Shown piece by piece: positions 1-64,000 of a stretch of DNA of 64,000 bases. Each line of letters starts with the position of its first letter. The first letter of the stretch is position 1. A program made the position numbers and the translations under genes. Where the stretch lies: positions 512,001 through 576,000 of the forward strand of contig CAWFJP010000014.1 of assembly GCA_963816145.1 (NCBI GenBank). Reading direction: 5' to 3'. The stretch is from an uncultured delta proteobacterium. Its GTDB lineage: Bacteria; Desulfobacterota; Binatia; UBA9968. The notes beneath the pieces were generated by a model. It did not search any database. It was not told where the DNA came from and saw nothing but the letters and a program-made list of their open reading frames with translations.

Positions 1-723
1 TGCTCCGTAGTTCTCGATAAAGTGTTTCCGGTAAAGGAGCACCCCTACGGTGAACCGCTTGGCAGCCACCGTGAGCTTTGGCCGTTTTTCAAACGCGCCG
101 AAGAACTGTCGGTGCCGATTTATTTACACAACGTACAGCATGGGCACCGGATCAGTAATCTGTCGATCTTCCAGCGCGATGGTTTATATATTTTTGCGCC
201 CCAAGAAGGCCAGATGAGTTTGGTGTCGCTGATCACCAGCGGTTTGCTCGACGAATATCCCAAGTTGCAGTTTATTTTTACCGAAGCCGGCACCTCATTC
301 ATCAAACCGTTGGTGCAATGGCTCGACAAAGTCCTTGAGAGTCCGCCGGTCGATTACGACGATCAGGAAGACCCGCTCAACACCCGCGGCCCGTTAACCA
401 AGGTCGGCGAGCGGCTGCGCCGCGCGCGAGCCATCAATCCAGCGCAATTATTTCTCGAAAAAAATCGGCAGCCAGCGAGTTTCTATTTCAAGAATAATTT
501 TTATTTCACCATCGAGACCGAAGAGCCGGAGTTGCCGGAGGCGATCGAATTTCTCGGCGCCGAGCGGTTTCTCTTCGCCACCGATTACCCCCACGACGAT
601 CCTGGCGGCCGGATGAAGTTTGAAGATGTCCGGCTCCTGCGTGATCACAAAAAAATCGCCGAGGAGGCGAAGGAGATGATTCGTTTCAAGAACGCGCAGC
701 GTTTATTTACTTTGCCGGCATAA
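1..723 (+). CDS. amidohydrolase_2 family protein (5' truncated by window edge)
   Basis: Motifs LWPFF..AEEL..PIYLH, FTEAG, FATDYPHDD, NAQRLF typical of amidohydrolase_2. Confidence 0.85.
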   Translation, partial: CSVVLDKVFPVKEHPYGEPLGSHRELWPFFKRAEELSVPIYLHNVQHGHRISNLSIFQRDGLYIFAPQEGQMSLVSLITSGLLDEYPKLQFIFTEAGTSFIKPLVQWLDKVLESPPVDYDDQEDPLNTRGPLTKVGERLRRARAINPAQLFLEKNRQPASFYFKNNFYFTIETEEPELPEAIEFLGAERFLFATDYPHDDPGGRMKFEDVRLLRDHKKIAEEAKEMIRFKNAQRLFTLPA

Positions 724-758
724 CTCATTGCAGTAGAGTAGAAAGGTTAACACCCTAA

Positions 759-1247
759 GTGGCAATTCCGGAACGCTACAATACAGGCTACAACATCGGC
801 GTCGGCGGCGCCGTGGTGCGCGACGATAAACTGCTCTTTGTGCGCCGCGCTTCGCGGCACGGCCGGGGCAATTGGCAGTTGCCGGGTGGTTTCATCGAGC
901 CAGACGAGACCATCGAACAGGCCGTCGTGCGCGAGGTGCAAGAAGAAGCGGGAGTGACGGCTGAAGTCGAGGCGGTGCTCGGCCTGCGCAGCCGTTACGA
1001 CCCGGATAGCGGCAATGGTGTTTATGTGATCCTGCTATTGCGCCCGGTCGCCGGCGAGCCCCGCCCTGACGGCCATGAAACCGATCATGCAGAATTCTTC
1101 TCGCTGGAACAGATCGGCAAGCTCAACCCTCTGCCGCCGGTCAACTGGGAAATCGCCCAGCGCGTGCTCGCTCCGGACCGCCGCTTACTGCAGCCAAAAC
1201 CGCTGATGAATCTGAACGGGGCTAAGTTTACTCTATTCGTCGGTTAA
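759..1247 (+). CDS. NUDIX hydrolase
   Basis: Nudix box GGFIEPDETIEQAVVREVQEEAG. Confidence 0.92.
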   Translation: MAIPERYNTGYNIGVGGAVVRDDKLLFVRRASRHGRGNWQLPGGFIEPDETIEQAVVREVQEEAGVTAEVEAVLGLRSRYDPDSGNGVYVILLLRPVAGEPRPDGHETDHAEFFSLEQIGKLNPLPPVNWEIAQRVLAPDRRLLQPKPLMNLNGAKFTLFVG

Positions 1248-1408
1248 ATCGCGTCGTTCGTATCGCGATCGAGCTGACTCAAGCGAGGCCTGAACCAGCG
1301 CTAATAGTCCGGCGATCTAGACGGACGAGTCTTTTCTACAAGTTGACTTGGGTAGAGAATCCCGCACGCGGCATCACGATGACTGATCAGACGCAAGCCG
1401 CTGAAACA

Positions 1409-2587
1409 CTAGCGGGACGGTTCAGGGTGATCCGCCGGCAAAATTGTCACTTTGACCAATAACTGGCGGTCGGCTTGCTTGGCGGCTTCGAGTTCCTTGG
1501 CGGTATTTTTCGGTTCTGACTCGATGTTCGCTTCCGCGGCGAGATCTTTCTTGAAGATCTCAAAATGTTCGGGGGCGACGTTGTAAAATCTAATTTCGGC
1601 GATGGATTCTATTTTTGCTCTAGCTGCCGCTGGTGTAGGTGGGCGGGATGCGGTTAGCGCTGGATTTTCTGTATCGTTCGATTTTTGCAGCGAATCAGCG
1701 CTGCTCAAGCTTTCCACTTGATCGCGGCGCTGGGGCGCGCGGCGGCGCACGGTGAATTCAAAATCGGTAACCCGATCACCGATGGGAGTCGCTCGCTCCA
1801 AAGCCATCGCGGTTGGGCGCAACTCGGACTGGCGCAGGGCGCCAAGCGACGCTGGAAGGGGGGCGCTTAGGCCGCGGGAGTCGCCAAAGATTGAACTGTT
1901 GTCCCGTGCTGTGGTCACTTCCTGTACCCGCAACGGGGGTCGTTTGAAAGCTACGGCTATTTCTTCTCCAGAGCTCTCTATTTCGGTTCTTAACGGCGTC
2001 GTCGCGGTCGCTTTTACTTGCTGGGATTGCGCTGGCGCGGATGATCCAGCACGGAGCGGGGTTCCGGCATCCGCTGTATTCTCGACGGCCGCCGGAACGT
2101 TGGCTGTCGTCGTCTTCTTTGCTTCGCTTGCGCGATCTTTGAGTGGTGCTACCGGCACGGCACTGGCGGGGGATAGTTCCTTTTCTTTAACTGGCGTTTG
2201 GCCTTGATATCTTAAAGCTAGATTGACATCGCTGTTTTGCTTTAACGGTTGTGCCTTTTGATAGAGCGCTATGGCGGAGATGGCGACTACCGCTAAAGCG
2301 GTTGCCCGGACTAGCACTCGGCTGGTGAGCGGCAGCAGCAGCCGTTGCCATAGACTCGGTTTCGGTTCCAGATCGTGTGCATGGGCCATGACCCGCTGAG
2401 CGAAGCCAAGCGGCGGATCGAGCGTCGGCAACGTCGCGACTTGCTGGATACAGTCAGCTAACTCATTGGATTCAGCACGACAGAGCGCGCAGGAGATAAC
2501 ATGGGTCGCGACTCTTGTGGTCATCGCCGTGTCGAGGGACTTGTCGAGATATTCCGTCAGATGCTTGGAAACCTCTTCGCAGTTCAT
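1409..2587 (-). CDS. zf-HC2 anti-sigma factor, single TM plus long extracytoplasmic tail
   Basis: MNCEE...HVISCALC (HxxxCxxC), hydrophobic segment near aa 92-108, overlaps the sigma factor stop. Confidence 0.85.
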   Translation of the reverse strand: MNCEEVSKHLTEYLDKSLDTAMTTRVATHVISCALCRAESNELADCIQQVATLPTLDPPLGFAQRVMAHAHDLEPKPSLWQRLLLPLTSRVLVRATALAVVAISAIALYQKAQPLKQNSDVNLALRYQGQTPVKEKELSPASAVPVAPLKDRASEAKKTTTANVPAAVENTADAGTPLRAGSSAPAQSQQVKATATTPLRTEIESSGEEIAVAFKRPPLRVQEVTTARDNSSIFGDSRGLSAPLPASLGALRQSELRPTAMALERATPIGDRVTDFEFTVRRRAPQRRDQVESLSSADSLQKSNDTENPALTASRPPTPAAARAKIESIAEIRFYNVAPEHFEIFKKDLAAEANIESEPKNTAKELEAAKQADRQLLVKVTILPADHPEPSR

Positions 2588-3183
2588 ACTGCCTTCCTTC
2601 CCGCGTAGAAATAGGATGCTAGTTCGGATTTGAGCGCTTGCCGGGCACGATGCAAGCGTGACTTAACGGTGCCCACCGGCAATTCGAGCACCCGCGCGAC
2701 TTCCTCGTAGGGCACATCTTGGAGGTCACGCAATAGGATCACTGTGGCGTCGTCGGCTGATAGGTTATTTAGGGCGCGCTGCACGGTTTCCCGAATTTCT
2801 TTTTTTTCCATGGATTCCGCTGGGCCGGGTTGGGGATCGCGCATTGGCTCGGTGTTATCGATGGGGACATTGCGCTGTTGGCGAGTATTCATGCTCTTGC
2901 GCCGCGTGGTGGCATGGTTCAGCGCGATGCGATAGAGCCAAGTGGAAAAATTGGCGTCGCCGCGAAATTGGCCGATGGCCCGGTAGGCCGACAGAAACAC
3001 CTCTTGGGCAGTCTCCGCCGCTTCATCATAGTCGCCCAACATGCGGTAGGCGAGGTTGAAGATGGTTTTCTCATGGCGCCGGATCAGTGCCTCAAAGGCG
3101 TCGGTCTGCCCGCGCTGTAGCTTTTGGACATAATCGGCGTCGCTGATCGAGTCGGACAGCATCGGTTCAGACGGGTTAGACAT
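2584..3183 (-). CDS. ECF sigma-70 factor (RpoE/SigW-like)
   Basis: AQEVFLSAYRAIGQFRGDANFSTWLYRIA and YEEVARVLELPVGTVKSRLHRAR; start trimmed to ATG at 3183. Confidence 0.93.
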   Translation of the reverse strand: MSNPSEPMLSDSISDADYVQKLQRGQTDAFEALIRRHEKTIFNLAYRMLGDYDEAAETAQEVFLSAYRAIGQFRGDANFSTWLYRIALNHATTRRKSMNTRQQRNVPIDNTEPMRDPQPGPAESMEKKEIRETVQRALNNLSADDATVILLRDLQDVPYEEVARVLELPVGTVKSRLHRARQALKSELASYFYAGRKAV

Positions 3184-3424
3184 TGGCGTTAACAAAAAAG
3201 TTCCGCTTACGCAAAAGAATTTTAGCACCCTTATGGGCCAGTCTACCGGTGTTTTCCGGGCAGGTAAAGTGTCTGAATTTTGACCACTTAGCGTGTTGAT
3301 TGCATTTTTCACCGAAGCTCTCGGGGCCTTGTGCGTCGCCATGATTTGGCAATTATGATGCATTGATTACCAGAAATGCGTGGGCAATCGGATCGATGGG
3401 GATAAAGTTGTCGCGCAACCCGGC

Positions 3425-4357
3425 TTACACGGCCTCGTTCCACAGGTGCGAGAACTGTCTGGCGACAACCTGGTCGTAGGCTGCCGGAGCCTTGAGCAGG
3501 CCGATATCCTGGGCGAAGCGGTTCATGCTCTCGACCTTTTCCGGTGGGATAGTCGGATCGTAGTAGGGCAGATCGCGGCGTACTAGTTCGGCGATCAGCT
3601 CAGCTTCGGAGGGCGGAAAGCGTTTTTGACCGACGGCGGTGGCGCGATTGGGGTCTTGCTTTAATGCCTTATGGGCTTTCATCATGGCGCGGATCGCTGC
3701 CCGGGCAGCTGGCGGATCGTCTTTGATCGTTTTGTCGGTCGCTACGAGTGCCGAGAACGTGTAGTGGCGCGCCACAGTGGGGCCATCGCCGCGGCGGACA
3801 TCGAGGACCATGGTGCCGACGCCGCGCCGCACCGCCACCTCGCAGCCCATGCCGTTGGCCCAAAAGCCGTCCAGCGTTCCTTCTTCCAATGCTTTGGCCG
3901 CGGAAAGGCCAAAGGAAACGCTTGGGCCTGCCGCGCCGGGAATCGGCATGATCTGCACGTGGTTTTTTACCGGATCGATACCGGCTTCCACCAGCATGCG
4001 TTGTAAGCTCAAGTTGACGCCGGGCGCGGCGCCGATGCGCAAGCCCTTGACGATGCTGAGGTCGCCGCGCTGCGGTTTCAGATCGCTGCGGATGACCAGA
4101 AACCAGTAGGTATGCTGGCCGCAGGCGGCAAGCAGCTTGGCGCCTTGCCACTCCGGAAACGCCAGTAGCGTCGCGTGCGCCGAGCCGACGACGAAGTCGA
4201 GCGAACCGTCGCGCAGTGCTTCAAAAGTCTTGGGAATAGGGAACAGCAAATCGACTGATGCGTCGAACCCTTCTTCTTTAAAAAATCCCATCTCGACTGC
4301 AGCAATAATTGGAAAATAAGAATTCGAAACTAGGTCCGGTACCGCTATGCGTAGCAT
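3425..4357 (-). CDS. NMT1/THI5/SsuA-like substrate-binding-fold protein without an obvious signal peptide
   Basis: MGFFKEEGFDASV, ALRDGSLDF, LxGLRIG, ALEEGTLDG patterns; begins MLRIAVPDL. Confidence 0.8.
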   Translation of the reverse strand: MLRIAVPDLVSNSYFPIIAAVEMGFFKEEGFDASVDLLFPIPKTFEALRDGSLDFVVGSAHATLLAFPEWQGAKLLAACGQHTYWFLVIRSDLKPQRGDLSIVKGLRIGAAPGVNLSLQRMLVEAGIDPVKNHVQIMPIPGAAGPSVSFGLSAAKALEEGTLDGFWANGMGCEVAVRRGVGTMVLDVRRGDGPTVARHYTFSALVATDKTIKDDPPAARAAIRAMMKAHKALKQDPNRATAVGQKRFPPSEAELIAELVRRDLPYYDPTIPPEKVESMNRFAQDIGLLKAPAAYDQVVARQFSHLWNEAV

Positions 4358-4434
4358 GATTTCTCCGCGATTTTTTCTGGCTTCCAAACGAATGAAACGA
4401 TTTGAACGTTTGGAACGACTGGAACCTTCTTCTT

Positions 4435-4785
4435 TTAGTCCGCCAACGGCACGGTCATGAAGACATGGGGATCATTGCCGAGCACGCGCGAGGTGTGGCC
4501 TTCGCCGGTGGTGTCGTCGGCGAGCATGACGTCGCCGGTTTTGAATACGCGCTTGACGCCGTTGCTGGCTTCGATTTCCCAGGAACCGGACAGGCTGACG
4601 AGGTATTGGCGCCGCGGCGCCGGATGGCGTTCCAAAAAGAGTCCGGCCGGCGCTGAGCGAAACACCGCGCCGGTGGCGGCGCGCATGTCCGTGCTCAGCA
4701 TCGGCTGGTTGCCACCGAACTTGAGTTCGATTTCTTCGAAGTGCGATTTTTGATCGCTGCCGCTGTAGAGTCTGACAATTTTCAT
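4435..4785 (-). CDS. cupin-like protein
   Basis: HPAPRRQY..LSG.WEI...G.V.L.DDTTGEGH motif; GGAGG RBS. Confidence 0.75.
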   Translation of the reverse strand: MKIVRLYSGSDQKSHFEEIELKFGGNQPMLSTDMRAATGAVFRSAPAGLFLERHPAPRRQYLVSLSGSWEIEASNGVKRVFKTGDVMLADDTTGEGHTSRVLGNDPHVFMTVPLAD

Positions 4786-4857
4786 GGGTCCTCCTGAATT
4801 ACTGATTGTGAAAGCTCGTGCAATTGGCGCGCGTTGATCGTTACCGGAAGACCTAGC

Positions 4858-4934
4858 TCACCACGAAGGACACGAAGTTCACGAAGGAAAGAAAATTTGC
4901 TCCCAAACCTCGTGCCCTTCGTGCCTTCGTGGTA
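4858..4934. repeat. intergenic palindrome built of 9-bp CACGAAGNN units
   Basis: ccacgaaggacacgaagttcacgaag ... cctcgtgcccttcgtgccttcgtgg; related copies at 26014-26290 and 27614-27693. Confidence 0.85.
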
Positions 4935-4977
4935 AACAACTCTGTTGCATATGATCGCGAATAATTAACTGTGCGCG

Positions 4978-5400
4978 TCAAATCTTGTACTCCAAGCCCG
5001 CGGCTTTGATCCCGGCGACGACGCAGGCTTCGTCTTCATCGGCGCTCGCGCCGCTGGCACCGGCTGCGCCGATGACGGTTTCGCCGTCCATGATCAGCAC
5101 GCCGCCGGCCACCGGCACTACTTTGCCACCGCTCATGTCGGATAGCGCTCCGAGAAAAGCGGGCATCTCCTTCAAGCGATTGCCGAGATGGCGGCTCGAC
5201 TCGCCCATGCCGATGGCGCCCCAAGCTTTGCTCACGGCGATGGTGGGGCGCAATAGACTCGCGCCGTCGTCACGTTGCAGCGCTTTGAGATTGCCGCCGT
5301 CGTCAAGCACGGCGACGCAGAGCGGGCGAATCTTGTTCTCGTGCGCGTGGGCGAGCGCTCGGTCACATATAAGCTTGGCCTTTTCCAATGTCAGCTTCAT
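4978..5400 (-). CDS. GlcG/HbpS family heme-binding protein
   Basis: VAVLDDGG.L..L.R.DG, KAWGA, GGVLI..G..IGA.GASGA..DED. Confidence 0.9.
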   Translation of the reverse strand: MKLTLEKAKLICDRALAHAHENKIRPLCVAVLDDGGNLKALQRDDGASLLRPTIAVSKAWGAIGMGESSRHLGNRLKEMPAFLGALSDMSGGKVVPVAGGVLIMDGETVIGAAGASGASADEDEACVVAGIKAAGLEYKI

Positions 5401-5422
5401 AACTTTGCCGTTTCCTTTCGTA

Positions 5423-6043
5423 TCACAGAGGTATCTGTCGTTTGTCCATGGCACGGCGCCATTTTTTCTCCGCGTCTAGGCCGAAGACGAGAGACTTGTC
5501 CGCGCTGACGGTGAACCACGAGTTGGCTTTGATCTCTGCCTCCAATTGTCCAGGAGCCCAGCCAGCGTAGCCCATGATGAGCAACGCCTGGCGCGGACCG
5601 GTTCCCAATGCCAGCGCTTGCACCATCCTGGCGTCGACGGTCATGGCGATGCCGTCTTTGACTTTGGTGCTGCTGTCTATGACCATTTCATCGCTATGCA
5701 GGACAAATCCCTGGCGGCGCCCGACCGGGCCGCCGTAGTGCACCACGATTTCGCCCTTGGCGCCTTTGCTATCGATGCCAAAACCTTTCAGGACTTCGCT
5801 GACGGAACCCTTGGCAACCGGCTTGTTGATGACCAGGCCGACCGCGCCTTCGTCGCTATGTTTGACCAGGTAGATGACGGTTTCGGCAAAGCGCGGGTCG
5901 TTCATTTCACTGGTAGCGACGAGCAGTTGACCAGCCAAGGATCGTTCGGCGGCCGTTGTCGGGGCGCCGGACATGGCGATGACGATGGCTAACCGTGCCG
6001 CAGTTAGCCAAACCCACCGCTGATATATTGATCCTACCGCCAA
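5423..6043 (-). CDS. YqgE/AlgH family protein
   Basis: LLVA..M.DPRF..TV, GA.GLVINKP, GGPV, GYAGWAPGQLE.E. Confidence 0.93.
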   Translation of the reverse strand: MAVGSIYQRWVWLTAARLAIVIAMSGAPTTAAERSLAGQLLVATSEMNDPRFAETVIYLVKHSDEGAVGLVINKPVAKGSVSEVLKGFGIDSKGAKGEIVVHYGGPVGRRQGFVLHSDEMVIDSSTKVKDGIAMTVDARMVQALALGTGPRQALLIMGYAGWAPGQLEAEIKANSWFTVSADKSLVFGLDAEKKWRRAMDKRQIPL

Positions 6044-6078
6044 GGTTCGATCCCCGTAAGGTCAGGTCGCTGAATCGC

Positions 6079-6510
6079 CTAGCCGCGCACTTTAGGGCCG
6101 ACGCTTTCGATGGCGATGCGAATGATCACGCGTTTTTCGCGCACCATGCGTTCGTGAAACTCCGGCCAGCTCTTGTGCTCGCCGTAGGCTTGGCGCTGCA
6201 AGTAAACCAGCGTGTCGAGGGCTTCGGGCAACGAAACGATCTCGGCTTTGCCGCTGACTTGCACCCAGCCTTCGCCGTGAAAGGTTTTGGAAAAGGCGCA
6301 TAGTGCGGCGCGCGGATCGCGCCGCAGATTGTTGACCTTATAGGCGGTCTCCCGGCTACTGATCACTGCCCGGCCTTGGCTATCGAGGCCGCAGGTCACC
6401 GGCGACATCTGCAAGTCGCCGTTCTTGCGCCGGGTGGCGAGCACACCGTGATGGTGGTTTTTGAGAAATTCTTTGGCTTTGCCGGTTTCCACCGGAATAA
6501 ATTCCGCCAT
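6079..6510 (-). CDS. PPOX-class (putative F420-dependent) oxidoreductase
   Basis: GVLAT.R.NG..Q.SPV, K..NLRRDPR, RVIIRI. Confidence 0.85.
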   Translation of the reverse strand: MAEFIPVETGKAKEFLKNHHHGVLATRRKNGDLQMSPVTCGLDSQGRAVISSRETAYKVNNLRRDPRAALCAFSKTFHGEGWVQVSGKAEIVSLPEALDTLVYLQRQAYGEHKSWPEFHERMVREKRVIIRIAIESVGPKVRG

Positions 6511-6667
6511 TGGGCGATTTCCTTACTTCGGTTACTGAGTTCGATCGGATGATCGTCAAAGTAGAACACCGGCGCGATCAATTGCAAGCGCGCGGGATTA
6601 TCTGTCAGTTTTCCAGCTTCATCTATTAGCAATCAGCCATACAACCATAGCCGACGCTCGTTTCGCC

Positions 6668-6696
6668 TTGACCGGTTTGTTCACATAACTTATAAC
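6668..6696 (+). promoter_or_regulatory. sigma70-type promoter for the LON-domain gene
   Basis: TTGACC-17 bp-TATAAC, ~20 bp upstream of the start codon. Confidence 0.6.
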
Positions 6697-6715
6697 CAAC
6701 TCAGAGGACGAGCGT

Positions 6716-7405
6716 GTGAGTATGACTATTCCAGAAATGAAGTGTCCGGAAATTCTTCCGGTATTTCCGTTAACCGGGGTGATGATGCTGCCGGGGACGG
6801 TGTTGCCGCTGCATATTTTCGAGCCGCGCTATCGCGCCATGGTCGAAGATGCACAGGAAGCCGCCAAGATATTCGGCATGATCCAGCCCTACACGCCGCA
6901 AAACGATAATCGCGGTCCGCAACCGGGCAGCGATGACGTCGCTCCGGATCTGTACCGCGTCGGCTGCGCAGGTTACATGGAGAAGTGCGAGAAATTGCCG
7001 GATGGCCGCTTCTTTGTCCAGCTCAAGGGAATCAACCGGTTTCGCTTCACTGAAGAATTGCCGCTGCAGCGCGGCTATCGCAGAGTCAAGGCGCTCTACA
7101 GCGACTTTCCCGACGCGGCTTTAGAGCAAGGCTGGCACTGCTCGCGGGCGGCGATCATCGAGGCGTTGTCGATCTACGGCAAAGCTCACGGCATGCAGGT
7201 CAATGCCGATCAAGCGTCAAAATTTTCCGATTTGGAATTGGTTAACTTGCTCGGCGTCTCATTGCCGTTTCATCCCGCCGAAAAACAAGCGCTGCTCGAA
7301 GCCGCGACCCTCAATGACCGGGAAAACATGCTCATCGACTTGCTCAAGCTCGGCGCCGGCCCGGCCGACGGCGACATCGAGATTGCTCCGCGCACGCTTA
7401 ATTAA
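6716..7405 (+). CDS. LON peptidase substrate-binding domain protein
   Basis: LPVFPL....LPG..LPLHIFEPRYRAMV, EKQALLEA. Confidence 0.92.
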   Translation: MSMTIPEMKCPEILPVFPLTGVMMLPGTVLPLHIFEPRYRAMVEDAQEAAKIFGMIQPYTPQNDNRGPQPGSDDVAPDLYRVGCAGYMEKCEKLPDGRFFVQLKGINRFRFTEELPLQRGYRRVKALYSDFPDAALEQGWHCSRAAIIEALSIYGKAHGMQVNADQASKFSDLELVNLLGVSLPFHPAEKQALLEAATLNDRENMLIDLLKLGAGPADGDIEIAPRTLN

Positions 7406-7417
7406 ATAACACTAAGG

Positions 7418-7494
7418 GTAAGGAGTGAGTAGTCAATAGCGAGGAGAGGAGGAACTCCAGATGTTTGGAAGTCTCCTCACTCCTCACTACTTAC
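7418..7494. repeat. imperfect inverted repeat of heptamer-like units between convergent genes (possible bidirectional terminator)
   Basis: gtaaggagtgagtagt ... actcctcactacttac. Confidence 0.55.
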
Positions 7495-7501
7495 GTCATC
7501 C

Positions 7502-8311
7502 TCATTCCGCGATATCGACCAGCACCCCGTCGGGGTCTGACACGAAATGCTTGCCAAGACAGCAACGGTGAAAGTCTTCCTCGTTTTTCTTGCCATTGCC
7601 GCCGACGAATTTTCCGCTTGGCGGGGGCGGTGCGCTCTCAGATAGCGTGGCCAAGTCGCTTTTGGCTTGCTCCAAGCTTTCCACTTTGAAACCGAAGTGG
7701 TCGAGTCCCTCGCGTAGTCCTCGGTAAAGGCTGTTGTCGCGTCGGCGCAGCAACAGTTTCACTTTGCCGTCGGTCATGCAGATGGAGCCGTCATCCTTAT
7801 ACGTTTCGGCTTCCTTCAACTCGAAGATCCTTTCGTAGAACTCGGCGACCTGCGCAGGGTCGTTGGCGCGGATCGAGATGTGATTGATCCAGCGCGGCTG
7901 TTCCCAGCCCGCTTCGTTGTAGCCTTCGCGGACGTTGGCCACGCGGGCCTGGGCGATATCGAAATGTGCGCTTGCCGGATCGTAGCTGCGCAGTCCGGCG
8001 AACGGGACATAATCGAGCCCTCTGGCGATCATGGTCTTGGGATAATGCTGCTCCATGCGCCGAACGAACTCTTTGATGTCCTCGACTTCAAAACCATAGT
8101 GATCCATGCCGGACTGCATCCCGGCATAACGCGACAATACCGCCAAGCCGATGACGCCGTCGCTGATATGGCCGCGGCTGGCGTTCTGCTTGCCGGTTTC
8201 ATCCAGCGTGTTGCTGGTCATGCGCCGCATGCCGAAGACCTGCTGGTAAAACTGATCCACTGCGGCGTGGTTGTGCGTGTACATGGCGATGTGGCGGATT
8301 TTTCCAAACAT
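7502..8311 (-). CDS. two-domain VOC/glyoxalase family protein
   Basis: Repeated IRHIA/INHIS..FY..FG, DHYGFEVE/DHFGFKVE, DPDGV. Confidence 0.88.
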   Translation of the reverse strand: MFGKIRHIAMYTHNHAAVDQFYQQVFGMRRMTSNTLDETGKQNASRGHISDGVIGLAVLSRYAGMQSGMDHYGFEVEDIKEFVRRMEQHYPKTMIARGLDYVPFAGLRSYDPASAHFDIAQARVANVREGYNEAGWEQPRWINHISIRANDPAQVAEFYERIFELKEAETYKDDGSICMTDGKVKLLLRRRDNSLYRGLREGLDHFGFKVESLEQAKSDLATLSESAPPPPSGKFVGGNGKKNEEDFHRCCLGKHFVSDPDGVLVDIAE

Positions 8312-8429
8312 GGGAATCCTCCTGAGAGGTTGCGAATAGTTTGTTTCTAACGCGGCCGAATATGTTTTAGCAAGACCGGTGGTGATTTCGAAATTCAGAG
8401 AAATCTACAATGCCGAAAATTCAGCCCGC

Positions 8430-9425
8430 TCAGCGGTACAACCTGGTGTAAAATCCGCTGTCTTCAAGCTCTTTGATAAAATGGGTGTCGGTAAAATCTT
8501 CCGGTTTTGCCGTCGCCAACTCCGGCGTCGTCTTGACCATGAAATTCATCAGCGTTTGCAGACCGGCTTTTGTCGGGTACGGAATCTTCGGCGCCGCTTT
8601 GAGGACGACCTCGGTGTAGGCTTCCTCGATCGATTTGTCGTCGCCCTTGAGATACTTCTTCATGATCTGCTGGGTCGCTTTGGGGTTGGTGTGAATGAAG
8701 TGAATGCCTTCGGAATAGGCCATGACGAATTGGCGCAGGACGTCGGCTTTGCGGTTGATGAAATTTCTCGTCGTGTAGATCGCATTCTGCTGATACTCGA
8801 CGTCAATGTCCATGAAGTTGGCCAGCACGCGAAAGCCTAATTCACGCGCTTTGGTGGTTTCGGGCGGGATCAGCAGGGTTGCCGCCACCGAACCGCTGGT
8901 GAGCGCGGCGAAGCGGCTCGGCACGGCGCCGACGGCAATCAAATTCATGTCCTTTTCGGGCTGAATACCAAATCTTGGCATGACCAGCAGTGTCGCGGTC
9001 TGATCTGCGGCGCCGATGCGGGCGATGCCGAAACGTTTGCCTTTCAGATCCGAGATTTGCCGAATACTCGGCGCGGCGACTAGTTGATACGGGAAGCGGT
9101 TGGTGTTGCCGAGAATGATATAAGTGCCGGCGCCTTTGAGGTTGGTTTGGATCGCCGGAGCCGGTCCGCCTTGCGCCAGCGCCACTTCACCGGAGAGCAG
9201 CGCGGCGTTGACCACCGGCGCGCCGCTGATAAACACCAGATCGACGTCGAGTCCGTATTTTTTGAACAGGCCGGTGTCGAGCGGCACCCAGAGGTTGACT
9301 TGGCTCGTGCTGATCGAACCCATTGCCACACGTAGTTTTTCCGGTTGCGCTTGGCCGGCTTCACCGATGCCGCTCCAATGGGCGATCAGCGCGGTGATCA
9401 AGAGTTTTACGATAAATCGTTTCAT
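8430..9425 (-). CDS. NMT1/SsuA-like ABC substrate-binding protein
   Basis: Signal peptide, GLFKKYGLDVDLV, ALLSGEV, DLKGKRFG. Confidence 0.9.
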   Translation of the reverse strand: MKRFIVKLLITALIAHWSGIGEAGQAQPEKLRVAMGSISTSQVNLWVPLDTGLFKKYGLDVDLVFISGAPVVNAALLSGEVALAQGGPAPAIQTNLKGAGTYIILGNTNRFPYQLVAAPSIRQISDLKGKRFGIARIGAADQTATLLVMPRFGIQPEKDMNLIAVGAVPSRFAALTSGSVAATLLIPPETTKARELGFRVLANFMDIDVEYQQNAIYTTRNFINRKADVLRQFVMAYSEGIHFIHTNPKATQQIMKKYLKGDDKSIEEAYTEVVLKAAPKIPYPTKAGLQTLMNFMVKTTPELATAKPEDFTDTHFIKELEDSGFYTRLYR

Positions 9426-10237
9426 TTCGAGCTCGTTGCTAAGAACCGCCGGATGATTCGGTGCGCTTCATCCGGGTTGGTCATGAAATAGTTGTGCGCT
9501 TCATTGGCGATCACCGCGTATTGGCTGTTGGGCAGAGCTTTGGCCATCGCCTCGGACGCGACGCGATGCGACGCGCCGGTGGCCGAGCCGTGATCTTGGT
9601 CGCCGACGAGCACCAGCGTCGGTTGTTTGATCTCGCGGAGCCGGCCACTGACATCGCAAGCTTGGCGGGCGACGACATGGCGCAGGTAGTCATCCAACTT
9701 TGGCAGGTTGTTCATACGAATGCTTAGAAAATGTTCGACCCGGTCGGGATGATCGCGGATATATTCCGGCGGCCAGCCGACTTCGAGAGTGTGCTCGCGA
9801 ACATATTTCTCATAGCCCCACTCGACCATCTCTTTGCACATCTTAAATGGAATCGGCGGAGCGTTGGCGACTCCGGGTCCCACCGATGCAGCGATGATCT
9901 TTGTGACGCGATCCGGATATTTGAGTGCCATTAGCAGGGCCACCCGGCCGCCCATGGAGTGGCCGAGAACGATTGCCGGTCCTACGTTCAGGTCATCGAG
10001 GATGCCTACCGCATCGTCGACGAAATCGTCGCAGGAGTATTGCTCGGTTCGCCGGCTCGACTTGCCGGTGCCGCGGTAGTCATGGGTAATTACCAGATGA
10101 TCACGGGAAAACTCCGGTACTTGAAATGTGTTCCAGATATCCCCGGCGCAGGCGGTTTCGCTGAAAAATAGGAACGGCGCGCCGTCGCCGTGGGTTTCAA
10201 AAAAGATCTTCAGATCGTTGCGTTGGGAGATGGCCAT
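9422..10237 (-). CDS. alpha/beta hydrolase
   Basis: DYRGTGKS, GHSMGG nucleophile elbow, PTLVLVGDQD, C-terminal His. Confidence 0.92.
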   Translation of the reverse strand: MAISQRNDLKIFFETHGDGAPFLFFSETACAGDIWNTFQVPEFSRDHLVITHDYRGTGKSSRRTEQYSCDDFVDDAVGILDDLNVGPAIVLGHSMGGRVALLMALKYPDRVTKIIAASVGPGVANAPPIPFKMCKEMVEWGYEKYVREHTLEVGWPPEYIRDHPDRVEHFLSIRMNNLPKLDDYLRHVVARQACDVSGRLREIKQPTLVLVGDQDHGSATGASHRVASEAMAKALPNSQYAVIANEAHNYFMTNPDEAHRIIRRFLATSSK

Positions 10238-10497
10238 GGCCGTGCTGTTATGATTTGAGTGTTATTAGAGCGCCGACTGTTGTGACAATTGGCAAAGACC
10301 AAGGGCGGCGATATGCAGACATCCCGGCTTTGCACTGATTGTCTTTGCCATAGATCACTGTTCGATTATACAAGCGGCACCTGGTCAGTTATCGGTTGAT
10401 CATGTCTGTGCCATCTAGGCGACCGAAGATTGTCGCGATCATTTGACAACGATCCTTATAGCATGAGACTAACGAAAAACCGATTAGGAAGTGTTCC

Positions 10498-11139
10498 ATG
10501 ACCCGCACGCAAATTATCATCGTCCGCCATGGCCAGACCGAGTGGAATATCAAAGGCATTCGCCAGGGCTATCTCGATAGTCCGTTGACCGCCAGGGGGA
10601 TGGCCCAAGCGAAGGCGTTGGGGCAGCGATTGGCGCGGGAAAAGTTCACGGCGCTGTATAGCAGCGATCTCGGCCGGGCGGTGCAGACGGCGCAGGAGAT
10701 CGCCAATGTTACGGGGCACGCCATTACGACTGACGCTCGCTTGCGCGAGCGCCACCTCGGCATATTCCAAGGCCTTAACGGCGAGGAAATCGTCACGAAG
10801 TACCCCGAAGAACGGCGTGCGATGCGCAGCCACGGGCCCGGTTATGTCATTCCCGGCGGCGAGAGCATGGTGCAGCAGGTCGAGCGCAACATGGCTTGCC
10901 TCAACGAACTGGCCGCCAGGCATCAGGGCGAGCAGATCGTCGTGGTTACCCATGGCGGCGTGGTCAGCGGTTTTTTTCGCTACACGTTGGAGATTTCGCT
11001 CGAAGCGCCGCGCCGTTTCGAGTTCGTCAATGCCGGAATAAACGTCTTCGCCCGCGAAGAGGGGAATTGGATGCTGCTCACTTGGGGTGATGTCAGTCAT
11101 CTAGCGCCAGGGGCGGCGTCTGAGGGGGATGATCCTTAG
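10498..11139 (+). CDS. histidine phosphatase (phosphoglycerate mutase family)
   Basis: RHGQTEWN, SSDL.RA.QTA, VTHGG. Confidence 0.93.
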   Translation: MTRTQIIIVRHGQTEWNIKGIRQGYLDSPLTARGMAQAKALGQRLAREKFTALYSSDLGRAVQTAQEIANVTGHAITTDARLRERHLGIFQGLNGEEIVTKYPEERRAMRSHGPGYVIPGGESMVQQVERNMACLNELAARHQGEQIVVVTHGGVVSGFFRYTLEISLEAPRRFEFVNAGINVFAREEGNWMLLTWGDVSHLAPGAASEGDDP

Positions 11140-11155
11140 CCGCCGCAAGGCGGCG

Positions 11156-11220
11156 GTTCCAATTGTTCCAAACGTTCCAAGGGTTCCAGTTGTTCGAACT
11201 CAGAACTCAGAACTCAGAAC
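11156..11220. repeat. GTTCCANNN nonamer tandem followed by (GAACTCA)x3.5
   Basis: gttccaattgttccaaacgttccaagggttccagttgttc then gaactcagaactcagaactcagaac; related nonamer runs at 4386, 12711, 32180, 58690, 60582. Confidence 0.8.
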
Positions 11221-11229
11221 CTCTTCTTG

Positions 11230-12693
11230 CTAAACCGTCGCGCGTTTTTCCATCCGCACCGTAAAGCCGGGCTGCTTGATGTAGACCTGGTTCGAGTCTT
11301 TGCGCTTGGCCAGCTGTTCGATGATCTTCACCAGCGGCTGGGTGGCGTCGATGTATTCTTGCGGCTTGCCGTGGTTCGGCAGCGCTTTGACGTAATCCTC
11401 GCCGGCGAAATAATGCAAGATTAGATCTTCGTCGGACAGGTTGACGCCGTATTTCTGCCGCACTTCGCGGAGCGTCGGTTCGACCTGTTCCCATTGGGTC
11501 CATTCCTTGGCGCGCGGCCGGCTCAAGATCTTGTCGCGCACGTTGGGGTCCATCACTTCGATCGCCTCCTTGCCCCAAATGCCCAAGGCATACTGGATGT
11601 TCTGATCCGGCACTTCTTTGTAGCGTTCGCCGACGATGACGTTGATGGCGGCCTGAGTGCCGACGAACTGCGACAGGGGGGTGACCATGATCGGGTAACC
11701 GAAGTCTTTGCGCACTTGGCCGGCCTCGACCAGCGCGGCTTCCATCAAGTGTTCCTTGCCGACGATTTTTAATTGGTGGCGCATGTTGGAGATCATGCCG
11801 CCAGGCACCTGGTGCTGATACATGCCCTCGTCGTATTCCATCGGTTTGCCGATGGGCAGGCCGTCACGTTTGGCCACCGCGGTGAAATGTTTGACCACTG
11901 GCTCCAGCGGTTTCAGGTCGACCTGGGGATCGTAGCCCAGCGCCTTCAAATTGTTGGCAATGTTGAATACCGACGGCTGCGATGAACCATTGGCGAGCGG
12001 CGGGATCGCCGTGTGCAGGATGCGCATGCCGAGCTTGACGCCTTCCAAGTAATTGAGCGGCGCCTGGCCGCTATTACAATGGGCGTGAAACTCCACCGGG
12101 ATATCGCCGGCGGCTTTCAAGACCACCGGGATCAGGGTGCGCGCTCGGTCAGGTGTGAGCAGGCCGCCGACATCTTTGAAGCAGATGCGCCACGGTCGAG
12201 CCGCCGCGGCTTCCTTGGCTTTCTTGGCGTAGTATTCATCGGTGTGGCGCGGCGAGACCGAATAAATCAGATTCGCCACGGTGTCCATGCCATGTTTTTT
12301 CAAATCGGCGATCTCTTCGCCGAAGGCGTCGTAGTCGTTCCAGCAGTTCGATGTCCGCGTCAGGGTCAGGCCGTAGGAGACCAGCCGCTCGATCAAAAGT
12401 TTCAAGATGACATGGGGCGTCTTTTCGAAGGCGCTATGCATGCCGCCGTGGTAGCGCAGGCGGGTTTTCTTGATCCGCTTGGTGCCTTCCTTGAGCCAGA
12501 ACCAGGGATTCTCCTTATGCTCGCGGACATATTTCTTGAAGATGACGCTTAAGAAAAACTCCATGGACTCGAAGCCGGCTTCGTCCATATGCGGCAAAGC
12601 CGGCAGCATGGCGCCGATCTTCATATTCAATGCCCAGAGGCTTTGGTTGCCGTCGCGGACTGTGGTGTCGATGAATCTAATTTCGTTGGTCAT
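11230..12693 (-). CDS. pyruvate carboxylase subunit B / oxaloacetate decarboxylase alpha-like carboxyltransferase, no biotinyl domain
   Basis: DTTVRDGNQS, FKDVGG, HAHCNSG, HQVPGGMISN, GYPIMVTPLSQFVG. Confidence 0.9.
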   Translation of the reverse strand: MTNEIRFIDTTVRDGNQSLWALNMKIGAMLPALPHMDEAGFESMEFFLSVIFKKYVREHKENPWFWLKEGTKRIKKTRLRYHGGMHSAFEKTPHVILKLLIERLVSYGLTLTRTSNCWNDYDAFGEEIADLKKHGMDTVANLIYSVSPRHTDEYYAKKAKEAAAARPWRICFKDVGGLLTPDRARTLIPVVLKAAGDIPVEFHAHCNSGQAPLNYLEGVKLGMRILHTAIPPLANGSSQPSVFNIANNLKALGYDPQVDLKPLEPVVKHFTAVAKRDGLPIGKPMEYDEGMYQHQVPGGMISNMRHQLKIVGKEHLMEAALVEAGQVRKDFGYPIMVTPLSQFVGTQAAINVIVGERYKEVPDQNIQYALGIWGKEAIEVMDPNVRDKILSRPRAKEWTQWEQVEPTLREVRQKYGVNLSDEDLILHYFAGEDYVKALPNHGKPQEYIDATQPLVKIIEQLAKRKDSNQVYIKQPGFTVRMEKRATV

Positions 12694-12828
12694 GGATCCT
12701 CCAAAAATACCGTTCCACAGGTTCCAGTTGTTCCAATGGTTCCAATCGCTGTCTCGGAACTGTGACTTCGTCTTCGGATGTTTGTATAAACTATCGGGCT
12801 AGAGATCAAACCATAGAGAGGACTGTCC

Positions 12829-13248
12829 ATGAAAAGTTTTCGCAAAGAGCTGTGGTTCAATACGCCGGCGCGGGTGGCGTTCGTCAATATTACGGCGCAA
12901 GTCGACGCATGTATTCGCGACAGTGGGGTGAAAGAGGGGATGGCGCTGGTCAATGCCATGCACATCACCGCCTCGGTATTTATCAATGACGACGAGGCTG
13001 GCTTGCATCACGATTATTCGCAGTGGCTCGAAAAGCTCGCGCCGCACGAACCGAGCGCGCAATACCGCCACAATGACACCGGCGAAGACAATGCCGATGC
13101 CCATATGAAGCGTCAGGTGATGGGCCGGGAAGTCGTGGTCGCGATCACCGACGGCAAACTCGATTTCGGCCCGTGGGAGCAGATCTTTTACGGCGAGTTC
13201 GATGGCCGGCGCAAAAAGCGCGTGCTGGTGAAGATCATCGGTGAATGA
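12829..13248 (+). CDS. yjbQ: YjbQ family protein (secondary thiamine-phosphate synthase)
   Basis: [31 protein letters not shown]. Confidence 0.92.
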
Positions 13249-13249
13249 G

Positions 13250-13431
13250 TGAATGCCCGTCGGCGATAAGCCGATGGGGTCAGAGTTGGTTAACTCGAAG
13301 TCGACTCTTCTATCCGTCATTCCGGCGTCGGTCGGAATTCAGTCTTCGCTATTTGAAGTGAAGACGACGCTGGATGCCGGTTTTCACCGGCATGACGAAT
13401 CCTGTCTTTTCTTGAAGGCGAGGGATGTCGA
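13250..13431 (-). mobile_element. ~185 bp non-autonomous element (PATE/MITE-like), copy 1
   Basis: Aligns end to end with the reverse complement of 16978-17163; contains a GTCAT...ATGAC REP doublet. Confidence 0.65.
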
Positions 13432-13505
13432 TTCCGTTCGAGCGCGACCTGGTGATTCCACTTGACGTAATTGATCGGTAACAGGTTGACCGATAGAGTA
13501 CCCGG

Positions 13506-14747
13506 ATGGAAAAGCGATTCTTTAAGCCCCGGTCGCCCAAGGCCAGCCGCGACCGGGTCGCGCCGTCGGATGGCGCGGACCGCGGGCCGTACCAGGCGCC
13601 TTGCCGCCATTATCCGCACTGTATCGGCTGTCCGTTCATCGATCTTCCCTATCCGGAGCAACTAACGCGTAAGCGGGCGCTGGTCGGCGCGGCGTTCGCG
13701 AAGTTCGCGGCGCTGAAAGATGTCGAGATTCCAGAAGTCGTGCCATCGCCGCGCCGATTGGGCTACCGGGCGCGGGTCAAATTGGTCGTGCGCAAAAGTG
13801 GTGGTACCATCGCCACCGGACTCTACGTGCCGCAGTCGCACCGGGTGATGGATATTTCATCCTGTCCGGTGCACCCGCGCCGAGTCAATCAAGTCTTGGA
13901 GTACCTGAAGTATCGCGCCCAGGAGTTGGGCATCGTTCCCTATGACGAGCGCGACGATAGCGGCGATCTGCGCTACGTCGACTTTCGCTACAGCTTTGCT
14001 AGGCAGGAGGTCAGCGTCACTTTGGTGAGCCGCCATCCGGTGTTGCCCGAGGGCGAGAAGCTGGCGCGGGCGCTGCAGCGCAAGTTTTCCTTTGTAACCG
14101 GCGTGATCCTCAACATCAACGAAAATCGCGGCAACGTGATCTGGGGCCAGGTGAATCGCATGTTGTCGGGACGTGAGACGCTCTTGGAACAGATCGGCGG
14201 GCTTAAACTGGTCTATCCCGCCGGGGTGTTTTCCCAGTCCAATCCGCATACCGCACAAAAGCTTTACGACCGGGTGGTCGAACTGGCGCAATTGACCGGC
14301 AAAGAAAACATCCTCGATCTTTACTGCGGTGTCGGCCCGATCTCGCTCAATCTTGCCCATGGGGCGCGCCAAGTGTGGGGCATCGATGACAACGAAGCCG
14401 GTATCGTCACCGCCAAGCAAAACGCCCGGCGCAACGGCGTCGGCAACTGCCGATTCTTTGCCGGCGACGCCGCAGCCAAGATCCAAGAGTTGCGCGGCCA
14501 ATTGGACGCGCTCGATCTCATCGTCGTCAATCCGCCGCGCAAAGGTCTCCAGGCCGCCGCGCTCAACGCGGTGCTCGATCTTAGCGCGCCGAAACTAATT
14601 TATGTATCCTGCGAACCGAACAGTTTGGCACGCGATTTGGCAAAGTTTGTCACTGCCGGTTATCGCATCCAAACGGTTCAGCCTTTCGACATGTTTCCAC
14701 AGACGGCGGAGGTGGAGAACGTGGCGCTGCTGCAACGAGCCGAATAG
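13506..14747 (+). CDS. rlmD: 23S rRNA (uracil-1939-C5)-methyltransferase
   Basis: CxHYxxCxGC Fe-S motif, GYR, FSQSN, LDLYCGVG, NPPRKG, YVSCEP..LARDL, DMFPQT.EVE. Confidence 0.9.
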   Translation: MEKRFFKPRSPKASRDRVAPSDGADRGPYQAPCRHYPHCIGCPFIDLPYPEQLTRKRALVGAAFAKFAALKDVEIPEVVPSPRRLGYRARVKLVVRKSGGTIATGLYVPQSHRVMDISSCPVHPRRVNQVLEYLKYRAQELGIVPYDERDDSGDLRYVDFRYSFARQEVSVTLVSRHPVLPEGEKLARALQRKFSFVTGVILNINENRGNVIWGQVNRMLSGRETLLEQIGGLKLVYPAGVFSQSNPHTAQKLYDRVVELAQLTGKENILDLYCGVGPISLNLAHGARQVWGIDDNEAGIVTAKQNARRNGVGNCRFFAGDAAAKIQELRGQLDALDLIVVNPPRKGLQAAALNAVLDLSAPKLIYVSCEPNSLARDLAKFVTAGYRIQTVQPFDMFPQTAEVENVALLQRAE

Positions 14748-14921
14748 ATTTCTCGCTTCGCTCGAAATGACATCTCTGGAATTCCGTAATTCCGAACTCT
14801 TCGGCTGCGCTCAGGATAAACTCCGACAGGGACTTTGGCGAAGCGAACAACCTTGGAGTTGCTTTTTTCTTAACCCATGTGGTTTGATGAACAAAGCTAA
14901 CTTCTTCAGCGGAGGTTCTTT

Positions 14922-15362
14922 ATGGCTGATTTGCAAATTCAAGGAGTGGTTCACTGGTCGATCCCGGTGAATAACTTAGACGAGTCGGAGAAATTTTACG
15001 GCGAGATTCTCGGTCTGGAGTCGAAGGGGCGTTTGGGCGGGTCGAAAATGTCCTGCTTCAAAGCCGGCAGCCACAATATTCTGCTCTGTGAGCGCAAGGA
15101 ATCTTTGACTCGAACACCGCAGCAGGACAATCGCCTGCACCACGCCTTTATGGTCAGCCCGGACATGTGGGAGCGCGGCGCCAAGCTGCTGCACGAAAAG
15201 GGCGTCAAGATCGCCGAACCGGTGGTCTACCGCGAGAAGGGCCACTTTACCGGGCGTGAATTGTACTTTCTCGACCCGAGCGGCAACATGTTGGAACTCT
15301 GCGACCCCAATTGGAAGCCGGGCATGCCGACACCGACCTACGAGGAGATCGTCGGCAAATAA
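14922..15362 (+). CDS. VOC family protein
   Basis: HWSIPV..L..SE.FY..ILGL, HHAF, YFLDPSGNMLEL. Confidence 0.9.
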   Translation: MADLQIQGVVHWSIPVNNLDESEKFYGEILGLESKGRLGGSKMSCFKAGSHNILLCERKESLTRTPQQDNRLHHAFMVSPDMWERGAKLLHEKGVKIAEPVVYREKGHFTGRELYFLDPSGNMLELCDPNWKPGMPTPTYEEIVGK

Positions 15363-15377
15363 TTGATACGGATAGTC

Positions 15378-15512
15378 CTCTCGCAAGGGCGCAAAGTTCG
15401 GAATCGTTGTCATTTCGACCAACGGGAGAAATCTTTCTTAGCTCCCTCGCCTTCGCTCGCGATGACGGGCTTCGGCCCATCACCTTTGCGGCCTTGGTGT
15501 CTTTGCGGGAAA
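15378..15512. repeat. composite repeat: CGCAAAG-nonamer palindrome enclosing a GTCATTTCGAC...GATGAC REP doublet, copy 1
   Basis: Near-identical to 33650-33797. Confidence 0.85.
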
Positions 15513-15542
15513 CACTCTGATTCTTTAAACGCGAAACGAGCT

Positions 15543-16796
15543 TCATACCGATCGATAGCGCCACAATTGCGGAATCGCCCAGCAAGTGCCGAATACCGTC
15601 AGGGCGCAGAGCACGCAACCGACCAGCGCGGCCTGCGGGGCGCCGATGAGCGCGGCGCCGGCGCCGGCGATGACAGCGCCGGTGGCGTTGGTGGTCTGGG
15701 CGAAGACCGTGAGAAAGCTGGTGGCGCGGCCGCGCATGTCGTCGGGCGCCAGGATTTGCACGACGGTGCGGCGCATGGCGACGCTGATAGCGTCGCTGAT
15801 GCCGAGCAGCCCGACGGCGATGAGTCCCATCCAGAACCATCTGGACAACCCCAACAGACCCAAGCTCAGGGCGAACATCAGTGTGACGATGATGGACAAA
15901 GCACCTTTGCGCTTGACGTCGCCGAAGGCGAGCAGGATACCTGAGCCGATTAGCGCGCCGATGGCCGGGGAGGCGTAGAGCATGCCGAGTCCGCGCGCGC
16001 CGACATGATAAATTTCTTCGGCGAAGATCGGCAGGATTGGCCGATAGAAACCGAACAACACGGCGAAGAAATCTAGAATAAAGAGCGAGAGAATGATCCG
16101 GGTGTGCCAGAGAAACTCGAAGCCTTCGATGAGGCTGTGCCAGCCGATTTTGCGCTTTTGACCTTGCGGCACACCGGAGGCCCGGATCATCAAGGCGCCG
16201 AGAACCGTGGGGATCTGTAAGCTGGCATCGACGAAGTATGACGCCTGGACGCCGAAGAGATCGATCATAAAGCCGGCGATCACCGGCGCGGTGAGCTGGG
16301 TTCCCTGCATCATCAAGGTCGACAAGGTCACGGCGTTGAGCAGATGAGACTGCGGTATCAAACTCGGAATGATCGCCTGGCGCGCCGGGCCACCGAGGAC
16401 TTGAAGGGCGCCGGCGAAAACCATCAGAACATTGATTTGCCAGACCTGAATCGTGCCGCTGACGGTGAACAGCCCTAGCAGCAGACCGGGGAAAATATTC
16501 AAGGTATGGGTGATGGCGATCAATTTCTTGCGATTGAGCGTGTCGGCGAGCACGCCGCCGAATAGGCCGAAAAAAATAAACGGTGCGGCTTGAAAAAAGC
16601 CGGTGAAGCCCAGCTGCACCGATGAGCCGGACAATTGGTAAACGTGGTACAGGGTCGCCACGTTGCGCATGTGGTTCGAGGTGTTGCCGCACAGAATCGC
16701 CGTGAAGATCAAGCGGTAGTCGCGGATTAGCAGCGACGACCAGGGGCGGATGACGGTGTCGGGGGGATACTTCGTTTGATCTGCGGGGTCGCTCAC
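15543..16796 (-). CDS. MFS transporter (EntS/MFS_3-like)
   Basis: GGVLADTLNRK motif A, ~12 hydrophobic segments, PDDMRGR. Confidence 0.92.
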   Translation of the reverse strand: MSDPADQTKYPPDTVIRPWSSLLIRDYRLIFTAILCGNTSNHMRNVATLYHVYQLSGSSVQLGFTGFFQAAPFIFFGLFGGVLADTLNRKKLIAITHTLNIFPGLLLGLFTVSGTIQVWQINVLMVFAGALQVLGGPARQAIIPSLIPQSHLLNAVTLSTLMMQGTQLTAPVIAGFMIDLFGVQASYFVDASLQIPTVLGALMIRASGVPQGQKRKIGWHSLIEGFEFLWHTRIILSLFILDFFAVLFGFYRPILPIFAEEIYHVGARGLGMLYASPAIGALIGSGILLAFGDVKRKGALSIIVTLMFALSLGLLGLSRWFWMGLIAVGLLGISDAISVAMRRTVVQILAPDDMRGRATSFLTVFAQTTNATGAVIAGAGAALIGAPQAALVGCVLCALTVFGTCWAIPQLWRYRSV

Positions 16797-16977
16797 TTAG
16801 GTTGTTATTCTCCGGAAGTTTCTGGCTTGCGCCAATGTATCGGTTCGTCGAAATAGCGTCAAACGTTATTGATCTCTTGCCGGCCGCGCCATAGAATCGC
16901 GTCCAATGAATCTCGGATTATCTCGCGCGAAGACGCGAAGCTCGTAAGGCAAAAATTAATGTCTCTCTCGGGGGTGG

Positions 16978-17163
16978 TTGAAATATCTCGCCTTCAGGCG
17001 AAGAGAAGGTTCGTCATGCCGGCGCAGGCCGGCATCCATCTTCGCGCGCGCTGCAAGGCCAAAGAAAACCTGGATTCCGGCCTACGCCGGAATGACGACA
17101 CGGAAGAGTCGACTTCTAGTCGACGAATTCAGAACGCCTCGGCTTTAAGCCGAGGGTCATTCA
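16978..17163 (+). mobile_element. ~185 bp non-autonomous element (PATE/MITE-like), copy 2
   Basis: End hairpins TCTCGCCTTCAGGCGAAGAGA and CCTCGGCTTTAAGCCGAGG-GTCATTCA, internal REP doublet; nested inside a nonamer palindrome at 16920-17230. Confidence 0.65.
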
Positions 17164-17267
17164 GTTGTCTTACGAATGCATTTCACGCGAAATATCCGAA
17201 CTTTGCGAGCTTAGCGTCTTTGCCGGAGTAAATTCCGACTCCGATTAAACTACGGCGAGGTGTGACG

Positions 17268-18365
17268 ATGTACATTGACGGCGATACTCACTACTGGCCG
17301 GTGCGATTTATTGACAAGGTCGATCATCCGGGCCGGGGCCATCTCGAATTTCAAAAAGGCACAGGCGCGGTATCGCGCTTCGGCGTCGACTTTCCCGGCG
17401 ATGCCGCGACTTATTTTCGCGACGGCAAGAAGATTCACTCGTTCAGCGAAACCCGCTGGAATCTCGACATGCACCACGATGTCATGGTGCGCGAAGGCTT
17501 CGACTATCAAGTCGTCATCGCCGACAACCGGCCGCTGATCTACGAAGTCGAGCGCGATCTCGGAGTCGCCCAGGCGCGCGCCTACAACGACACTGTCGCC
17601 GAGGACATCGCCGGGCGCGAGCGTTTCCTCGGCATCGCCTGGGTTTACTTGCCCGACGTCGGCGAGTCGATCCGCGAGCTGCGCCGCTCGGTCAAAGAAC
17701 TGGGCTTCAAAGGCGTCAAGCTCATGGGCGGCCACGCCAACTGCGATCTCGACGCCGAGGTGCTGTGGCCGTTCTACGAAGAAGTCTGCAAGCTTGACGT
17801 GCCGATCCTGGTTCATCCCGGCACCCGCGTCTTCGAAGCGCAGGATTGCCATCCCTGGCTGGTCGGCAGCGACCGCTACGACGGCTTCAAGATGCTCGCC
17901 ACCGCGTTGGGTTTTCCGCTCACGTACATGGTCAGCGCCGCGCGCTTGATCATGAGCGGCGTGCTCGATCGATTTCCCCAACTGCGCATCGCGTTTTTCG
18001 AAGGCGGCATCGGCTGGGTGCCCTGGCTGATGAAGACGCTCAATCACCACACATTGACCACATCGCCGGGCACGACTTCGGTCAATGATTTCTTCCGCAA
18101 GCGCGACAAACTCAAGCGCGCGCCAAGCGACTATTTCGATCAGCTCTACATCGCCGCCATCGCCTGGGAGGATTACCTGCCGCAGATCGTCGAAGTGTGG
18201 CCCAATCATAACATTATCATCGGCAGCGACTTCGACCACGGCGACGCGATCTCGACCTGGCCCAACACCATCGCGCCGATCAAGGCGATGAAGGGAATAT
18301 CGGATGTTGATAAGGAAAAGATTCTCGGTGGAAACGCGATGCGGTTGTTCGGGATGAAAGATTAA
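17268..18365 (+). CDS. amidohydrolase_2 family protein
   Basis: IDGDTH, ELRRSVKELGFKGV, LVHP, FEGG.GW, GSDFDHGD, ILGGNA.RL. Confidence 0.92.
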   Translation: MYIDGDTHYWPVRFIDKVDHPGRGHLEFQKGTGAVSRFGVDFPGDAATYFRDGKKIHSFSETRWNLDMHHDVMVREGFDYQVVIADNRPLIYEVERDLGVAQARAYNDTVAEDIAGRERFLGIAWVYLPDVGESIRELRRSVKELGFKGVKLMGGHANCDLDAEVLWPFYEEVCKLDVPILVHPGTRVFEAQDCHPWLVGSDRYDGFKMLATALGFPLTYMVSAARLIMSGVLDRFPQLRIAFFEGGIGWVPWLMKTLNHHTLTTSPGTTSVNDFFRKRDKLKRAPSDYFDQLYIAAIAWEDYLPQIVEVWPNHNIIIGSDFDHGDAISTWPNTIAPIKAMKGISDVDKEKILGGNAMRLFGMKD

Positions 18366-18370
18366 ATCGA

Positions 18371-19076
18371 CGGGGCGTATATCAATAACGCCCCCTACGG
18401 AAAGCGCAGATTGGGGAACGGCCTAATGCCAGGCGATGACGCGGAGCGACGGCGGCGTTCGGTGCGATTGCCTGATTTCGACTATGGGCAGGTTGGTGCC
18501 TATTTTGTAACGCTCGGTGTGCAGGATCGAAAAAGTTTGTTTGGAAACGTTGTTAATGATGCGATGCGACTGAACGAACTCGGCGGGATCGTTGCGGATG
18601 AGTGGCGGCTTACAGCGACGATGCGACTCAACGTTGCGTTGGACGAGTTCGTGGTCATGCCCAATCACTTTCACGCATTGCTGGCAATAGAAAGCTCCCG
18701 TAGGGGCGTATTGAATATGCCCTCTGGGAAATTCCACTCGCCGTCGCATACCATCGGTGCGATCGTGCGCGGTTTCAAAGCGGCGACAACCAAGAAGATT
18801 AATGAATGCCGTGGACGGGTCGGAGAGGTGCTTTGGCAGCGTAACTTCTACGAACACGTCGTTCGCGACGAAGCAGAGTTGTCACGGATTCGCGAATATA
18901 TCGTCAACAATCCCGCTCAGTGGGCGTTGGATCGGGAGAATCCGCAGACGGGCGTATATCAATACGCCCCTACGGACGGAATTGAATCCATCTTCGGTGG
19001 TATTCGACCATGACATCAGGTAGCGGCGACGTTCATTGGCGGGCTATTTTTGGTAGGGGGCATATTGCATACGCTC
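18371..19076. repeat. four GTAG-type REPs (consensus GTAGGGGCGTATTGNATACGCCC) at 18371-18399(-), 18700-18722(+), 18950-18973(-), 19053-19076(+)
   Basis: Direct sequence comparison; they flank and lie within the RAYT gene. Confidence 0.85.
18426..19013 (+). mobile_element. REP-associated tyrosine transposase (RAYT, Y1 HUH)
   Basis: RRSVRL..FDY...GAYFVT, VVMPNHFH (HUH), I.RGFK...T, WQRNFYEHVVRD, YIVNNP. Confidence 0.92.
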
Positions 19077-19097
19077 TCTTCGATTTTGGGAGGATCG

Positions 19098-20153
19098 ATG
19101 ACTCATCTCTCTAAAGTTTTGTTTGCGGTCGCATGGTTGTGCGTAGGCGTGGTTCCGATCGAGGGGGCGACGCTGCCGGAAGTCGTAACCCAGGTCGAGA
19201 AAATGAGCCGCGCGGAGCGCGAAGCTTTTCTCATCAAGGGCGCCAGGGAAGAGAAGGACGTGATGTTTTACGCCACCACGCCGGTCAATCAGGTGGCGGT
19301 GCTCAAGAAGTATTTCAGCGCGCGCTATCCCTTTGTCGACTTGAAGCACTACTACTCGCCGCGCCAGGGGATTCTCAACAAGACTTTGGCCGAGTACCGC
19401 GGCAACGCCAATCTCGTCGATGTCGTCATGACCGACGTGAGTTACGGCACGGTGTTGATGAAAGAAGGGGTGTCGGGCGCCTATTCGACGCCGGATATGC
19501 AGCGCTATGTGCGCGGTTCTTACGATCCCAAAGGCCAATGGTACACGATGTACATGCTGACCACGGCGCTGGTCTATAACCGCAACCAGATCAAGCCCAA
19601 TGACGCGCCGAAAACCTATCAGGATCTGCTCGACCCGAAATGGAAAGGGAAAATGATCTTCGATCCCGAGGCGGCTTTTATCATGGCCGCGATGGAGCAG
19701 GCTTGGGGCAGAGAGAAGGCGCGCGACTATCTGGCGCGCCTGGCCAAGCAGGATTTGGTCTTTCGCCGCGGCACGACCTTGACCTCGCAACTGGTAGCCG
19801 CTGGCGAGCAACCGATCGGTGTCACGATCAACGCCGAGACCACCGCGGATATGCGCGACAAAGGCGCGCCGCTGGGGTTCAGCGTACTGCCGCCGCGAAT
19901 CATCAAGCCCAATGGGTTTTTCGTTGCGAAAAAAGCGCCGCACCCGCACGCGGCTTTGTTGTTCACCGATTGGTCGTTGTCGGAAGAAGGACAAAAAGTT
20001 CTAGCCGTGGATTTGGGCAAAGGCGTCGCAATGAAGGGCATCCCGTCCAAGTACAAAGAATTCCAAGGCGAGCCCGACTACGTCGTCGGCCCCGAGTTCG
20101 GCAGCCAGTTGAAACAACATATGACGGAGTTTCAGAAGATTTTTGGGATGTAG
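19098..20153 (+). CDS. extracellular solute-binding protein (AfuA/Fe3+-polyamine class)
   Basis: Signal peptide, GAREEK.V.FY, PKTYQDLLDPKWKGK, APHPHAALLF.DW.LS.EGQ. Confidence 0.9.
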   Translation: MTHLSKVLFAVAWLCVGVVPIEGATLPEVVTQVEKMSRAEREAFLIKGAREEKDVMFYATTPVNQVAVLKKYFSARYPFVDLKHYYSPRQGILNKTLAEYRGNANLVDVVMTDVSYGTVLMKEGVSGAYSTPDMQRYVRGSYDPKGQWYTMYMLTTALVYNRNQIKPNDAPKTYQDLLDPKWKGKMIFDPEAAFIMAAMEQAWGREKARDYLARLAKQDLVFRRGTTLTSQLVAAGEQPIGVTINAETTADMRDKGAPLGFSVLPPRIIKPNGFFVAKKAPHPHAALLFTDWSLSEEGQKVLAVDLGKGVAMKGIPSKYKEFQGEPDYVVGPEFGSQLKQHMTEFQKIFGM

Positions 20154-20313
20154 AGTCTGGAATAGTACCGCAAACGGTGGACGGGGTGTTCATCGCCGCC
20201 GGGGCTGTTCCCGTTGTCATCGTCGTGCTCGGGGGCTATAACTCGATGCGCCAATCGGCCGCAGATTCACGGTCGAGCGGATCCTAACCTGGCGTGTCTT
20301 GATTGACATTCCC

Positions 20314-20811
20314 ATGGCCGGAAAAATTCACGCTTACCTCGCCGACGAACACCGCCGGCTCGATGGCCTGCTCGATCGAGTCTTCTCCGATTCGGAAACG
20401 ATCGACGCCGCGGCCTACGGGCAATTCCGCACGGGATTGCTCAAGCATATCGCCATGGAGGAAAAGATCATTCTTCCGGCCGCACAGAAGAGGCGCGGCG
20501 GTGCTCCGCTCGCGGTGGCGGCAAAACTGCGGCTGGATCACGGCGCGCTGACCTCGTTGCTGGTTCCGACGCCGACGGCATCGGTGGTCGCGGCGATTCG
20601 GGCGATACTCAAGCTCCATAACTGGCTCGAAGAAGATCCCGGCGGCATGTACGATCAGTGCGAGGAATTGGCGGGCGCTGATGCCGAGCAGATTTTGCAA
20701 CAGTTGCGCGACGCGCCAGAGGTCAGAGTCGTGCCCAATGTCGATGGCCCGCATATCATGGAAGCCGCGCGCCGGGCATTGGCAAGAGCCGGATACGATT
20801 TTGTTCTGTGA
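20314..20811 (+). CDS. hemerythrin domain protein
   Basis: EH.RLD.L, HIAMEE.I, DH, HN..EE. Confidence 0.85.
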   Translation: MAGKIHAYLADEHRRLDGLLDRVFSDSETIDAAAYGQFRTGLLKHIAMEEKIILPAAQKRRGGAPLAVAAKLRLDHGALTSLLVPTPTASVVAAIRAILKLHNWLEEDPGGMYDQCEELAGADAEQILQQLRDAPEVRVVPNVDGPHIMEAARRALARAGYDFVL

Positions 20812-20911
20812 GCGATTCGCGTTGATACTGGGAACAGACAAGGGGATATCCAAAATTTCAAGGTTCGAAGTTCGGCTCCTGTGTTGATTGGTCCGGGGAA
20901 AGGATGTGTCG

Positions 20912-21027
20912 AAGGCGAGCCCGACTAATTTGTCGGTCTAGAGTCCGGCAACCAGTTGAAGCAAAATATGACGGACTTTTAGTTAGAAGGTATTGCGGAT
21001 GTGGCGTCTGCAGAGTAACGCAAACGG
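20912..21027 (+). pseudogene. degenerate direct copy of the 3' end and downstream spacer of the SBP gene (20065-20177)
   Basis: aaggcgagcccgacta..gtcgg..gagt.cggca.ccagttgaa.caa.atatgacgga.ttt..agaag...gatgt...cgcaaacgg shared. Confidence 0.85.
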
Positions 21028-21067
21028 CGTGTGCCGCAGTGGAATTAAAAGGGGCTGACGGCGTTCC

Positions 21068-21120
21068 TTGACCGTATTCCGCTGGCGGGGTATTTTGAAA
21101 TAGACCAGAATCATGGTCGA
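21068..21120 (+). promoter_or_regulatory. promoter and palindromic operator of the Phd/RelE operon
   Basis: TTGACC-17-TATTTT followed by the inverted repeat GACCA-gaatca-TGGTC. Confidence 0.55.
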
Positions 21121-21137
21121 TGAGAGGCAAGGCTCCA

Positions 21138-21431
21138 ATGTCTAAAACAATGCCAATTTCAGAAGTTAAAACGCGGTTGCCCGAGCTGGTCTCCGGAGTA
21201 GCGGAGCGAGAAGAAGAGATCGTGGTAACACGCAACGGTAAGCCAGCTGCGGTCTTAGTTAACTACGACGACTACGAGCGTCTGAAAGACACCCTCGATG
21301 TACTGAGTGATCCGGTTTTGATGAAGCAGATCAGTCAGAGCAAACGCTTTTACGCCAAGGGACGACAGGGGCACTCCTTTGAAGCGGTCTTTGGCGAACC
21401 GCTTGTTGTGGTAAAACGCCGGAAAAAATAA
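21138..21431 (+). CDS. Phd/YefM family antitoxin
   Basis: PISEVKTRLPELV..V...EEIVVTRNGKPAAVLV..DDYE.L..TL..LS.P. Confidence 0.93.
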   Translation: MSKTMPISEVKTRLPELVSGVAEREEEIVVTRNGKPAAVLVNYDDYERLKDTLDVLSDPVLMKQISQSKRFYAKGRQGHSFEAVFGEPLVVVKRRKK

Positions 21432-21727
21432 TGGCCGCCTACCGGCCCGATATCCCTCCGCACATCGTGGAAGTTATTCGCCACTTGCCGCCGGACGTTA
21501 AACGCAGCGTTAAGCAAGCATTAAGATCTTTGAGCGCCGATCCACTTGTCGGCACGCCCCTCAAGCGGGAATTATTACGGCTGAGGAAATTCACAGTCAG
21601 ACGATTTCGCATTGTTTATGAGCTTGATCGCAACGCTCGTGTTATTAGGATATTTGCGATTGGTCACCGTCGGGACGTTTACGAAGAAATAGCCGACCGA
21701 TTGCGTCGAGTTGCCCGGGGAAAATAG
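21431..21727 (+). CDS. RelE/ParE family toxin
   Basis: L.ADP..G.PL...L..LRK..V.RFRIVY......I.AIGHRRDVYE; TAATG coupling to the antitoxin. Confidence 0.92.
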   Translation: MAAYRPDIPPHIVEVIRHLPPDVKRSVKQALRSLSADPLVGTPLKRELLRLRKFTVRRFRIVYELDRNARVIRIFAIGHRRDVYEEIADRLRRVARGK

Positions 21728-21803
21728 CGGGCTGTTGGCAAAGATAGTCTAGTCGTTAAATTCAGACAGGACGATGCCGCTTCGCAGAAGGCCAGCTTGT
21801 TTG

Positions 21804-22112
21804 CTACCGTTTTCTCTGATGAGTGCTGACTTTAGCCTTCGAGGTCGGGGATTGTCCATTCCCTGGAATGGTAGGCAGAGCGGCGGCCAGTGCTGCAGCC
21901 AATTCGGGTACGTTCTTAAAAAAGCGCGAGTGGGTTCGCATCAGAGCGTCGCGAGACGACGCGGTCAGGAGGACCACCTCGACATCAGAATCGTCCTTGT
22001 GAGCTTTTTCCTCCTTGAAGCGCAGGCGCATTGCAACAGCGCGATCAGACCCTAGCTCCTCGAACTGGATTAGATCACCGGTAGACCGTCGATATCGAAT
22101 CAGATATTGCAT
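21804..22112 (-). CDS. putative antitoxin resembling the CapRel C-terminal domain
   Basis: TGATG overlap with the SAS gene; YLIRY..A...R..EE..D.EVVLL.A.S...L..THSRFF pattern. Confidence 0.6.
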   Translation of the reverse strand: MQYLIRYRRSTGDLIQFEELGSDRAVAMRLRFKEEKAHKDDSDVEVVLLTASSRDALMRTHSRFFKNVPELAAALAAALPTIPGNGQSPTSKAKVSTHQRKR

Positions 22113-22864
22113 CACTTCGAATCGCCTCCTTGCGCCGTCATCGCTTCCAACATAGTGCGAATTGACTCTTCGCGCTCACGCAGATACTCACGGAAGCTCC
22201 GGACCTTTGCGATGTGCAATCGGATCTCGCGTTGCATCGACGCCGCCCGTTTTGGCTTGGGCAAGTTAGTTTCCAGGGGATTCAACTGTGTGAGCATAAC
22301 CTCCGCCTGCGCAATGTCTCGAGAAATGTTCAGCAGTGTCTCCACATCTGCGCTGCGTGTCTGCGCCGCACCGCCATAGCGGATCTCGCGACCGGCTTTA
22401 TCGGCCAATCGCTCCAAAGCCTGTGCCCAAAGGTCCTGTAACTGTGTACGCACCTGAATTTCTATGAGATGCCCGTCAATCGTGACAATTAAATGTACGG
22501 CACGATAGCCGTGGGTCGGGCGTATCCGTCGGTCTATCATTTTTGTGATGTGGAATGTGTCGACGATCCGTTTCACAATCTGGTCCTGTTTTGCAAGATC
22601 CGCCTCGGAAACGATGCGAAGTCCTCCAATGTCCTGCATCTCGGCGAGGCGTGTCCTTTCACGCCGCAGTTTCTCAATAATTGTATTAGTAGTTTTCAGC
22701 CGAGAAGTTGCTTCGAAACCCAGATTCATAAGGAGAGTCTGTGCCTTGAACATCGGTTCGTCGTAGGATGCACGGAATTGCTGAAGTTGCGACAGTGTAT
22801 CCTCGTCGAGCTCAAATACCTTCCGGAGCTTTTCACCAAGCTTGTTAATCTGCGATTTCGTCAT
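22112..22864 (-). CDS. RelA/SpoT-domain small alarmone synthetase homologue (CapRel/PhRel-like toxSAS)
   Basis: TKSQINKLGEKLR N-terminus, SRLKT..TIIEKL.R, MQDIGGLR, GYRAVH, EIQVRT.LQ..WA. Confidence 0.88.
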   Translation of the reverse strand: MTKSQINKLGEKLRKVFELDEDTLSQLQQFRASYDEPMFKAQTLLMNLGFEATSRLKTTNTIIEKLRRERTRLAEMQDIGGLRIVSEADLAKQDQIVKRIVDTFHITKMIDRRIRPTHGYRAVHLIVTIDGHLIEIQVRTQLQDLWAQALERLADKAGREIRYGGAAQTRSADVETLLNISRDIAQAEVMLTQLNPLETNLPKPKRAASMQREIRLHIAKVRSFREYLREREESIRTMLEAMTAQGGDSK

Positions 22865-23043
22865 CCGGTCGCTTGGAACCTTTCCAACCAACGGAACCCA
22901 GCAAATAGATGCCGGTATCGGAGATTAGGTCTGACTCCTTTTCTGATTCCCTCGGGTGTGGAATTAGTGACAAGTGTTATCGGAATGAAAGTAATGTGGA
23001 AATGCGAATGTCGAGCGATTCGCGGTCACTGCAAGTGATCTCG

Positions 23044-23442
23044 TTATGCCTTAAGCTGGAGATGGAAAAGCGATTCCGTGTAGTCATTCTCCGTGATCTT
23101 GTCGAGCCCTGAAACGCCGGGACTTGGGTTCGCCACGATACCGAGTGTGAGCTGGGAATGTTTGATTTCTGAAAGGCGCATTTTAGCCACCATGGAGCTG
23201 GTGCTTTTGGTACCGAGGGTTACCAAGTCGCCGTCAGCGCGAATTGTTAGCGGCTTTCCAAATTCGTCGAATGCGCCGAGGCCTCCCGGATAAGCCCTTA
23301 TCTCGTCGAGCGTTACAGACGGAAGCAATTGGACTTCTGAATTTGCAGCTATCGTAGCCCATGATTTTTGACGGGTTCCCAAAAAAATCATAATTGGTTT
23401 CCTTGTTCTTGGTAACGTAACTCCGGCACAATGGATCGTCAA
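23044..23442 (-). CDS. hypothetical protein or fragment, lower GC
   Basis: 132-aa ORF only; no motif recognised. Confidence 0.35.
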   Translation of the reverse strand: MTIHCAGVTLPRTRKPIMIFLGTRQKSWATIAANSEVQLLPSVTLDEIRAYPGGLGAFDEFGKPLTIRADGDLVTLGTKSTSSMVAKMRLSEIKHSQLTLGIVANPSPGVSGLDKITENDYTESLFHLQLKA

Positions 23443-23737
23443 TAGATAGCGAAAAGGAAGAAATGTACGATTCTCGCACGTCCTGCCAATTTGTGTCCGA
23501 TTAGTCGGATCGCTTAAAAGTGAAGTCGGTAATGAGACAGGTGATTGTTGGTTAGGACAATCAAACCGAAAGCCTTGGACGTTTAGCCCCGATCCCGTCT
23601 GAGTCCCTCGTTCGCGCTGTAGATGAACAGCCCGCTGATGGGTGTTGTAATGGCTGGGTACTTGTCTTTGTTCACACCGATGAATGACAGGAGATCCACC
23701 CGCCTGTCCGGACCAAACTTAATCCTGCACGCTGTGC

Positions 23738-23914
23738 TTACGTAACAAAATACCCACCCACCACCGCCTCTTTCCAGCTCTTAATCACTGACGGTACAAT
23801 TCCCGCTGGTAAGTTTTTTTCCGGTTTCCAAAAACTATGCACGCCGGCGCCGAAGCGGGTGATGGCGGTTTTTGGCGCAGGCTTCATGGCGCGGAAGCCG
23901 GGGATGAGCACTTC
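23738..23914 (-). pseudogene. in-frame diverged copy of the last 58 codons plus stop of CDS 24584-25939
   Basis: Gap-free alignment with 24584-24760; by hand 20 synonymous and 4 non-synonymous codon differences. Confidence 0.95.
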
Positions 23915-23984
23915 TTGGCTTGAGTGCTTACATTGATGTGGATTATGATGGCGTCATCGCATAACGCGAATTGGAGAGTCCAAT

Positions 23985-24215
23985 ATGAAGACAGTGCAAA
24001 TAACCTTAGACGATAGTCTGGTAAAGGCGGTCGACAGCGCCGCGAAGAAACTCGGAACAACTCGATCCGTCTTTACGCGCGAAGCCCTGCGATCCGCTCT
24101 TAAAGGTGTTCGGGTTAAGAACATGGAGTCCAAGCATCGCGCGGGCTATAAGCGCAAGCCGGTTAAGCGCGGCGAATTTACTGACTGGGAGTCGGAGCAA
24201 GTGTGGGGTGACTGA
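23985..24215 (+). CDS. ribbon-helix-helix (CopG-like) antitoxin
   Basis: MKTVQITLDD.L...VD..A..LG..RS...REAL; promoter-like TTGAGT-18-TATGAT at 23920-23949. Confidence 0.9.
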   Translation: MKTVQITLDDSLVKAVDSAAKKLGTTRSVFTREALRSALKGVRVKNMESKHRAGYKRKPVKRGEFTDWESEQVWGD

Positions 24216-24526
24216 TGAAAAGAGGAGAGGTTCGATGGTACGTTTTTGCTCGCCCAGACAAGGAGCGGCCGGTTCTGATTCTGACACGGGATTCAGCGCT
24301 GGGATTCCTCGGCGAAGTAACCGTTGCTCCCATTACATCGACGATTCGCGACATTCCCTCTGAAGTCTTGCTGACGAAGGACGATGGCGTGCCGCGAGAT
24401 TGTGCCGTCAATCTCGACCATCTCCAGACGGTTTCCAAAGGGAAAATCGGTTCTCTGATCACGACTTTAGGTAGCGGCAAGATGCAACAGGTGCACGCGA
24501 GTTTGCAATTCGCTCTGGGATTCTAG
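24215..24526 (+). CDS. PemK/MazF family endoribonuclease toxin
   Basis: MKRGEV.W......K.RPVLIL, VTVAPITS, VNLD.LQTV.K. Confidence 0.93.
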   Translation: MKRGEVRWYVFARPDKERPVLILTRDSALGFLGEVTVAPITSTIRDIPSEVLLTKDDGVPRDCAVNLDHLQTVSKGKIGSLITTLGSGKMQQVHASLQFALGF

Positions 24527-24583
24527 CCGAGGATTACATTCAGTCTTGGTCTTGAACGATTGGCCAACTAGCCCAAAGAAGTT

Positions 24584-25939
24584 TTATGCAACAAAATACC
24601 CGCCCACCACGGCTTCTTTCCAACTCTTGATCACCGACGGCACGATGCCGGCCGGTAAATCTTTTTCCGGTTTCCAGAAGCTGTGCACGCCGGCGCCGAA
24701 GCGGGTGATGCCGGTCTTGGGCGCCGGTTTCATGGCGCGGAAGCCGGGGATGATTACCTCGGCGTAGACTTCGGGGCTGTGGTCGCGGCTGTCTTTGGAG
24801 ATCTCGAACAGAAACGGCGGCAGCGGTTTTACGCTTGGTCCTGACATTTCCCGGGTGTAGCCGATGAAGCGTTGCACCAGCGCTTCGGTCTCCTCTTTGT
24901 TCATCTTCATTCTTGCTGCGCTGACTCGGGCGCCTTCCGCGAGCGATCCGGTGATGGCGTGGGTGACGAGATACTCGGCTTTGAACTGCGGGCGGTTCTT
25001 GGCGCGCTCCCAGGCCTCGAGCACGTCTTCCATGATCGCCGGCAAACGCATCAGCGCGCTGGGTCCTTCCTGGCCAAGCGCTTCCGGTCCTTGATAGCGC
25101 GCGAGGTCGCGCCAGGTGCGGATGTAAAGTTCGTCGAACGGATCGCTGCGCGGCTTGCCTTGCTTCTCGGGCTTGTCGTAGCCGCTGATCTTGCCGAGTT
25201 CGCCGCCCCAGACATCTCGGCCCGAGCACAGATAGCCGAACGGCGAATTTTCCGTGGCGCAGACGCCGGCCATATTCGGTATGCGTTGCGACAACATGCA
25301 AATGAATGGGCCGCCGGTGGAATGGCCCTGGCCGTAGATGGAAAATTCGCCGATCGGAAAATGGCGCTTGCAGGCTTCGATCATGCCGGCTTCGAACGCC
25401 GCCGGCCATGCGGCCATGCGGTACCAGAAAATCGTTTCCGGCTTCGCTTTGGCCAGTGTGCGGGTGCCGTAGCGGTTGCGCTTGGAGGGGTCTTTGACGA
25501 CGGTGTATTGATCAGGCCCGATCAATTCGCCTTGCTTCCAGATCGGTGTGCGCACGGTGCCGTCGGCATGAATCGTGTCGTCCGGCCAGTCGCGGCTTGG
25601 ATCGGGAAAGTAGAAACGGCCCGGGAAGGTGCCGGCGATGACCCGGCAGCCATACTTGCTGGCGAGCAGCTTGGCATGGCGCTCAATGCCTTTGAAGTCG
25701 CTCGATCCACCGTGCAGGAGAAAAAAGCCGATCTTCTTGCCGTCGGCACCGGTGGGGATTTTGCTAGCGTCCACCGGTTGATGGACGACCATGCCCAGGT
25801 CCCAGTCCATGCCGAGCACGTTGATGCGGAAAATATCCTCGGTGCTGGTGATCGGGATATCGAGCAGGCCCAGGACTTCTTCAGTGTCCTTGATGCACTG
25901 TTCGCGGGAAACGAATTCAGGTGGTTGCCACTGGGTCAT
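24584..25939 (-). CDS. conserved hypothetical protein, probable alpha/beta-hydrolase fold
   Basis: LLHGG oxyanion-like motif and GHSTGG elbow; GC3-rich; AGGAG RBS. Confidence 0.7.
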   Translation of the reverse strand: MTQWQPPEFVSREQCIKDTEEVLGLLDIPITSTEDIFRINVLGMDWDLGMVVHQPVDASKIPTGADGKKIGFFLLHGGSSDFKGIERHAKLLASKYGCRVIAGTFPGRFYFPDPSRDWPDDTIHADGTVRTPIWKQGELIGPDQYTVVKDPSKRNRYGTRTLAKAKPETIFWYRMAAWPAAFEAGMIEACKRHFPIGEFSIYGQGHSTGGPFICMLSQRIPNMAGVCATENSPFGYLCSGRDVWGGELGKISGYDKPEKQGKPRSDPFDELYIRTWRDLARYQGPEALGQEGPSALMRLPAIMEDVLEAWERAKNRPQFKAEYLVTHAITGSLAEGARVSAARMKMNKEETEALVQRFIGYTREMSGPSVKPLPPFLFEISKDSRDHSPEVYAEVIIPGFRAMKPAPKTGITRFGAGVHSFWKPEKDLPAGIVPSVIKSWKEAVVGGYFVA

Positions 25940-26013
25940 GATGGTTTCTCCTTATCTTTGATCTACTTCAGGTCCTGGTATGGGTAGTGTGTCACATTCA
26001 ACTTGTCTTGATT

Positions 26014-26290
26014 ACCACGAAAGACACGAAGAGCACGAAGTTCGGAATTTAAGTCAACCCCTGCGTGTCCTTCGTGCTCTCCCTAGTAAATACATGTGCA
26101 GGTATGATCCGGGCGACGAATTGGCACGAGGTTTCCGTCATACCGGCGAAAGCCGGTATCCATCCCCTCCCGCCCCTGGATGCCGGCCTTCGCCGGCATG
26201 ACGAATCAAGGAAAAAACCATGGGGTGGTGGGCTGGTTGCAATTTCATACTCTGCAGACGACCGTAAGATCATGACACACTTCGTGGTGG
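26014..26290. repeat. nested repeat: CACGAAG palindrome interrupted by a ~195 bp element containing a REP doublet (26137-26203)
   Basis: Right arm breaks at ~26083 and resumes as cttcgtggtgg at 26280; insert has the inverted repeats tgcaggtatga / tcatactctgca. Confidence 0.65.
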
Positions 26291-26638
26291 AAACTTCCTT
26301 ACAGTAAGCCCCGAAGAGTACCTTTAATCAACGAACGCTTCAGCTGCTTCTTCGATTAACTCGCGCGGGCGGCTCAAGTCAACCGGTGGAGTCCAGTTTC
26401 TAGTCGTCCGCGGCAACCTGCGAAGAGATTTCTCGCTTTGCTCGAAATGACAACTCTTGAAGGTATCTTGACGAACTGATTCGGCATCGAGGCGCTGGAC
26501 AAGCAAACGAAAAACCGTATAGAAACGGTGAACAGTGACAAGTCGTGCGAGTGCTGCCGCGAGAAAAATTGCCGCCGGGCTTTGCATTGGATAGCCCAGT
26601 GATAATAGAAGAGAAGAGATCGACGGAGGATTGAAGTC

Positions 26639-27601
26639 ATGAAATTTCTGATCACCGGCGGCATGGGCGTCAATGGCGCTGTAGCGGCCCGCTTGATGGT
26701 GCGCGACGGTTTGCGGCCGCTGTTGATGGACAACCGCGTCGATTACACGTTGATCGAAGACATCAAGAATCAAGTCGATATTGTCACCGGCGATATTTGC
26801 GATCAGGCCGTTTTGGAGAAAGCCGTCGATGATTACAAAGTCACCCATATCGCCCATCTCGCGGCGCTGATGCCGGAACCGGCGGAAGCCAATCCGAGGC
26901 TGGCGGTTCGGGTCAGCTTCGACGGTCTGATCAATATTCTCGAAGTCGCTCGTGCGAAGGGCATCAAAAGAGTCGTTTACACCAGCTCGAAGGCCGCCTA
27001 CGGCGAGATCAACGGTGAAGAGGGGCCGCCCAATTACAAACCGGTGCGCGAAGACTATCGCAAGCTGCCCGCCGATCTGTACGGCTCGATGAAGGTCGGC
27101 TGCGAAGAGCTCGGGCGCTATTATCGCGAGACCTACGGCGTCGAGTTCATTGCCCTACGCTTCGTGTCGATTTATGGACCGGGCAAGGAGGCGCGCCATG
27201 GGCCGCTGTCGTTCTATGGCCAGTTGATCGAGAAAGCGCGCGAGGGCGCCAAGTGGGTGATTCCCCAGGGCGGCGATCAATTGAACGACGCGGTTTATGT
27301 CGGCGACGTGGGCCGCTCGGTTTATCTAGCGCTCAAAGCGCCGACGCCGAAGGAGTGGACCTTTAACATCGGCACCGGCAAAGCGTCCACGCCGCGCGAC
27401 TTTCTCAACGCCGCGGCCAAGCTGTTTCCCAATCACAAAATCGAGTTGGGCCCCGGACCGAGCAAGCTCGGCAGGAGCAAGCAGAGCTACTGCATCTTCG
27501 ATATCTCGGCGGCCAAACGCAACATCGGCTACGAGCCGGCGTACACGGTCGAACAAGGTGTGAAGGATTACGTCGAAACCCTGGATCGATTGGGCAGGTA
27601 G
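26639..27601 (+). CDS. NAD-dependent epimerase/dehydratase (extended SDR)
   Basis: LITGGMGVNG, HLAA, TSS.A.YG, YGSMK (YxxxK). Confidence 0.92.
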   Translation: MKFLITGGMGVNGAVAARLMVRDGLRPLLMDNRVDYTLIEDIKNQVDIVTGDICDQAVLEKAVDDYKVTHIAHLAALMPEPAEANPRLAVRVSFDGLINILEVARAKGIKRVVYTSSKAAYGEINGEEGPPNYKPVREDYRKLPADLYGSMKVGCEELGRYYRETYGVEFIALRFVSIYGPGKEARHGPLSFYGQLIEKAREGAKWVIPQGGDQLNDAVYVGDVGRSVYLALKAPTPKEWTFNIGTGKASTPRDFLNAAAKLFPNHKIELGPGPSKLGRSKQSYCIFDISAAKRNIGYEPAYTVEQGVKDYVETLDRLGR

Positions 27602-27613
27602 GATCAAGACGAC

Positions 27614-27693
27614 TCACCACGAAGGCACGAAGAGCACGAAGTTTGGAATAATATTTCTCCGAAACCTTCGTGTGCTTCGTGTCTTCGTGGTGA
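27614..27693. repeat. CACGAAG-nonamer palindrome
   Basis: tcaccacgaaggcacgaagagcacgaag ... cttcgtgtgcttcgtgtcttcgtggtga. Confidence 0.9.
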
Positions 27694-27746
27694 AAAATGG
27701 AATTCAGTAAATTTACCGTATTCGCAATTCTAACAACGGAGGGAAC

Positions 27747-29543
27747 ATGGCAGAGACGTCCAAAGGCGCCGACAGTTGGTCGGCCGGTATCGGCAGCAAA
27801 AGCAAAGCGCAATATGGCTCGGACTTGATGGTTGAAGTGTTACGCGAGTTGGGGATCAAGTACATCGCCCTCAACCCGGGCGCGAGTTATCGCGGCCTGC
27901 ATGATTCGCTGGTCAACTTCGAGGCCGGCAAAGAAATTCAAATGATCATGTGCACCCATGAGGAGATCGCCGTGGCGATCGCCAACGGCTACGCGCGCGC
28001 CACCGGCGAGATCATGGCCACGGGTCTGCACAACGTGGTCGGCTTGCAGCATGCGAGCATGGCGATCTTCAACGCCTGGTGCGATCGCACGCCGATTCTA
28101 AACCTCGGCGGCGGCGGGCCGCAGGATACGACGCAACGGCGCTCCACCGACTGGGTTCATACGGCATTGGTGCAAGGCTTGGCGGTGCGTGATTACGTTA
28201 AGTATGACGACCAGCCGACCACGGTGGATGCGGTGGCGGAGTCGTTCTTGAAAGCCTACCGCTATGCCATGACCGAACCCAAAGGGCCGGTCTACATCTG
28301 CCTCGATACCGATGTGCAGGAAGCGCAGATCGCTAAGCCGATGACCGTCCCGCATGCGCAGCTATTTCGTCCGCCGGCGGGACCGGCGGCCAATCCTGAA
28401 CAACTCCGCACCGCCGCTCGGCTCCTCGCCGAAGCGCAGTGGCCGGCCATCGTCGCCGGCGAGTGCGGCAAGAATCCTAAGGCGCTGCCGGCATTACTCG
28501 ACTTGGCCGAAGCGCTGGGCGCGCCGGTGGTGGACAGCGACGGACGCTATGCGTTCCCGAGCACCCATCCGTTGAACTTGACCAACGCGCGCGAAGAGGC
28601 GCTGAAAAATGCCGACGTGGTGCTCGCTTTGGATGTGCCCAGTCTCGGCGTGCCGCTCGGGCCATCGGTGCGCGAGCGCGGCAACTTCGCGCCGATCATC
28701 TCGCCGTCCTGCCAGGTGATTCATATGACCCTGCTCGATCTCGAAAAGCAGAGTTGGGTGAGCGACAACATGTGGCTCCTGCCGGTGCATGTGCCGATCG
28801 CCGCGGATACGGCGGTGGGAGTGCCGGCGCTGCTCGAGCAGGTGCGCGAGCGCTTGGCGGGCAACGCCGAAGCCGCGCAGCGAGTGCCGGGGAGACGGGC
28901 CAGAGTGGAAGCGATCTATCGCGACACGCGCAAGAAGAGCGAAGAATGGATCAAGCGAACCTGGGATGAAAGACCGATCTCGCAGGCGCGCTTCTTCAGT
29001 GAGATCAACCAACGGGTGCAAGGCAAATCCTGGGCGCTGGTGTCGTCGCATGGGCGGCGCTGGCGTGAAGCCATCGAGGTCACCGAGCCGGCCCATGGCA
29101 TGGGCGGCGGACGCGGCGGCGGTGTCGGCTACGGTTTGCCTTCGTCCATCGGTTCGGCGCTGGGCTTCAAAGGCAGCGGCCGGTTGTGCGTTAGCATTCT
29201 CGGAGATGGCGACTTTTTGATGACGTCGAACGCCCTGTGGACGGCGGCGAAATATCAGATTCCGCTCTTGGCGATCGTGCTCAACAATCACTCGTACTAC
29301 AACGACGAGGAGCATCAGGAGCGCATGGCGCGCTGGCGCGATCGGCCGGTGGCCAACAAAGGCATTGGCATCCGCATCGAAGATCCGGTGCCCGATCTGT
29401 GCACCATCGCGCGCGCCTTTGGCGTCGATGCCTTCGGCCCGATCACCGAACCCGGCGATCTCGGTCCGGCGCTCGACAAGGCGATCCCGATCGTCGAAAG
29501 CGGCAAGCCGGTGGTCGTCGACGTGTTCACGCAGCCGCGGTAG
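27747..29543 (+). CDS. thiamine diphosphate-dependent enzyme (benzoylformate decarboxylase/ALS-like)
   Basis: NPG, HEE.AV..A.GYA, GDGDFLM...LNN ThDP motif. Confidence 0.92.
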   Translation: MAETSKGADSWSAGIGSKSKAQYGSDLMVEVLRELGIKYIALNPGASYRGLHDSLVNFEAGKEIQMIMCTHEEIAVAIANGYARATGEIMATGLHNVVGLQHASMAIFNAWCDRTPILNLGGGGPQDTTQRRSTDWVHTALVQGLAVRDYVKYDDQPTTVDAVAESFLKAYRYAMTEPKGPVYICLDTDVQEAQIAKPMTVPHAQLFRPPAGPAANPEQLRTAARLLAEAQWPAIVAGECGKNPKALPALLDLAEALGAPVVDSDGRYAFPSTHPLNLTNAREEALKNADVVLALDVPSLGVPLGPSVRERGNFAPIISPSCQVIHMTLLDLEKQSWVSDNMWLLPVHVPIAADTAVGVPALLEQVRERLAGNAEAAQRVPGRRARVEAIYRDTRKKSEEWIKRTWDERPISQARFFSEINQRVQGKSWALVSSHGRRWREAIEVTEPAHGMGGGRGGGVGYGLPSSIGSALGFKGSGRLCVSILGDGDFLMTSNALWTAAKYQIPLLAIVLNNHSYYNDEEHQERMARWRDRPVANKGIGIRIEDPVPDLCTIARAFGVDAFGPITEPGDLGPALDKAIPIVESGKPVVVDVFTQPR

Positions 29544-29600
29544 CCGTGAGAAGGTTTGGAAAGTTCATCGCAGAGGCGCGGAGGAGGCGGGGAGAATTCA

Positions 29601-29775
29601 TTCAACACCCCTTGGCTCGGTGCTGAGGGGAGGGGGGCGTCGACTCGAAGCCAACTTTCCGGTTCGTCATCCCGGCGCACGCCGGAATCCATCCGGATAT
29701 TCGCGAAAAGAAGCGAACCAAGATGGATACCGGCTTACGCCGGTATGACGAATCTCCTCTGCACCTCAATGGCGG
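29601..29775 (-). mobile_element. PATE/MITE-like element, copy 3 (diverged)
   Basis: Shares the end hairpin, gtcgactcgaag core and REP doublet (29666-29750) with 13250-13431. Confidence 0.55.
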
Positions 29776-29846
29776 CTTGAGTCGTAGCGAAGGGGCCATG
29801 GTTTTTAACTTCCCCGAAATAAATATTAGACCAAGAGGTTATATCG

Positions 29847-30428
29847 ATGCGTCACAGCTTGGCTTTACTACTTTGCGCGATATTGTTTTCGTTTGTCGCG
29901 TGCGCGGAAAAAAAGCCCGTTGCACAGACAGCGGTGGAGCGGGGTAAATATTTGGTGACCATCGCCGTTTGTAATGATTGTCATACGCCGAAGGTCGAAG
30001 TACCGGGCGGCAATCCGGTGTTAGATGATAAACGCTTGTTGTCCGGTCATCCGGAGAAAGCGCCTTATCCAACTTGGAAGCCCGATGACATTAAGCAGCG
30101 CAACGCCATGGCGATGACCAATACCATGCTCACCGCCTGGGCCGGACCTTGGGGCGTAAGCTTTGCGGCCAATCTAACCCCGGATAAAGAGACCGGCATC
30201 GCCGAGTGGAGCGAGGAGCATTTTATTCAAGCTTTGCGCACGGGAAAACATCAGGGTCAGCCCAATGGCCGGGATATCCTGCCGCCGATGCCTTGGCAGA
30301 TTTTCAAATCCATGACCGACGAGGATTTGAAAGCGATCTTCGCCTACCTGCGCAGCCTGCCGCCGGTGAAAAATCAGGTACCCTTGCCCGTGCTGCCGCC
30401 TGCGGCAGCACCCGAAACAAAGCCGTAA
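29847..30428 (+). CDS. c-type cytochrome, probable lipoprotein
   Basis: Signal with VAC lipobox-like site, CNDCH heme motif, GPWG.S.A.NLTPD..TG, PPMPW. Confidence 0.9.
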   Translation: MRHSLALLLCAILFSFVACAEKKPVAQTAVERGKYLVTIAVCNDCHTPKVEVPGGNPVLDDKRLLSGHPEKAPYPTWKPDDIKQRNAMAMTNTMLTAWAGPWGVSFAANLTPDKETGIAEWSEEHFIQALRTGKHQGQPNGRDILPPMPWQIFKSMTDEDLKAIFAYLRSLPPVKNQVPLPVLPPAAAPETKP

Positions 30429-30468
30429 CCGTCGTCGCGGAAGGTTTAAAATCAGCGAGGAGTAAGAC

Positions 30469-30655
30469 ATGGATAAACTGATCGAAGCGAATCTTGACAG
30501 CGGTGCTCCGGCGTGAAGGCTTGGAGCCGCAGGCGGGCGATCTAGAGCAGTTCAGCGAGATCATTGAGCTCTATGTGGAAAATCTCCGGCAGCTGCACTC
30601 GGTGAATCTAGGATCCGAAGAGTTGGGACCGGTTTTTCGACCTGAATGGAAGTGA
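30469..30655 (+). pseudogene. small GatC/AtzG-like amidase partner, one extra base near the start (missed by the ORF track)
   Basis: GAGGAG RBS plus ATG; 187 nt (3n+1); shifted frame reads RILTAVLRREGL...LRQLHSVNLGSEELGPVFRPEWK*. Confidence 0.6.
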
Positions 30656-30667
30656 TGCGATAAGAAG

Positions 30668-30745
30668 AGATCCCTCGCTTTGCTCGGGATGACAGCAAGA
30701 CGGATTAATTGACGCTTCTGTCATTTCGAGCGCAGCGAGAAATCT
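30668..30745. repeat. GTCAT/GATGAC-type REP doublet
   Basis: agatccctcgctttgctcgggatgac / gtcatttcgagcgcagcgagaaatct; relatives at 14746, 26425, 36203-36274, 37480-37547, 60671. Confidence 0.85.
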
Positions 30746-30787
30746 CGTCTTCGCTTGCCAGTGAGCTACAGAGAAGGGAGACTCATA

Positions 30788-32172
30788 ATGGCCGTCGCTG
30801 AAAAGCCGCTTTACTATTTAACGATTCATGAAGCGCAGCAACTGATTCGCGAGCGCAAACTATCGCCGGTGGAGCTGACCCAGGCGGTGCTCGATCGTAT
30901 CACCGCGGTGGACGGCAAGCTGCATGCTTACATCAACCTGATGGCCGATGGCGCCATGACTGCGGCGCGCGCGGCGGAAGCGGAAATCGCCAAGGGCAAT
31001 TGGCGCGGGCCGATGCATGGGATTCCCTTCGCGGTAAAAGACCAACTCGATGTCGAGGGCGCGCAAGCGCGGGTGCGTCAGTTCACGCAGGGCGTGGGCG
31101 ACGCCACCCCGGTGCGCAAACTGCGCGAAGCCGGCGCCGTCTGATGGGCAAATTGCACATGAGCAGCATGCCGGGCGCGGAGCTAGCGCTGCCGCGCAAT
31201 CCGTGGAACACCGACCATATCACCGGCGGCTCGAGCACCGGTTCCGGCGCCGCAGTGGCCGGCGGTTTGTGCTTGGGCTCCCTTGGCGAAGACACCGCTG
31301 GATCGATTCGTAATCCTTCGGCGTTTTGCGGCATCGCCGGGCTCAAAGCCACCTATGGGCGGGTGAGCCGCCATGGCTTGGCGCCGCTCAGCTGGTCCCT
31401 CGATCACTGCGGGCCGATGGCGCGAGCGGTTGAAGATCTGGCGCACATGCTCAACGCCTTGGCCGGCTACGATCCCAAAGATCCGACTTCGAGCGCCCAA
31501 CCGGTGGTCGATTACACCAGCGCTTTGCGCGGAGATGTGAAAGGCATGGTGATCGGTGTGCCGCGCGACTATATTGACGAGTGCGCGCCGCGCACCGATC
31601 CCATCGTCTTGAACCGCGTCGATGAGGCGATCGACCAGCTCAAAGCGCTCGGCGCGCGTATCGAAGCCGTCAAAGTACCGACGTTGCATCTCGCCACCAT
31701 CGCCAATGCGGTGATTTACTACAACGAATTCTGGGCGGCGCACCGTAGCGTGGCAGCGGAGGTTTTGAAGACCGGCGCGGCGCAACGGCGCGCGCGGATC
31801 TATCTCGGCCTGTTGACCAATTCCTCCGACTACATTCAGGCGCAGCGGATCCGCAGCCGCTGCCGTGCCGAGTTCGCGGAGGTCTTTCAAAAAGTCGATT
31901 GCTTGGCGCTGCCGAACCAAAACGGACCGGCGCCGCGGGTCGAGGACGTCGGACCCATCGACACGCTGTTCAAGCATGTGGTGCCGGAGTTTCACGGCCC
32001 GTTCAACTTGACCGGCCTGCCGACCTTGTCGGTGCCCTGCGGTTTCTCGCAAAGCAATCTGCCCATCGCGCTGCAAATCGTCGGCAAGCCGTTCGATGAG
32101 GTCACGGTGCTGCGCGCCGGCTATACCTATCAACAGCAGATGAAGTGGTACGAGAAACGGCCAGCGATATGA
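30788..32172 (+). pseudogene. amidase signature (GatA-like) enzyme, 1-nt frameshift at ~31141
   Basis: GP.HGIPFAVKD, then AGAV|LMGK in another frame; GGSSTGS and DTAGSIR.P catalytic motifs. Confidence 0.88.
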
Positions 32173-32208
32173 TTTAAACACGTTCAAAGCGTTCAAGCCG
32201 TTCAAATC

Positions 32209-32393
32209 GTTTTATTTTATATATTTTTTTTATTTTTTTAATATATAACTTATTAATATGTTTTATTGTATAATATATAGTTAATTATAATATTTTAGTA
32301 TAGTAATGATTTGAGTTTAAATTTTTTGTACTGCGAAGTAATTAATAGGTATTGATGAAAACATATTGATATCTAGTTTTTACTTTATTTTTT
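32209..32393. other. extremely AT-rich low-complexity tract (~13% GC)
   Basis: About 24 G+C in 185 nt by hand count; T-rich and C-depleted. Confidence 0.9.
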
Positions 32394-32418
32394 CCAAGAC
32401 GTGCAAGGGGAAATTAAG

Positions 32419-32763
32419 ATGGATATTCAACGGATCAATCCGCGCGAGTGGAATTGCAATGCGGCGGTGTTCGGCGACCTGGTGTTTTGCTCGGGCATGG
32501 TCGCCGACGACAAGGCCCTCGACATGAAGGGGCAGACGGCCCAGGTGCTGAAAAAGATCGACGCCGTGTTGGCGCAAGCGGGCACCAATAAGTCGCGCAT
32601 CTTGAGCGCGACCGTGTACATGCAGGACGCTGCGCTGAAAGACGCGATGAACGAGGCCTGGATGGCTTGGGTGGATCGCGCCAATTTGCCGACCCGGACC
32701 GCCGTCGGCGCGGTGTTGACGCCCGGAACCATGGTCGAGATTACCGTCTGCGCGGCCAAGTAG
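32419..32763 (+). CDS. RidA/YjgF family protein (YoaB-like)
   Basis: SGMVA, QT.QVL.KID..L..AG..K..I, MNEAW..W....P.R, VEI. Confidence 0.92.
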   Translation: MDIQRINPREWNCNAAVFGDLVFCSGMVADDKALDMKGQTAQVLKKIDAVLAQAGTNKSRILSATVYMQDAALKDAMNEAWMAWVDRANLPTRTAVGAVLTPGTMVEITVCAAK

Positions 32764-32977
32764 CTTCCTGCTATCGCCTGGGCGGGATTCCCCAGGCGGA
32801 ACTGGTCCGATCTGGGCGAGGAGAATGGGGCTTATCCTGGGTCAGATGAGGCCCTAACCGCCCCTTGCTATTCGTTTTGCTTTGAAATAAAACCGGGCAC
32901 CGAAATGTCGCTTTTTCTCCACTGGTGGCATTCAATGGCTGGGCGAAAAGTTTAAGGATTTTCAAAGGATGAGTGCA

Positions 32978-33178
32978 ATGGCCGAGCAACTTTTGACCCT
33001 CGAACAGGTGGCTGAATACTTGAACGTCGACAAGTTCACGGTTTACCGGCTGTTGGCGGACAAGGACCTACCGGCTTTCAAGGTGGGCAACCAGTGGCGC
33101 TTCAAACGCAAGATGATCGAGAACTGGCTGATTAAGAATTCCAGCGCCAATCGCAAGAATTCACCGCGCGATCATTAA
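32978..33178 (+). CDS. HTH_17 (excisionase-like) DNA-binding protein
   Basis: LLT.EQVAEYL.V...TVYRL.....LPAFKVG.QWRF. Confidence 0.9.
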   Translation: MAEQLLTLEQVAEYLNVDKFTVYRLLADKDLPAFKVGNQWRFKRKMIENWLIKNSSANRKNSPRDH

Positions 33179-33226
33179 ATTCGAACCGTTTTCGCCTTCA
33201 CCTGTGGCGCCCGCGAAGGGTGCTTT

Positions 33227-33613
33227 TCACTCGGCTTCTCTACACACCGCTTCGACATTGTAACCGTCAGGATCGAGGACGAAGGCGCCGTAGTAATTGG
33301 CGCTGTACTGCGGCCGCGCTCCGGGTTTGCCATTGTCTTTGCCGCCGGCCGCCAACGCCGCCTCGTAGAACGCGTCGACTTTAGCTCGCTTGTTCACTTG
33401 AAATGCAATGTGAGTCGTAACCTTGCCGGGGTCGCCCTGGTAGATCCATAGATCGGCGCGCGGCGGCTCGCCAAAACCGGCGCTGGCCACGGGACGCGCC
33501 GGCGTCACGCCATACTCGCGGACCATCTGGTAGCCGAGCGGTGTGAGCGCGGCGGCATAGAACTGCTTACTGCGTTCGATATCGCTGACGACGAGGCCGA
33601 TATGGGCGATCAT
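33227..33613 (-). CDS. VOC family protein
   Basis: HIGL.VSD..RS..FY, HIAF, GG.DNG.PG.R, YYGAFVLDPDG.NVEAV. Confidence 0.93.
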   Translation of the reverse strand: MIAHIGLVVSDIERSKQFYAAALTPLGYQMVREYGVTPARPVASAGFGEPPRADLWIYQGDPGKVTTHIAFQVNKRAKVDAFYEAALAAGGKDNGKPGARPQYSANYYGAFVLDPDGYNVEAVCREAE

Positions 33614-33649
33614 GGGTCTTCCTCTCTAGAAATGATTCGGAGTCGGAGT

Positions 33650-33797
33650 ATCTCCCGCCAAGGCGCAAAGACGCCAAGTTCGGAATCGTTGTCATTTCGA
33701 CCAACGGGAGAAATCTTCCTTAGATCCCTCGCCTTCGCTCGGGATGTTGGGCTTCGGCCCGTTACCTTTGCGGACTTGGCGTCTTTGCCGGAGATAT
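33650..33797. repeat. composite nonamer/REP repeat, copy 2
   Basis: Near-identical to 15378-15512, same orientation. Confidence 0.85.
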
Positions 33798-33914
33798 TCC
33801 GAAATGTGGTTGCCGCTCCGGCGCACTAAGTTTATTGCCGTGACATTCGGACGTCGAAAATAATTCTCTGTGATCTCGGTGCCCTCTGTGGTGAAAATTC
33901 TTCCCACTTTGCAA

Positions 33915-34909
33915 TTAGTAGCCGCTGGCGTGGATCTTTTGAATCAAGCTGTCGTCGATGATCGATTCGGGTTTGAGCGATTGAAGTTTGGGATTCGTAC
34001 GCATGAGGATGGAATAAATTTTTTTCACGCCTTCGGGCTTTGGCTTCAAGTCGTTGCTGTAGGCGTCGATATTAGCCATTGTAGCCGCTCTCGGCGTCCT
34101 CGACGCGGGGCAGCCGCAGCACTCGCACCATCGACTTGAGTACCGCCGCTTTGTTCTCCGGCTTCATGAAGAAGCGCATGGCGTCCAAGGTTCCTTGCAG
34201 CATCGACTCATAAAGCTTTTGCTCCTGACGAAAGGTGGCGCGGCGGGCGATCAACGATGAGCCGAGATAGGGAATCGGCGCTTTGGCGAGGTCGAGCAAG
34301 ACGGTGAAGCCTTTTTTCTTGAGCGGCGCGCTGAACGTCGGTCCCATCCATGATGCCTGCGCGCGGCCGGTTTCGAGCGCCTGAATGCGCGACGCCTGAT
34401 CGCCGAGGACGAGGAAGTTGATCTTGTCGCGGTCGGGATCGAGGCCCAAGTAATCCAACGCCAGCATATTATTGGCCCAACCGCCGCCGCCGATGCTTTG
34501 GATGGCAACGGTCTTACCGCGCAGCTCTTCAGCCTTTTTGATTTCTGGCCGGGTGATCAGGTCGCCCTCGGGTTTGTTGATGAGTGTTGCGATGGCAACG
34601 ACATCCACGCCGCCGGCAGCCACGTTCAAGACATTGTTCGAGCTGGTCAGAACCGCTGAGACGTCGCCGGAAACCAGCGCCGACATCGACAGCGGCCCGG
34701 TGCGCATGAAGATCACTTCGACGTTGAGCCCATGTTTGCGAAAAATCCCCTGGTCGACGCCGACCCAGAGCACCGCGGGGTTTTCTCCGGATGTGCCGTT
34801 GGCGACGCGGAAGGTGGTCAGCGTCTGGGCTGCCGCGAGGGATCGCGAGAAGAATCGTGATCAGAGAACGTGCACGATTAAAGGAAAAATCAGCGGCGGA
34901 CAGTTTCAT
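33915..34909 (-). pseudogene. NMT1/SsuA-like substrate-binding protein with two frameshifts (~34840, ~34075)
   Basis: Core ORF 34072-34773; C-terminus LIDAYSNDLKPKPEGV...IHASGY* continues in another frame to the stop at 33915. Confidence 0.8.
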
Positions 34910-35074
34910 GCGTCAATAAGTCTCCTAAATTTGTACTCTCGCCCAGTCTGCTGGGAGAGAGGGGGAAAGTGTTATGTAGGGCAGCTTATCGGTTAGTAAC
35001 AAAGGGCGGGTCTATTCCCCGCCCTTCGAAGTCTTGCCGTCTTCGTGAACGTAATTCGACGGCCGAGTCGGTGC

Positions 35075-36166
35075 TTAGTTCGCCGGCAATCCGTAAAACC
35101 GCTCCGCGTTGCGGTAGCGAACCCCGTCTTTGTCTTCTTTCGTCAGCCGCGGGTTTTCGTCCAGCTCTTCGAGTTCTTCCTTGCAAGTTTCGTTATTGAC
35201 CTCGTGCGGGAAGTCGGACGAGAACACAAACGGTTTGTTGCCGACGACGCTGACGGCGAACGGCAGGGTCAGCTCGTCGCCCTCGACGCCGACGAAGATG
35301 CGGTCTTCGTCGATATGGCGCTTGATATATCCGGTAATCGACTCCTTGTCGCGCAGCTTCAAGAAGCGGCCGCGCGGGTCGTGTTGAATGTGACTGTTCC
35401 AGGCGCGCTCGAAGCGCTCGATGCAGCCCATGAACCAGCCGCAACCAGCCTCCATGAAACCGAAGCGGACATTGGGGTAGCGATCGAACACGCCGCCAAA
35501 CAGGATGCCGCCGAAGTTGACCATCTGGCCGAAGGGATGGCCGAGCGCGTTGACCGGCGCGTACGGCGTCATGTCGTCTAAGCCCATATTGTCATGGACG
35601 CCGCCGTGGATGCCGATGCAGCAGCCGAGACGGTTGGCCTCTTCGTAGATCGGCCAATACTTGTCGTCGCCGAGATGGTTCTGCGCCCCGGCGACACCGG
35701 TGCTGGGCAGCATGGCGCCGCAAAAGCCCAGTTCTTTGACGCTACGGCGCAACTCCTTCACTGCTTCGGGCGGTTCCTGCAGCGGGATCAGACTCAAAGC
35801 CTGAAAGCGCGAGCTTTTGCTTAGGTATTCGTCGTGCATCCAGTCGTTATAGGCCTTGGCCAATTCGATCGCCCAGTCGAGGCTAACGACGCGGCCGAAG
35901 GACAAACCGTTGGTCGGGTAGAGCACCGTGCTGGTCAAACCGACATCTTCCATGAATTCGATCCAGCCGTCGCGGCCGACCTTGGCGAAGGCGCCCTCCG
36001 GTAAGGTGTGCGCGTTGGCGGCATGCAAATGGTCGTTGGGCGGATAGGGACCGCGCGCCGAGCCGAAGCGTTCACGGTAAATCGCCGGCATGCGTGCCGC
36101 GATCTCGCTGTGAGCTTCGACAACATGGCCATCGCCGTCGATGATTTTGTGTTTTTTGTTAGTCAT
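35075..36166 (-). CDS. amidohydrolase_2 family protein
   Basis: IIDGDGHVVE, HGG, MEAG.GW, SSDFPHE. Confidence 0.93.
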   Translation of the reverse strand: MTNKKHKIIDGDGHVVEAHSEIAARMPAIYRERFGSARGPYPPNDHLHAANAHTLPEGAFAKVGRDGWIEFMEDVGLTSTVLYPTNGLSFGRVVSLDWAIELAKAYNDWMHDEYLSKSSRFQALSLIPLQEPPEAVKELRRSVKELGFCGAMLPSTGVAGAQNHLGDDKYWPIYEEANRLGCCIGIHGGVHDNMGLDDMTPYAPVNALGHPFGQMVNFGGILFGGVFDRYPNVRFGFMEAGCGWFMGCIERFERAWNSHIQHDPRGRFLKLRDKESITGYIKRHIDEDRIFVGVEGDELTLPFAVSVVGNKPFVFSSDFPHEVNNETCKEELEELDENPRLTKEDKDGVRYRNAERFYGLPAN

Positions 36167-36292
36167 GGTTTTGCTCCTAAAGGCTCTTACCTGTCCTTAT
36201 CTGTCATTCCGAGGAGTCAAGCGACGAGGAATCTCGTCTTAGCGGTCGAGATCCCTCACTTCGTTCAGGATGACCCACTCGTAACGAGAGGG

Positions 36293-37381
36293 TCAATTTG
36301 CAAGTTGATAAAACCGCTTCGAGTTGCCGAACAGGATCGCGTCCTTGTCGACCTGTTTGAGGTTGGGATTCTCGCGCAACTCTTGGAGTTCGTGCTTGCA
36401 GGTCTCGGCATCGACTTCATGAGGATAGTCAGTGGAGAACAGGTATGGCTTGTTGCCGGTAATGCGCACGGCCTCGGCGATGCTCAGCTCTTCGCCTTCG
36501 CAGCCGACGAAGATGCGTCCCTCGTCTATGTGGCGGTTGATATAGTCCTTGATCTTCTCGCCTTTCTTGAGCTGGAGAAATCGGCCGCGGGGATCGTGCT
36601 GCACGTGGCTCTGCCAGGAGCCGTTGAAGCGCTCCATGCAGGTGAGCAGCCAAGCCGTTCCCGCTTCCATAAAGCCAATGCGCAGGCCGGGGAACTTGTC
36701 GAAGACGCCGTTGAAGATAATGCCGGCGAAAGCGATCATCTGGCTCATCGGATGGCCCAGCGCGTTGGGCACGGCGTAAGGGCTCATGTCGTCCATCAAT
36801 AAATTTTCATGGGCGCCGCCGTGGATGGCGATGGCGCAGCCCAAGCGTTCGGCCTCGCCGTAGATCGGCCAATATTTCTGCGAGCCCAAGTGCGGCATGT
36901 TGACGCCCATGGACGGCAGCATGGCGCCGGAGAAGCCGAGATCGCGAACCATGCGCCGCAGCTCGATGACCGCTTCCGCCGGCTCTTGCAGCGGGATCAA
37001 GCCCATCGCCTTGAAGCGCGGGCTCTTCGATAGATAGGTGTCGTGCAGCCAGTTGTTGTAGGCGCGGGCGAGTTCGATGGCCCAGTCGCGGCTGACGATC
37101 TTGCCGAAGGCGAGACCGGCGCTGGTGTAGAGCACGGTGGTGCCGATGCCGACATCTTCAAGAAACAGTTCCCAGCCCTCGCGGCCGACGTTGGCGAAGG
37201 CGCCGGCAGGCGTGATGTGACGGTTCGCCGAGTGCAGATGATCGATGGGCGGAAACGGGTTCTTGCCGCGCGCTTCGGAAAAACTCCTGGCGATATATTC
37301 CTGCGGCATGTACTTGGTGATCGACGCGATGTCCTCGACCACATGGCCGTCGCCGTCGATGATTTTCTGTTCGGTGCTCAT
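36293..37381 (-). CDS. amidohydrolase_2 family protein (tandem paralogue)
   Basis: IIDGDGHVVE, STDYPHE; extensive identity to 35075-36166. Confidence 0.93.
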   Translation of the reverse strand: MSTEQKIIDGDGHVVEDIASITKYMPQEYIARSFSEARGKNPFPPIDHLHSANRHITPAGAFANVGREGWELFLEDVGIGTTVLYTSAGLAFGKIVSRDWAIELARAYNNWLHDTYLSKSPRFKAMGLIPLQEPAEAVIELRRMVRDLGFSGAMLPSMGVNMPHLGSQKYWPIYGEAERLGCAIAIHGGAHENLLMDDMSPYAVPNALGHPMSQMIAFAGIIFNGVFDKFPGLRIGFMEAGTAWLLTCMERFNGSWQSHVQHDPRGRFLQLKKGEKIKDYINRHIDEGRIFVGCEGEELSIAEAVRITGNKPYLFSTDYPHEVDAETCKHELQELRENPNLKQVDKDAILFGNSKRFYQLAN

Positions 37382-37628
37382 GATCTCTCCCTATGATTGG
37401 GTTTGCCTCGATGCCCTGTTTTATACTGAAAAAGGGGCGAAGGTCCAGAAGGTAAATCAGGGGGTGGCCCTTGGTTCGACGAGATCCCTCTCTTCGTTCG
37501 GGATGACGCCTACCCAAGAATTGTCATTTCGAGCGCAGCGAGAAATCTATTCGACTTCGATCGCAAGAGTGCTGTGAAAGTGAAGCACGGCCAAACTGGC
37601 GTGATCAACCTTCTGTGCGCAGCCAGTG

Positions 37629-37664
37629 AAAAAGAAGCCCCTCGGCTCGAACCGAGAGGCCTCC
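37629..37664 (-). terminator. intrinsic terminator of the aldolase gene
   Basis: Minus strand ggaggcctctcggttcgagccgaggggcttc-ttttt. Confidence 0.7.
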
Positions 37665-37694
37665 TGTCTTACCTTGAACCTTGAACGAAAGAGC

Positions 37695-38669
37695 CTAGGC
37701 GCTCTTGCGCGCGGGCTCTTTCGCCAGCGGGTATTTTGCACAGAGCGTCTTCCAATACGCCGCGATCTTCTTGCTGTTGTCTTTGACTTCATCCGGCACG
37801 ATTCTCCAGGGCGCGCGCAGCGGACCGGCGGTGCAGTAGTCGGCCTCGTTGACGGCGAGTTTGAAGACGTTTTCGCGCCAGACCAGATTGCCGATGTTCG
37901 GCCCGACGCGATTGACGCCTTCGAGATCAAGACAGATCTGCTTGGCGAGTTCCCAGTTCTGCGCAAAGCAGGCATCGCGCAGGGTGATCACCGGTGACGG
38001 CCCCATCCAGACGTTGAACGACCAGCAGCCGGCCGCGCCCATTTGATAGTACGGATACATCTGCGTCTGGTTGACGAAAAGGCTCATCTTGCCCTTGGTG
38101 ATGTTGGTCAACTCGACGAACTGCAGCGGGGTGCGGTGGCTGTCCTTCATGGCGACGATGTTGGGTTTCTCGGTGAGTTTCTTAAAGGCACTGACCGGAA
38201 TCGTCACGCGATGATGCGTCGGGTTGTGGTAGATCATCACGCCCAGTTTCGGCAGCGCATCGGCGACATCGTGATAAAACTGCACCGCGTTATCGACGCT
38301 CGCTTGATAATAGAAGGGCACACCGAGCAACACGCCATCGGCGCCGGCGTCCTGGGCAAACTTCGCCTGGCGAATCGCTTCGCGCGGATTTAAATTCGTA
38401 CAGCCGATAAACAGCGGCACGCGCTTCTTGTTCGCCGCGACGGTCGCTTCGATCAACTTCTTATGCTCGTCCCACAAGAGCGTATGAAACTCGCCGAAGC
38501 TGCCGGTGGTGGTCAGAACATTACAGCCGCCGTCCGTGATAATTTTGTCGACCGTGCGCGTCAGTTCGTCGGTATCGACCGTATCCGTCGCATCAATTCG
38601 ATCTCCATCCTTCTTGGTAAACGCCGGCATCATGGTCATGATGCCCTTAAGATCGTTGGAAGTGATCAT
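37695..38669 (-). CDS. DHDPS/NAL-family hydratase-aldolase (NahE/PhdJ-like)
   Basis: TVD.DE..R.V, GSFGE (NahE-type GxxGE), IYHNP, Schiff-base Lys in AMKDS. Confidence 0.85.
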   Translation of the reverse strand: MITSNDLKGIMTMMPAFTKKDGDRIDATDTVDTDELTRTVDKIITDGGCNVLTTTGSFGEFHTLLWDEHKKLIEATVAANKKRVPLFIGCTNLNPREAIRQAKFAQDAGADGVLLGVPFYYQASVDNAVQFYHDVADALPKLGVMIYHNPTHHRVTIPVSAFKKLTEKPNIVAMKDSHRTPLQFVELTNITKGKMSLFVNQTQMYPYYQMGAAGCWSFNVWMGPSPVITLRDACFAQNWELAKQICLDLEGVNRVGPNIGNLVWRENVFKLAVNEADYCTAGPLRAPWRIVPDEVKDNSKKIAAYWKTLCAKYPLAKEPARKSA

Positions 38670-38962
38670 GAAATTCTCCTTGAGTATATTTTTGCGGATT
38701 CTCTAATAGGCGGGGTGAGGAGTCAAGGCGGCGCGACGCGATTGGCGGCAGAAGGTGCTTCTTTTTACAACGCGCCATTTTTAACACGCACGGTGACTGT
38801 CAACGATCCAGTCGCCATTCGTTGGGCAAACAATTTTGCAAAATCATAAGCGGCGCTGGGCAGCCGGTTACAGAGCGACTGCTGACGAATTCCGCGTCCG
38901 ACGGCAGGTTTGTGGCAACGACGCGCCCGCGGAGATACGGCACAAGACCAGAAAGCGCGCGA

Positions 38963-40294
38963 CTAGCTTTGCGACCCCTCAGGTTTTGGCGCGCATACCG
39001 GTCCTGCGTTTTCTTGGCCTGTCTTGTCTTCATTGAGAGGAAAGTTGTTTGACAGCAACCGCCCCTGCATTGCCGCCACCTCATCGAGAGACGACAACAC
39101 TTCTTTGAACGCAGCCTCGGGCGTGATTGCCATCAAGCAGCGATTTTCCTGGCAAGGCGATTTTTTGCCATTGTAGACAGAAACGCACGGGCTGCAGGCA
39201 AAATGGCTGTACATGTCTTTGTGTTTGTCGCCGATCGGGCTATAGAGGCGCGGTGTTTCCGGCCCGAAGAATACCAACGTCGGCAAACGCAATAGAGAAG
39301 CGAAATGAGCCGGACCGCTGTCATTTGTTACCATAACCGCCGCCAATGAATAGAGCGCGAGCAGTTCACGAAAGTTTGTCATGCCCGTGAAATCGACGCA
39401 GCGCGAACTCTGAACTCGTTCGAGGATATATTTGGCGTCCTCTTTCTCTGATGAAACGCCCGTGATGACCAGCGCGCAACGAGGGATTTTCTCTAAGAGC
39501 TGACAACATAGTTGGCCGTAATTCTTGAGCGGCCATTTTCTCAGTGGAAATATGTCCGATGAGTTAGGGTTTATTAGTATGACAATGCTGCTATCCGGTT
39601 CTATGCCGGCTGATCGCAGCTTATGACGGACGCTCGTCAGGTCGGCGGCTTCCGGTATATGCTGCAGACCGGTTAATTCTCTTGGGTTTACTGAACCACG
39701 GTAATAAGGCTCGTCGTTCGGCTTTTGGAACAAGCTTCTTACAAGCGACGTAAAGGCCGCGCTAGTGTGGATGTGGGGTGAATAGAGCACTCGGTGCGTA
39801 AGGAGATCGCCACGGTATAGACCCTCGTCGTTATAGCGGTGAAATCCGACGCGGTTGCCTCGGCAAGCAACAAAGCTGATCAACATCGTCAACCGGCTAA
39901 AAAAATCCATGTCGATCGTGCTGTCGATCCGCTCTTTGAAAAGTCGCTGCATTGCTTGCAAGCCGCTCTGCATCAATGTCCCAAGCGTGCGATGATCGAC
40001 CCTGATGATATTTTCGCTCGGCGCAAGCTTTAGGATTTCCATGATGGCCGCGTTTTTCGCAAAAACCAAGAAATAAAACTTAACATCCGGACAACGACGC
40101 TTAAGCTCTGCCAACGCCGGGTACGCCAACACCGTGCTGCCCATTTCCGAGAGCTTGATAATTAAAACCTTCTGCGGCTTGGGCAGAACCGGGTTCGGGC
40201 GGATAATAGAGTCGATGCGACGGATGAATGAAAAGATCCAACATAGCGGGATCCCGAGGTAACGGTCGATCCATCTCAGCGTGTCAATCTGCAT
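38963..40294 (-). CDS. glycosyltransferase family 9 (heptosyltransferase-like)
   Basis: IIKLSEMG, LRKWP, TNDSGPAHFA..L..PT..FFGP. Confidence 0.9.
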   Translation of the reverse strand: MQIDTLRWIDRYLGIPLCWIFSFIRRIDSIIRPNPVLPKPQKVLIIKLSEMGSTVLAYPALAELKRRCPDVKFYFLVFAKNAAIMEILKLAPSENIIRVDHRTLGTLMQSGLQAMQRLFKERIDSTIDMDFFSRLTMLISFVACRGNRVGFHRYNDEGLYRGDLLTHRVLYSPHIHTSAAFTSLVRSLFQKPNDEPYYRGSVNPRELTGLQHIPEAADLTSVRHKLRSAGIEPDSSIVILINPNSSDIFPLRKWPLKNYGQLCCQLLEKIPRCALVITGVSSEKEDAKYILERVQSSRCVDFTGMTNFRELLALYSLAAVMVTNDSGPAHFASLLRLPTLVFFGPETPRLYSPIGDKHKDMYSHFACSPCVSVYNGKKSPCQENRCLMAITPEAAFKEVLSSLDEVAAMQGRLLSNNFPLNEDKTGQENAGPVCAPKPEGSQS

Positions 40295-40316
40295 GAAGTT
40301 ATACCTTCGCCGCCGG

Positions 40317-42365
40317 TTATTTCGCGCCTGGTACACGAGGCTTGGAATCGCGGTCCCGACTTTTGCGAACTTTCTTCGTGTTTTCCCCCGGACCGCGGTA
40401 CCCATATCCAACGCGCCAATAGAAATGACCCATTACTCGACCATTTTTCTCCAACACTTCACGGAAAACCTCGCCGGTCGAGTCGAAATACCGTGACAAA
40501 GAGGGCCTGCCGAGTCTGTTTCGATCGAAATCGATCATGAGAAAATTCCTGCCAACCGCCGCCGAAGGGGGAAGCCAAAAAGCCCACATGACGCTGCGCC
40601 CGCCAAAAAAATGAGGCCCACCTGTATTGAAAGCTGCGTCATTATCCACGAAATCGTAAAAACTCACCTCACTCGCAATGAAACGATTGTCCATTCCAAC
40701 GAGAATTGCTTCAGACTTCGTTTCAGCCTCGACGACCGCCTCAATTGCTTGTACCTTCTCACCCAGCAGCCGCCACGGCCCGAACAGACGTTTCAAAGAG
40801 ACGGTACCGGTGCCGGGCAATCCTAGCGCGATATAATTAAATGCCGCGCCGTGAATAATAACGAGACCGATGATGGTTGGCATCCACAATCTTCCAATTA
40901 ATTTCGCCAATGATCCTGAGATCTCATGCAGGCGCGGCATCATGTCCCAGGCGAGCAAAGGAATCGCCGCAAGCCAGATCGGTGCCGTCCAGTTGAGCTT
41001 GATCTGATTGCGCACGCTGTAAATTACAAATACAGATAGCGGCAATAAGGTAAAGATAAGTGCCCAGAGGTAGCGCCGGCTCTCGGCGGCGCTCTGATTG
41101 GCGCCTGGCGCTCTCATCATGCTTCGCGGTAGGAGAACCTCGACGATGCCAAAACAGCCGGTTGGAGTCAGTAGAAGGAATATAGAGCCAATGAGTATGT
41201 GCAGGGAGAACCTGGGGGCACCCGCCCAACGATCAGGGCCCTGGAACATAAACGAGACCCAATCGTGTTTCATGTTCCAGATCAGCACCGGAGTGAAAAA
41301 CGCAAGGGCGACGATGGCTGCGAAATAAGGCTCAGGTCGGAACAGCCATCGTCGGGATGGCTGGTCCAGGAGCACAAATATCAAAGTTCCCAGGCCCAGT
41401 AGGGCGATGGTGTATTTCGATAGCATTCCGACTCCCATGCAAATACCGACTCCCCACCATGCTTTTTGATTTTGGCCTAGAAGAGCACGTTCCAAAAAAT
41501 AGAGACACCCTGCCCACGCGGCGTATAGAGGGGCGTCCGGCGTCATGAAGAAGCCGAGTCCGAAGTAAATCGGCAAAACAGCCAAGAGTAAGATCGCTCG
41601 TACGGCAGCTGTCCTATCAAAAAGATTCAGCGTGAGGCGGAACATGAAGAGCGCGGCAATGATCCAGCAGATAAAGGCCGGTAGCCGAACCGAAAACTCG
41701 GATTTGCCAAGTACAGACGTGGAAAGCCAAATTAACCAAGCAACCATCGGCGGATGGTCCAGATAGCTTAAATCCAAATGCTGGGCGTAGTTCCAGTAAT
41801 AGGCCTCCTCTGGGATCAGATCCACGAGCGCCATCAACGTTAGCTTCAGCACCAATAGGTAAACCAGAATCACAATCGTGATCAGCGGCCAGCGAAGAGC
41901 CGGCACCTCATCGGACCCGCACTCAGGAAAAACGAAAAGAGCGATACCGATGAAAAGCACAGTAGCGCCGATAATAATCGCGCCCAGGATGGCTGTCTGG
42001 GGTTGCAAGTGCCAGTTGCGGATAAACAGCAACAGAACGGCGCTCCGAAGAAACAAAGCGATTAAAGACACCGTCATGAATCGTCCATACGGTCTCCATA
42101 TCGGCGCTGCGCCAAATGTAACGGGTTGTGCAAGACTTGGGCGAATGTTCAGAGCGAAAATGAAGATTGCGCCCAAGATAAAACTTGCCGCTTGAGACAG
42201 CTCTGTGTTGACGCCCTTGGCAATGAGTACGTGAAACACGACAAGATCGGTGACCAAACCCACCAGGAAAAAAGCCGCGAACTGTTTGTTGGCGTGCCGG
42301 CTCAGCAACCGAATTAGAATCGAAGCTGTCGGCCAGCCCGCACTATTGGATTTCTTTTGCTCCAT
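40317..42365 (-). CDS. GtrA-domain / ArnT-PMT_2 (GT-C) membrane glycosyltransferase fusion
   Basis: N-terminal 4-TM GtrA-like segment; EEAYYWNYAQHL..SY.DHPP, TPD.P, LSKY. Confidence 0.87.
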   Translation of the reverse strand: MEQKKSNSAGWPTASILIRLLSRHANKQFAAFFLVGLVTDLVVFHVLIAKGVNTELSQAASFILGAIFIFALNIRPSLAQPVTFGAAPIWRPYGRFMTVSLIALFLRSAVLLLFIRNWHLQPQTAILGAIIIGATVLFIGIALFVFPECGSDEVPALRWPLITIVILVYLLVLKLTLMALVDLIPEEAYYWNYAQHLDLSYLDHPPMVAWLIWLSTSVLGKSEFSVRLPAFICWIIAALFMFRLTLNLFDRTAAVRAILLLAVLPIYFGLGFFMTPDAPLYAAWAGCLYFLERALLGQNQKAWWGVGICMGVGMLSKYTIALLGLGTLIFVLLDQPSRRWLFRPEPYFAAIVALAFFTPVLIWNMKHDWVSFMFQGPDRWAGAPRFSLHILIGSIFLLLTPTGCFGIVEVLLPRSMMRAPGANQSAAESRRYLWALIFTLLPLSVFVIYSVRNQIKLNWTAPIWLAAIPLLAWDMMPRLHEISGSLAKLIGRLWMPTIIGLVIIHGAAFNYIALGLPGTGTVSLKRLFGPWRLLGEKVQAIEAVVEAETKSEAILVGMDNRFIASEVSFYDFVDNDAAFNTGGPHFFGGRSVMWAFWLPPSAAVGRNFLMIDFDRNRLGRPSLSRYFDSTGEVFREVLEKNGRVMGHFYWRVGYGYRGPGENTKKVRKSRDRDSKPRVPGAK

Positions 42366-42389
42366 TTCGCGCTCCAAGAGAGATTGCTC

Positions 42390-42758
42390 AGGAAACTCTG
42401 AACAAGTCACTTGAGGTGTAGTTTTTTACCGCAAAACAATAACAGTGACAACGGGAGGAGAGTCAAGGAGCAGACAAGATTTGCAGGTTTCGATTGGGCG
42501 GTAAAGAAAATGCAGACCAAGCGAGAAAAGTTACTATCGGTGATCGATCGAGTGATGCCGTGGGATAAACCGGTGGGGTTGATCGAACCGCATTATCCTA
42601 AAGCCAGCGCTGGACGACGACCGACGAAGTTGGAACGGATGGTGCGGCTTTACTCTGTGCGGCAATGATACGAGCCGAGGCAGCACGATCTTAACCTGTC
42701 AGCGTGGAAAAGCATGGATTGACCGAATCGTTTTTGCAAGAAGTCAACGATTATGTGA
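42390..42758 (+). pseudogene. IS5-family transposase remnant with a possible left end
   Basis: K..TKREK.L...DRV.PW.....IEPHYPK...GR....LERM.R, then LEKHGL..; GGAAACTCTGAACAAG at 42390 resembles an IS5 terminal IR. Confidence 0.75.
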
Positions 42759-42760
42759 GC

Positions 42761-43040
42761 GATCAATTTCTTATGCTCGTCCCACAAGAGCATAGGAAAC
42801 TCGCCGAAGCTGCCGGTGGTGGTCAGTACGTTGCAGCCGTCGTCGGTGATAATTTTGTCGACCGTGCGCGCCAGTTCGTCGGTATCGACCGTATCCGTCG
42901 CATTCATTCGATCGCCATCCTTCTTGGTAAACGCCGGCATCATCGTCATGATGCCTTTGAGGTCATTGGAAGTAATCATTCGAATCTCCTTGAATTGGTT
43001 TTGCCGGATTCTCTTATAGGCGGCGGAGGGAGTAAAGGCG
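42761..43040 (-). pseudogene. diverged direct copy of the upstream region and first 73 codons of the aldolase gene (38451-38730)
   Basis: Gap-free alignment at offset 4310; ~12 synonymous and 6 non-synonymous changes. Confidence 0.95.
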
Positions 43041-43087
43041 AGTTTGGGGTGATTTGCGCCAACCATCGCTTCTGATTACAATGCGCC

Positions 43088-43639
43088 ATGGATTTTGAGT
43101 TAGTTCTCAAAACATTGCTCGATGAGTTCACACGCCTTAATATCCGCGCCGCGGCGATTGGCGGTTTCGCGCTCGGGGTATTGGGTGTGCCACGCCAGAC
43201 ATTGGATTTGGATTTCTTAATCCACCGCGACGATCTGGAAAAACTCGACGAAGTACTGGCCCGCCGTGGCTACCGTCGAGAATTTCACTCGGAAAATGTG
43301 TCGCAATATCGCCACCCCAATGCTGCGTGGGGATCGGTCGATTTCATTCATGCATTTCGAGAAATCTCTCTTGCCATGCTCGAGCGGGCCAAAGATTATC
43401 CAACACTCGGCGGCAGCCAAAGCCTCAGGACGGTGCAACCGGAAGATGTTATCGGCCTGAAGGTCCAAGCTTTGTGCAACGATCCCGCGCGCAAGGCGCA
43501 GGAGCAATCCGATATCGAACGGCTCATGGCTCGCTACGGGCACGAACTGGATTGGCAACGAATTCAAGAATTTTACGACGTCTTCGGTTTGGCCGATGAC
43601 GCGAAAAAACTAAAGGCGAGGTTCGACCGTGCTCAGTGA
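43088..43639 (+). CDS. Pol-beta-type nucleotidyltransferase (AbiEii/DUF6036-like)
   Basis: IGGFA......RQT.DLDF, VDF, EDVIGLK.QA...R...D. Confidence 0.82.
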   Translation: MDFELVLKTLLDEFTRLNIRAAAIGGFALGVLGVPRQTLDLDFLIHRDDLEKLDEVLARRGYRREFHSENVSQYRHPNAAWGSVDFIHAFREISLAMLERAKDYPTLGGSQSLRTVQPEDVIGLKVQALCNDPARKAQEQSDIERLMARYGHELDWQRIQEFYDVFGLADDAKKLKARFDRAQ

Positions 43640-43841
43640 GAAAGAGAAACAAGAACTGAGAGAAATGGCCGCATCGGATAGCTTGCGGGAGGAGTTTCGA
43701 ACGATCCGGCGCAATTCCGAGGCAATTGCGCGGAAGATCACTGTCGACGAGTTAGCCCATTGGTTGACCGTCATGGCGCGGCTCTTTCCCGTCGCGCCGA
43801 GAGCGAAGCAAGCAGAGCACTATGTCACGATGAAGTTGTAG
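43629..43841 (+). CDS. small partner protein of the nucleotidyltransferase
   Basis: 70-aa ORF overlapping the NTase stop. Confidence 0.6.
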   Translation: MLSEKEKQELREMAASDSLREEFRTIRRNSEAIARKITVDELAHWLTVMARLFPVAPRAKQAEHYVTMKL

Positions 43842-44161
43842 AAACGCTATAGATAAAGATTTGCTCCTCGGTTTAGATTTGGGCGAATAATCAGCGAGGA
43901 TATTTATTATTAATACTTTCCGATCTGTCATTGACTTAACCGGTGTTAACCCGTAACGTGACTTATCTTCTTCAGTCAATGGCCTTCTGAGAGGAACGAA
44001 AAAATATGAAGGCCTCTTTCCGTCTCTATCCTCTGATAGCAATTTCTAAATGACCATCCGACCAGAGCAGGGTTTTAGTTTTTTACGAGCCCAGGTTCTG
44101 CCCCTTTAGCAGTTAGATTCTCAGGATCATAGACTTCAACACTGTCTCATAGGAGGACAAC

Positions 44162-44482
44162 ATGGGTAGTAAATTATATGTCGGTGGTTTGCCTTATTCG
44201 GTTACCGAAGGGCGTTTAACGGAACTTTTCTCGGCGCATGGCACGGTGGATTCGGCCAATGTGATCTCGGATAAGTTTACCGGTCAATCCCGCGGCTTCG
44301 GCTTTGTCGAAATGTCGTCGAGCAGCGAGGCGCAAGCCGCCATCCAGTCGCTCAACGGCACGCAATTCGAAGGTCGCAGCCTGACGGTCAACGAGGCCAA
44401 GCCGATGGCCAAGCGCGATAACTTCGGTGGCGGTGGCGGAGGCCGTGGCGGCGATCGCGACGGCGGACGCAACCGCTGGTAG
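44162..44482 (+). CDS. RRM RNA-binding protein with Gly-rich tail
   Basis: RNP2 LYVGGL, RNP1 RGFGFVEM; AGGAGG RBS. Confidence 0.96.
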   Translation: MGSKLYVGGLPYSVTEGRLTELFSAHGTVDSANVISDKFTGQSRGFGFVEMSSSSEAQAAIQSLNGTQFEGRSLTVNEAKPMAKRDNFGGGGGGRGGDRDGGRNRW

Positions 44483-44510
44483 GATTCTCGTTACATAAGT
44501 AATTGAGATA

Positions 44511-44545
44511 GGGGAGGCGCCTGGTCGGGGTGCCTCCCTTTTTTT
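44511..44545 (+). terminator. intrinsic terminator
   Basis: GGGAGGCGCC-loop-GGTGCCTCCC-TTTTTTT. Confidence 0.85.
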
Positions 44546-44678
44546 GTGCGGAGCAGGTGGCGCTTGGGTCGCCCTTGCTTACACGAGGGAAAAGCCCTAG
44601 CTTGACTTAGTTACTTGTCCGCAACTCTCTCCAAACCAACCAGCTTCAGAAGATCGGTTCAGTACTAGGAGGATTTAT

Positions 44679-44885
44679 ATGTACAGGGTTTTGTGTGACC
44701 GGATGCCTGCGCGCGAACTCGGTTCCGGCCTAACATGGTTTATGCAAGACGGCCGCGTCGTCGAGTTCGCCACGACGGAAGAAGCTGGGGCGATGGTGAA
44801 GGAGTTGACCGACCGCCGCAACGCGGCGAAAACCCTGACTACGTCCACGGTGACGTACACGGCGAAAGAAATCAAAATCTACTAA
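44679..44885 (+). CDS. small hypothetical protein
   Basis: AGGAGG RBS, 68-aa ORF. Confidence 0.6.
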   Translation: MYRVLCDRMPARELGSGLTWFMQDGRVVEFATTEEAGAMVKELTDRRNAAKTLTTSTVTYTAKEIKIY

Positions 44886-45203
44886 GATTGATTCAGCTTA
44901 CTGCGACTTGATGCTATGTCCGGCAGTGTCGCATGGGGGACGCGGCGCTTAGCTGAGATGTTCTCCTGTGCCCAGATGGCGGATGCGCTACCGCTTGTCC
45001 AACGTCGAGCCGATGAAGCCTCAGTCCGGTCGTCGATAATATTTATCATGATAGCGAGAGTGCCTCTCTGCCGTGGCGGCGCAGGCGAAATAATCAAAAA
45101 TAAAGATTTGACCTTAAGTGCCTAAGTGCACTATGCAACTCAGAGATGACGGGTGTAACCGTTTCTGACCAAGAGTAATCGTTCACAACCGCCACCTGGC
45201 GCC

Positions 45204-47434
45204 CTAGAACCCGGCTTGATACTCAGGGGAATTCAGAAACACATCAATCACCGAATTAAGTGGTACGCCTGAATTTAGCACTCCCACCCAACCAGCGAAG
45301 CCGCCTGGATCAGGGTCGCGCCGCAGCATGGAAAAGTATAACAGCGAGACATCGATCTCGTTCTGGCTCGCGTTTATCTTCTGAAATTCGTCCGAGTCCA
45401 AGAAACCCAACGCTACCTGCGCCCTTGTCAGCTGCCCGCTGGTTAATTGCCCAACCCAAAGATTGAGCTCGCCTGGGTCCGCTGAACGTAGCAATACGTT
45501 ATTGTACATCCGCTCGATAAACTGGCTGTTGGTTAGACTGCTGCCGAACCTAATGGTGAATTCATCGGAGTCTAAAAACCACTGGACGATTTGTTCATGC
45601 GATACTCCAGCCAGCAAGACTTCCAGCCAAGCACGAAAGCCACTATATTCAGCATCCCGAGTTAGAAGCCCTAAGTAAGTCTGGGCAATGAATTTCCCCT
45701 TGGAGAAGAATTCCTCGGAATCCATGAATGCCTCAATCAAGCTCGCTCTTGGCAATCCGTCGTCGAGGGCATTCACCCAAGCGGCAAGGCCTGCGGCTTC
45801 CGGGTCGCGATCCAAAAAATCCAAATACTGCTGACGAACGAAAGTTGAATCGCTTACAGCGAGTATGTTGGTAAGCTCATAGGCCCCGATATCGCATCGG
45901 CTCGTGCCGTCGAAATTGCCGTCATCTGATCGGAGAAAACCTCGCTGGTCGGCCAGCAAAAGCAGCCCTCGACTATCCCGGCAGCCGCTAGGGTTGCCCG
46001 CATCTATCGCTGGACTGCCGGCGACTAGAGCATGGGTCAGGGTCCGGCCGCCGTTGTTTTGCAGGGGACCTAGGATTTGCGCTAGCGAAACACTGGGCAC
46101 GATGTCGGTCGGCCCGGGTGTGAAGCCGGTGACACCCGCATTGCCAGTTGTCCCAATCAAGTTGAAGTTGTTTGCGGTGACGAGACGCTGCTACCGTTTA
46201 CTATTTCAGGCGCGACGGTCGCCTGGTTGCCAGCGATCAAGCTATTGTTGAGGGTGAGGGTGGCGACTGCGGGTGAACAGTCGAGAGCGTAGCAGCGGTG
46301 TTATTAAAGACGCCACCGCCCTGATTGGCTCGATTGCCTGAGATGGTGCTGTTTTCAATGCTGAGCGTTGCGGACGTACGCCAAAGTAGCAGACACTGCT
46401 ATTACCTAAGCCGCCTCCGACATCGGCCGTATTGCCTGAGATGGTGCTGTTTCTAATCACGAGGCTGCCGTTGCCGGGCCCGCCCGAGTTAAATATGCCA
46501 CCGCCATTACTCGGCCGTATTGCCAGCGATCGTACTGTTCTCGATGGTGAGGGTGCCGTAATGACTTACGCCACCGCCAGTAATCGCCGTATTGCCAGAG
46601 ATCGTACTGTTCTCGATGGTGAGGGTGCCGAAATTACGTACGCCACCACCGTAATTGGCCGTATTACCTGAGATGGTGCTGTTCTTGATGGTGAGAGCGC
46701 CGTCATAATTAACCAACCCGCCGACCACCGTTGACAGCACGTCCTCCGCTCAGAGTCACTTCTGAAGCGTCAGGTCCCCGGAGTTCGTGACGGCCATGAG
46801 ACGGAATGCGGGTGCGTTCCCTTGGCGAGCAATCGTGGCGCCGTTACCTTCAATGGTGATCCGACTGGTAATCAGCGGCAGACCGATGCGGTGCCGTAAA
46901 GAGCGTCACGTTGATAACATTGAGAGCGTCACGTTGGCGTTTGCCGGCAGTACAATCGTGTCTGCCCCACTGCCCGCCGCGCAGTCGGCGTGAGTCGCCG
47001 CATCGTTGTTGGCGTTGACGATGGCTTCGATCAGCGAACACTGGCCATCCGCTACGATGTTGGGATTGTTTGTCGTGACGGTGATCGTGGCTGCCGTCGC
47101 CACTCCCTGTCCCAATGCGAGCAGTAACGCGGCGCCGGCCAGGGACCAAGCCATCCTGTGCTGTAGTCGTCGTCCGCCCTGCTGCAAGTATTCCGGCAAG
47201 ATCGCGGCCAACTCGCTGGAGCGCGCGATGTCGACGCTGGAGGGCACGCCGCGCGCTACGGGGCAGGGCGCGCAGCTCCGCGTAACACGCCGCAAAGCGC
47301 GCAAACAGATCGCTCTCACACTCGGCTAAGGTGTCGGCGAGCCAAGGAGTCTTGTCCGCTTCTTTGATCTGAGAGTCCCAGGCAGCGTTGATGGTAGGGT
47401 CGGGATACGATGAATAGAGATTGAAGTAGTTCAT
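45204..47434 (-). pseudogene. secreted beta-helix / choice-of-anchor Q protein with C-terminal DUF4214 repeats; multiple frameshifts
   Basis: CSL.EAI..AN, LTI.NSTISGN.A..GGG repeats, LGPLQNNGG.T.THAL..GSPAIDAG, DQRG, CDIGAYE, repeated Y...L.R.PD..G...W...L...F..S.E. Confidence 0.85.
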
Positions 47435-48655
47435 GGCTTGTCCATTCCGAGTTTGATCAACCGAGCTAGTTTTGAAATTTGTTCTATGGGGTTACATTGG
47501 ATTTGTTTCGGATTTACGATTTTGAGATTCGAATTTTCGGGAGTTTTCGGGTTTCGTATCTTCTCCGCGGCCAACGACGACGTCCGCCAGTGCTTCGTCC
47601 GGCAGCACGTAGGAGTTGCCGAGGTGCTGATCATTCCATTCCAGCAACTTCCGGAAAGCGCATACCGCGCAGATACCTGCACGGCAAAGATTTCTTGCAC
47701 GCCGGCTTCGAAGCGCAGGAAGCCAACAGTCTGACCGGTTTCGATGTTGACGACCCACACGCCACAGGTGCGCTCGCGCAGCCGCTTCGACCAGCGGAAT
47801 GCCGCTGAACACCGCGCTCTCACGCACCTGCGAGAGTCCGATGAAAGCCAGCGGTCCGACAAAGTCGATGCCGCGCGTGAAGCCGGGTAACCTGCGCAAC
47901 GGTCCGCCATGTGCGGTGCTCCAGGTCGACCTGCGGCCAAACTGCCTTCGCCGGATTCGAGCAGCCATAGCTTGTCCTGATACCAGCGCGGCGAGTGCGG
48001 CATGGAGAGTCCGCGAAGCACGATTTCATTGCTCTCTATGTCCATCAGGATGCCGCCCTTGGCCTTGTTCTCACGCCAGCCGGCCAGCGTGTTGGTTTCG
48101 CCCAGTGCGGTGACGTATTTGGGACGACCATCGACCATGGCCAGGCCATTGAGATGGCAGCGGTCTTCAGGGGCCAACGCGCTGACAAACGGCGGGCGCC
48201 AGCGCGGATAAAAGCTATGGTCGGCGTCGAACGTGCACAGACAACAGAAGCGGGTGTTGACCACCCAAAGCTCGTTGTTGGCGTCCCATGCAAGCTCGTG
48301 GATGTCGATGTCGCCGGTGACGTGGATACGGCGGGGCAGATAGCAGGCGTCGTGTTTGCCGGCTGGCTCTAACTTTTTCGCTACTGCCGGCATGTTGCGG
48401 TACTCCCAAACAGTGTTGGCGCCGCCGATCGTCAGCCGATTGTGATCGGCGGCGATGCCCATCGGTTTGGCGAATGTTCGGAAGTGGGTATTGAGCGTGC
48501 CGTTATCGTTGCGCACGACGATCGCTTTGCCGGCTTGATAAGTGGAAACGATCAGGCTGATTTCCAGCTGATCAAAGAGTTCGGGTAGATTCGAAGTGTG
48601 CACGCTGCTTAAAGCGTTAGTTTCATTTGCCTTGCTCTGGTGGTTCTGATTGCAT
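47431..48655 (-). pseudogene. TIGR03032 (DUF4915) family protein with frameshifts
   Basis: STYQAGK, PMG, D..Y.PR....TGDIDIHE, VNTRF.CL, W.PPF.S..APEDRCHLNG.A, GLSMPHSPR. Confidence 0.88.
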
Positions 48656-49189
48656 GGCGCTGGTTGTGCCCTGAGCAAGCGCAATGCCAGCGGAGATCGT
48701 GGCGAAATGATTGACTTTCAAAGATCTGATTGGAGGCGAGGTTAAGCGATCAACGGGCAACCGTTATCTTTTGCCCACCAAAGGTGTGAAAAATGCCACC
48801 TTATGTTTTTGGCAAGTTAAAAACCGGGCCGCACTGATCGCAGTGCAGAATAAAGGCCGTTTGAGAAATGATAGATTTATATCCGTCAGTGGGTCGGCGC
48901 TCGCAACATAACGAATAAACAAAATGAAATGATGATGGTTTTTTTGACACCGGAAGTGTAATAACAACCACGCGCTAACTACCGAGGGTTTGTCTCTATA
49001 AAACTGCAAAACCTCAGGTCCCCATACCTTCGTGCCCCGCGAACAGAATCCGCCGTGGCCTTCTTCAGCGAACTCCGTAAGTTTCGGAGAAAAGAGAATT
49101 TACCAGGCGTGCTTCAAAAATAGCCGTGTCCCTGTTGAGATCAGCATCCAAGCATCCAAATTATGTACCCGGTTTAAGTAACTCCAATT

Positions 49190-49822
49190 GCTAAGCCACC
49201 GCCTATGGCGGTGAGAAAAACAAAGGCTCTGCCGAGTACAGGAATTGAACAGAGAGGCAATGACGTTTCTCCTCTCCACTGGGCCTGTCAAGTCCAGAAA
49301 GAGAGGAGAAACAACAATGAGAGAATGGCAAAGCCAAACTCACGTGAAGTGGTACTGCCGGTACCACGTGGTGATCGTACCGAAGTATCGGCGAAAAGCA
49401 ATGTTTGGAGGGATGCGAAGAGAGGTGGGGGAGATATTCAAGGAGTTGTGTCGCCGGTTTGGAATAGAATTGGTGGAGGGGCATGTGATGGTGGATCATG
49501 TGCACATGTGTTTGAGTGTCCCACCGAAGTACAGTGTGGCGAACACGGTGGGGAAGCTGAAAGGCAAGGCGGCGATCATGATTCACCAGAAGTACGGACG
49601 CAAGCGCAATTTCGTGGGGCTGAATTTTTGGGCCCGAGGGTATTGCGTCAGTACGGTGGGGTTGGATGAAGCGACAGTGCGTGAATACATCCGCACCCAA
49701 GAGGAACAAGAGAAAAAAGAAGAACAGATGAAACTCGATTACTAAAATGAACACTTGGCAGGCCCATAGCCCCCTTATAAGGGGGCTTCCTCATACTACC
49801 CGCTCTGCGGGTAGTACGTGAT
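49190..49822 (+). mobile_element. IS200-type element (tnpA only) with subterminal hairpins; exact ends uncertain
   Basis: Hairpins caccgcctatggcggtg (left), gcccccttataagggggc and tactacccgctctgcgggtagta (right). Confidence 0.7.
49317..49745 (+). CDS. tnpA: IS200/IS605 family Y1 transposase
   Basis: YHVV..PKYRRK, DHVH (HUH), PPKYSV, LKGK, FWARGY.VSTVG, YI..QE. Confidence 0.95.
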   Translation: MREWQSQTHVKWYCRYHVVIVPKYRRKAMFGGMRREVGEIFKELCRRFGIELVEGHVMVDHVHMCLSVPPKYSVANTVGKLKGKAAIMIHQKYGRKRNFVGLNFWARGYCVSTVGLDEATVREYIRTQEEQEKKEEQMKLDY

Positions 49823-50181
49823 TGGTTCGACATACAAGGCCGCTGAAGAATGAAATCAGTGGAACCGACCCATGGAAACACATGGTGGTATTTTGGCCAC
49901 CATGTGTGTACGAAAGAACACCCTGGCTCCCTGAACGCAGATCCAAATCAGTGACAGTAACGAAATTATTTGTTATCTCAAGCTTTCTCACGCAGACCTG
50001 AGTCCTTCTCTATTGGCATTGTCTTTGCGCTCTCATGCTATTCCGGGCGATTTCTTCGTTGATCCAATGGTTCGTCACTGTGGTCGCAGGTCTTGCCCAC
50101 CAATGTCACTAACCATTTCACTTCAACACTCACTGTTCCTCAAGCCGGTTTCTGTGCTATAGGGGCGCCAGGCCAGAGCGT

Positions 50182-51172
50182 ATGAGAATCACACTGCTAT
50201 GTCTTTCGATCGTTGCTCTACTGACTGTTTGTGCGTCCGCGCGCGCGCAGCAATCCGCAAAAATTCCACGAGTAGGTTATCTCGGAGGCGGGAGTTCTAG
50301 ATCTCTCATTTTGGACTCCTTCCGGCTGGGCTTGCGCGAGCTTGGCTACGTTGACGGTCAGAATATCGTAATTGAGGGCCGACCTTACAATGGCGATCCG
50401 CAGTTGGAGAAATCAGCTGCCGAGCTCGTGCAACTTGACGTAAACGCGATTGTGGCACAAGGCACGGAGTCTGTTCGCGCGGCAATGAAGGTAACGAACA
50501 CGATCCCCATCGTAATAATCGTTCCAAATGCTGCGCATAACTTTGTCGCGAGCTTGGAACGGCCTGGCGGTAACGTTACCGGTGTAAGAGGGCTGACGGC
50601 GGAGTTAGGCGGAAAATGGCTGGAACTCTTAAAGGAGACGATTCAGAGTGTGAAGCGGGTTACTGTGTTTTGGAATCGGGCAGCGGAAGACAAGCTTCCG
50701 ATATGGAAAAGTGTCGAGTTGGCGGCTCGTTCTTTAAAGTTAGAACTGGACTGGTTAGAGGTGGGGGGGGAGGTGGGCGTGGGGTTACCCGTGGGATGAG
50801 ATCGCTCGCCGGTTCCACTCCGCGGTCTGGCGCGGAGCGGACGGCTTCATAGTGCTGCCGGGATTTTTTGGGTCGGTTAAAGCCACAACTGAAATGATCG
50901 ATCTGGCAAAAAAAAATCGGCTGCCGGGAATGTTTTGGTCAAGCAGCTTGGCGGAAATGGGAGGTCTTATGTCCTACGGTGCCAACAGCATCGAGCAGTC
51001 CCGCCGGGCAGCGTATGTGTTGGATAGAATCCTAAAAGGCGCCAAGCCGGCCGAACTTCCCGTGGAGCGGCCAACCCAATTTGAGCTGGTGATCAATTTG
51101 AAGACCGCGAAAGAGATTGGTGTGACGATTCACCCCGAGGTGCTGATGTGGGCGGATAGAGTGATCAAGTGA
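50182..51172 (+). pseudogene. ABC_sub_bind (PF04392-type) substrate-binding protein, frameshifted at ~50760-50850
   Basis: GLRELGYVDGQNI.IE, SL.RPGGNVTG, GGLMSYG, ILKGAKPAELPVERPT.FELVINLKTAK. Confidence 0.85.
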
Positions 51173-51225
51173 CCGCAGAATACAAAAGGCAATAGAAAAT
51201 TAGCAGAAGGAGAATAGACAAACCA

Positions 51226-52228
51226 ATGAGAAAAACAATCTTTCTCTTCCTTTTTGCCACTCTAGTTCTAGCCAATGTTCATCTAGCTGACGCGCAGCCG
51301 TCGCGAAAGGTCGTTCGCATCGGCTACTTGGCAAACCGTCCACCCCCTTCAGGCTTGGATACGAACAGGAAAGACTTCCTCGACGAGCTGCGCAAGCTCG
51401 GATGGATTGAGGGTCAGAATATTGCGGTCGAGCAACGCTACTGGGAAAATCAGGTCGATCGACTCGTCGCTCAATCCGCCGAGCTGATTCGTCTCAAGGT
51501 AGATATCCTTGTGACAAGCACGGGATCAGCAGCTCAAGCTGCTAAGAGAGCCACTAACGTTATCCCCATTGTCATGGTTAGTTCGGCCGATGCAGTAAGA
51601 CAGGGACTCGCTACCAGCCTGGCGCGCCCGGGCGGGAATGTTACGGGTTGACCACCGCTTCGCCATGGGTCATCGGGAAACGGCTTGAACTCATGAAGGA
51701 GGCATTCCCCAAGGTGTCGCATGTAGCTGTCGTAGACTGTGGTGGGTTCGCCCAGATGATTCCATTGGTCGCTTTAGCGGTAAAACGCACTGGAATGAAG
51801 TGCAAGACGCGGCACGACTCCAAAAAATCGAGTTATTACCGGTCTCACTGCGAGGCCTCGGAGAGATCGAGGGAGCGCTAGGAGTGATCATGCGAGAGCG
51901 TGTTGATGCTTTGTTCGTGACCGACTGCACGACGGTGCCCGCTGGCGACTTTATCGCACTCGCGGTCAAGAGCCGGCTCCCGGCAACATATCCATTTAGT
52001 CTTTTCGTAACGAAAGGTGGCCTCATGTCTTACGGAGCAGACGAAAGAGCATCATATCGGCGCGCAGCCCACTTCGTCGACAAAATCTTGAACGGTGCGA
52101 ATCCAGCCGAATTACCTGTTGAGCAGCCCACGGAATTTGAGTTCGTGATCAATCTGAAGACAGCTAAACAAATAGGCGTTACGATTCCGCCCGAAGTACT
52201 CATGTGGGCCAATAAAGTAATCAAATGA
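51226..52228 (+). pseudogene. second ABC_sub_bind substrate-binding protein, frameshifted (~51650, ~51750-51800)
   Basis: Same family motifs spread over three frames. Confidence 0.85.
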
Positions 52229-52256
52229 CAGGTTGCTAGGCAGCGGTCATAACCGT

Positions 52257-54176
52257 ATGAGTAACTTCAAGGCTAAAATCGAAAGTCTAAAATCGCAAAT
52301 CGCTCCCTTCCTCTTGCGCCGCAGACGCGGCCGGCTTGTCCGCCATTACTTTCTCATTTCGCTATTGTTGATTGCCGGCGGATTGGTCAGTAGCGGCATG
52401 TTGGAAATCTATTTCCGCTATCGCGAAAGCCAGGAACAAATCGCCCGCCTCGAACGCGAGGCGGCTGCCGTGGCTGCCTTGAAGATCGAGCGGTTCGTTC
52501 AGGACATCGTGACCGCGATCAGATCAGCGACCAAGAGCCGCGAATCCGCTCAGAGCAACATTTCACCCGAATATCGATTTGAGCTGAAAAGGCTTCTCTA
52601 TCTAGCACCGGCAATAACCGAAGCCATAGCCTTGGATACCAGCGGAGCGAAACAAGCGCACGAATCCCGCGCTGGCGCCGTTTCTCACAATATAAGTTCG
52701 GATGTCAGTTCCACGCCTGGCTTTCAGCGTGCCATGCAAGGATTGCCCGATTATAGCCCGGTTTACTTCGTGCAGAACTCCGAGCCTCACATGACGATTA
52801 ATTATCCTATCGAGCAATACGCCGGGACGGTCATAGCCGTGCTTCGCGCGGAAGTAAATCTCAAGCACGTCTGGGACATTGTTTCCAGCATTAAAGCCGG
52901 GGAAGCGGGCTATGCCTATGTTGTTAGCCGGACCGGTGATCTTATCTCTCACCGGGATATCAGTTTGGTCTTACAACGAAGAAATTTAGGTCATCTCAAT
53001 CAGGTGAAAGCAGCGTTTCAGGCCGCTTCAGGTACACTCCGGCCTGAAGTGACGCTGGTTGATAATCTGGATGGAAAAAGAGTCATCAGTTCCTACGCGT
53101 TCATCCCACTCCTCCAATGGGTTGTGATCATCGAAAGACCCGAAGAAGAAGCTTATGCGCCGCTTCGTGCGTCAACGCTACGGACTGCCGCACTTCTTCT
53201 GGTGGCATTCATCATGGCGTTGTTGGCGGGTTTGTTTATGAGGCAACGCGTCGTTCGGCCTCTCGAGACCCTTCGTCGCGGCGTGGAGCGGATCGGCAAG
53301 GGAGATTTGGACCATCGGCTCGACATGAAGACCAGCGACGATATCGAGATTCTCGCCGATGAGTTCAACAAGATGGCGGCGCATGTCAAAGAAGGTTACA
53401 CGGACCTCGAACGCAAAGTGGCGGAGCGAACTCGTGAGCTGACCGTCGCCAATGTCCAACTTGCGGAACTTAATTCACTCAAGTTGCAGTTTCTCGCCAA
53501 TGTGAATCACGAGCTGCGTACTCCCCTGAGCGCGATCATCGGCTATGCCGGATTGGTGCTCAACGAAACCCAAGGCCAAATCTCCCCACTCCAAAAGGAG
53601 AACCTTCAAGACCTTCTCAAAAACGCGGAGCGGCTGCTCACGCTGATTGATAGTTTGCTCGACATCAGCGCGATTGAAGCCGGAAAATTGCCAGTGCGCG
53701 TCGAACCTGTGGACCTGGAAGAAATCGTCCGATCCGCTGTTACGACAATCGAATCGACGGTGGACAAGAATCATGTGCAGGTCATCCGTAGCACCGCTCT
53801 AAATATGCCGGTCTTCAACACGGATTGCGACAAATTGGGACAGATTCTGCTCAACCTCCTGGACAATGCAGCAAAGTTCACGGAGCGCGGCGAGATTCGA
53901 ATCTGCGCAGTGCGGGAGAACGGATCGGTCAAATTGGTCGTGTCCGACACGGGTATCGGCATTCCGGAGCAGGATCTAGACCGAGTCTTCGAAGAATTTC
54001 ACCGGGTTGGAAGGGCGAACGGCAAGAAATATCGCGGCACCGGCCTGGGGCTCGCTATCGTCAAGCGGCTTATCGTTCTATTGGGTGGGAGCATCGAAGT
54101 CTCGAGTAAATTGGGCGAGGGATCGAGCTTTACGGTGACGCTGCCGCTGGACTATAAATCGAGTACGGAAGTTTAA
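52257..54176 (+). CDS. sensor histidine kinase (TM-Cache-TM-HAMP-HisKA-HATPase)
   Basis: HELRTPL, QILLNLLDNA.KFT, DTGIGI, GTGLGL. Confidence 0.95.
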   Translation: MSNFKAKIESLKSQIAPFLLRRRRGRLVRHYFLISLLLIAGGLVSSGMLEIYFRYRESQEQIARLEREAAAVAALKIERFVQDIVTAIRSATKSRESAQSNISPEYRFELKRLLYLAPAITEAIALDTSGAKQAHESRAGAVSHNISSDVSSTPGFQRAMQGLPDYSPVYFVQNSEPHMTINYPIEQYAGTVIAVLRAEVNLKHVWDIVSSIKAGEAGYAYVVSRTGDLISHRDISLVLQRRNLGHLNQVKAAFQAASGTLRPEVTLVDNLDGKRVISSYAFIPLLQWVVIIERPEEEAYAPLRASTLRTAALLLVAFIMALLAGLFMRQRVVRPLETLRRGVERIGKGDLDHRLDMKTSDDIEILADEFNKMAAHVKEGYTDLERKVAERTRELTVANVQLAELNSLKLQFLANVNHELRTPLSAIIGYAGLVLNETQGQISPLQKENLQDLLKNAERLLTLIDSLLDISAIEAGKLPVRVEPVDLEEIVRSAVTTIESTVDKNHVQVIRSTALNMPVFNTDCDKLGQILLNLLDNAAKFTERGEIRICAVRENGSVKLVVSDTGIGIPEQDLDRVFEEFHRVGRANGKKYRGTGLGLAIVKRLIVLLGGSIEVSSKLGEGSSFTVTLPLDYKSSTEV

Positions 54177-54190
54177 AATTAGCACAACCT

Positions 54191-55537
54191 ATGAGCGAAA
54201 ATATTCTGATCGTTGACGATGAGCCTTCCAACCGAAGAATCGTCGAGCAAGTCTGTGTCGCGCGCTGGCTACAGAGTCGAAACGGCGGAAGACGGCGCGG
54301 AAGCTCTCAAACAACTCGAAGCTTTTCATCCTGATCTGATTATTCTTGACTACATGATGCCCGGGCTGAGCGGCATGGACGTGCTGCGCGAGCTGCGTAG
54401 ACGGGAGGATGATACGCCGGTGATCATGGTTACAGCCTACGGCAATATCGAACGAGCCGTCGAAGCCATGCATGAAGGCGCTTACGACTTTATCACTCGC
54501 CCTTTCAAACCCGAGCATATCACGCACGTCGTGCAAAAAGCGTTGGAGCGCCAGCGGCTGAAGCGCGGCATCGAGATCCTCTCGGAGGAGGTGGGCGAAC
54601 GCTATCAATTGGTTGTCGGTGCAAGTGTCAGGATGAAGCAGGCCGTCGATCTGGCTGAGAAAGACCGCCGCCAGCAACGCCACTGTTTTGCTCCTCGGCG
54701 AAAGCGGCACGGGCAAAGAGATCTTCGCCCGCTCCATCCACAACTGGAGTGCGCGAGTGGACAGACCGTTTATCGCAATAAACTCGGTCGGACTTTCCAA
54801 GGAGCTTCTCGAGAGCGAGTTGTTTGGCTACGAGCAAGGCGCATTCACTGGAGCTCAGCGGCGCAAAAAAGGTAAAGTGGAATTAGCCGAAGGCGGGACC
54901 ATTTTTTTCGACGAGATCGGCGATATCTCTCAGGATCTCCAGGCGAAACTTTTGAGATTTTTACAGGAACGCGAGTTCGAGCGTGTCGGCGGAGCGACTC
55001 CCATAGCCGTTGACGTTCGGGTTATCGCTGCGACCAATCGCGACCTGGAGCGCTGTGTTCGGGAAGGACTGTTCCGCGAAGATCTTTACCACCGCCTCAA
55101 TGTTGTCGCCATTAAGCTCCCGCCATTGAGGGAACGGCGTGAAGATTTGCCTAGTTTATTGGAATATTTTTTGCGCAAGCACGCCACGGCAACTGGTAAA
55201 GATTGTCACCGGCTTCACCGACGAAGCCCGCGAGCGCATGGCAGCCTACAACTGGCCCGGTAACGTTCGCGAGGTATCGAATGTTATAGAGCGGGCGGTC
55301 GTGCTCAGTACCGGCCCGACCATCACTTTAAGAAACCTGCCCAGCAGAATCGCCAACGGAGAAGGTTCGGGACTATCTGAGAACCTGTCGTATCGAGATG
55401 GTATGAACGCGGCGAGGAAGCTGTTAATCCTCAAAGCGCTTTCCCGGACTCAAGGCAATCGCGCCGCCGCAGCCAAGCTGCTCGGTCTCGAATCCAAGTA
55501 CCTTTTGAAACTTATGAAGTCTCTCGAAATCGAATGA
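54191..55537 (+). pseudogene. NtrC-family sigma54-dependent response regulator, three frameshifts (~54252, ~54663, ~55200)
   Basis: [35 protein letters not shown], Fis-type HTH. Confidence 0.9.
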
Positions 55538-55559
55538 CGCGTTAGCTGCCGGTCGTGGG

Positions 55560-55700
55560 TTGGAGTGAAGCAACCCCGATGGGTCGATGTCGACCAAAGT
55601 CGCGGTGCGTCGGAAGATGGGCGTCGGAATCGTGCTAGCGGATTCGATCAAGTCGGAACTCGCATCCGGCGAATTCAAGATTTTGAAAGTTTTAGGGCCT
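55560..55700 (+). pseudogene. LysR substrate-binding domain C-terminal fragment
   Basis: KVAVRRKMGVGIV....IKSELASGEFKILKV. Confidence 0.6.
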
Positions 55701-55749
55701 GGAGCTGGTCGCGCGGAGCTGCGTCGTTTAGCCAAACATAACTCACCCA

Positions 55750-55857
55750 TCATTTGCGTCGTTTCGTCGCTTTCATCCACGGGATCGGCTTGCCAAGAAG
55801 CGAACTTGGACCGATCAGAGAGGGTGTTTGTTTATAGCCCGGGAGTTTTAACCGTTC
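55750..55857 (-). pseudogene. diverged direct copy of the last 35 codons plus stop of the caspase-fusion gene (58788-58895)
   Basis: 108-bp gap-free alignment; 5 synonymous and 4 non-synonymous differences. Confidence 0.93.
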
Positions 55858-56006
55858 ATATCATTTCATTCGGACTAGGAATGTGAAGTTTGCCACGGCG
55901 AATCCCTTTAGCGGATGTCCACGTTTCATGCTTGGTTCATGTGTGACTCTGGTTAAAGCGATTCAAAAGTGCCCGAAAGCATTGCTACGATGACCTCCGG
56001 TCGGCG

Positions 56007-57068
56007 TTAACTTAATGCGACCCCTTTCTCCAGCAGAGCTTTAATCATCACCGCGGCGCCGCATTGCAGCGATACAGCCTGCGGATCGAATTGGCCGTCG
56101 GCAACATACTTTCCCTGTTCATAGTGATTCGAAAAACTCCATAAATAAGGAGTAGGCAAACGTTTGTTGCGATAACCGAAGCCGTTGAATTTCTCAAGCA
56201 GGTAGAGCATGTGAGGTATCGACCAGTCGGTAACGCTAGCCAGACCATCCAGTTTCAACGCGTCAGCTGCACTTTCTTCCCATTGGAAGGGTGGTGTGCC
56301 ATCGCGAGGTTGACCAGCGGGGACATGAGTAGTTTGTCTCGTTAGCGGATCGCCATTGTGCAAATGGCAAGCGAAGTTAAAGCCGCATTCCATGGCATGG
56401 ATGATCCCGACCATTGCCCATGGAACATTATTCACACTGGAACTGACGGACTCATAACGGCTCTGGTTTTTGAGTAACTGCTTAATATGCCAGTCGACTT
56501 TACTTTGTTGCTCCGCTTTGATGGCCATCGTTTCGAAAAACCGCTGGTATTCCAAGCGCAGGACTGTGAAGTCTTTACTGGTGTCTATGGTCAAATCGGT
56601 CGCCGGTATTTCAGGTGTTGATGGGGAACTAGGCGGCGCCGGCGGCGGGGGCGTTGGTTGGGTTGTTCTCGATGGAGGGACGGTTGTCGTACTGGAGGTG
56701 GATTCGGGAGATGCGGGTGGAGGTGTAGCCGGCGGATCAATCGCCCGAGGTGAAGGTTCTGAAAGCTCTCCGTTCCGGAGCAGTTGATGGGTCCGAGTAA
56801 TTACTCCTTCGATCGCTTTGACGAAGTCATCAAAGGGACCTAGACGCGCGCTGTTTACCACTCGTTCGAGCGAGATAGTCGCCCTTTGAATGGCATTCGC
56901 TGCATCTTGCAGGTCCGCCTGATTAATTCGTGCTCGAATATTGTTTAGTTGGTTGATAGCGTCAGTAATCGTAGCTTGTTCGGTAGCGTCGGTAGTCTGG
57001 CTGAATCGGTCGGTCAAGACATTTAAGGCTTCAGTGAGTTTTCCTCGCGCTTCGTTCTGGATTCCCAT
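56007..57068 (-). CDS. lysozyme-family (COG5526-like) protein with helical N-domain and Pro/Thr linker
   Basis: IH.ME..F.F..HLHNGDPL...T.HVPAG, WEESA.DAL, E..NG.GY, PYLWS, GKYVADG.FD. Confidence 0.82.
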   Translation of the reverse strand: MGIQNEARGKLTEALNVLTDRFSQTTDATEQATITDAINQLNNIRARINQADLQDAANAIQRATISLERVVNSARLGPFDDFVKAIEGVITRTHQLLRNGELSEPSPRAIDPPATPPPASPESTSSTTTVPPSRTTQPTPPPPAPPSSPSTPEIPATDLTIDTSKDFTVLRLEYQRFFETMAIKAEQQSKVDWHIKQLLKNQSRYESVSSSVNNVPWAMVGIIHAMECGFNFACHLHNGDPLTRQTTHVPAGQPRDGTPPFQWEESAADALKLDGLASVTDWSIPHMLYLLEKFNGFGYRNKRLPTPYLWSFSNHYEQGKYVADGQFDPQAVSLQCGAAVMIKALLEKGVALS

Positions 57069-57130
57069 ATTTTTAGCCTCCTCTTATGGCTCTCCAATGT
57101 CGTCGCCGGGCGTTGGCGATTACCCTGACT

Positions 57131-58048
57131 TTAAGCCCCCGCCCCGCGCAGGGTTGAATAGACCCTCCTCCATGTATCGGCATGCGCTGCCAGGCGAGCA
57201 GACTTCTCGGCGACAAAGGCGACGGACGCTGGGTTGCTGGGTTGCTGTACCGCCGTTACTAACTCGTCAAAGGTGTTTTGTAACTGCCCGAGCAGAACAA
57301 CGTAGTTAGAGACGACGATGCGGTAGTTTGAAATGCGATCCAAATGGTTTTTAGCAATTACCGGACTCTTCAACGCGTCGGCACTTGTTATACCTTTTAC
57401 AGATTGAAAAATTAGCGTGTTAAAAACTGCTGGCGCCCCATCTCGTAAACTTATCACCAACCTTTTCACATGGGGGGCCCCGGCTAGAACGAGGCGATTC
57501 ATCTCCTCGACATTCTTACGCTGAGCCGCGTCTCTAATGATCGGATCGAGTGCTGCGAGCGCTCCCGTAAATGCCGCGCCGCCTCCCGGTCCTGCCCCCA
57601 TAGCAATCAGTGCTGCAATGTTTCCACCGAGGTTTTGTATCTGCGCCGAGGTTTCGTCTAGATTGCGGCCTTCGGCGAGAGTCAATAGGACTTCCGAATA
57701 TCGGCCTATCAGGCGAATACCATCACGAATCCGTCGCGTTGTCGGTGGATCGCCGATTTCCGAATAATAAGGCGCGTCGGTAGTGCAGTAGCCATCGATG
57801 AACCCGACTTTGGCCCACTGTATCCCGGCACATTCCCCTTGAAAAGTGTTGTCTTTCGCGTTGGCTTCGGCGACAGTCTGACCCTGTCGCCGTTCCGCGA
57901 TGGCTAGGTCATCGAATAACGGCTGACTCGCCTCGTTGAAGGTGATAAAGGCGTTGTTAAAGAACCGGACTTCTTGGACTGGTGCTACAGCGCAGCTCGC
58001 TATTACTAAGAGCATGAGCGGAAGCGTGAAATTTAGACAGCGTTTCAT
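57131..58048 (-). CDS. putative lipoprotein
   Basis: MKR..hydrophobic..IASC lipobox; helical-looking body; directly upstream of the lysozyme-like gene. Confidence 0.7.
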   Translation of the reverse strand: MKRCLNFTLPLMLLVIASCAVAPVQEVRFFNNAFITFNEASQPLFDDLAIAERRQGQTVAEANAKDNTFQGECAGIQWAKVGFIDGYCTTDAPYYSEIGDPPTTRRIRDGIRLIGRYSEVLLTLAEGRNLDETSAQIQNLGGNIAALIAMGAGPGGGAAFTGALAALDPIIRDAAQRKNVEEMNRLVLAGAPHVKRLVISLRDGAPAVFNTLIFQSVKGITSADALKSPVIAKNHLDRISNYRIVVSNYVVLLGQLQNTFDELVTAVQQPSNPASVAFVAEKSARLAAHADTWRRVYSTLRGAGA

Positions 58049-58269
58049 CGTGCCCCGATCTGAGTATTCGTGACGTTGGATTGTCATGTTTTTCTCCTAA
58101 CTCATGCGTCCGTTGTGATAACGACTTCTGGTGAGTTCTCTATTTTTAGCAGTCCCCCATTGGAAGTATTTTTGCAGCAACAATAAGGCGAACAAGTGTC
58201 GACCGTGAATTTTACCTCGTTGGGACTAAAAAGTCAGTAGTAACTTTACTTCGATTCGGACCCGATCAT

Positions 58270-58560
58270 TTTGTGTCGCCCGCCCCGGAGTGTGACGAAA
58301 GCTTGGCAGCAGCTAGCCATAAGCGAGCCTTCGATTTCGCTCCATCTAAAGGAGTTACAACAGCACTACAGGACAATCTGTTTCGCAGGGCTTGGAATGG
58401 GGTGGTGCTCACTGCGGAGGGACAGGACTGTCTGCACCGGGTCGTTCCGATCCTCGATCAGTTGGCGGAGATGGAGAAGGGCGCTTGGGTAACCCAAAGT
58501 AAGGACACTTCACCAATGCTCCGGGTCGGCAGTTCTGGTGCCGAAACTATTAGCGCGCAC
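58270..58560 (+). pseudogene. LysR N-terminal HTH fragment
   Basis: SVTKA.QQL.ISEPSIS.HLKEL, then LF.R...GV.LT.EG...LRVG in another frame. Confidence 0.7.
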
Positions 58561-58787
58561 GCGCCAGTAATATCCCGGTGTGGATCTTGAGAGTCGGACC
58601 CGGACTTCGGACCAGCTCGAACGGATGCTTTTGCTGTCATTGTTGGACTTGGCCGTGACCGGAACGAGCGCGGCGGACCGCAGTGAAGAGTTCAAAACGT
58701 TCAACTCGTTCAACCACTGCGCTCCATTCAAAACGTGTCGGACAGTGAATGATTGATGCCCTAAGGGTTCTGGCGGTTCGAAACGCC

Positions 58788-60557
58788 TCATTTGCGTCGT
58801 TTCGTCGCTTTCACCCACGGAATCGGCTTGCCAAGAAGCGAACCTGGACCGACCAATGAGGGCGTTTGTTTGTAGCCCAGGAGTTTTAACCGTTCGGCGG
58901 TGAGTTTGGTCAACCTGCGGAAGTTGGGATTAGCGCCTTTCTTGCGGGTTTCGCGCAAGATTTTCGCCAGGGCAAAAGTAAACGCGCCGTAGGAGTTGGC
59001 GCCGTCGCGGTACTCGTAAGAGAGTTCTTCTTCCTGGCAGGCTTCGACGATAATCGGCAAGTAAGCGCCATGATGATCGAGCTCTTTGCGCTCGCGATCG
59101 TAACGGTTGTTTGGCAGGCCGCGCAGGGAGACGCCGCGGCCGAGGCGGTGGGTCGCGCCGTTGGCGCCAAGAAACTGGGCGCCCTCGGATGATCTCGCCA
59201 ATGAGCGATTGGCTGTCTGTAAGTCGCGATCCTCCCACATTTCGAGCTCGCTGTTCCAACGCAGGGCGCGATGACGAATATCGTCCGGCGGGTTGATGCC
59301 GCGGGCACGCGGGCCGCCGTCGCGGCTCATGCCGCCTGAGTGACAGCAGTCGAAGATTGCCGCGAAGCGCGATTCGTAGGGCAGTTGGCTGTATAGGTTG
59401 ACGAACTGATTGTCGATGATGGCGCGCTGCGGGCTCCAGTCGAAATCGTGCGGCACTAGACACTCGTCATAATGGTCAACCTCCTCCTTGCTGCCGTAGG
59501 CGGGGATCTGCGCGCCGTGGCCTGAATAGAAAAGCACCCGTTCGTCGCCGCTTTGCACATCGTCAAGCAACCAGTGAAGCCGCTCCATGATACTGGCGGC
59601 GGTGGCTCGCTCGTTGAGGACGACGCGAATGTCTTCGGGGCGATAGCCGCATTCTTGCAGCACCGAACTCATCAAATAGGTGTCGTTGACGCAGCCTTCC
59701 AGGCAATTTGCCGGATTCGGATATTCGTTGATGCCGATCAACAAGGCGCGCCGGGCGGGCGGCGTCGTGAGCGCGCGGGTCGAGCGCAGCTCGCGCGTCA
59801 AAGCTCGCGCTACCTGGGCGCTGGCGACTTCCGGCCACACCCGAGCTTGGGTGTTGGTGTGGTTAAAATAGTAAAGCGGGTCATGGTTGAGCACGTCGTT
59901 GGGCTTGTCGAAGTCGGCAACGATCTGGGCGAAATTGGCGTCTTCGAGTTTAATTCTCGCGGTAAAAACATTGTCGTTTGAGTTATAAAGATGAAACCAC
60001 ATGCGCGCGTCGAGCGCTTCGATGCGTCCGGCAAAGCAATCGCGGACAAATGGGTTGCCGATCTGGGATCCGAAGGTCAGCAGTATCTTGTTATTCAGCG
60101 TGCCGGGGGTTCGGCGGCAAGTGTCGTAGGTGATCAATGAGCCAAGACTATGGGCAGCGATGACGTCATAAGAATCTGCCGCGAGTTTGGCGAGTAGCCG
60201 CTTGCGCAGCGCTGCGCGCAGGTCGTCTTCAGAAGCCCATTGCGCGACCATGCCCGCGGTCCAACGGATCTGTTCCGGCAAATCGAAGAGCCCCCGGCTT
60301 CCCGGCAACAGATCGCCGATGCCGTGGAACACGCCGCTGGCCAGAAGCTTCGCAAAGGCTTTGCCGTAGGTGACGGGGTCGTGCGGGGCGTGATCGAACA
60401 GATCGTCGTAGGTAAAAAAATCGCAGGTCACCGTGGCGTCAGCTGCCCAGCGCTGAATGTTTGCCGTGATCGCATTTGTCCACGACGGCACGAGATTAGG
60501 ATCGTCGTCGCCATGACCGACCCCATGGATGCAGAGAATGTTTAGTTGTTTGGGCAT
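58788..60557 (-). CDS. alpha/beta-hydrolase (lipase-like) domain fused to a caspase-family (C14) peptidase
   Basis: IHGVG, AHSLGS, TFGSQ; then ALLIGINEY, L.GC.ND, YSGHG, FDCCHSG, GAFT. Confidence 0.88.
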   Translation of the reverse strand: MPKQLNILCIHGVGHGDDDPNLVPSWTNAITANIQRWAADATVTCDFFTYDDLFDHAPHDPVTYGKAFAKLLASGVFHGIGDLLPGSRGLFDLPEQIRWTAGMVAQWASEDDLRAALRKRLLAKLAADSYDVIAAHSLGSLITYDTCRRTPGTLNNKILLTFGSQIGNPFVRDCFAGRIEALDARMWFHLYNSNDNVFTARIKLEDANFAQIVADFDKPNDVLNHDPLYYFNHTNTQARVWPEVASAQVARALTRELRSTRALTTPPARRALLIGINEYPNPANCLEGCVNDTYLMSSVLQECGYRPEDIRVVLNERATAASIMERLHWLLDDVQSGDERVLFYSGHGAQIPAYGSKEEVDHYDECLVPHDFDWSPQRAIIDNQFVNLYSQLPYESRFAAIFDCCHSGGMSRDGGPRARGINPPDDIRHRALRWNSELEMWEDRDLQTANRSLARSSEGAQFLGANGATHRLGRGVSLRGLPNNRYDRERKELDHHGAYLPIIVEACQEEELSYEYRDGANSYGAFTFALAKILRETRKKGANPNFRRLTKLTAERLKLLGYKQTPSLVGPGSLLGKPIPWVKATKRRK

Positions 60558-60875
60558 CGGATAACCTCCTGAGGGAAAATTCGTTCAAGGGTTCAAGGTT
60601 CAAAAGGTCAATCTTCGTGAGTCGATTCCCATCACATTGCTGCGAAAAACAAATTTCTCATCTGAAGTCCGTCATTCCCGCATGCTTTAAGCGGGAATCC
60701 AGGCGAGACCCTAACCGAACCCGCGACCCAGTCAACCTCACTCAAGGTAATGCTGAGCGGCCCAGTCAAACCACCATTGAAATATTCAGGGGTCACGTCG
60801 TGATGACAAATTTCACCGCCGAGAGTTACATCGCCGCAGCCAGCCAAGGGCGCGGCTCTTGAAGCAACCAACTCT

Positions 60876-61688
60876 TTAGATGGTGAATGGTTTCTGTGCT
60901 TCGTAGCTCGGATTCGCAGCACCGATGAAATAGTAATTCGGCGTCTGACTCGACGGCATTAGGGAGACGATCTTATCACGCAGCTTGCGGTAATTGTTGT
61001 TGAACTTGCCGCCCTTCCAGACTTTCTTGAGCGTGCCGGTGAAGGCGCCGTTCTTTTCGCCGTCCATGGAAGTTTGGTTATCCATGCAGCCCGAGATGAG
61101 CAAAACGCTGGCGCCGACTTTGGCTTTTTCCGTGCCGCGGGTGCGATTCTGAATGCCTCGATAAAGCGCGCGATTGGCATTCTCGACTTTGATGCCGACG
61201 GCGCGCGGCATGGCGCGGGGCCGCGGACCCTTGCCCATGAATGACGGAATCTCTTTGACTACCGTGCCGCTGTGACAACTGTCGGATAGCACCAGGATGC
61301 GCACTCCCGCCTTGAACTTGGACCAAAGAGCGTAAACCTCGTCATCGACCAACTGACGATCGAAGAGCACCCAGGTCTCGTCCATGCGATCGTTATCTTT
61401 CTCGTCACCGTTGGTGTCGCGCACCTGGCCGCCATGGCCGGAATAGGTGAGCAGAAAAATATCGCCCTTGGAAAGTTTCTTTGATGCATCGAGGATCGCC
61501 GCGCTGACCGCCTCGGCGGTTGCTTGACCGTCGAGTAATAGCGTGTTGCCGACAAAGCCGCGCTTTTTAGCCAGAGCGCGCATGTCCCTGGCGTCGGCGA
61601 TGCAGGCGTTAAGCTCGCCGTCCCAACCCTGGTAATGTTTGGGGTCGACATGATTCAGACCGATATGCAGTGAAATACCTTTCGCCAT
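60876..61688 (-). CDS. caspase-family (metacaspase) peptidase
   Basis: LHIGLN, L.AC..DA, YSGHG, SDSCHSG, SGC.DNQ.S.D, NGAFT. Confidence 0.93.
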   Translation of the reverse strand: MAKGISLHIGLNHVDPKHYQGWDGELNACIADARDMRALAKKRGFVGNTLLLDGQATAEAVSAAILDASKKLSKGDIFLLTYSGHGGQVRDTNGDEKDNDRMDETWVLFDRQLVDDEVYALWSKFKAGVRILVLSDSCHSGTVVKEIPSFMGKGPRPRAMPRAVGIKVENANRALYRGIQNRTRGTEKAKVGASVLLISGCMDNQTSMDGEKNGAFTGTLKKVWKGGKFNNNYRKLRDKIVSLMPSSQTPNYYFIGAANPSYEAQKPFTI

Positions 61689-61830
61689 GAAAGCCTCCTC
61701 AAAAAATCGTTCGTGTAATGACTCGAACTGTAGAGGCGTGGCGATCCTGCTGTCAAGAAAATTTTGCCTTGAAGACGGTCTTCTTTTTTAGCATTGGCAA
61801 ACATTTCCGCTTTTCGCCGAAATCTTCACA

Positions 61831-62796
61831 TCACGGCTTCCATCCCTGCTTGTTGAGAAATTGCTCGGCTTGGATTGCGTAGCTGAAGTCGTAGGCGCGC
61901 TTGATGGGGACGACTTCGTTGACATCGGCGACTTGGGCGACGATGGCGAGGTCGTTTCTTTGACTCTGTTCGTCGACGTAGCCGTTTTTCGTGAAGGTGC
62001 CCACCAGGTCATCGTACATGCGCGTCGACAAAGTTTTATCGAGCTCGCTGAACTTCGAGATTGCCGCGATGGTGCTGTCGCGTTCCTGGCGCGCGACGCG
62101 CAAGCCTTTGACCACGGCGCGGACGAAGCCGGCGAGCTGTTTCGGCTGTTCCTTGATGAATTTCTCGGAGGTGGCGAAGGTGCCCCAGGAGTTTTTCACT
62201 TCTTTGCCGATGAAGAGGAGATCGCGCATGCCTTGGTCGAGCGCGGCGTAGCGCTCCTCCGGGCTGACGATGGCGGCGTCGACCGCGCCGGACAGGAGCG
62301 ACGGCAGGCGATTCACCGGTCCCGGATCGATCAGCACGATGTCTTTGGGGATGTTTTGCTTGGTCAGAATATTGCGAAACATGTAGGCGGCGATGGACGC
62401 GACGCCGGTGGTGGCGACTTTCTTGCCGCTCAAGTCGCGCAGCGTCTTGATATTGGGGCGCGCGACGATCCACTGCAAGACTTGATCGTTGAAGGCAAGC
62501 ACGGTGCGCAGTGGTGCATTGCCTTTGGAGATGGCAACCAGCGCGCTGCTGCCGGAGCCGGAGAACTGCACGGCATTGGCAATCAACGCTTGCAAGCCCG
62601 GGGCGTTTTGCATGTAGACGAGCTTTAGCTCCAATCCTTCCTCTTTCATGTAGCCGCGATCCTGAGCGATGACCAGCGGGACATACTGGAATGCTTTCGA
62701 GGTCAACGCTGCGGTGACGCTGTCCAAGGCATTGGCCGCGGTGATCGATGCCAGCAAATACGTTAAAAACGCAGCTGAGACCACTTTCTTCGTCAT
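61831..62796 (-). CDS. NMT1/SsuA-like substrate-binding protein
   Basis: Signal peptide, GYMKEEGLE, DL.GKKVA, L.SGAVDAA. Confidence 0.9.
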   Translation of the reverse strand: MTKKVVSAAFLTYLLASITAANALDSVTAALTSKAFQYVPLVIAQDRGYMKEEGLELKLVYMQNAPGLQALIANAVQFSGSGSSALVAISKGNAPLRTVLAFNDQVLQWIVARPNIKTLRDLSGKKVATTGVASIAAYMFRNILTKQNIPKDIVLIDPGPVNRLPSLLSGAVDAAIVSPEERYAALDQGMRDLLFIGKEVKNSWGTFATSEKFIKEQPKQLAGFVRAVVKGLRVARQERDSTIAAISKFSELDKTLSTRMYDDLVGTFTKNGYVDEQSQRNDLAIVAQVADVNEVVPIKRAYDFSYAIQAEQFLNKQGWKP

Positions 62797-62931
62797 AATT
62801 GTAATCCTCCGGCGCGACCATCGCGCGATGTAATCAAACCAATTCTTTATGTCTCAAGTAGGGGCGCTACTCAAGAGTGGTCCGTCAAGATTAAACTTCA
62901 TCGCTCCGGACAGATATGGTATTCTTGGCAG

Positions 62932-63568
62932 CATGATGAAACTAAGCTTCGCTTTGTTACTTGTGGCTGCTGCGTTCTCGGGTTGTTCCACGCCCAACGT
63001 TAGTCGGAGCGGCACACTCTTATCCGGTCTGACGCAGTATCAGGGCGATATGCAGGCGATCAACAGCTCGTCGCGTTGGCCTGAACGACAGCGCTCCGCT
63101 GGGACGCTCAAGACCGTCATCCTCGGCACGGTTGGCGCGTCACCTGAGTTCTACCGCCTGGTGGATCTCGACCTGCGCAAGCGCGAGTTTATCGCCACCA
63201 TGCGCGACACCAATGTCCGTCCTGACCGGCTGCGCGAAATGCAGGACGAGCTGGTCGCCATGGATGAAGAAATCGCCGCGCTCAAACCGGTAGTGAAAAC
63301 TCAGCTCACGGCGGTGGCGAGGCATGAGCTGGGCAACCCCATCGAAAATGCCGCGACGCTTGGACTGCTCGGCATGGCCGTCGACAGTTTTTCTGCCGGC
63401 GGCGGACCCCGCGGTCCGGATGCCCCGTCGGCTCGCGTGGGTCAGTTTCTGGTCACCGACTTGGGCACGTTCTCAACCGTGCGCACGCCGGAGGGACAAT
63501 CCTATCGCTGCAATGTGTTCAGCGTACCCGAGGAGGGCGGCGGGATTACCTGTCAGCCGTTGCGGTAG
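62932..63568 (+). CDS. hypothetical lipoprotein
   Basis: MMKLSF..FSGC lipobox; GC3-rich ORF. Confidence 0.7.
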
Positions 63569-63726
63569 AATGGAGAATGAGAATGGAGAATGGAGAATGG
63601 AGAATGGAGAATGGAGAATGGAGAATGGAGAATGGAGAATGGAGAATGGAGAATGGAGAATGGAGAATGGAGAATGGAGAATGGAGAATGGAGAATGGAG
63701 AATGGAGAATGGAGAATGGAGAATGG
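63567..63726. repeat. heptamer tandem repeat (AGAATGG)x23
   Basis: 22 perfect units plus one 6-nt unit, starting within the upstream stop codon. Confidence 0.97.
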
Positions 63727-63751
63727 ATTCAGTTTCGATGCATGATTTGCC

Positions 63752-64000
63752 TTAAACATCCAGTGATGTGATCGATTGCACGAGTTCGGACTCCGACATT
63801 TCACCGAGTTTCCACCAGGTTTCTAACACTTCTTTGGTTTTATCTTTACCGTAAACCGGCTCAACCGTTCTTGAAAATTTGTTTCTGACATCTTCGTCGC
63901 CCATCGGTTTGTTTGGGTGGCCGAGCGGGTCGCGCGGCCAGAGTTCGGTGACGTGGCCGTCGTTTCCAGTTGCTTTGATCTTCATCGAAATGGTCTTGGG
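63752..64000 (-). CDS. MmgE/PrpD family protein, C-terminal part (truncated by window edge)
   Basis: P.GHPNKPM.DE.V..KF C-terminal motif. Confidence 0.75.
   Translation of the reverse strand, partial: PKTISMKIKATGNDGHVTELWPRDPLGHPNKPMGDEDVRNKFSRTVEPVYGKDKTKEVLETWWKLGEMSESELVQSITSLDV

Follow-up and report, generated by a model that had tools for sequence, protein, structure and literature searches.

Cargo genes enclosed between a gene and a second copy of its own end recur across a Candidatus Binatia-type genome

In the window, i.e., the whole stretch of 64,000 nucleotides that was analysed, which belongs to the 7.8-Mb Candidatus Binatia-type genome of a soil bacterium (G000), four scars (R1 to R4) were identified, where cargo lies between the terminus of a host gene (live copy) and a diverged copy of the same terminus (orphan), as listed in Table 1. 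A previous sequence-only reading had described four direct repeats, and all of them were recovered within a few bases by self-BLAST (40 kb, E ≤ 1e-6), although the R3 repeat had been drawn about 50 nt too short on its upstream side. As that reading held, every pair combines the live end of a long ORF with an orphan.

Table 1. Genes and repeat copies at the four scars of the window
Feature	Position	Strand	Basis or remark
RAYT-like ORF (REP-associated tyrosine transposase-like)	18411..19013	+	NCBIfam NF047646, E 3.6e-17, below cut-off; Pfam Y1_Tnp, E 1.2e-6
Solute-binding protein (SBP) gene, R1 host	19050..20153	+	Pfam SBP_bac_8/6/11/1
R1 live copy: SBP last ~90 nt plus 24 nt downstream	20062..20177	+	self-BLAST
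R1 cargo: hemerythrin-domain gene	20299..20811	+	Pfam PF01814, E 2.4e-6
R1 orphan: SBP end, decayed by stops and indels	20909..21027	+	self-BLAST
PhD/YefM antitoxin and ParE toxin pair, directly after R1 orphan	21120..21727	+	Pfam
R2 orphan: 3' end of 451-aa gene, frame and stop codon kept	23738..23914	-	self-BLAST
R2 cargo	23985..24526	+	RHH antitoxin 23985-24215, MazF/PemK toxin 24215-24526 (Pfam)
451-aa gene, R2 host; live copy 24584-24760	24584..25939	-	ORF
DHDPS-family aldolase gene, R3 host	37695..38669	-	Pfam PF00701
R3 live copy: aldolase first 220 nt plus 110 nt upstream	38450..38778	-	self-BLAST
R3 cargo	38779..42759	-	GT9 glycosyltransferase 38963-40411; GtrA and PMT_2 fusion 40317-42410 (Pfam); 42376-42759 unassigned
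R3 orphan: aldolase 5' end plus upstream region	42760..43089	-	adjoins nucleotidyltransferase gene, ancestral context
NTP_transf_5 / AbiEii-like nucleotidyltransferase gene beside R3 orphan	43088..43639	+	Pfam
R4 orphan: caspase-gene 3' end	55745..55857	-	self-BLAST
R4 cargo	55858..58782	-	ORFs 56007-57068 and 57131-58087; LysR-like fragment 58273-58590 (+), weak
Caspase-domain (Peptidase_C14) gene, R4 host; live copy 58783-58895	58788..60557	-	Pfam

Identity between the copies was 77.5% over 120 nt at R1 (91.5 bits), 85-86.5% over 170-177 nt at R2 (204 bits), 84% over 330 nt and 88% over a core of 281 nt at R3 (358 bits), and 90-92% over 108-113 nt at R4 (155 bits). The R3 repeat reaches as far as the start codon of the adjacent nucleotidyltransferase gene, and the R3 cargo genes are co-oriented with the promoter region of the orphan. 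Moreover, Pfam bore out the presence of TA-like modules at three of the four scars, with PhD/ParE beside the R1 orphan, RHH/MazF inside R2, and NTP_transf_5 beside the R3 orphan. Other names given earlier fared worse: 'hydrolase', 'lysozyme-like', and 'lipoprotein' found no support, with neither the 451-aa R2 host nor the two R4 cargo ORFs assigned to a family by Pfam or NCBIfam, and the 'LysR piece' of R4 kept only weak NCBIfam matches (E 2.5e-4). In the stretch 42376-42760, which had been called an IS5 remnant and is single-copy in the genome, the one ORF scanned (42411-42668) had no Pfam match.

The same reading had found no recombinase in the window. Among the window ORFs scanned (sets of 59, 36, and 20, partly overlapping) integrases, DDE transposases, and reverse transcriptases were indeed absent; however, the RAYT-like ORF is an exception, and a small HTH_17 ORF with an excisionase-like fold lies at 32969-33178. 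With a degenerate REP-like hairpin (~19052-19081), the RAYT-like ORF forms the left boundary of the variable stretch to which R1 and R2 belong; hairpin and junctions were compared in G007 and G022, and in the latter position 19080 is joined straight to 21066. Diversity-generating retroelements were rejected, since the repeat mismatches were not adenine-specific, and no reverse transcriptase was found in the window. Regarding excision, no repeat-to-repeat joint occurred among 15 of the 16 metagenome joints listed, and neither a circular form nor donor and recipient arrangements in one population were seen.

Across the genome, self-BLAST returned 1684 direct and 225 inverted local repeat pairs. 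A census was restricted to pairs with identity of at least 72%, repeats of 70-600 nt, and spacing of 150-15000 nt; with genes called by longest-ORF heuristics and pairs of one locus not being independent, 91 direct pairs showed a gene terminus facing its orphan, 39 facing away, and 58 were internal, versus 10, 7, and 10 inverted pairs, respectively. Both copies lay in long genes in 379 pairs, denoting abundant tandem paralogue arrays, and broken genes are plentiful in this genome. After removal of paralogue arrays and duplicates, the census fell to 49, 20, and 10, with 49 facing against 20 facing-away cases (binomial P = 6e-4). The cleaned facing cases involve 3' ends (38/49) as well as 5' ends (11/49), in agreement with the earlier view that unrelated genes are hit at both ends, and the duplicated targets range from 48 to 449 coding nt (about 50-450 bp). 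At the average density of the genome, 0.74 such pairs would be expected in the window, which has four (Poisson P = 0.007). The scar pattern is genome-wide and recurs dozens of times in one genome, being common, as had been suspected, and not rare.

Mixing of strains or species during metagenome assembly could produce false partial duplications, and the assembly does comprise 31 contigs with an estimated contamination of 6.7%, while R1 and R4 lack confirmation in an independent assembly. However, an orthologous R2 orphan with identical breakpoint is present in G003, an independently assembled genome of another species-level lineage (~86% identical), and metagenome contigs from two other studies, spanning 38595-39918 and 38604-41535, bridge the gene-to-cargo junction of R3, with a third contig linking the R3 cargo to the orphan with a 129-bp deletion. 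Furthermore, overlap-merging errors would give neither unique cargo between the copies nor their 8-22% divergence, and similar scars occur in G004 and, once, in a 400-kb portion of G014. The scars do not stem from misassembly, an explanation to which we give next to no credence.

A dedicated or site-specific integration in trans was also considered, by which non-autonomous islands carrying a replacement gene end would be moved by integrases, a RAYT-like enzyme, or some other system encoded elsewhere. Integrase-borne islands with a spare gene end exist, as phage 21 and e14 at icd; for three of the 91 facing pairs a tyrosine recombinase gene is found within 10 kb (two of 91 in the case of reverse transcriptase), and the RAYT-like ORF and hairpin stand at the edge of the R1/R2 region. 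Against this, dozens of genes unrelated to one another serve as targets, with repeats of widely varying length, and G004 bears at one of these genes (C3:412232) an independent scar of different length and breakpoint. In addition, none of the 11 PF00589 matches of the genome falls in the window and 88 of the 91 pairs have none of them within 10 kb, 150 ORFs flanking 20 further scars included no recombinase, integrase, transposase, or reverse transcriptase family, and the copies are sisters in trees (see below), unlike element-borne foreign copies. We regard integration in trans as very improbable. As had been proposed, these are insertion scars rather than site-specific att sites and need no recombinase in cis; the unknown dedicated mechanism that the earlier reading offered as an alternative is not needed.

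Empty-site alleles, sought in relatives as the earlier reading had suggested, showed the place of the orphan in its ancestral context at three loci. At R3, cargo or a second copy was found in none of 17 relatives, and G009 and G046 keep the order aldolase, upstream region, NTP_transf_5 without cargo; the closest homologue of the cargo (75% identical) lies at another locus of G014. Outside the window, the C3:412232 gene is contiguous with the neighbour of the orphan in G013, G012, G017, and G002, and at C29:199274 the two host genes abut in four relatives. Likewise, the end of the 451-aa gene is single-copy in 16 of the 17 relatives examined for R2. Overall, the data show that acquired DNA entered as one block at the end of a resident gene, leaving the target end, in some cases together with adjacent spacer, on both sides of the insert, with the distal copy still beside its old neighbour and the copy on the gene body keeping the gene intact and under purifying selection.

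We lean, a little beyond even confidence, toward duplicative insertion by host recombination, known as 'insertion with long target duplication'. Wherever a tree resolved, the live and orphan copies were closest relatives inside the lineage of G000, being sisters at C3:412232 (support 97/95), C29:199274 (84/88), and R3 (87/76), and both R2 ends inside one clade of four rows (84/67), which fits duplication of a resident target and not import of the allele of another species. Branches were longer for the orphan at C3:412232 (0.11 vs 0.02 for the live copy) and C29:199274 (0.13 vs 0.086). By codon position, polarised changes at C3:412232 numbered 6, 4, and 14 on the orphan side versus 0, 0, and 4 on the intact side, at a second locus 9, 9, and 10 versus 2, 0, and 8, and at R3, by a hand tally of the site table, roughly 1, 3, and 2 versus 0, 0, and 5; at these three polarisable loci the changes of the distal copy are spread over codon positions in a pseudogene-like manner. 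The R4 copies are 92% alike, compared with 77% between the orphan and the G014 orthologue, the sole orthologue end that aligned.

The sequence-only reading had instead proposed that the cargo travelled with a gene end from a diverged relative of another species-level lineage; homologous exchange within the gene body would have replaced the resident end, and an illegitimate join would have stranded it. The topology agrees, with orphans retaining the old neighbour, and at T6SS, Rhs, and CDI loci orphaned 3' ends have been attributed, as a proposal, to homology-facilitated illegitimate recombination (HFIR; PMC5361080). Moreover, a 'donor-type' arrangement of gene plus cargo occurs without a detected orphan at R1 (G002, with SBP and hemerythrin genes), R4 (G044, where both cargo ORFs lie beside its own caspase gene), and C29:199274 (G010 and G002). 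The upstream parts of R3 are 72% identical to each other and each about 79% to G019, and live-orphan differences concentrate at third positions at R2 (3, 1, and 22; 20 synonymous vs 4 non-synonymous codons) and R3 (2, 3, and 13), the orphan frame being intact in both, a share of at least 0.6 being reached in 9 of 43 cleaned scars. This excess is more than simple in-lineage duplication with neutral decay predicts and counts against the reading that we favour, as do the equally long R3 branches (0.087 live, 0.083 orphan). Between the orthologous R2 orphans of G000 and of G003 the differences number 5, 5, and 22; at the first two positions this is far below what neutral decay from the separation of the two species onward should give, a pattern hinting that some copies may once have been separate functional alleles, or that one was overwritten by later homologous exchange. 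Nevertheless, the sister relationships and pseudogene-like orphan changes speak against a foreign end, and the mosaic gene that was expected did not appear: identity along the aldolase showed no switch at the repeat boundary in sliding windows, nor did that of a TPR/LysM gene, so that the copies look like duplication of a resident or conspecific target. The third-position excess could also stem from synonymous substitution in the live gene and from allele exchange there at a later stage. Replacement of the resident end by a relative's allele seems improbable to us, and the earlier interpretation is, overall, partly supported.

Sister copies would also be left by an origin in situ, with no homologous DNA coming in, either through tandem duplication of a gene end with its neighbours followed by deletion of the second, redundant unit, or with the orphan as leftover of a complete tandem paralogue. 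Behind the R2 orphan of G003 lie remnants of a second, degraded MazF copy (269 nt at 85% and 84 nt at 86%), for which a larger tandem duplication accounts no less well; at C29:199274, the order live end H, orphan Z', orphan H', live end Z is that of a tandem duplication over both convergent gene ends; and tandem paralogue arrays and broken genes abound. On the other hand, each scar would require three events (cargo gain, duplication, and precise loss), at dozens of loci, and among relatives R3, C3:412232, and C29:199274 show cargo-free adjacency, none with two full units or paralogues. Decay of paralogues also predicts as many facing as facing-away cases, which the cleaned census contradicts, and the R2 orphan of G000 is followed by no second-cargo remnant. 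This origin is, in our judgement, unlikely.

Under insertion with long target duplication, the join would have been made by the general recombination of the host and not by an element-encoded enzyme. It could proceed as a Campbell-type single crossover between the gene end and a circle bearing a copy of that end plus cargo or, topologically equivalent, as a homologous exchange at one side of a linear fragment and an illegitimate join, guided by microhomology, at the other (HFIR). The incoming end would probably be of the same lineage, from a conspecific donor or resident sequence, and not of another species. At the R4 orphan/cargo joint, the only junction examined for microhomology, the cargo flank of G044 and the sequence of the gene itself have a short, imperfect match in common (5/7 bases), as is seen at illegitimate joins. 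The gene-end bias would arise because only insertions that duplicate a terminus spare a working gene, and the surviving scar types because short or diverged repeats and addictive TA cargo resist loss by recombination between repeats.

This type of scar is known, and the 'integron-free route for gene capture' of the sequence-only reading had already been published: what is described here is its recurrence across one genome. Restriction-modification systems have been found inserted with target duplications of 30-420 bp and no mobility gene, under the name insertion with long target duplication (PMC2853133). Furthermore, in the Escherichia coli experiments reported in PMC3240628, 56 of 60 recombinants derived from single crossover of a circular molecule, and the end of lacZ was duplicated over 109-950 bp in 14 sequenced clones, a single-crossover integration that represents the laboratory equivalent of the scars found in this soil bacterium.

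The four direct repeats of the sequence-only reading were confirmed at the coordinates proposed there by repeat search, gapped alignment, and BLAST, with the latter two lengthening the first and third pairs (R1 and R3). In every pair, one copy forms an end of a long ORF (the live end) and its partner is an orphan, an arrangement that we call a scar, and all four inserts are bounded by direct repeats longer than 30 bp (108-330 nt). Pfam matches bore out that three of the four scars contain or adjoin toxin-antitoxin-type genes. The labels "hydrolase," "lysozyme-like," and "lipoprotein" found no support in profile scans, and the "LysR piece" gave weak profile matches only. Nor was support found for an IS5 remnant in the R3 cargo: the stretch 42376-42760 occurs once in the genome, and the ORF scanned in it (42411-42668) has no Pfam match. 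Between the R1 and R2 orphans, a small RelA/SpoT-domain gene and the short ORF after it are a candidate small-alarmone-synthetase toxin-antitoxin pair.

Coordinates of the gene-end scars R1-R4 (left copy/right copy) and of other features of the window
Feature	Coordinates	Identity (repeat search)	Host and repeated part, or description	Cargo (Pfam)
R1	20062-20135/20909-20982 (repeat search); 20062-20177/20909-21027 (gapped alignment and BLAST)	82%	Solute-binding protein (SBP) gene; 3' end	Hemerythrin-domain gene, 20299-20811 (+)
R2	23738-23914/24584-24760	85%	451-aa gene of no known family; 3' end	RHH/MazF pair
R3	38450-38730/42760-43040 (repeat search); 38450-38778/42760-43089 (gapped alignment and BLAST)	88%	DHDPS-family aldolase gene; 5' end and upstream region	GT9 glycosyltransferase and GtrA-PMT_2 fusion
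R4	55745-55857/58783-58895	90%	Caspase-domain gene (58788-60557); 3' end	
RAYT-like ORF	18411-19013		REP-associated tyrosine transposase-like	
RAYT-like ORF, then hairpin	18411-19081		Hairpin is REP-like and degenerate	
RelA/SpoT-domain gene	21804-22891 (-)		Small protein (259 aa), 103-aa ORF directly downstream	
Multi-copy element	25980-26310 (about 26015-26293)		~280 nt; 85-93% identical copies on contigs C1, C3, C18, and C29 and in several congeners	
~41-nt repeats	14741-14781, 26421-26461, 30663-30703, 37477-37517		Intergenic; palindromic core; both orientations	
HTH_17 ORF	32969-33178		69 aa; excisionase-like fold; no integrase nearby	
Skipped segment	34831-37480		2650 nt; two tandem amidohydrolase paralogues, 69% mutual identity	
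Broken genes	50182-52228, 54213-55537		Two tandem ABC_sub_bind genes, each split in two ORFs; sigma-54 response regulator split across three overlapping frames	
Tandem array	63551-63762		Perfect; 7-nt unit (reported period 14), about 25 copies; window right edge	

Such scars recur at unrelated genes genome-wide, as the sequence-only reading had anticipated, with about 50-90 cases in this one genome (assembly of 7.82 Mb, 31 contigs, 56% G+C; the window corresponds to C14:512001-576000). The genome was cut into overlapping 40-kb pieces and compared with itself by BLASTN, which yielded 1684 direct and 225 inverted local repeat pairs lying 150-15000 nt apart. Pairs of 70-600 nt and at least 72% identity were retained when one copy, and not the other, lay inside a long ORF; the repeat occupied the end of the ORF that faces the orphan in 91 direct pairs, the far end in 39, and an internal position in 58, versus 10, 7, and 10 inverted pairs, respectively, these counts resting on longest-ORF gene calls and on pairs that are not independent within one locus. 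At identities of at least 80%, the same classes held 55, 16, and 21 direct versus 2, 3, and 4 inverted pairs. After hosts in tandem paralogue arrays were dropped and one pair was kept per host, there remained 49 facing pairs (38 at 3' ends and 11 at 5' ends), 20 facing away, and 10 internal (facing vs. away, P = 6e-4); the median cleaned scar has a repeat of 140 nt, an identity of 84%, and a cargo of 3.3 kb. The window holds four pairs versus 0.74 expected (P = 0.007) and is therefore a local hotspot. In 400-kb stretches, facing pairs numbered 5, 1, and 3 in three samples of the source genome, one in the congener G014, and none in G037, from another family, samples too small for a lineage-specific excess. 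The outer repeat boundary lay at most 6 nt from the stop codon in 10 of the 38 scars at 3' ends, a closeness that could reflect faster divergence of non-coding DNA.

At 20 further scars, the cargo included UPF0182, FadL, MFS, acyl-CoA dehydrogenase, luciferase-like monooxygenase, and carbonic anhydrase genes, as well as toxin-antitoxin-like small pairs (DUF4258/DUF2283, HTH_3, and DUF4160, with PIN/AF2212 and Gp49 nearby), and hosts included the genes for a class I Glu/Gln-tRNA synthetase, ThyX, and shikimate dehydrogenase. No census of such scars at ordinary genes across a whole genome was found in the literature searched.

No integrase, DDE transposase, resolvase, or reverse transcriptase was found among the window ORFs scanned (partly overlapping sets of 59, 20, and 36). 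The claim that the window encodes no recombinase stands for these families, although a RAYT-like ORF and an HTH_17 ORF are present. Pfam scans detected no mobility gene among the cargo ORFs of the inserts and no recombinase among 150 ORFs at the 20 further scars, with serine recombinases covered only through such ORF scans. Integrase islands and prophages resemble these loci in that a direct repeat of a gene 3' end flanks the island and leaves the gene intact; however, att duplication requires a cognate integrase and a fixed target, whereas here targets are unrelated and breakpoints vary. The genome has 11 matches to PF00589, none of them in the window, and for 3 of the 91 facing pairs such a match is no more than 10 kb away, on which grounds integrase att sites were rejected. 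Diversity-generating retroelements also place a gene 3' end within a few kb of a 75-95% identical copy, but they need a reverse transcriptase and adenine-specific mismatches. The three RVT_1 matches of the genome are on contigs C31, C4, and C11, with 2 of the 91 pairs within 10 kb. This explanation was discarded, given that the contig carries no reverse transcriptase and that live/orphan mismatches are spread over all four bases, with no adenine bias even in the C4 pair beside the reverse transcriptase.

Two repeat families were also observed in the window. The ~280-nt element looks MITE- or REP-array-type, and metagenome contig depth over 25562-26215 was 300-600, versus about 10 in neighbouring bins. 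The ~41-nt family probably belongs to REP/BIME-like hairpin modules.

Regarding misassembly, R2 and R3 are independently supported as real DNA, and R1 and R4 are without such support. The R2 scar is also found in G003, a relative ~86% identical over the stretch, with an identical orphan breakpoint and cargo. Of the 17 relatives in which the R2 gene end was recovered, 16 have it once, in a different downstream context, and one carries the orphan; the 17 include the unpublished G005, on which none of the conclusions depends. The R3 region is present in 20 metagenome runs from 18 studies, and among four runs compared, contigs from X5 (38595-39918) and X7 (38604-41535) run from the aldolase across the junction into the cargo. 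In addition, a contig from the soil metagenome X4 links the R3 cargo (42669) to the orphan (42799), with a 129-bp deletion taking out the cargo/orphan junction. Run X1 has no contigs over 38642-41911 and none spanning the gap, for which no empty allele is claimed. No repeat-to-repeat joint was present among the 15 of 16 joints listed for the four runs. Outside the scars, contigs of three of the four runs join 34830 to 37481, and the two skipped amidohydrolase paralogues thus represent a population-level presence/absence variant.

Empty sites, at which both repeats align to a single copy in a related genome, were found at R3 and at two scars elsewhere in the source genome, C3:412232 and C29:199274. 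For R3, the cargo or a second copy occurs in none of the 17 relatives with the aldolase. In G009 and G046, the aldolase is followed by its upstream region and then by an NTP_transf_5 gene, which adjoins the orphan in the source genome; live-copy homology ends at the start codon of this gene, and five closer relatives have lost it too. At C3:412232, the host gene and its neighbour are contiguous in four relatives (G013, G012, G017, and G002), and the orphan of the source genome lies in that ancestral context. Moreover, G004 (C7:51800-56900) has its own 181-nt orphan (84.5%; 3254-3434/4071-4250) of the same NMT1-family gene end, with a different breakpoint and different cargo; therefore, this gene end has been struck more than once. 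At C29:199274, two convergent host genes (H and Z) abut in G021, G044, G006, and G045, and the order in the source genome is live end H, cargo, orphan Z', cargo, orphan H', cargo, and live end Z.

For R1 and R4, a clean empty site was not found among the relatives compared. In G007, the REP-like hairpin beside the RAYT-like ORF is joined straight to the 451-aa gene (without 19081-24592), and in G022, position 19080 is joined to 21066; both joins place the left edge of the variable region around R1 and R2 of the source genome exactly at the hairpin. In G002, the SBP and hemerythrin genes are followed by the 451-aa gene with no orphans, and, at R4, 55535 is joined to 61833, the whole 6.3-kb block being absent. 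G044 has the same two R4 cargo genes beside the caspase gene, and an orphan was not detected. The caspase gene is 72% identical between the source genome and G044, versus 82-83% for the genes on either side, a drop that suggests allele replacement or fast evolution.

The sequence-only reading had proposed that the allele of a relative replaced the resident gene end. This is not supported, as the two copies are sisters in the trees and no identity switch occurs along the gene. Orphan and live end grouped together at C3:412232 (support 97/95; branches 0.11 vs. 0.02), C29:199274 (84/88; 0.13 vs. 0.086), and R3 (87/76; 0.083 vs. 0.087). A sliding-window scan along the aldolase revealed no identity switch at the repeat edge. 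In a mosaic scan of the aldolase and its neighbour, the nearest relative changed in patches, as expected of a population that recombines, with no break at that edge. Changes polarised by outgroups at first, second, and third codon positions numbered 9, 9, and 10 in the orphan versus 2, 0, and 8 in the live copy at C29:199274, and 6, 4, and 14 versus 0, 0, and 4 at C3:412232; orphan changes are thus spread over codon positions, and those of the live copies fall almost all at third positions. Taken together, the sister trees, the polarised changes, and the absence of an identity switch make the copies look like the duplication of a resident or conspecific target, one copy of which then decayed, and unlike an allele imported from another species.

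At R2, the four copies of the source genome and G003 form a weak clade (84/67) within a well-supported nine-genome group, and AU tests on the 177-nt segment rejected neither the grouping of the two orphans (p 0.47) nor that of the live and orphan copies of the source genome (p 0.11). The R4 copies are 92% alike, and the sole orthologue end that aligns to the orphan, from G014, is 77% identical over 91 nt; the alignments of G044 and G006 end before the 3' end of the caspase gene. Raw live/orphan differences by codon position are 3, 1, and 22 at R2, with frame and stop kept, and 2, 3, and 13 at R3. Between the source genome and G003, the R2 orphans differ by 5, 5, and 22 and the live ends by 0, 0, and 18; the first- and second-position changes of the orphans are therefore too few for neutrality since the species split. 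Among 43 cleaned scars, the third-position share was at least 0.6 in nine and at most 0.42 in 14, and three exceeded a generous bound of 0.6 for in-situ origin at P < 0.05. Genome-wide, this share was 0.55 for facing, 0.43 for facing-away, and 0.57 for internal pairs, and GC/AT differences at third positions were mildly asymmetric in direction (224 vs. 175). The codon-position comparison of in-situ with allelic origin is hence suggestive at R2 and R3, not decisive, and the third-position excess may come from later exchange overwriting the live gene or the orphan, from donors that were distinct alleles, or from composition-driven mutation. Decayed remains of a second MazF gene beyond the R2 orphan of G003 fit a duplication that extended past the gene end; in the source genome, blastn (word size 7) and tblastn found no second cargo copy there.

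Overall, the interpretation is right in kind: gene gain without an integrase has repeatedly left recombination scars here. Topologically, the product corresponds to a tandem duplication with foreign DNA in one of its two units. The simplest route to it, going by laboratory work, would be one crossover of the chromosome with a circular molecule that bears part of the gene end; homology-facilitated illegitimate recombination (HFIR) could yield the same product if its illegitimate join fell upstream of the point where homology ends. HFIR, reportedly described by de Vries & Wackernagel (2002) and Prudhomme et al. (2002), makes its illegitimate joins at 3-10 bp of microhomology, and its classic products carry deletions, not duplications. 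One cargo/orphan junction could be compared with a donor-like relative, that of R4 with G044, and there a short, imperfect motif is common to the cargo flank and the gene; at R3, the private changes of the two copies are interleaved. The genome lacks Ku and has a ComEC homologue. The bias toward gene ends would be due to selection, because only duplications that include the terminus leave a working gene, and persistence would be shaped by loss through recombination between long identical repeats and by toxin-antitoxin addiction.

In this uncultured soil lineage of Candidatus Binatia type, the acquisition of genes next to conserved ones often leaves a recognisable footprint of host recombination, with about 50-90 such footprints in a 7.8-Mb genome versus very few that are integrase-linked. 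The footprint is a simple, countable marker of integrase-independent gene acquisition, and orphan ends could be used to date insertions, reveal insertion hotspots, and flag pseudo-ORFs that pipelines may call genes. We consider it improbable, albeit worth stating, that the gene-end repeats are portable homology arms rather than mere scars, with circle release, transfer, and re-entry by a single host crossover. Recombination between the repeats would free a cargo circle with one conserved gene-end copy, which could re-enter any relative at the same gene and recreate the scar, and the functional-looking R2 and R3 orphans would be gene ends that belonged to the recipient and were captured when the circle last re-integrated. 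If this were true, the virus-like life cycle suggested for restriction-modification systems would extend to toxin-antitoxin pairs and ordinary accessory genes, as a major integrase-free route of gene capture in large soil genomes.

Among known systems, Rhs, CDI, and T6SS loci undergo a C-terminal displacement that is said to have been described by Jackson et al. in 2009. Incoming modules there shift the old 3' end downstream and leave strings of orphaned ends, which are attributed to HFIR, with one-sided homologous recombination as the proposed step (PMC5361080); displaced ends are differing toxin domains with immunity genes, diversity being the point. Here, in contrast, what is displaced nearly duplicates the end of a conserved housekeeping or metabolic gene, and the cargo has no relation to the host gene. 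Nor are the hosts polymorphic toxins with a variable C-terminal domain and an immunity gene; they are an SBP, a 451-aa protein, an aldolase, and a caspase-domain protein.

Campbell-type integration and HFIR produce exactly a gene, a partial duplicate of its end, and an insert between them, and host recombination suffices. In a conjugation study of Escherichia coli, 56 of 60 recombinants were single crossovers between the chromosome and a circle with part of the lacZ end, true HFIR was rarer, and the 14 sequenced clones had lacZ-end duplications of 109-950 bp (PMC3240628); tandem duplications are also made by transformation in pneumococcus (PMC3784515). Unlike in the laboratory, where the substrates were plasmids, no circle or donor was observed here.

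The closest match is "insertion with long target duplication," reportedly introduced by Nobusato et al. in 2000 (Gene 259:99). Furuta, Abe & Kobayashi (2010) applied the term to restriction-modification systems flanked by 30-420-bp repeats with no mobility gene, and the proposal was that such systems pass through insertion, amplification, and release in a cycle like that of a virus (PMC2853133). Our scars share with it repeats longer than 30 bp (to about 420 in those cases) that align to one empty-site copy, inserts without transposase or integrase, some repeats overlapping a gene 3' end, and cargo that is often an addictive module. Sister copies, as expected of such a duplication, were found at three loci, with R2 weakly resolved. 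The need for a new mechanism raised in the sequence-only reading is thus not supported, and none is revealed, this kind of event being already in print. The published cases are restriction-modification systems with repeats mostly 93-100% identical, a few per species, whereas here identities are 75-92%, the cargo comprises toxin-antitoxin pairs and ordinary metabolic, transport, and envelope genes, the terminus of the live gene is nearly always included, and cases number about 50-90 per genome.
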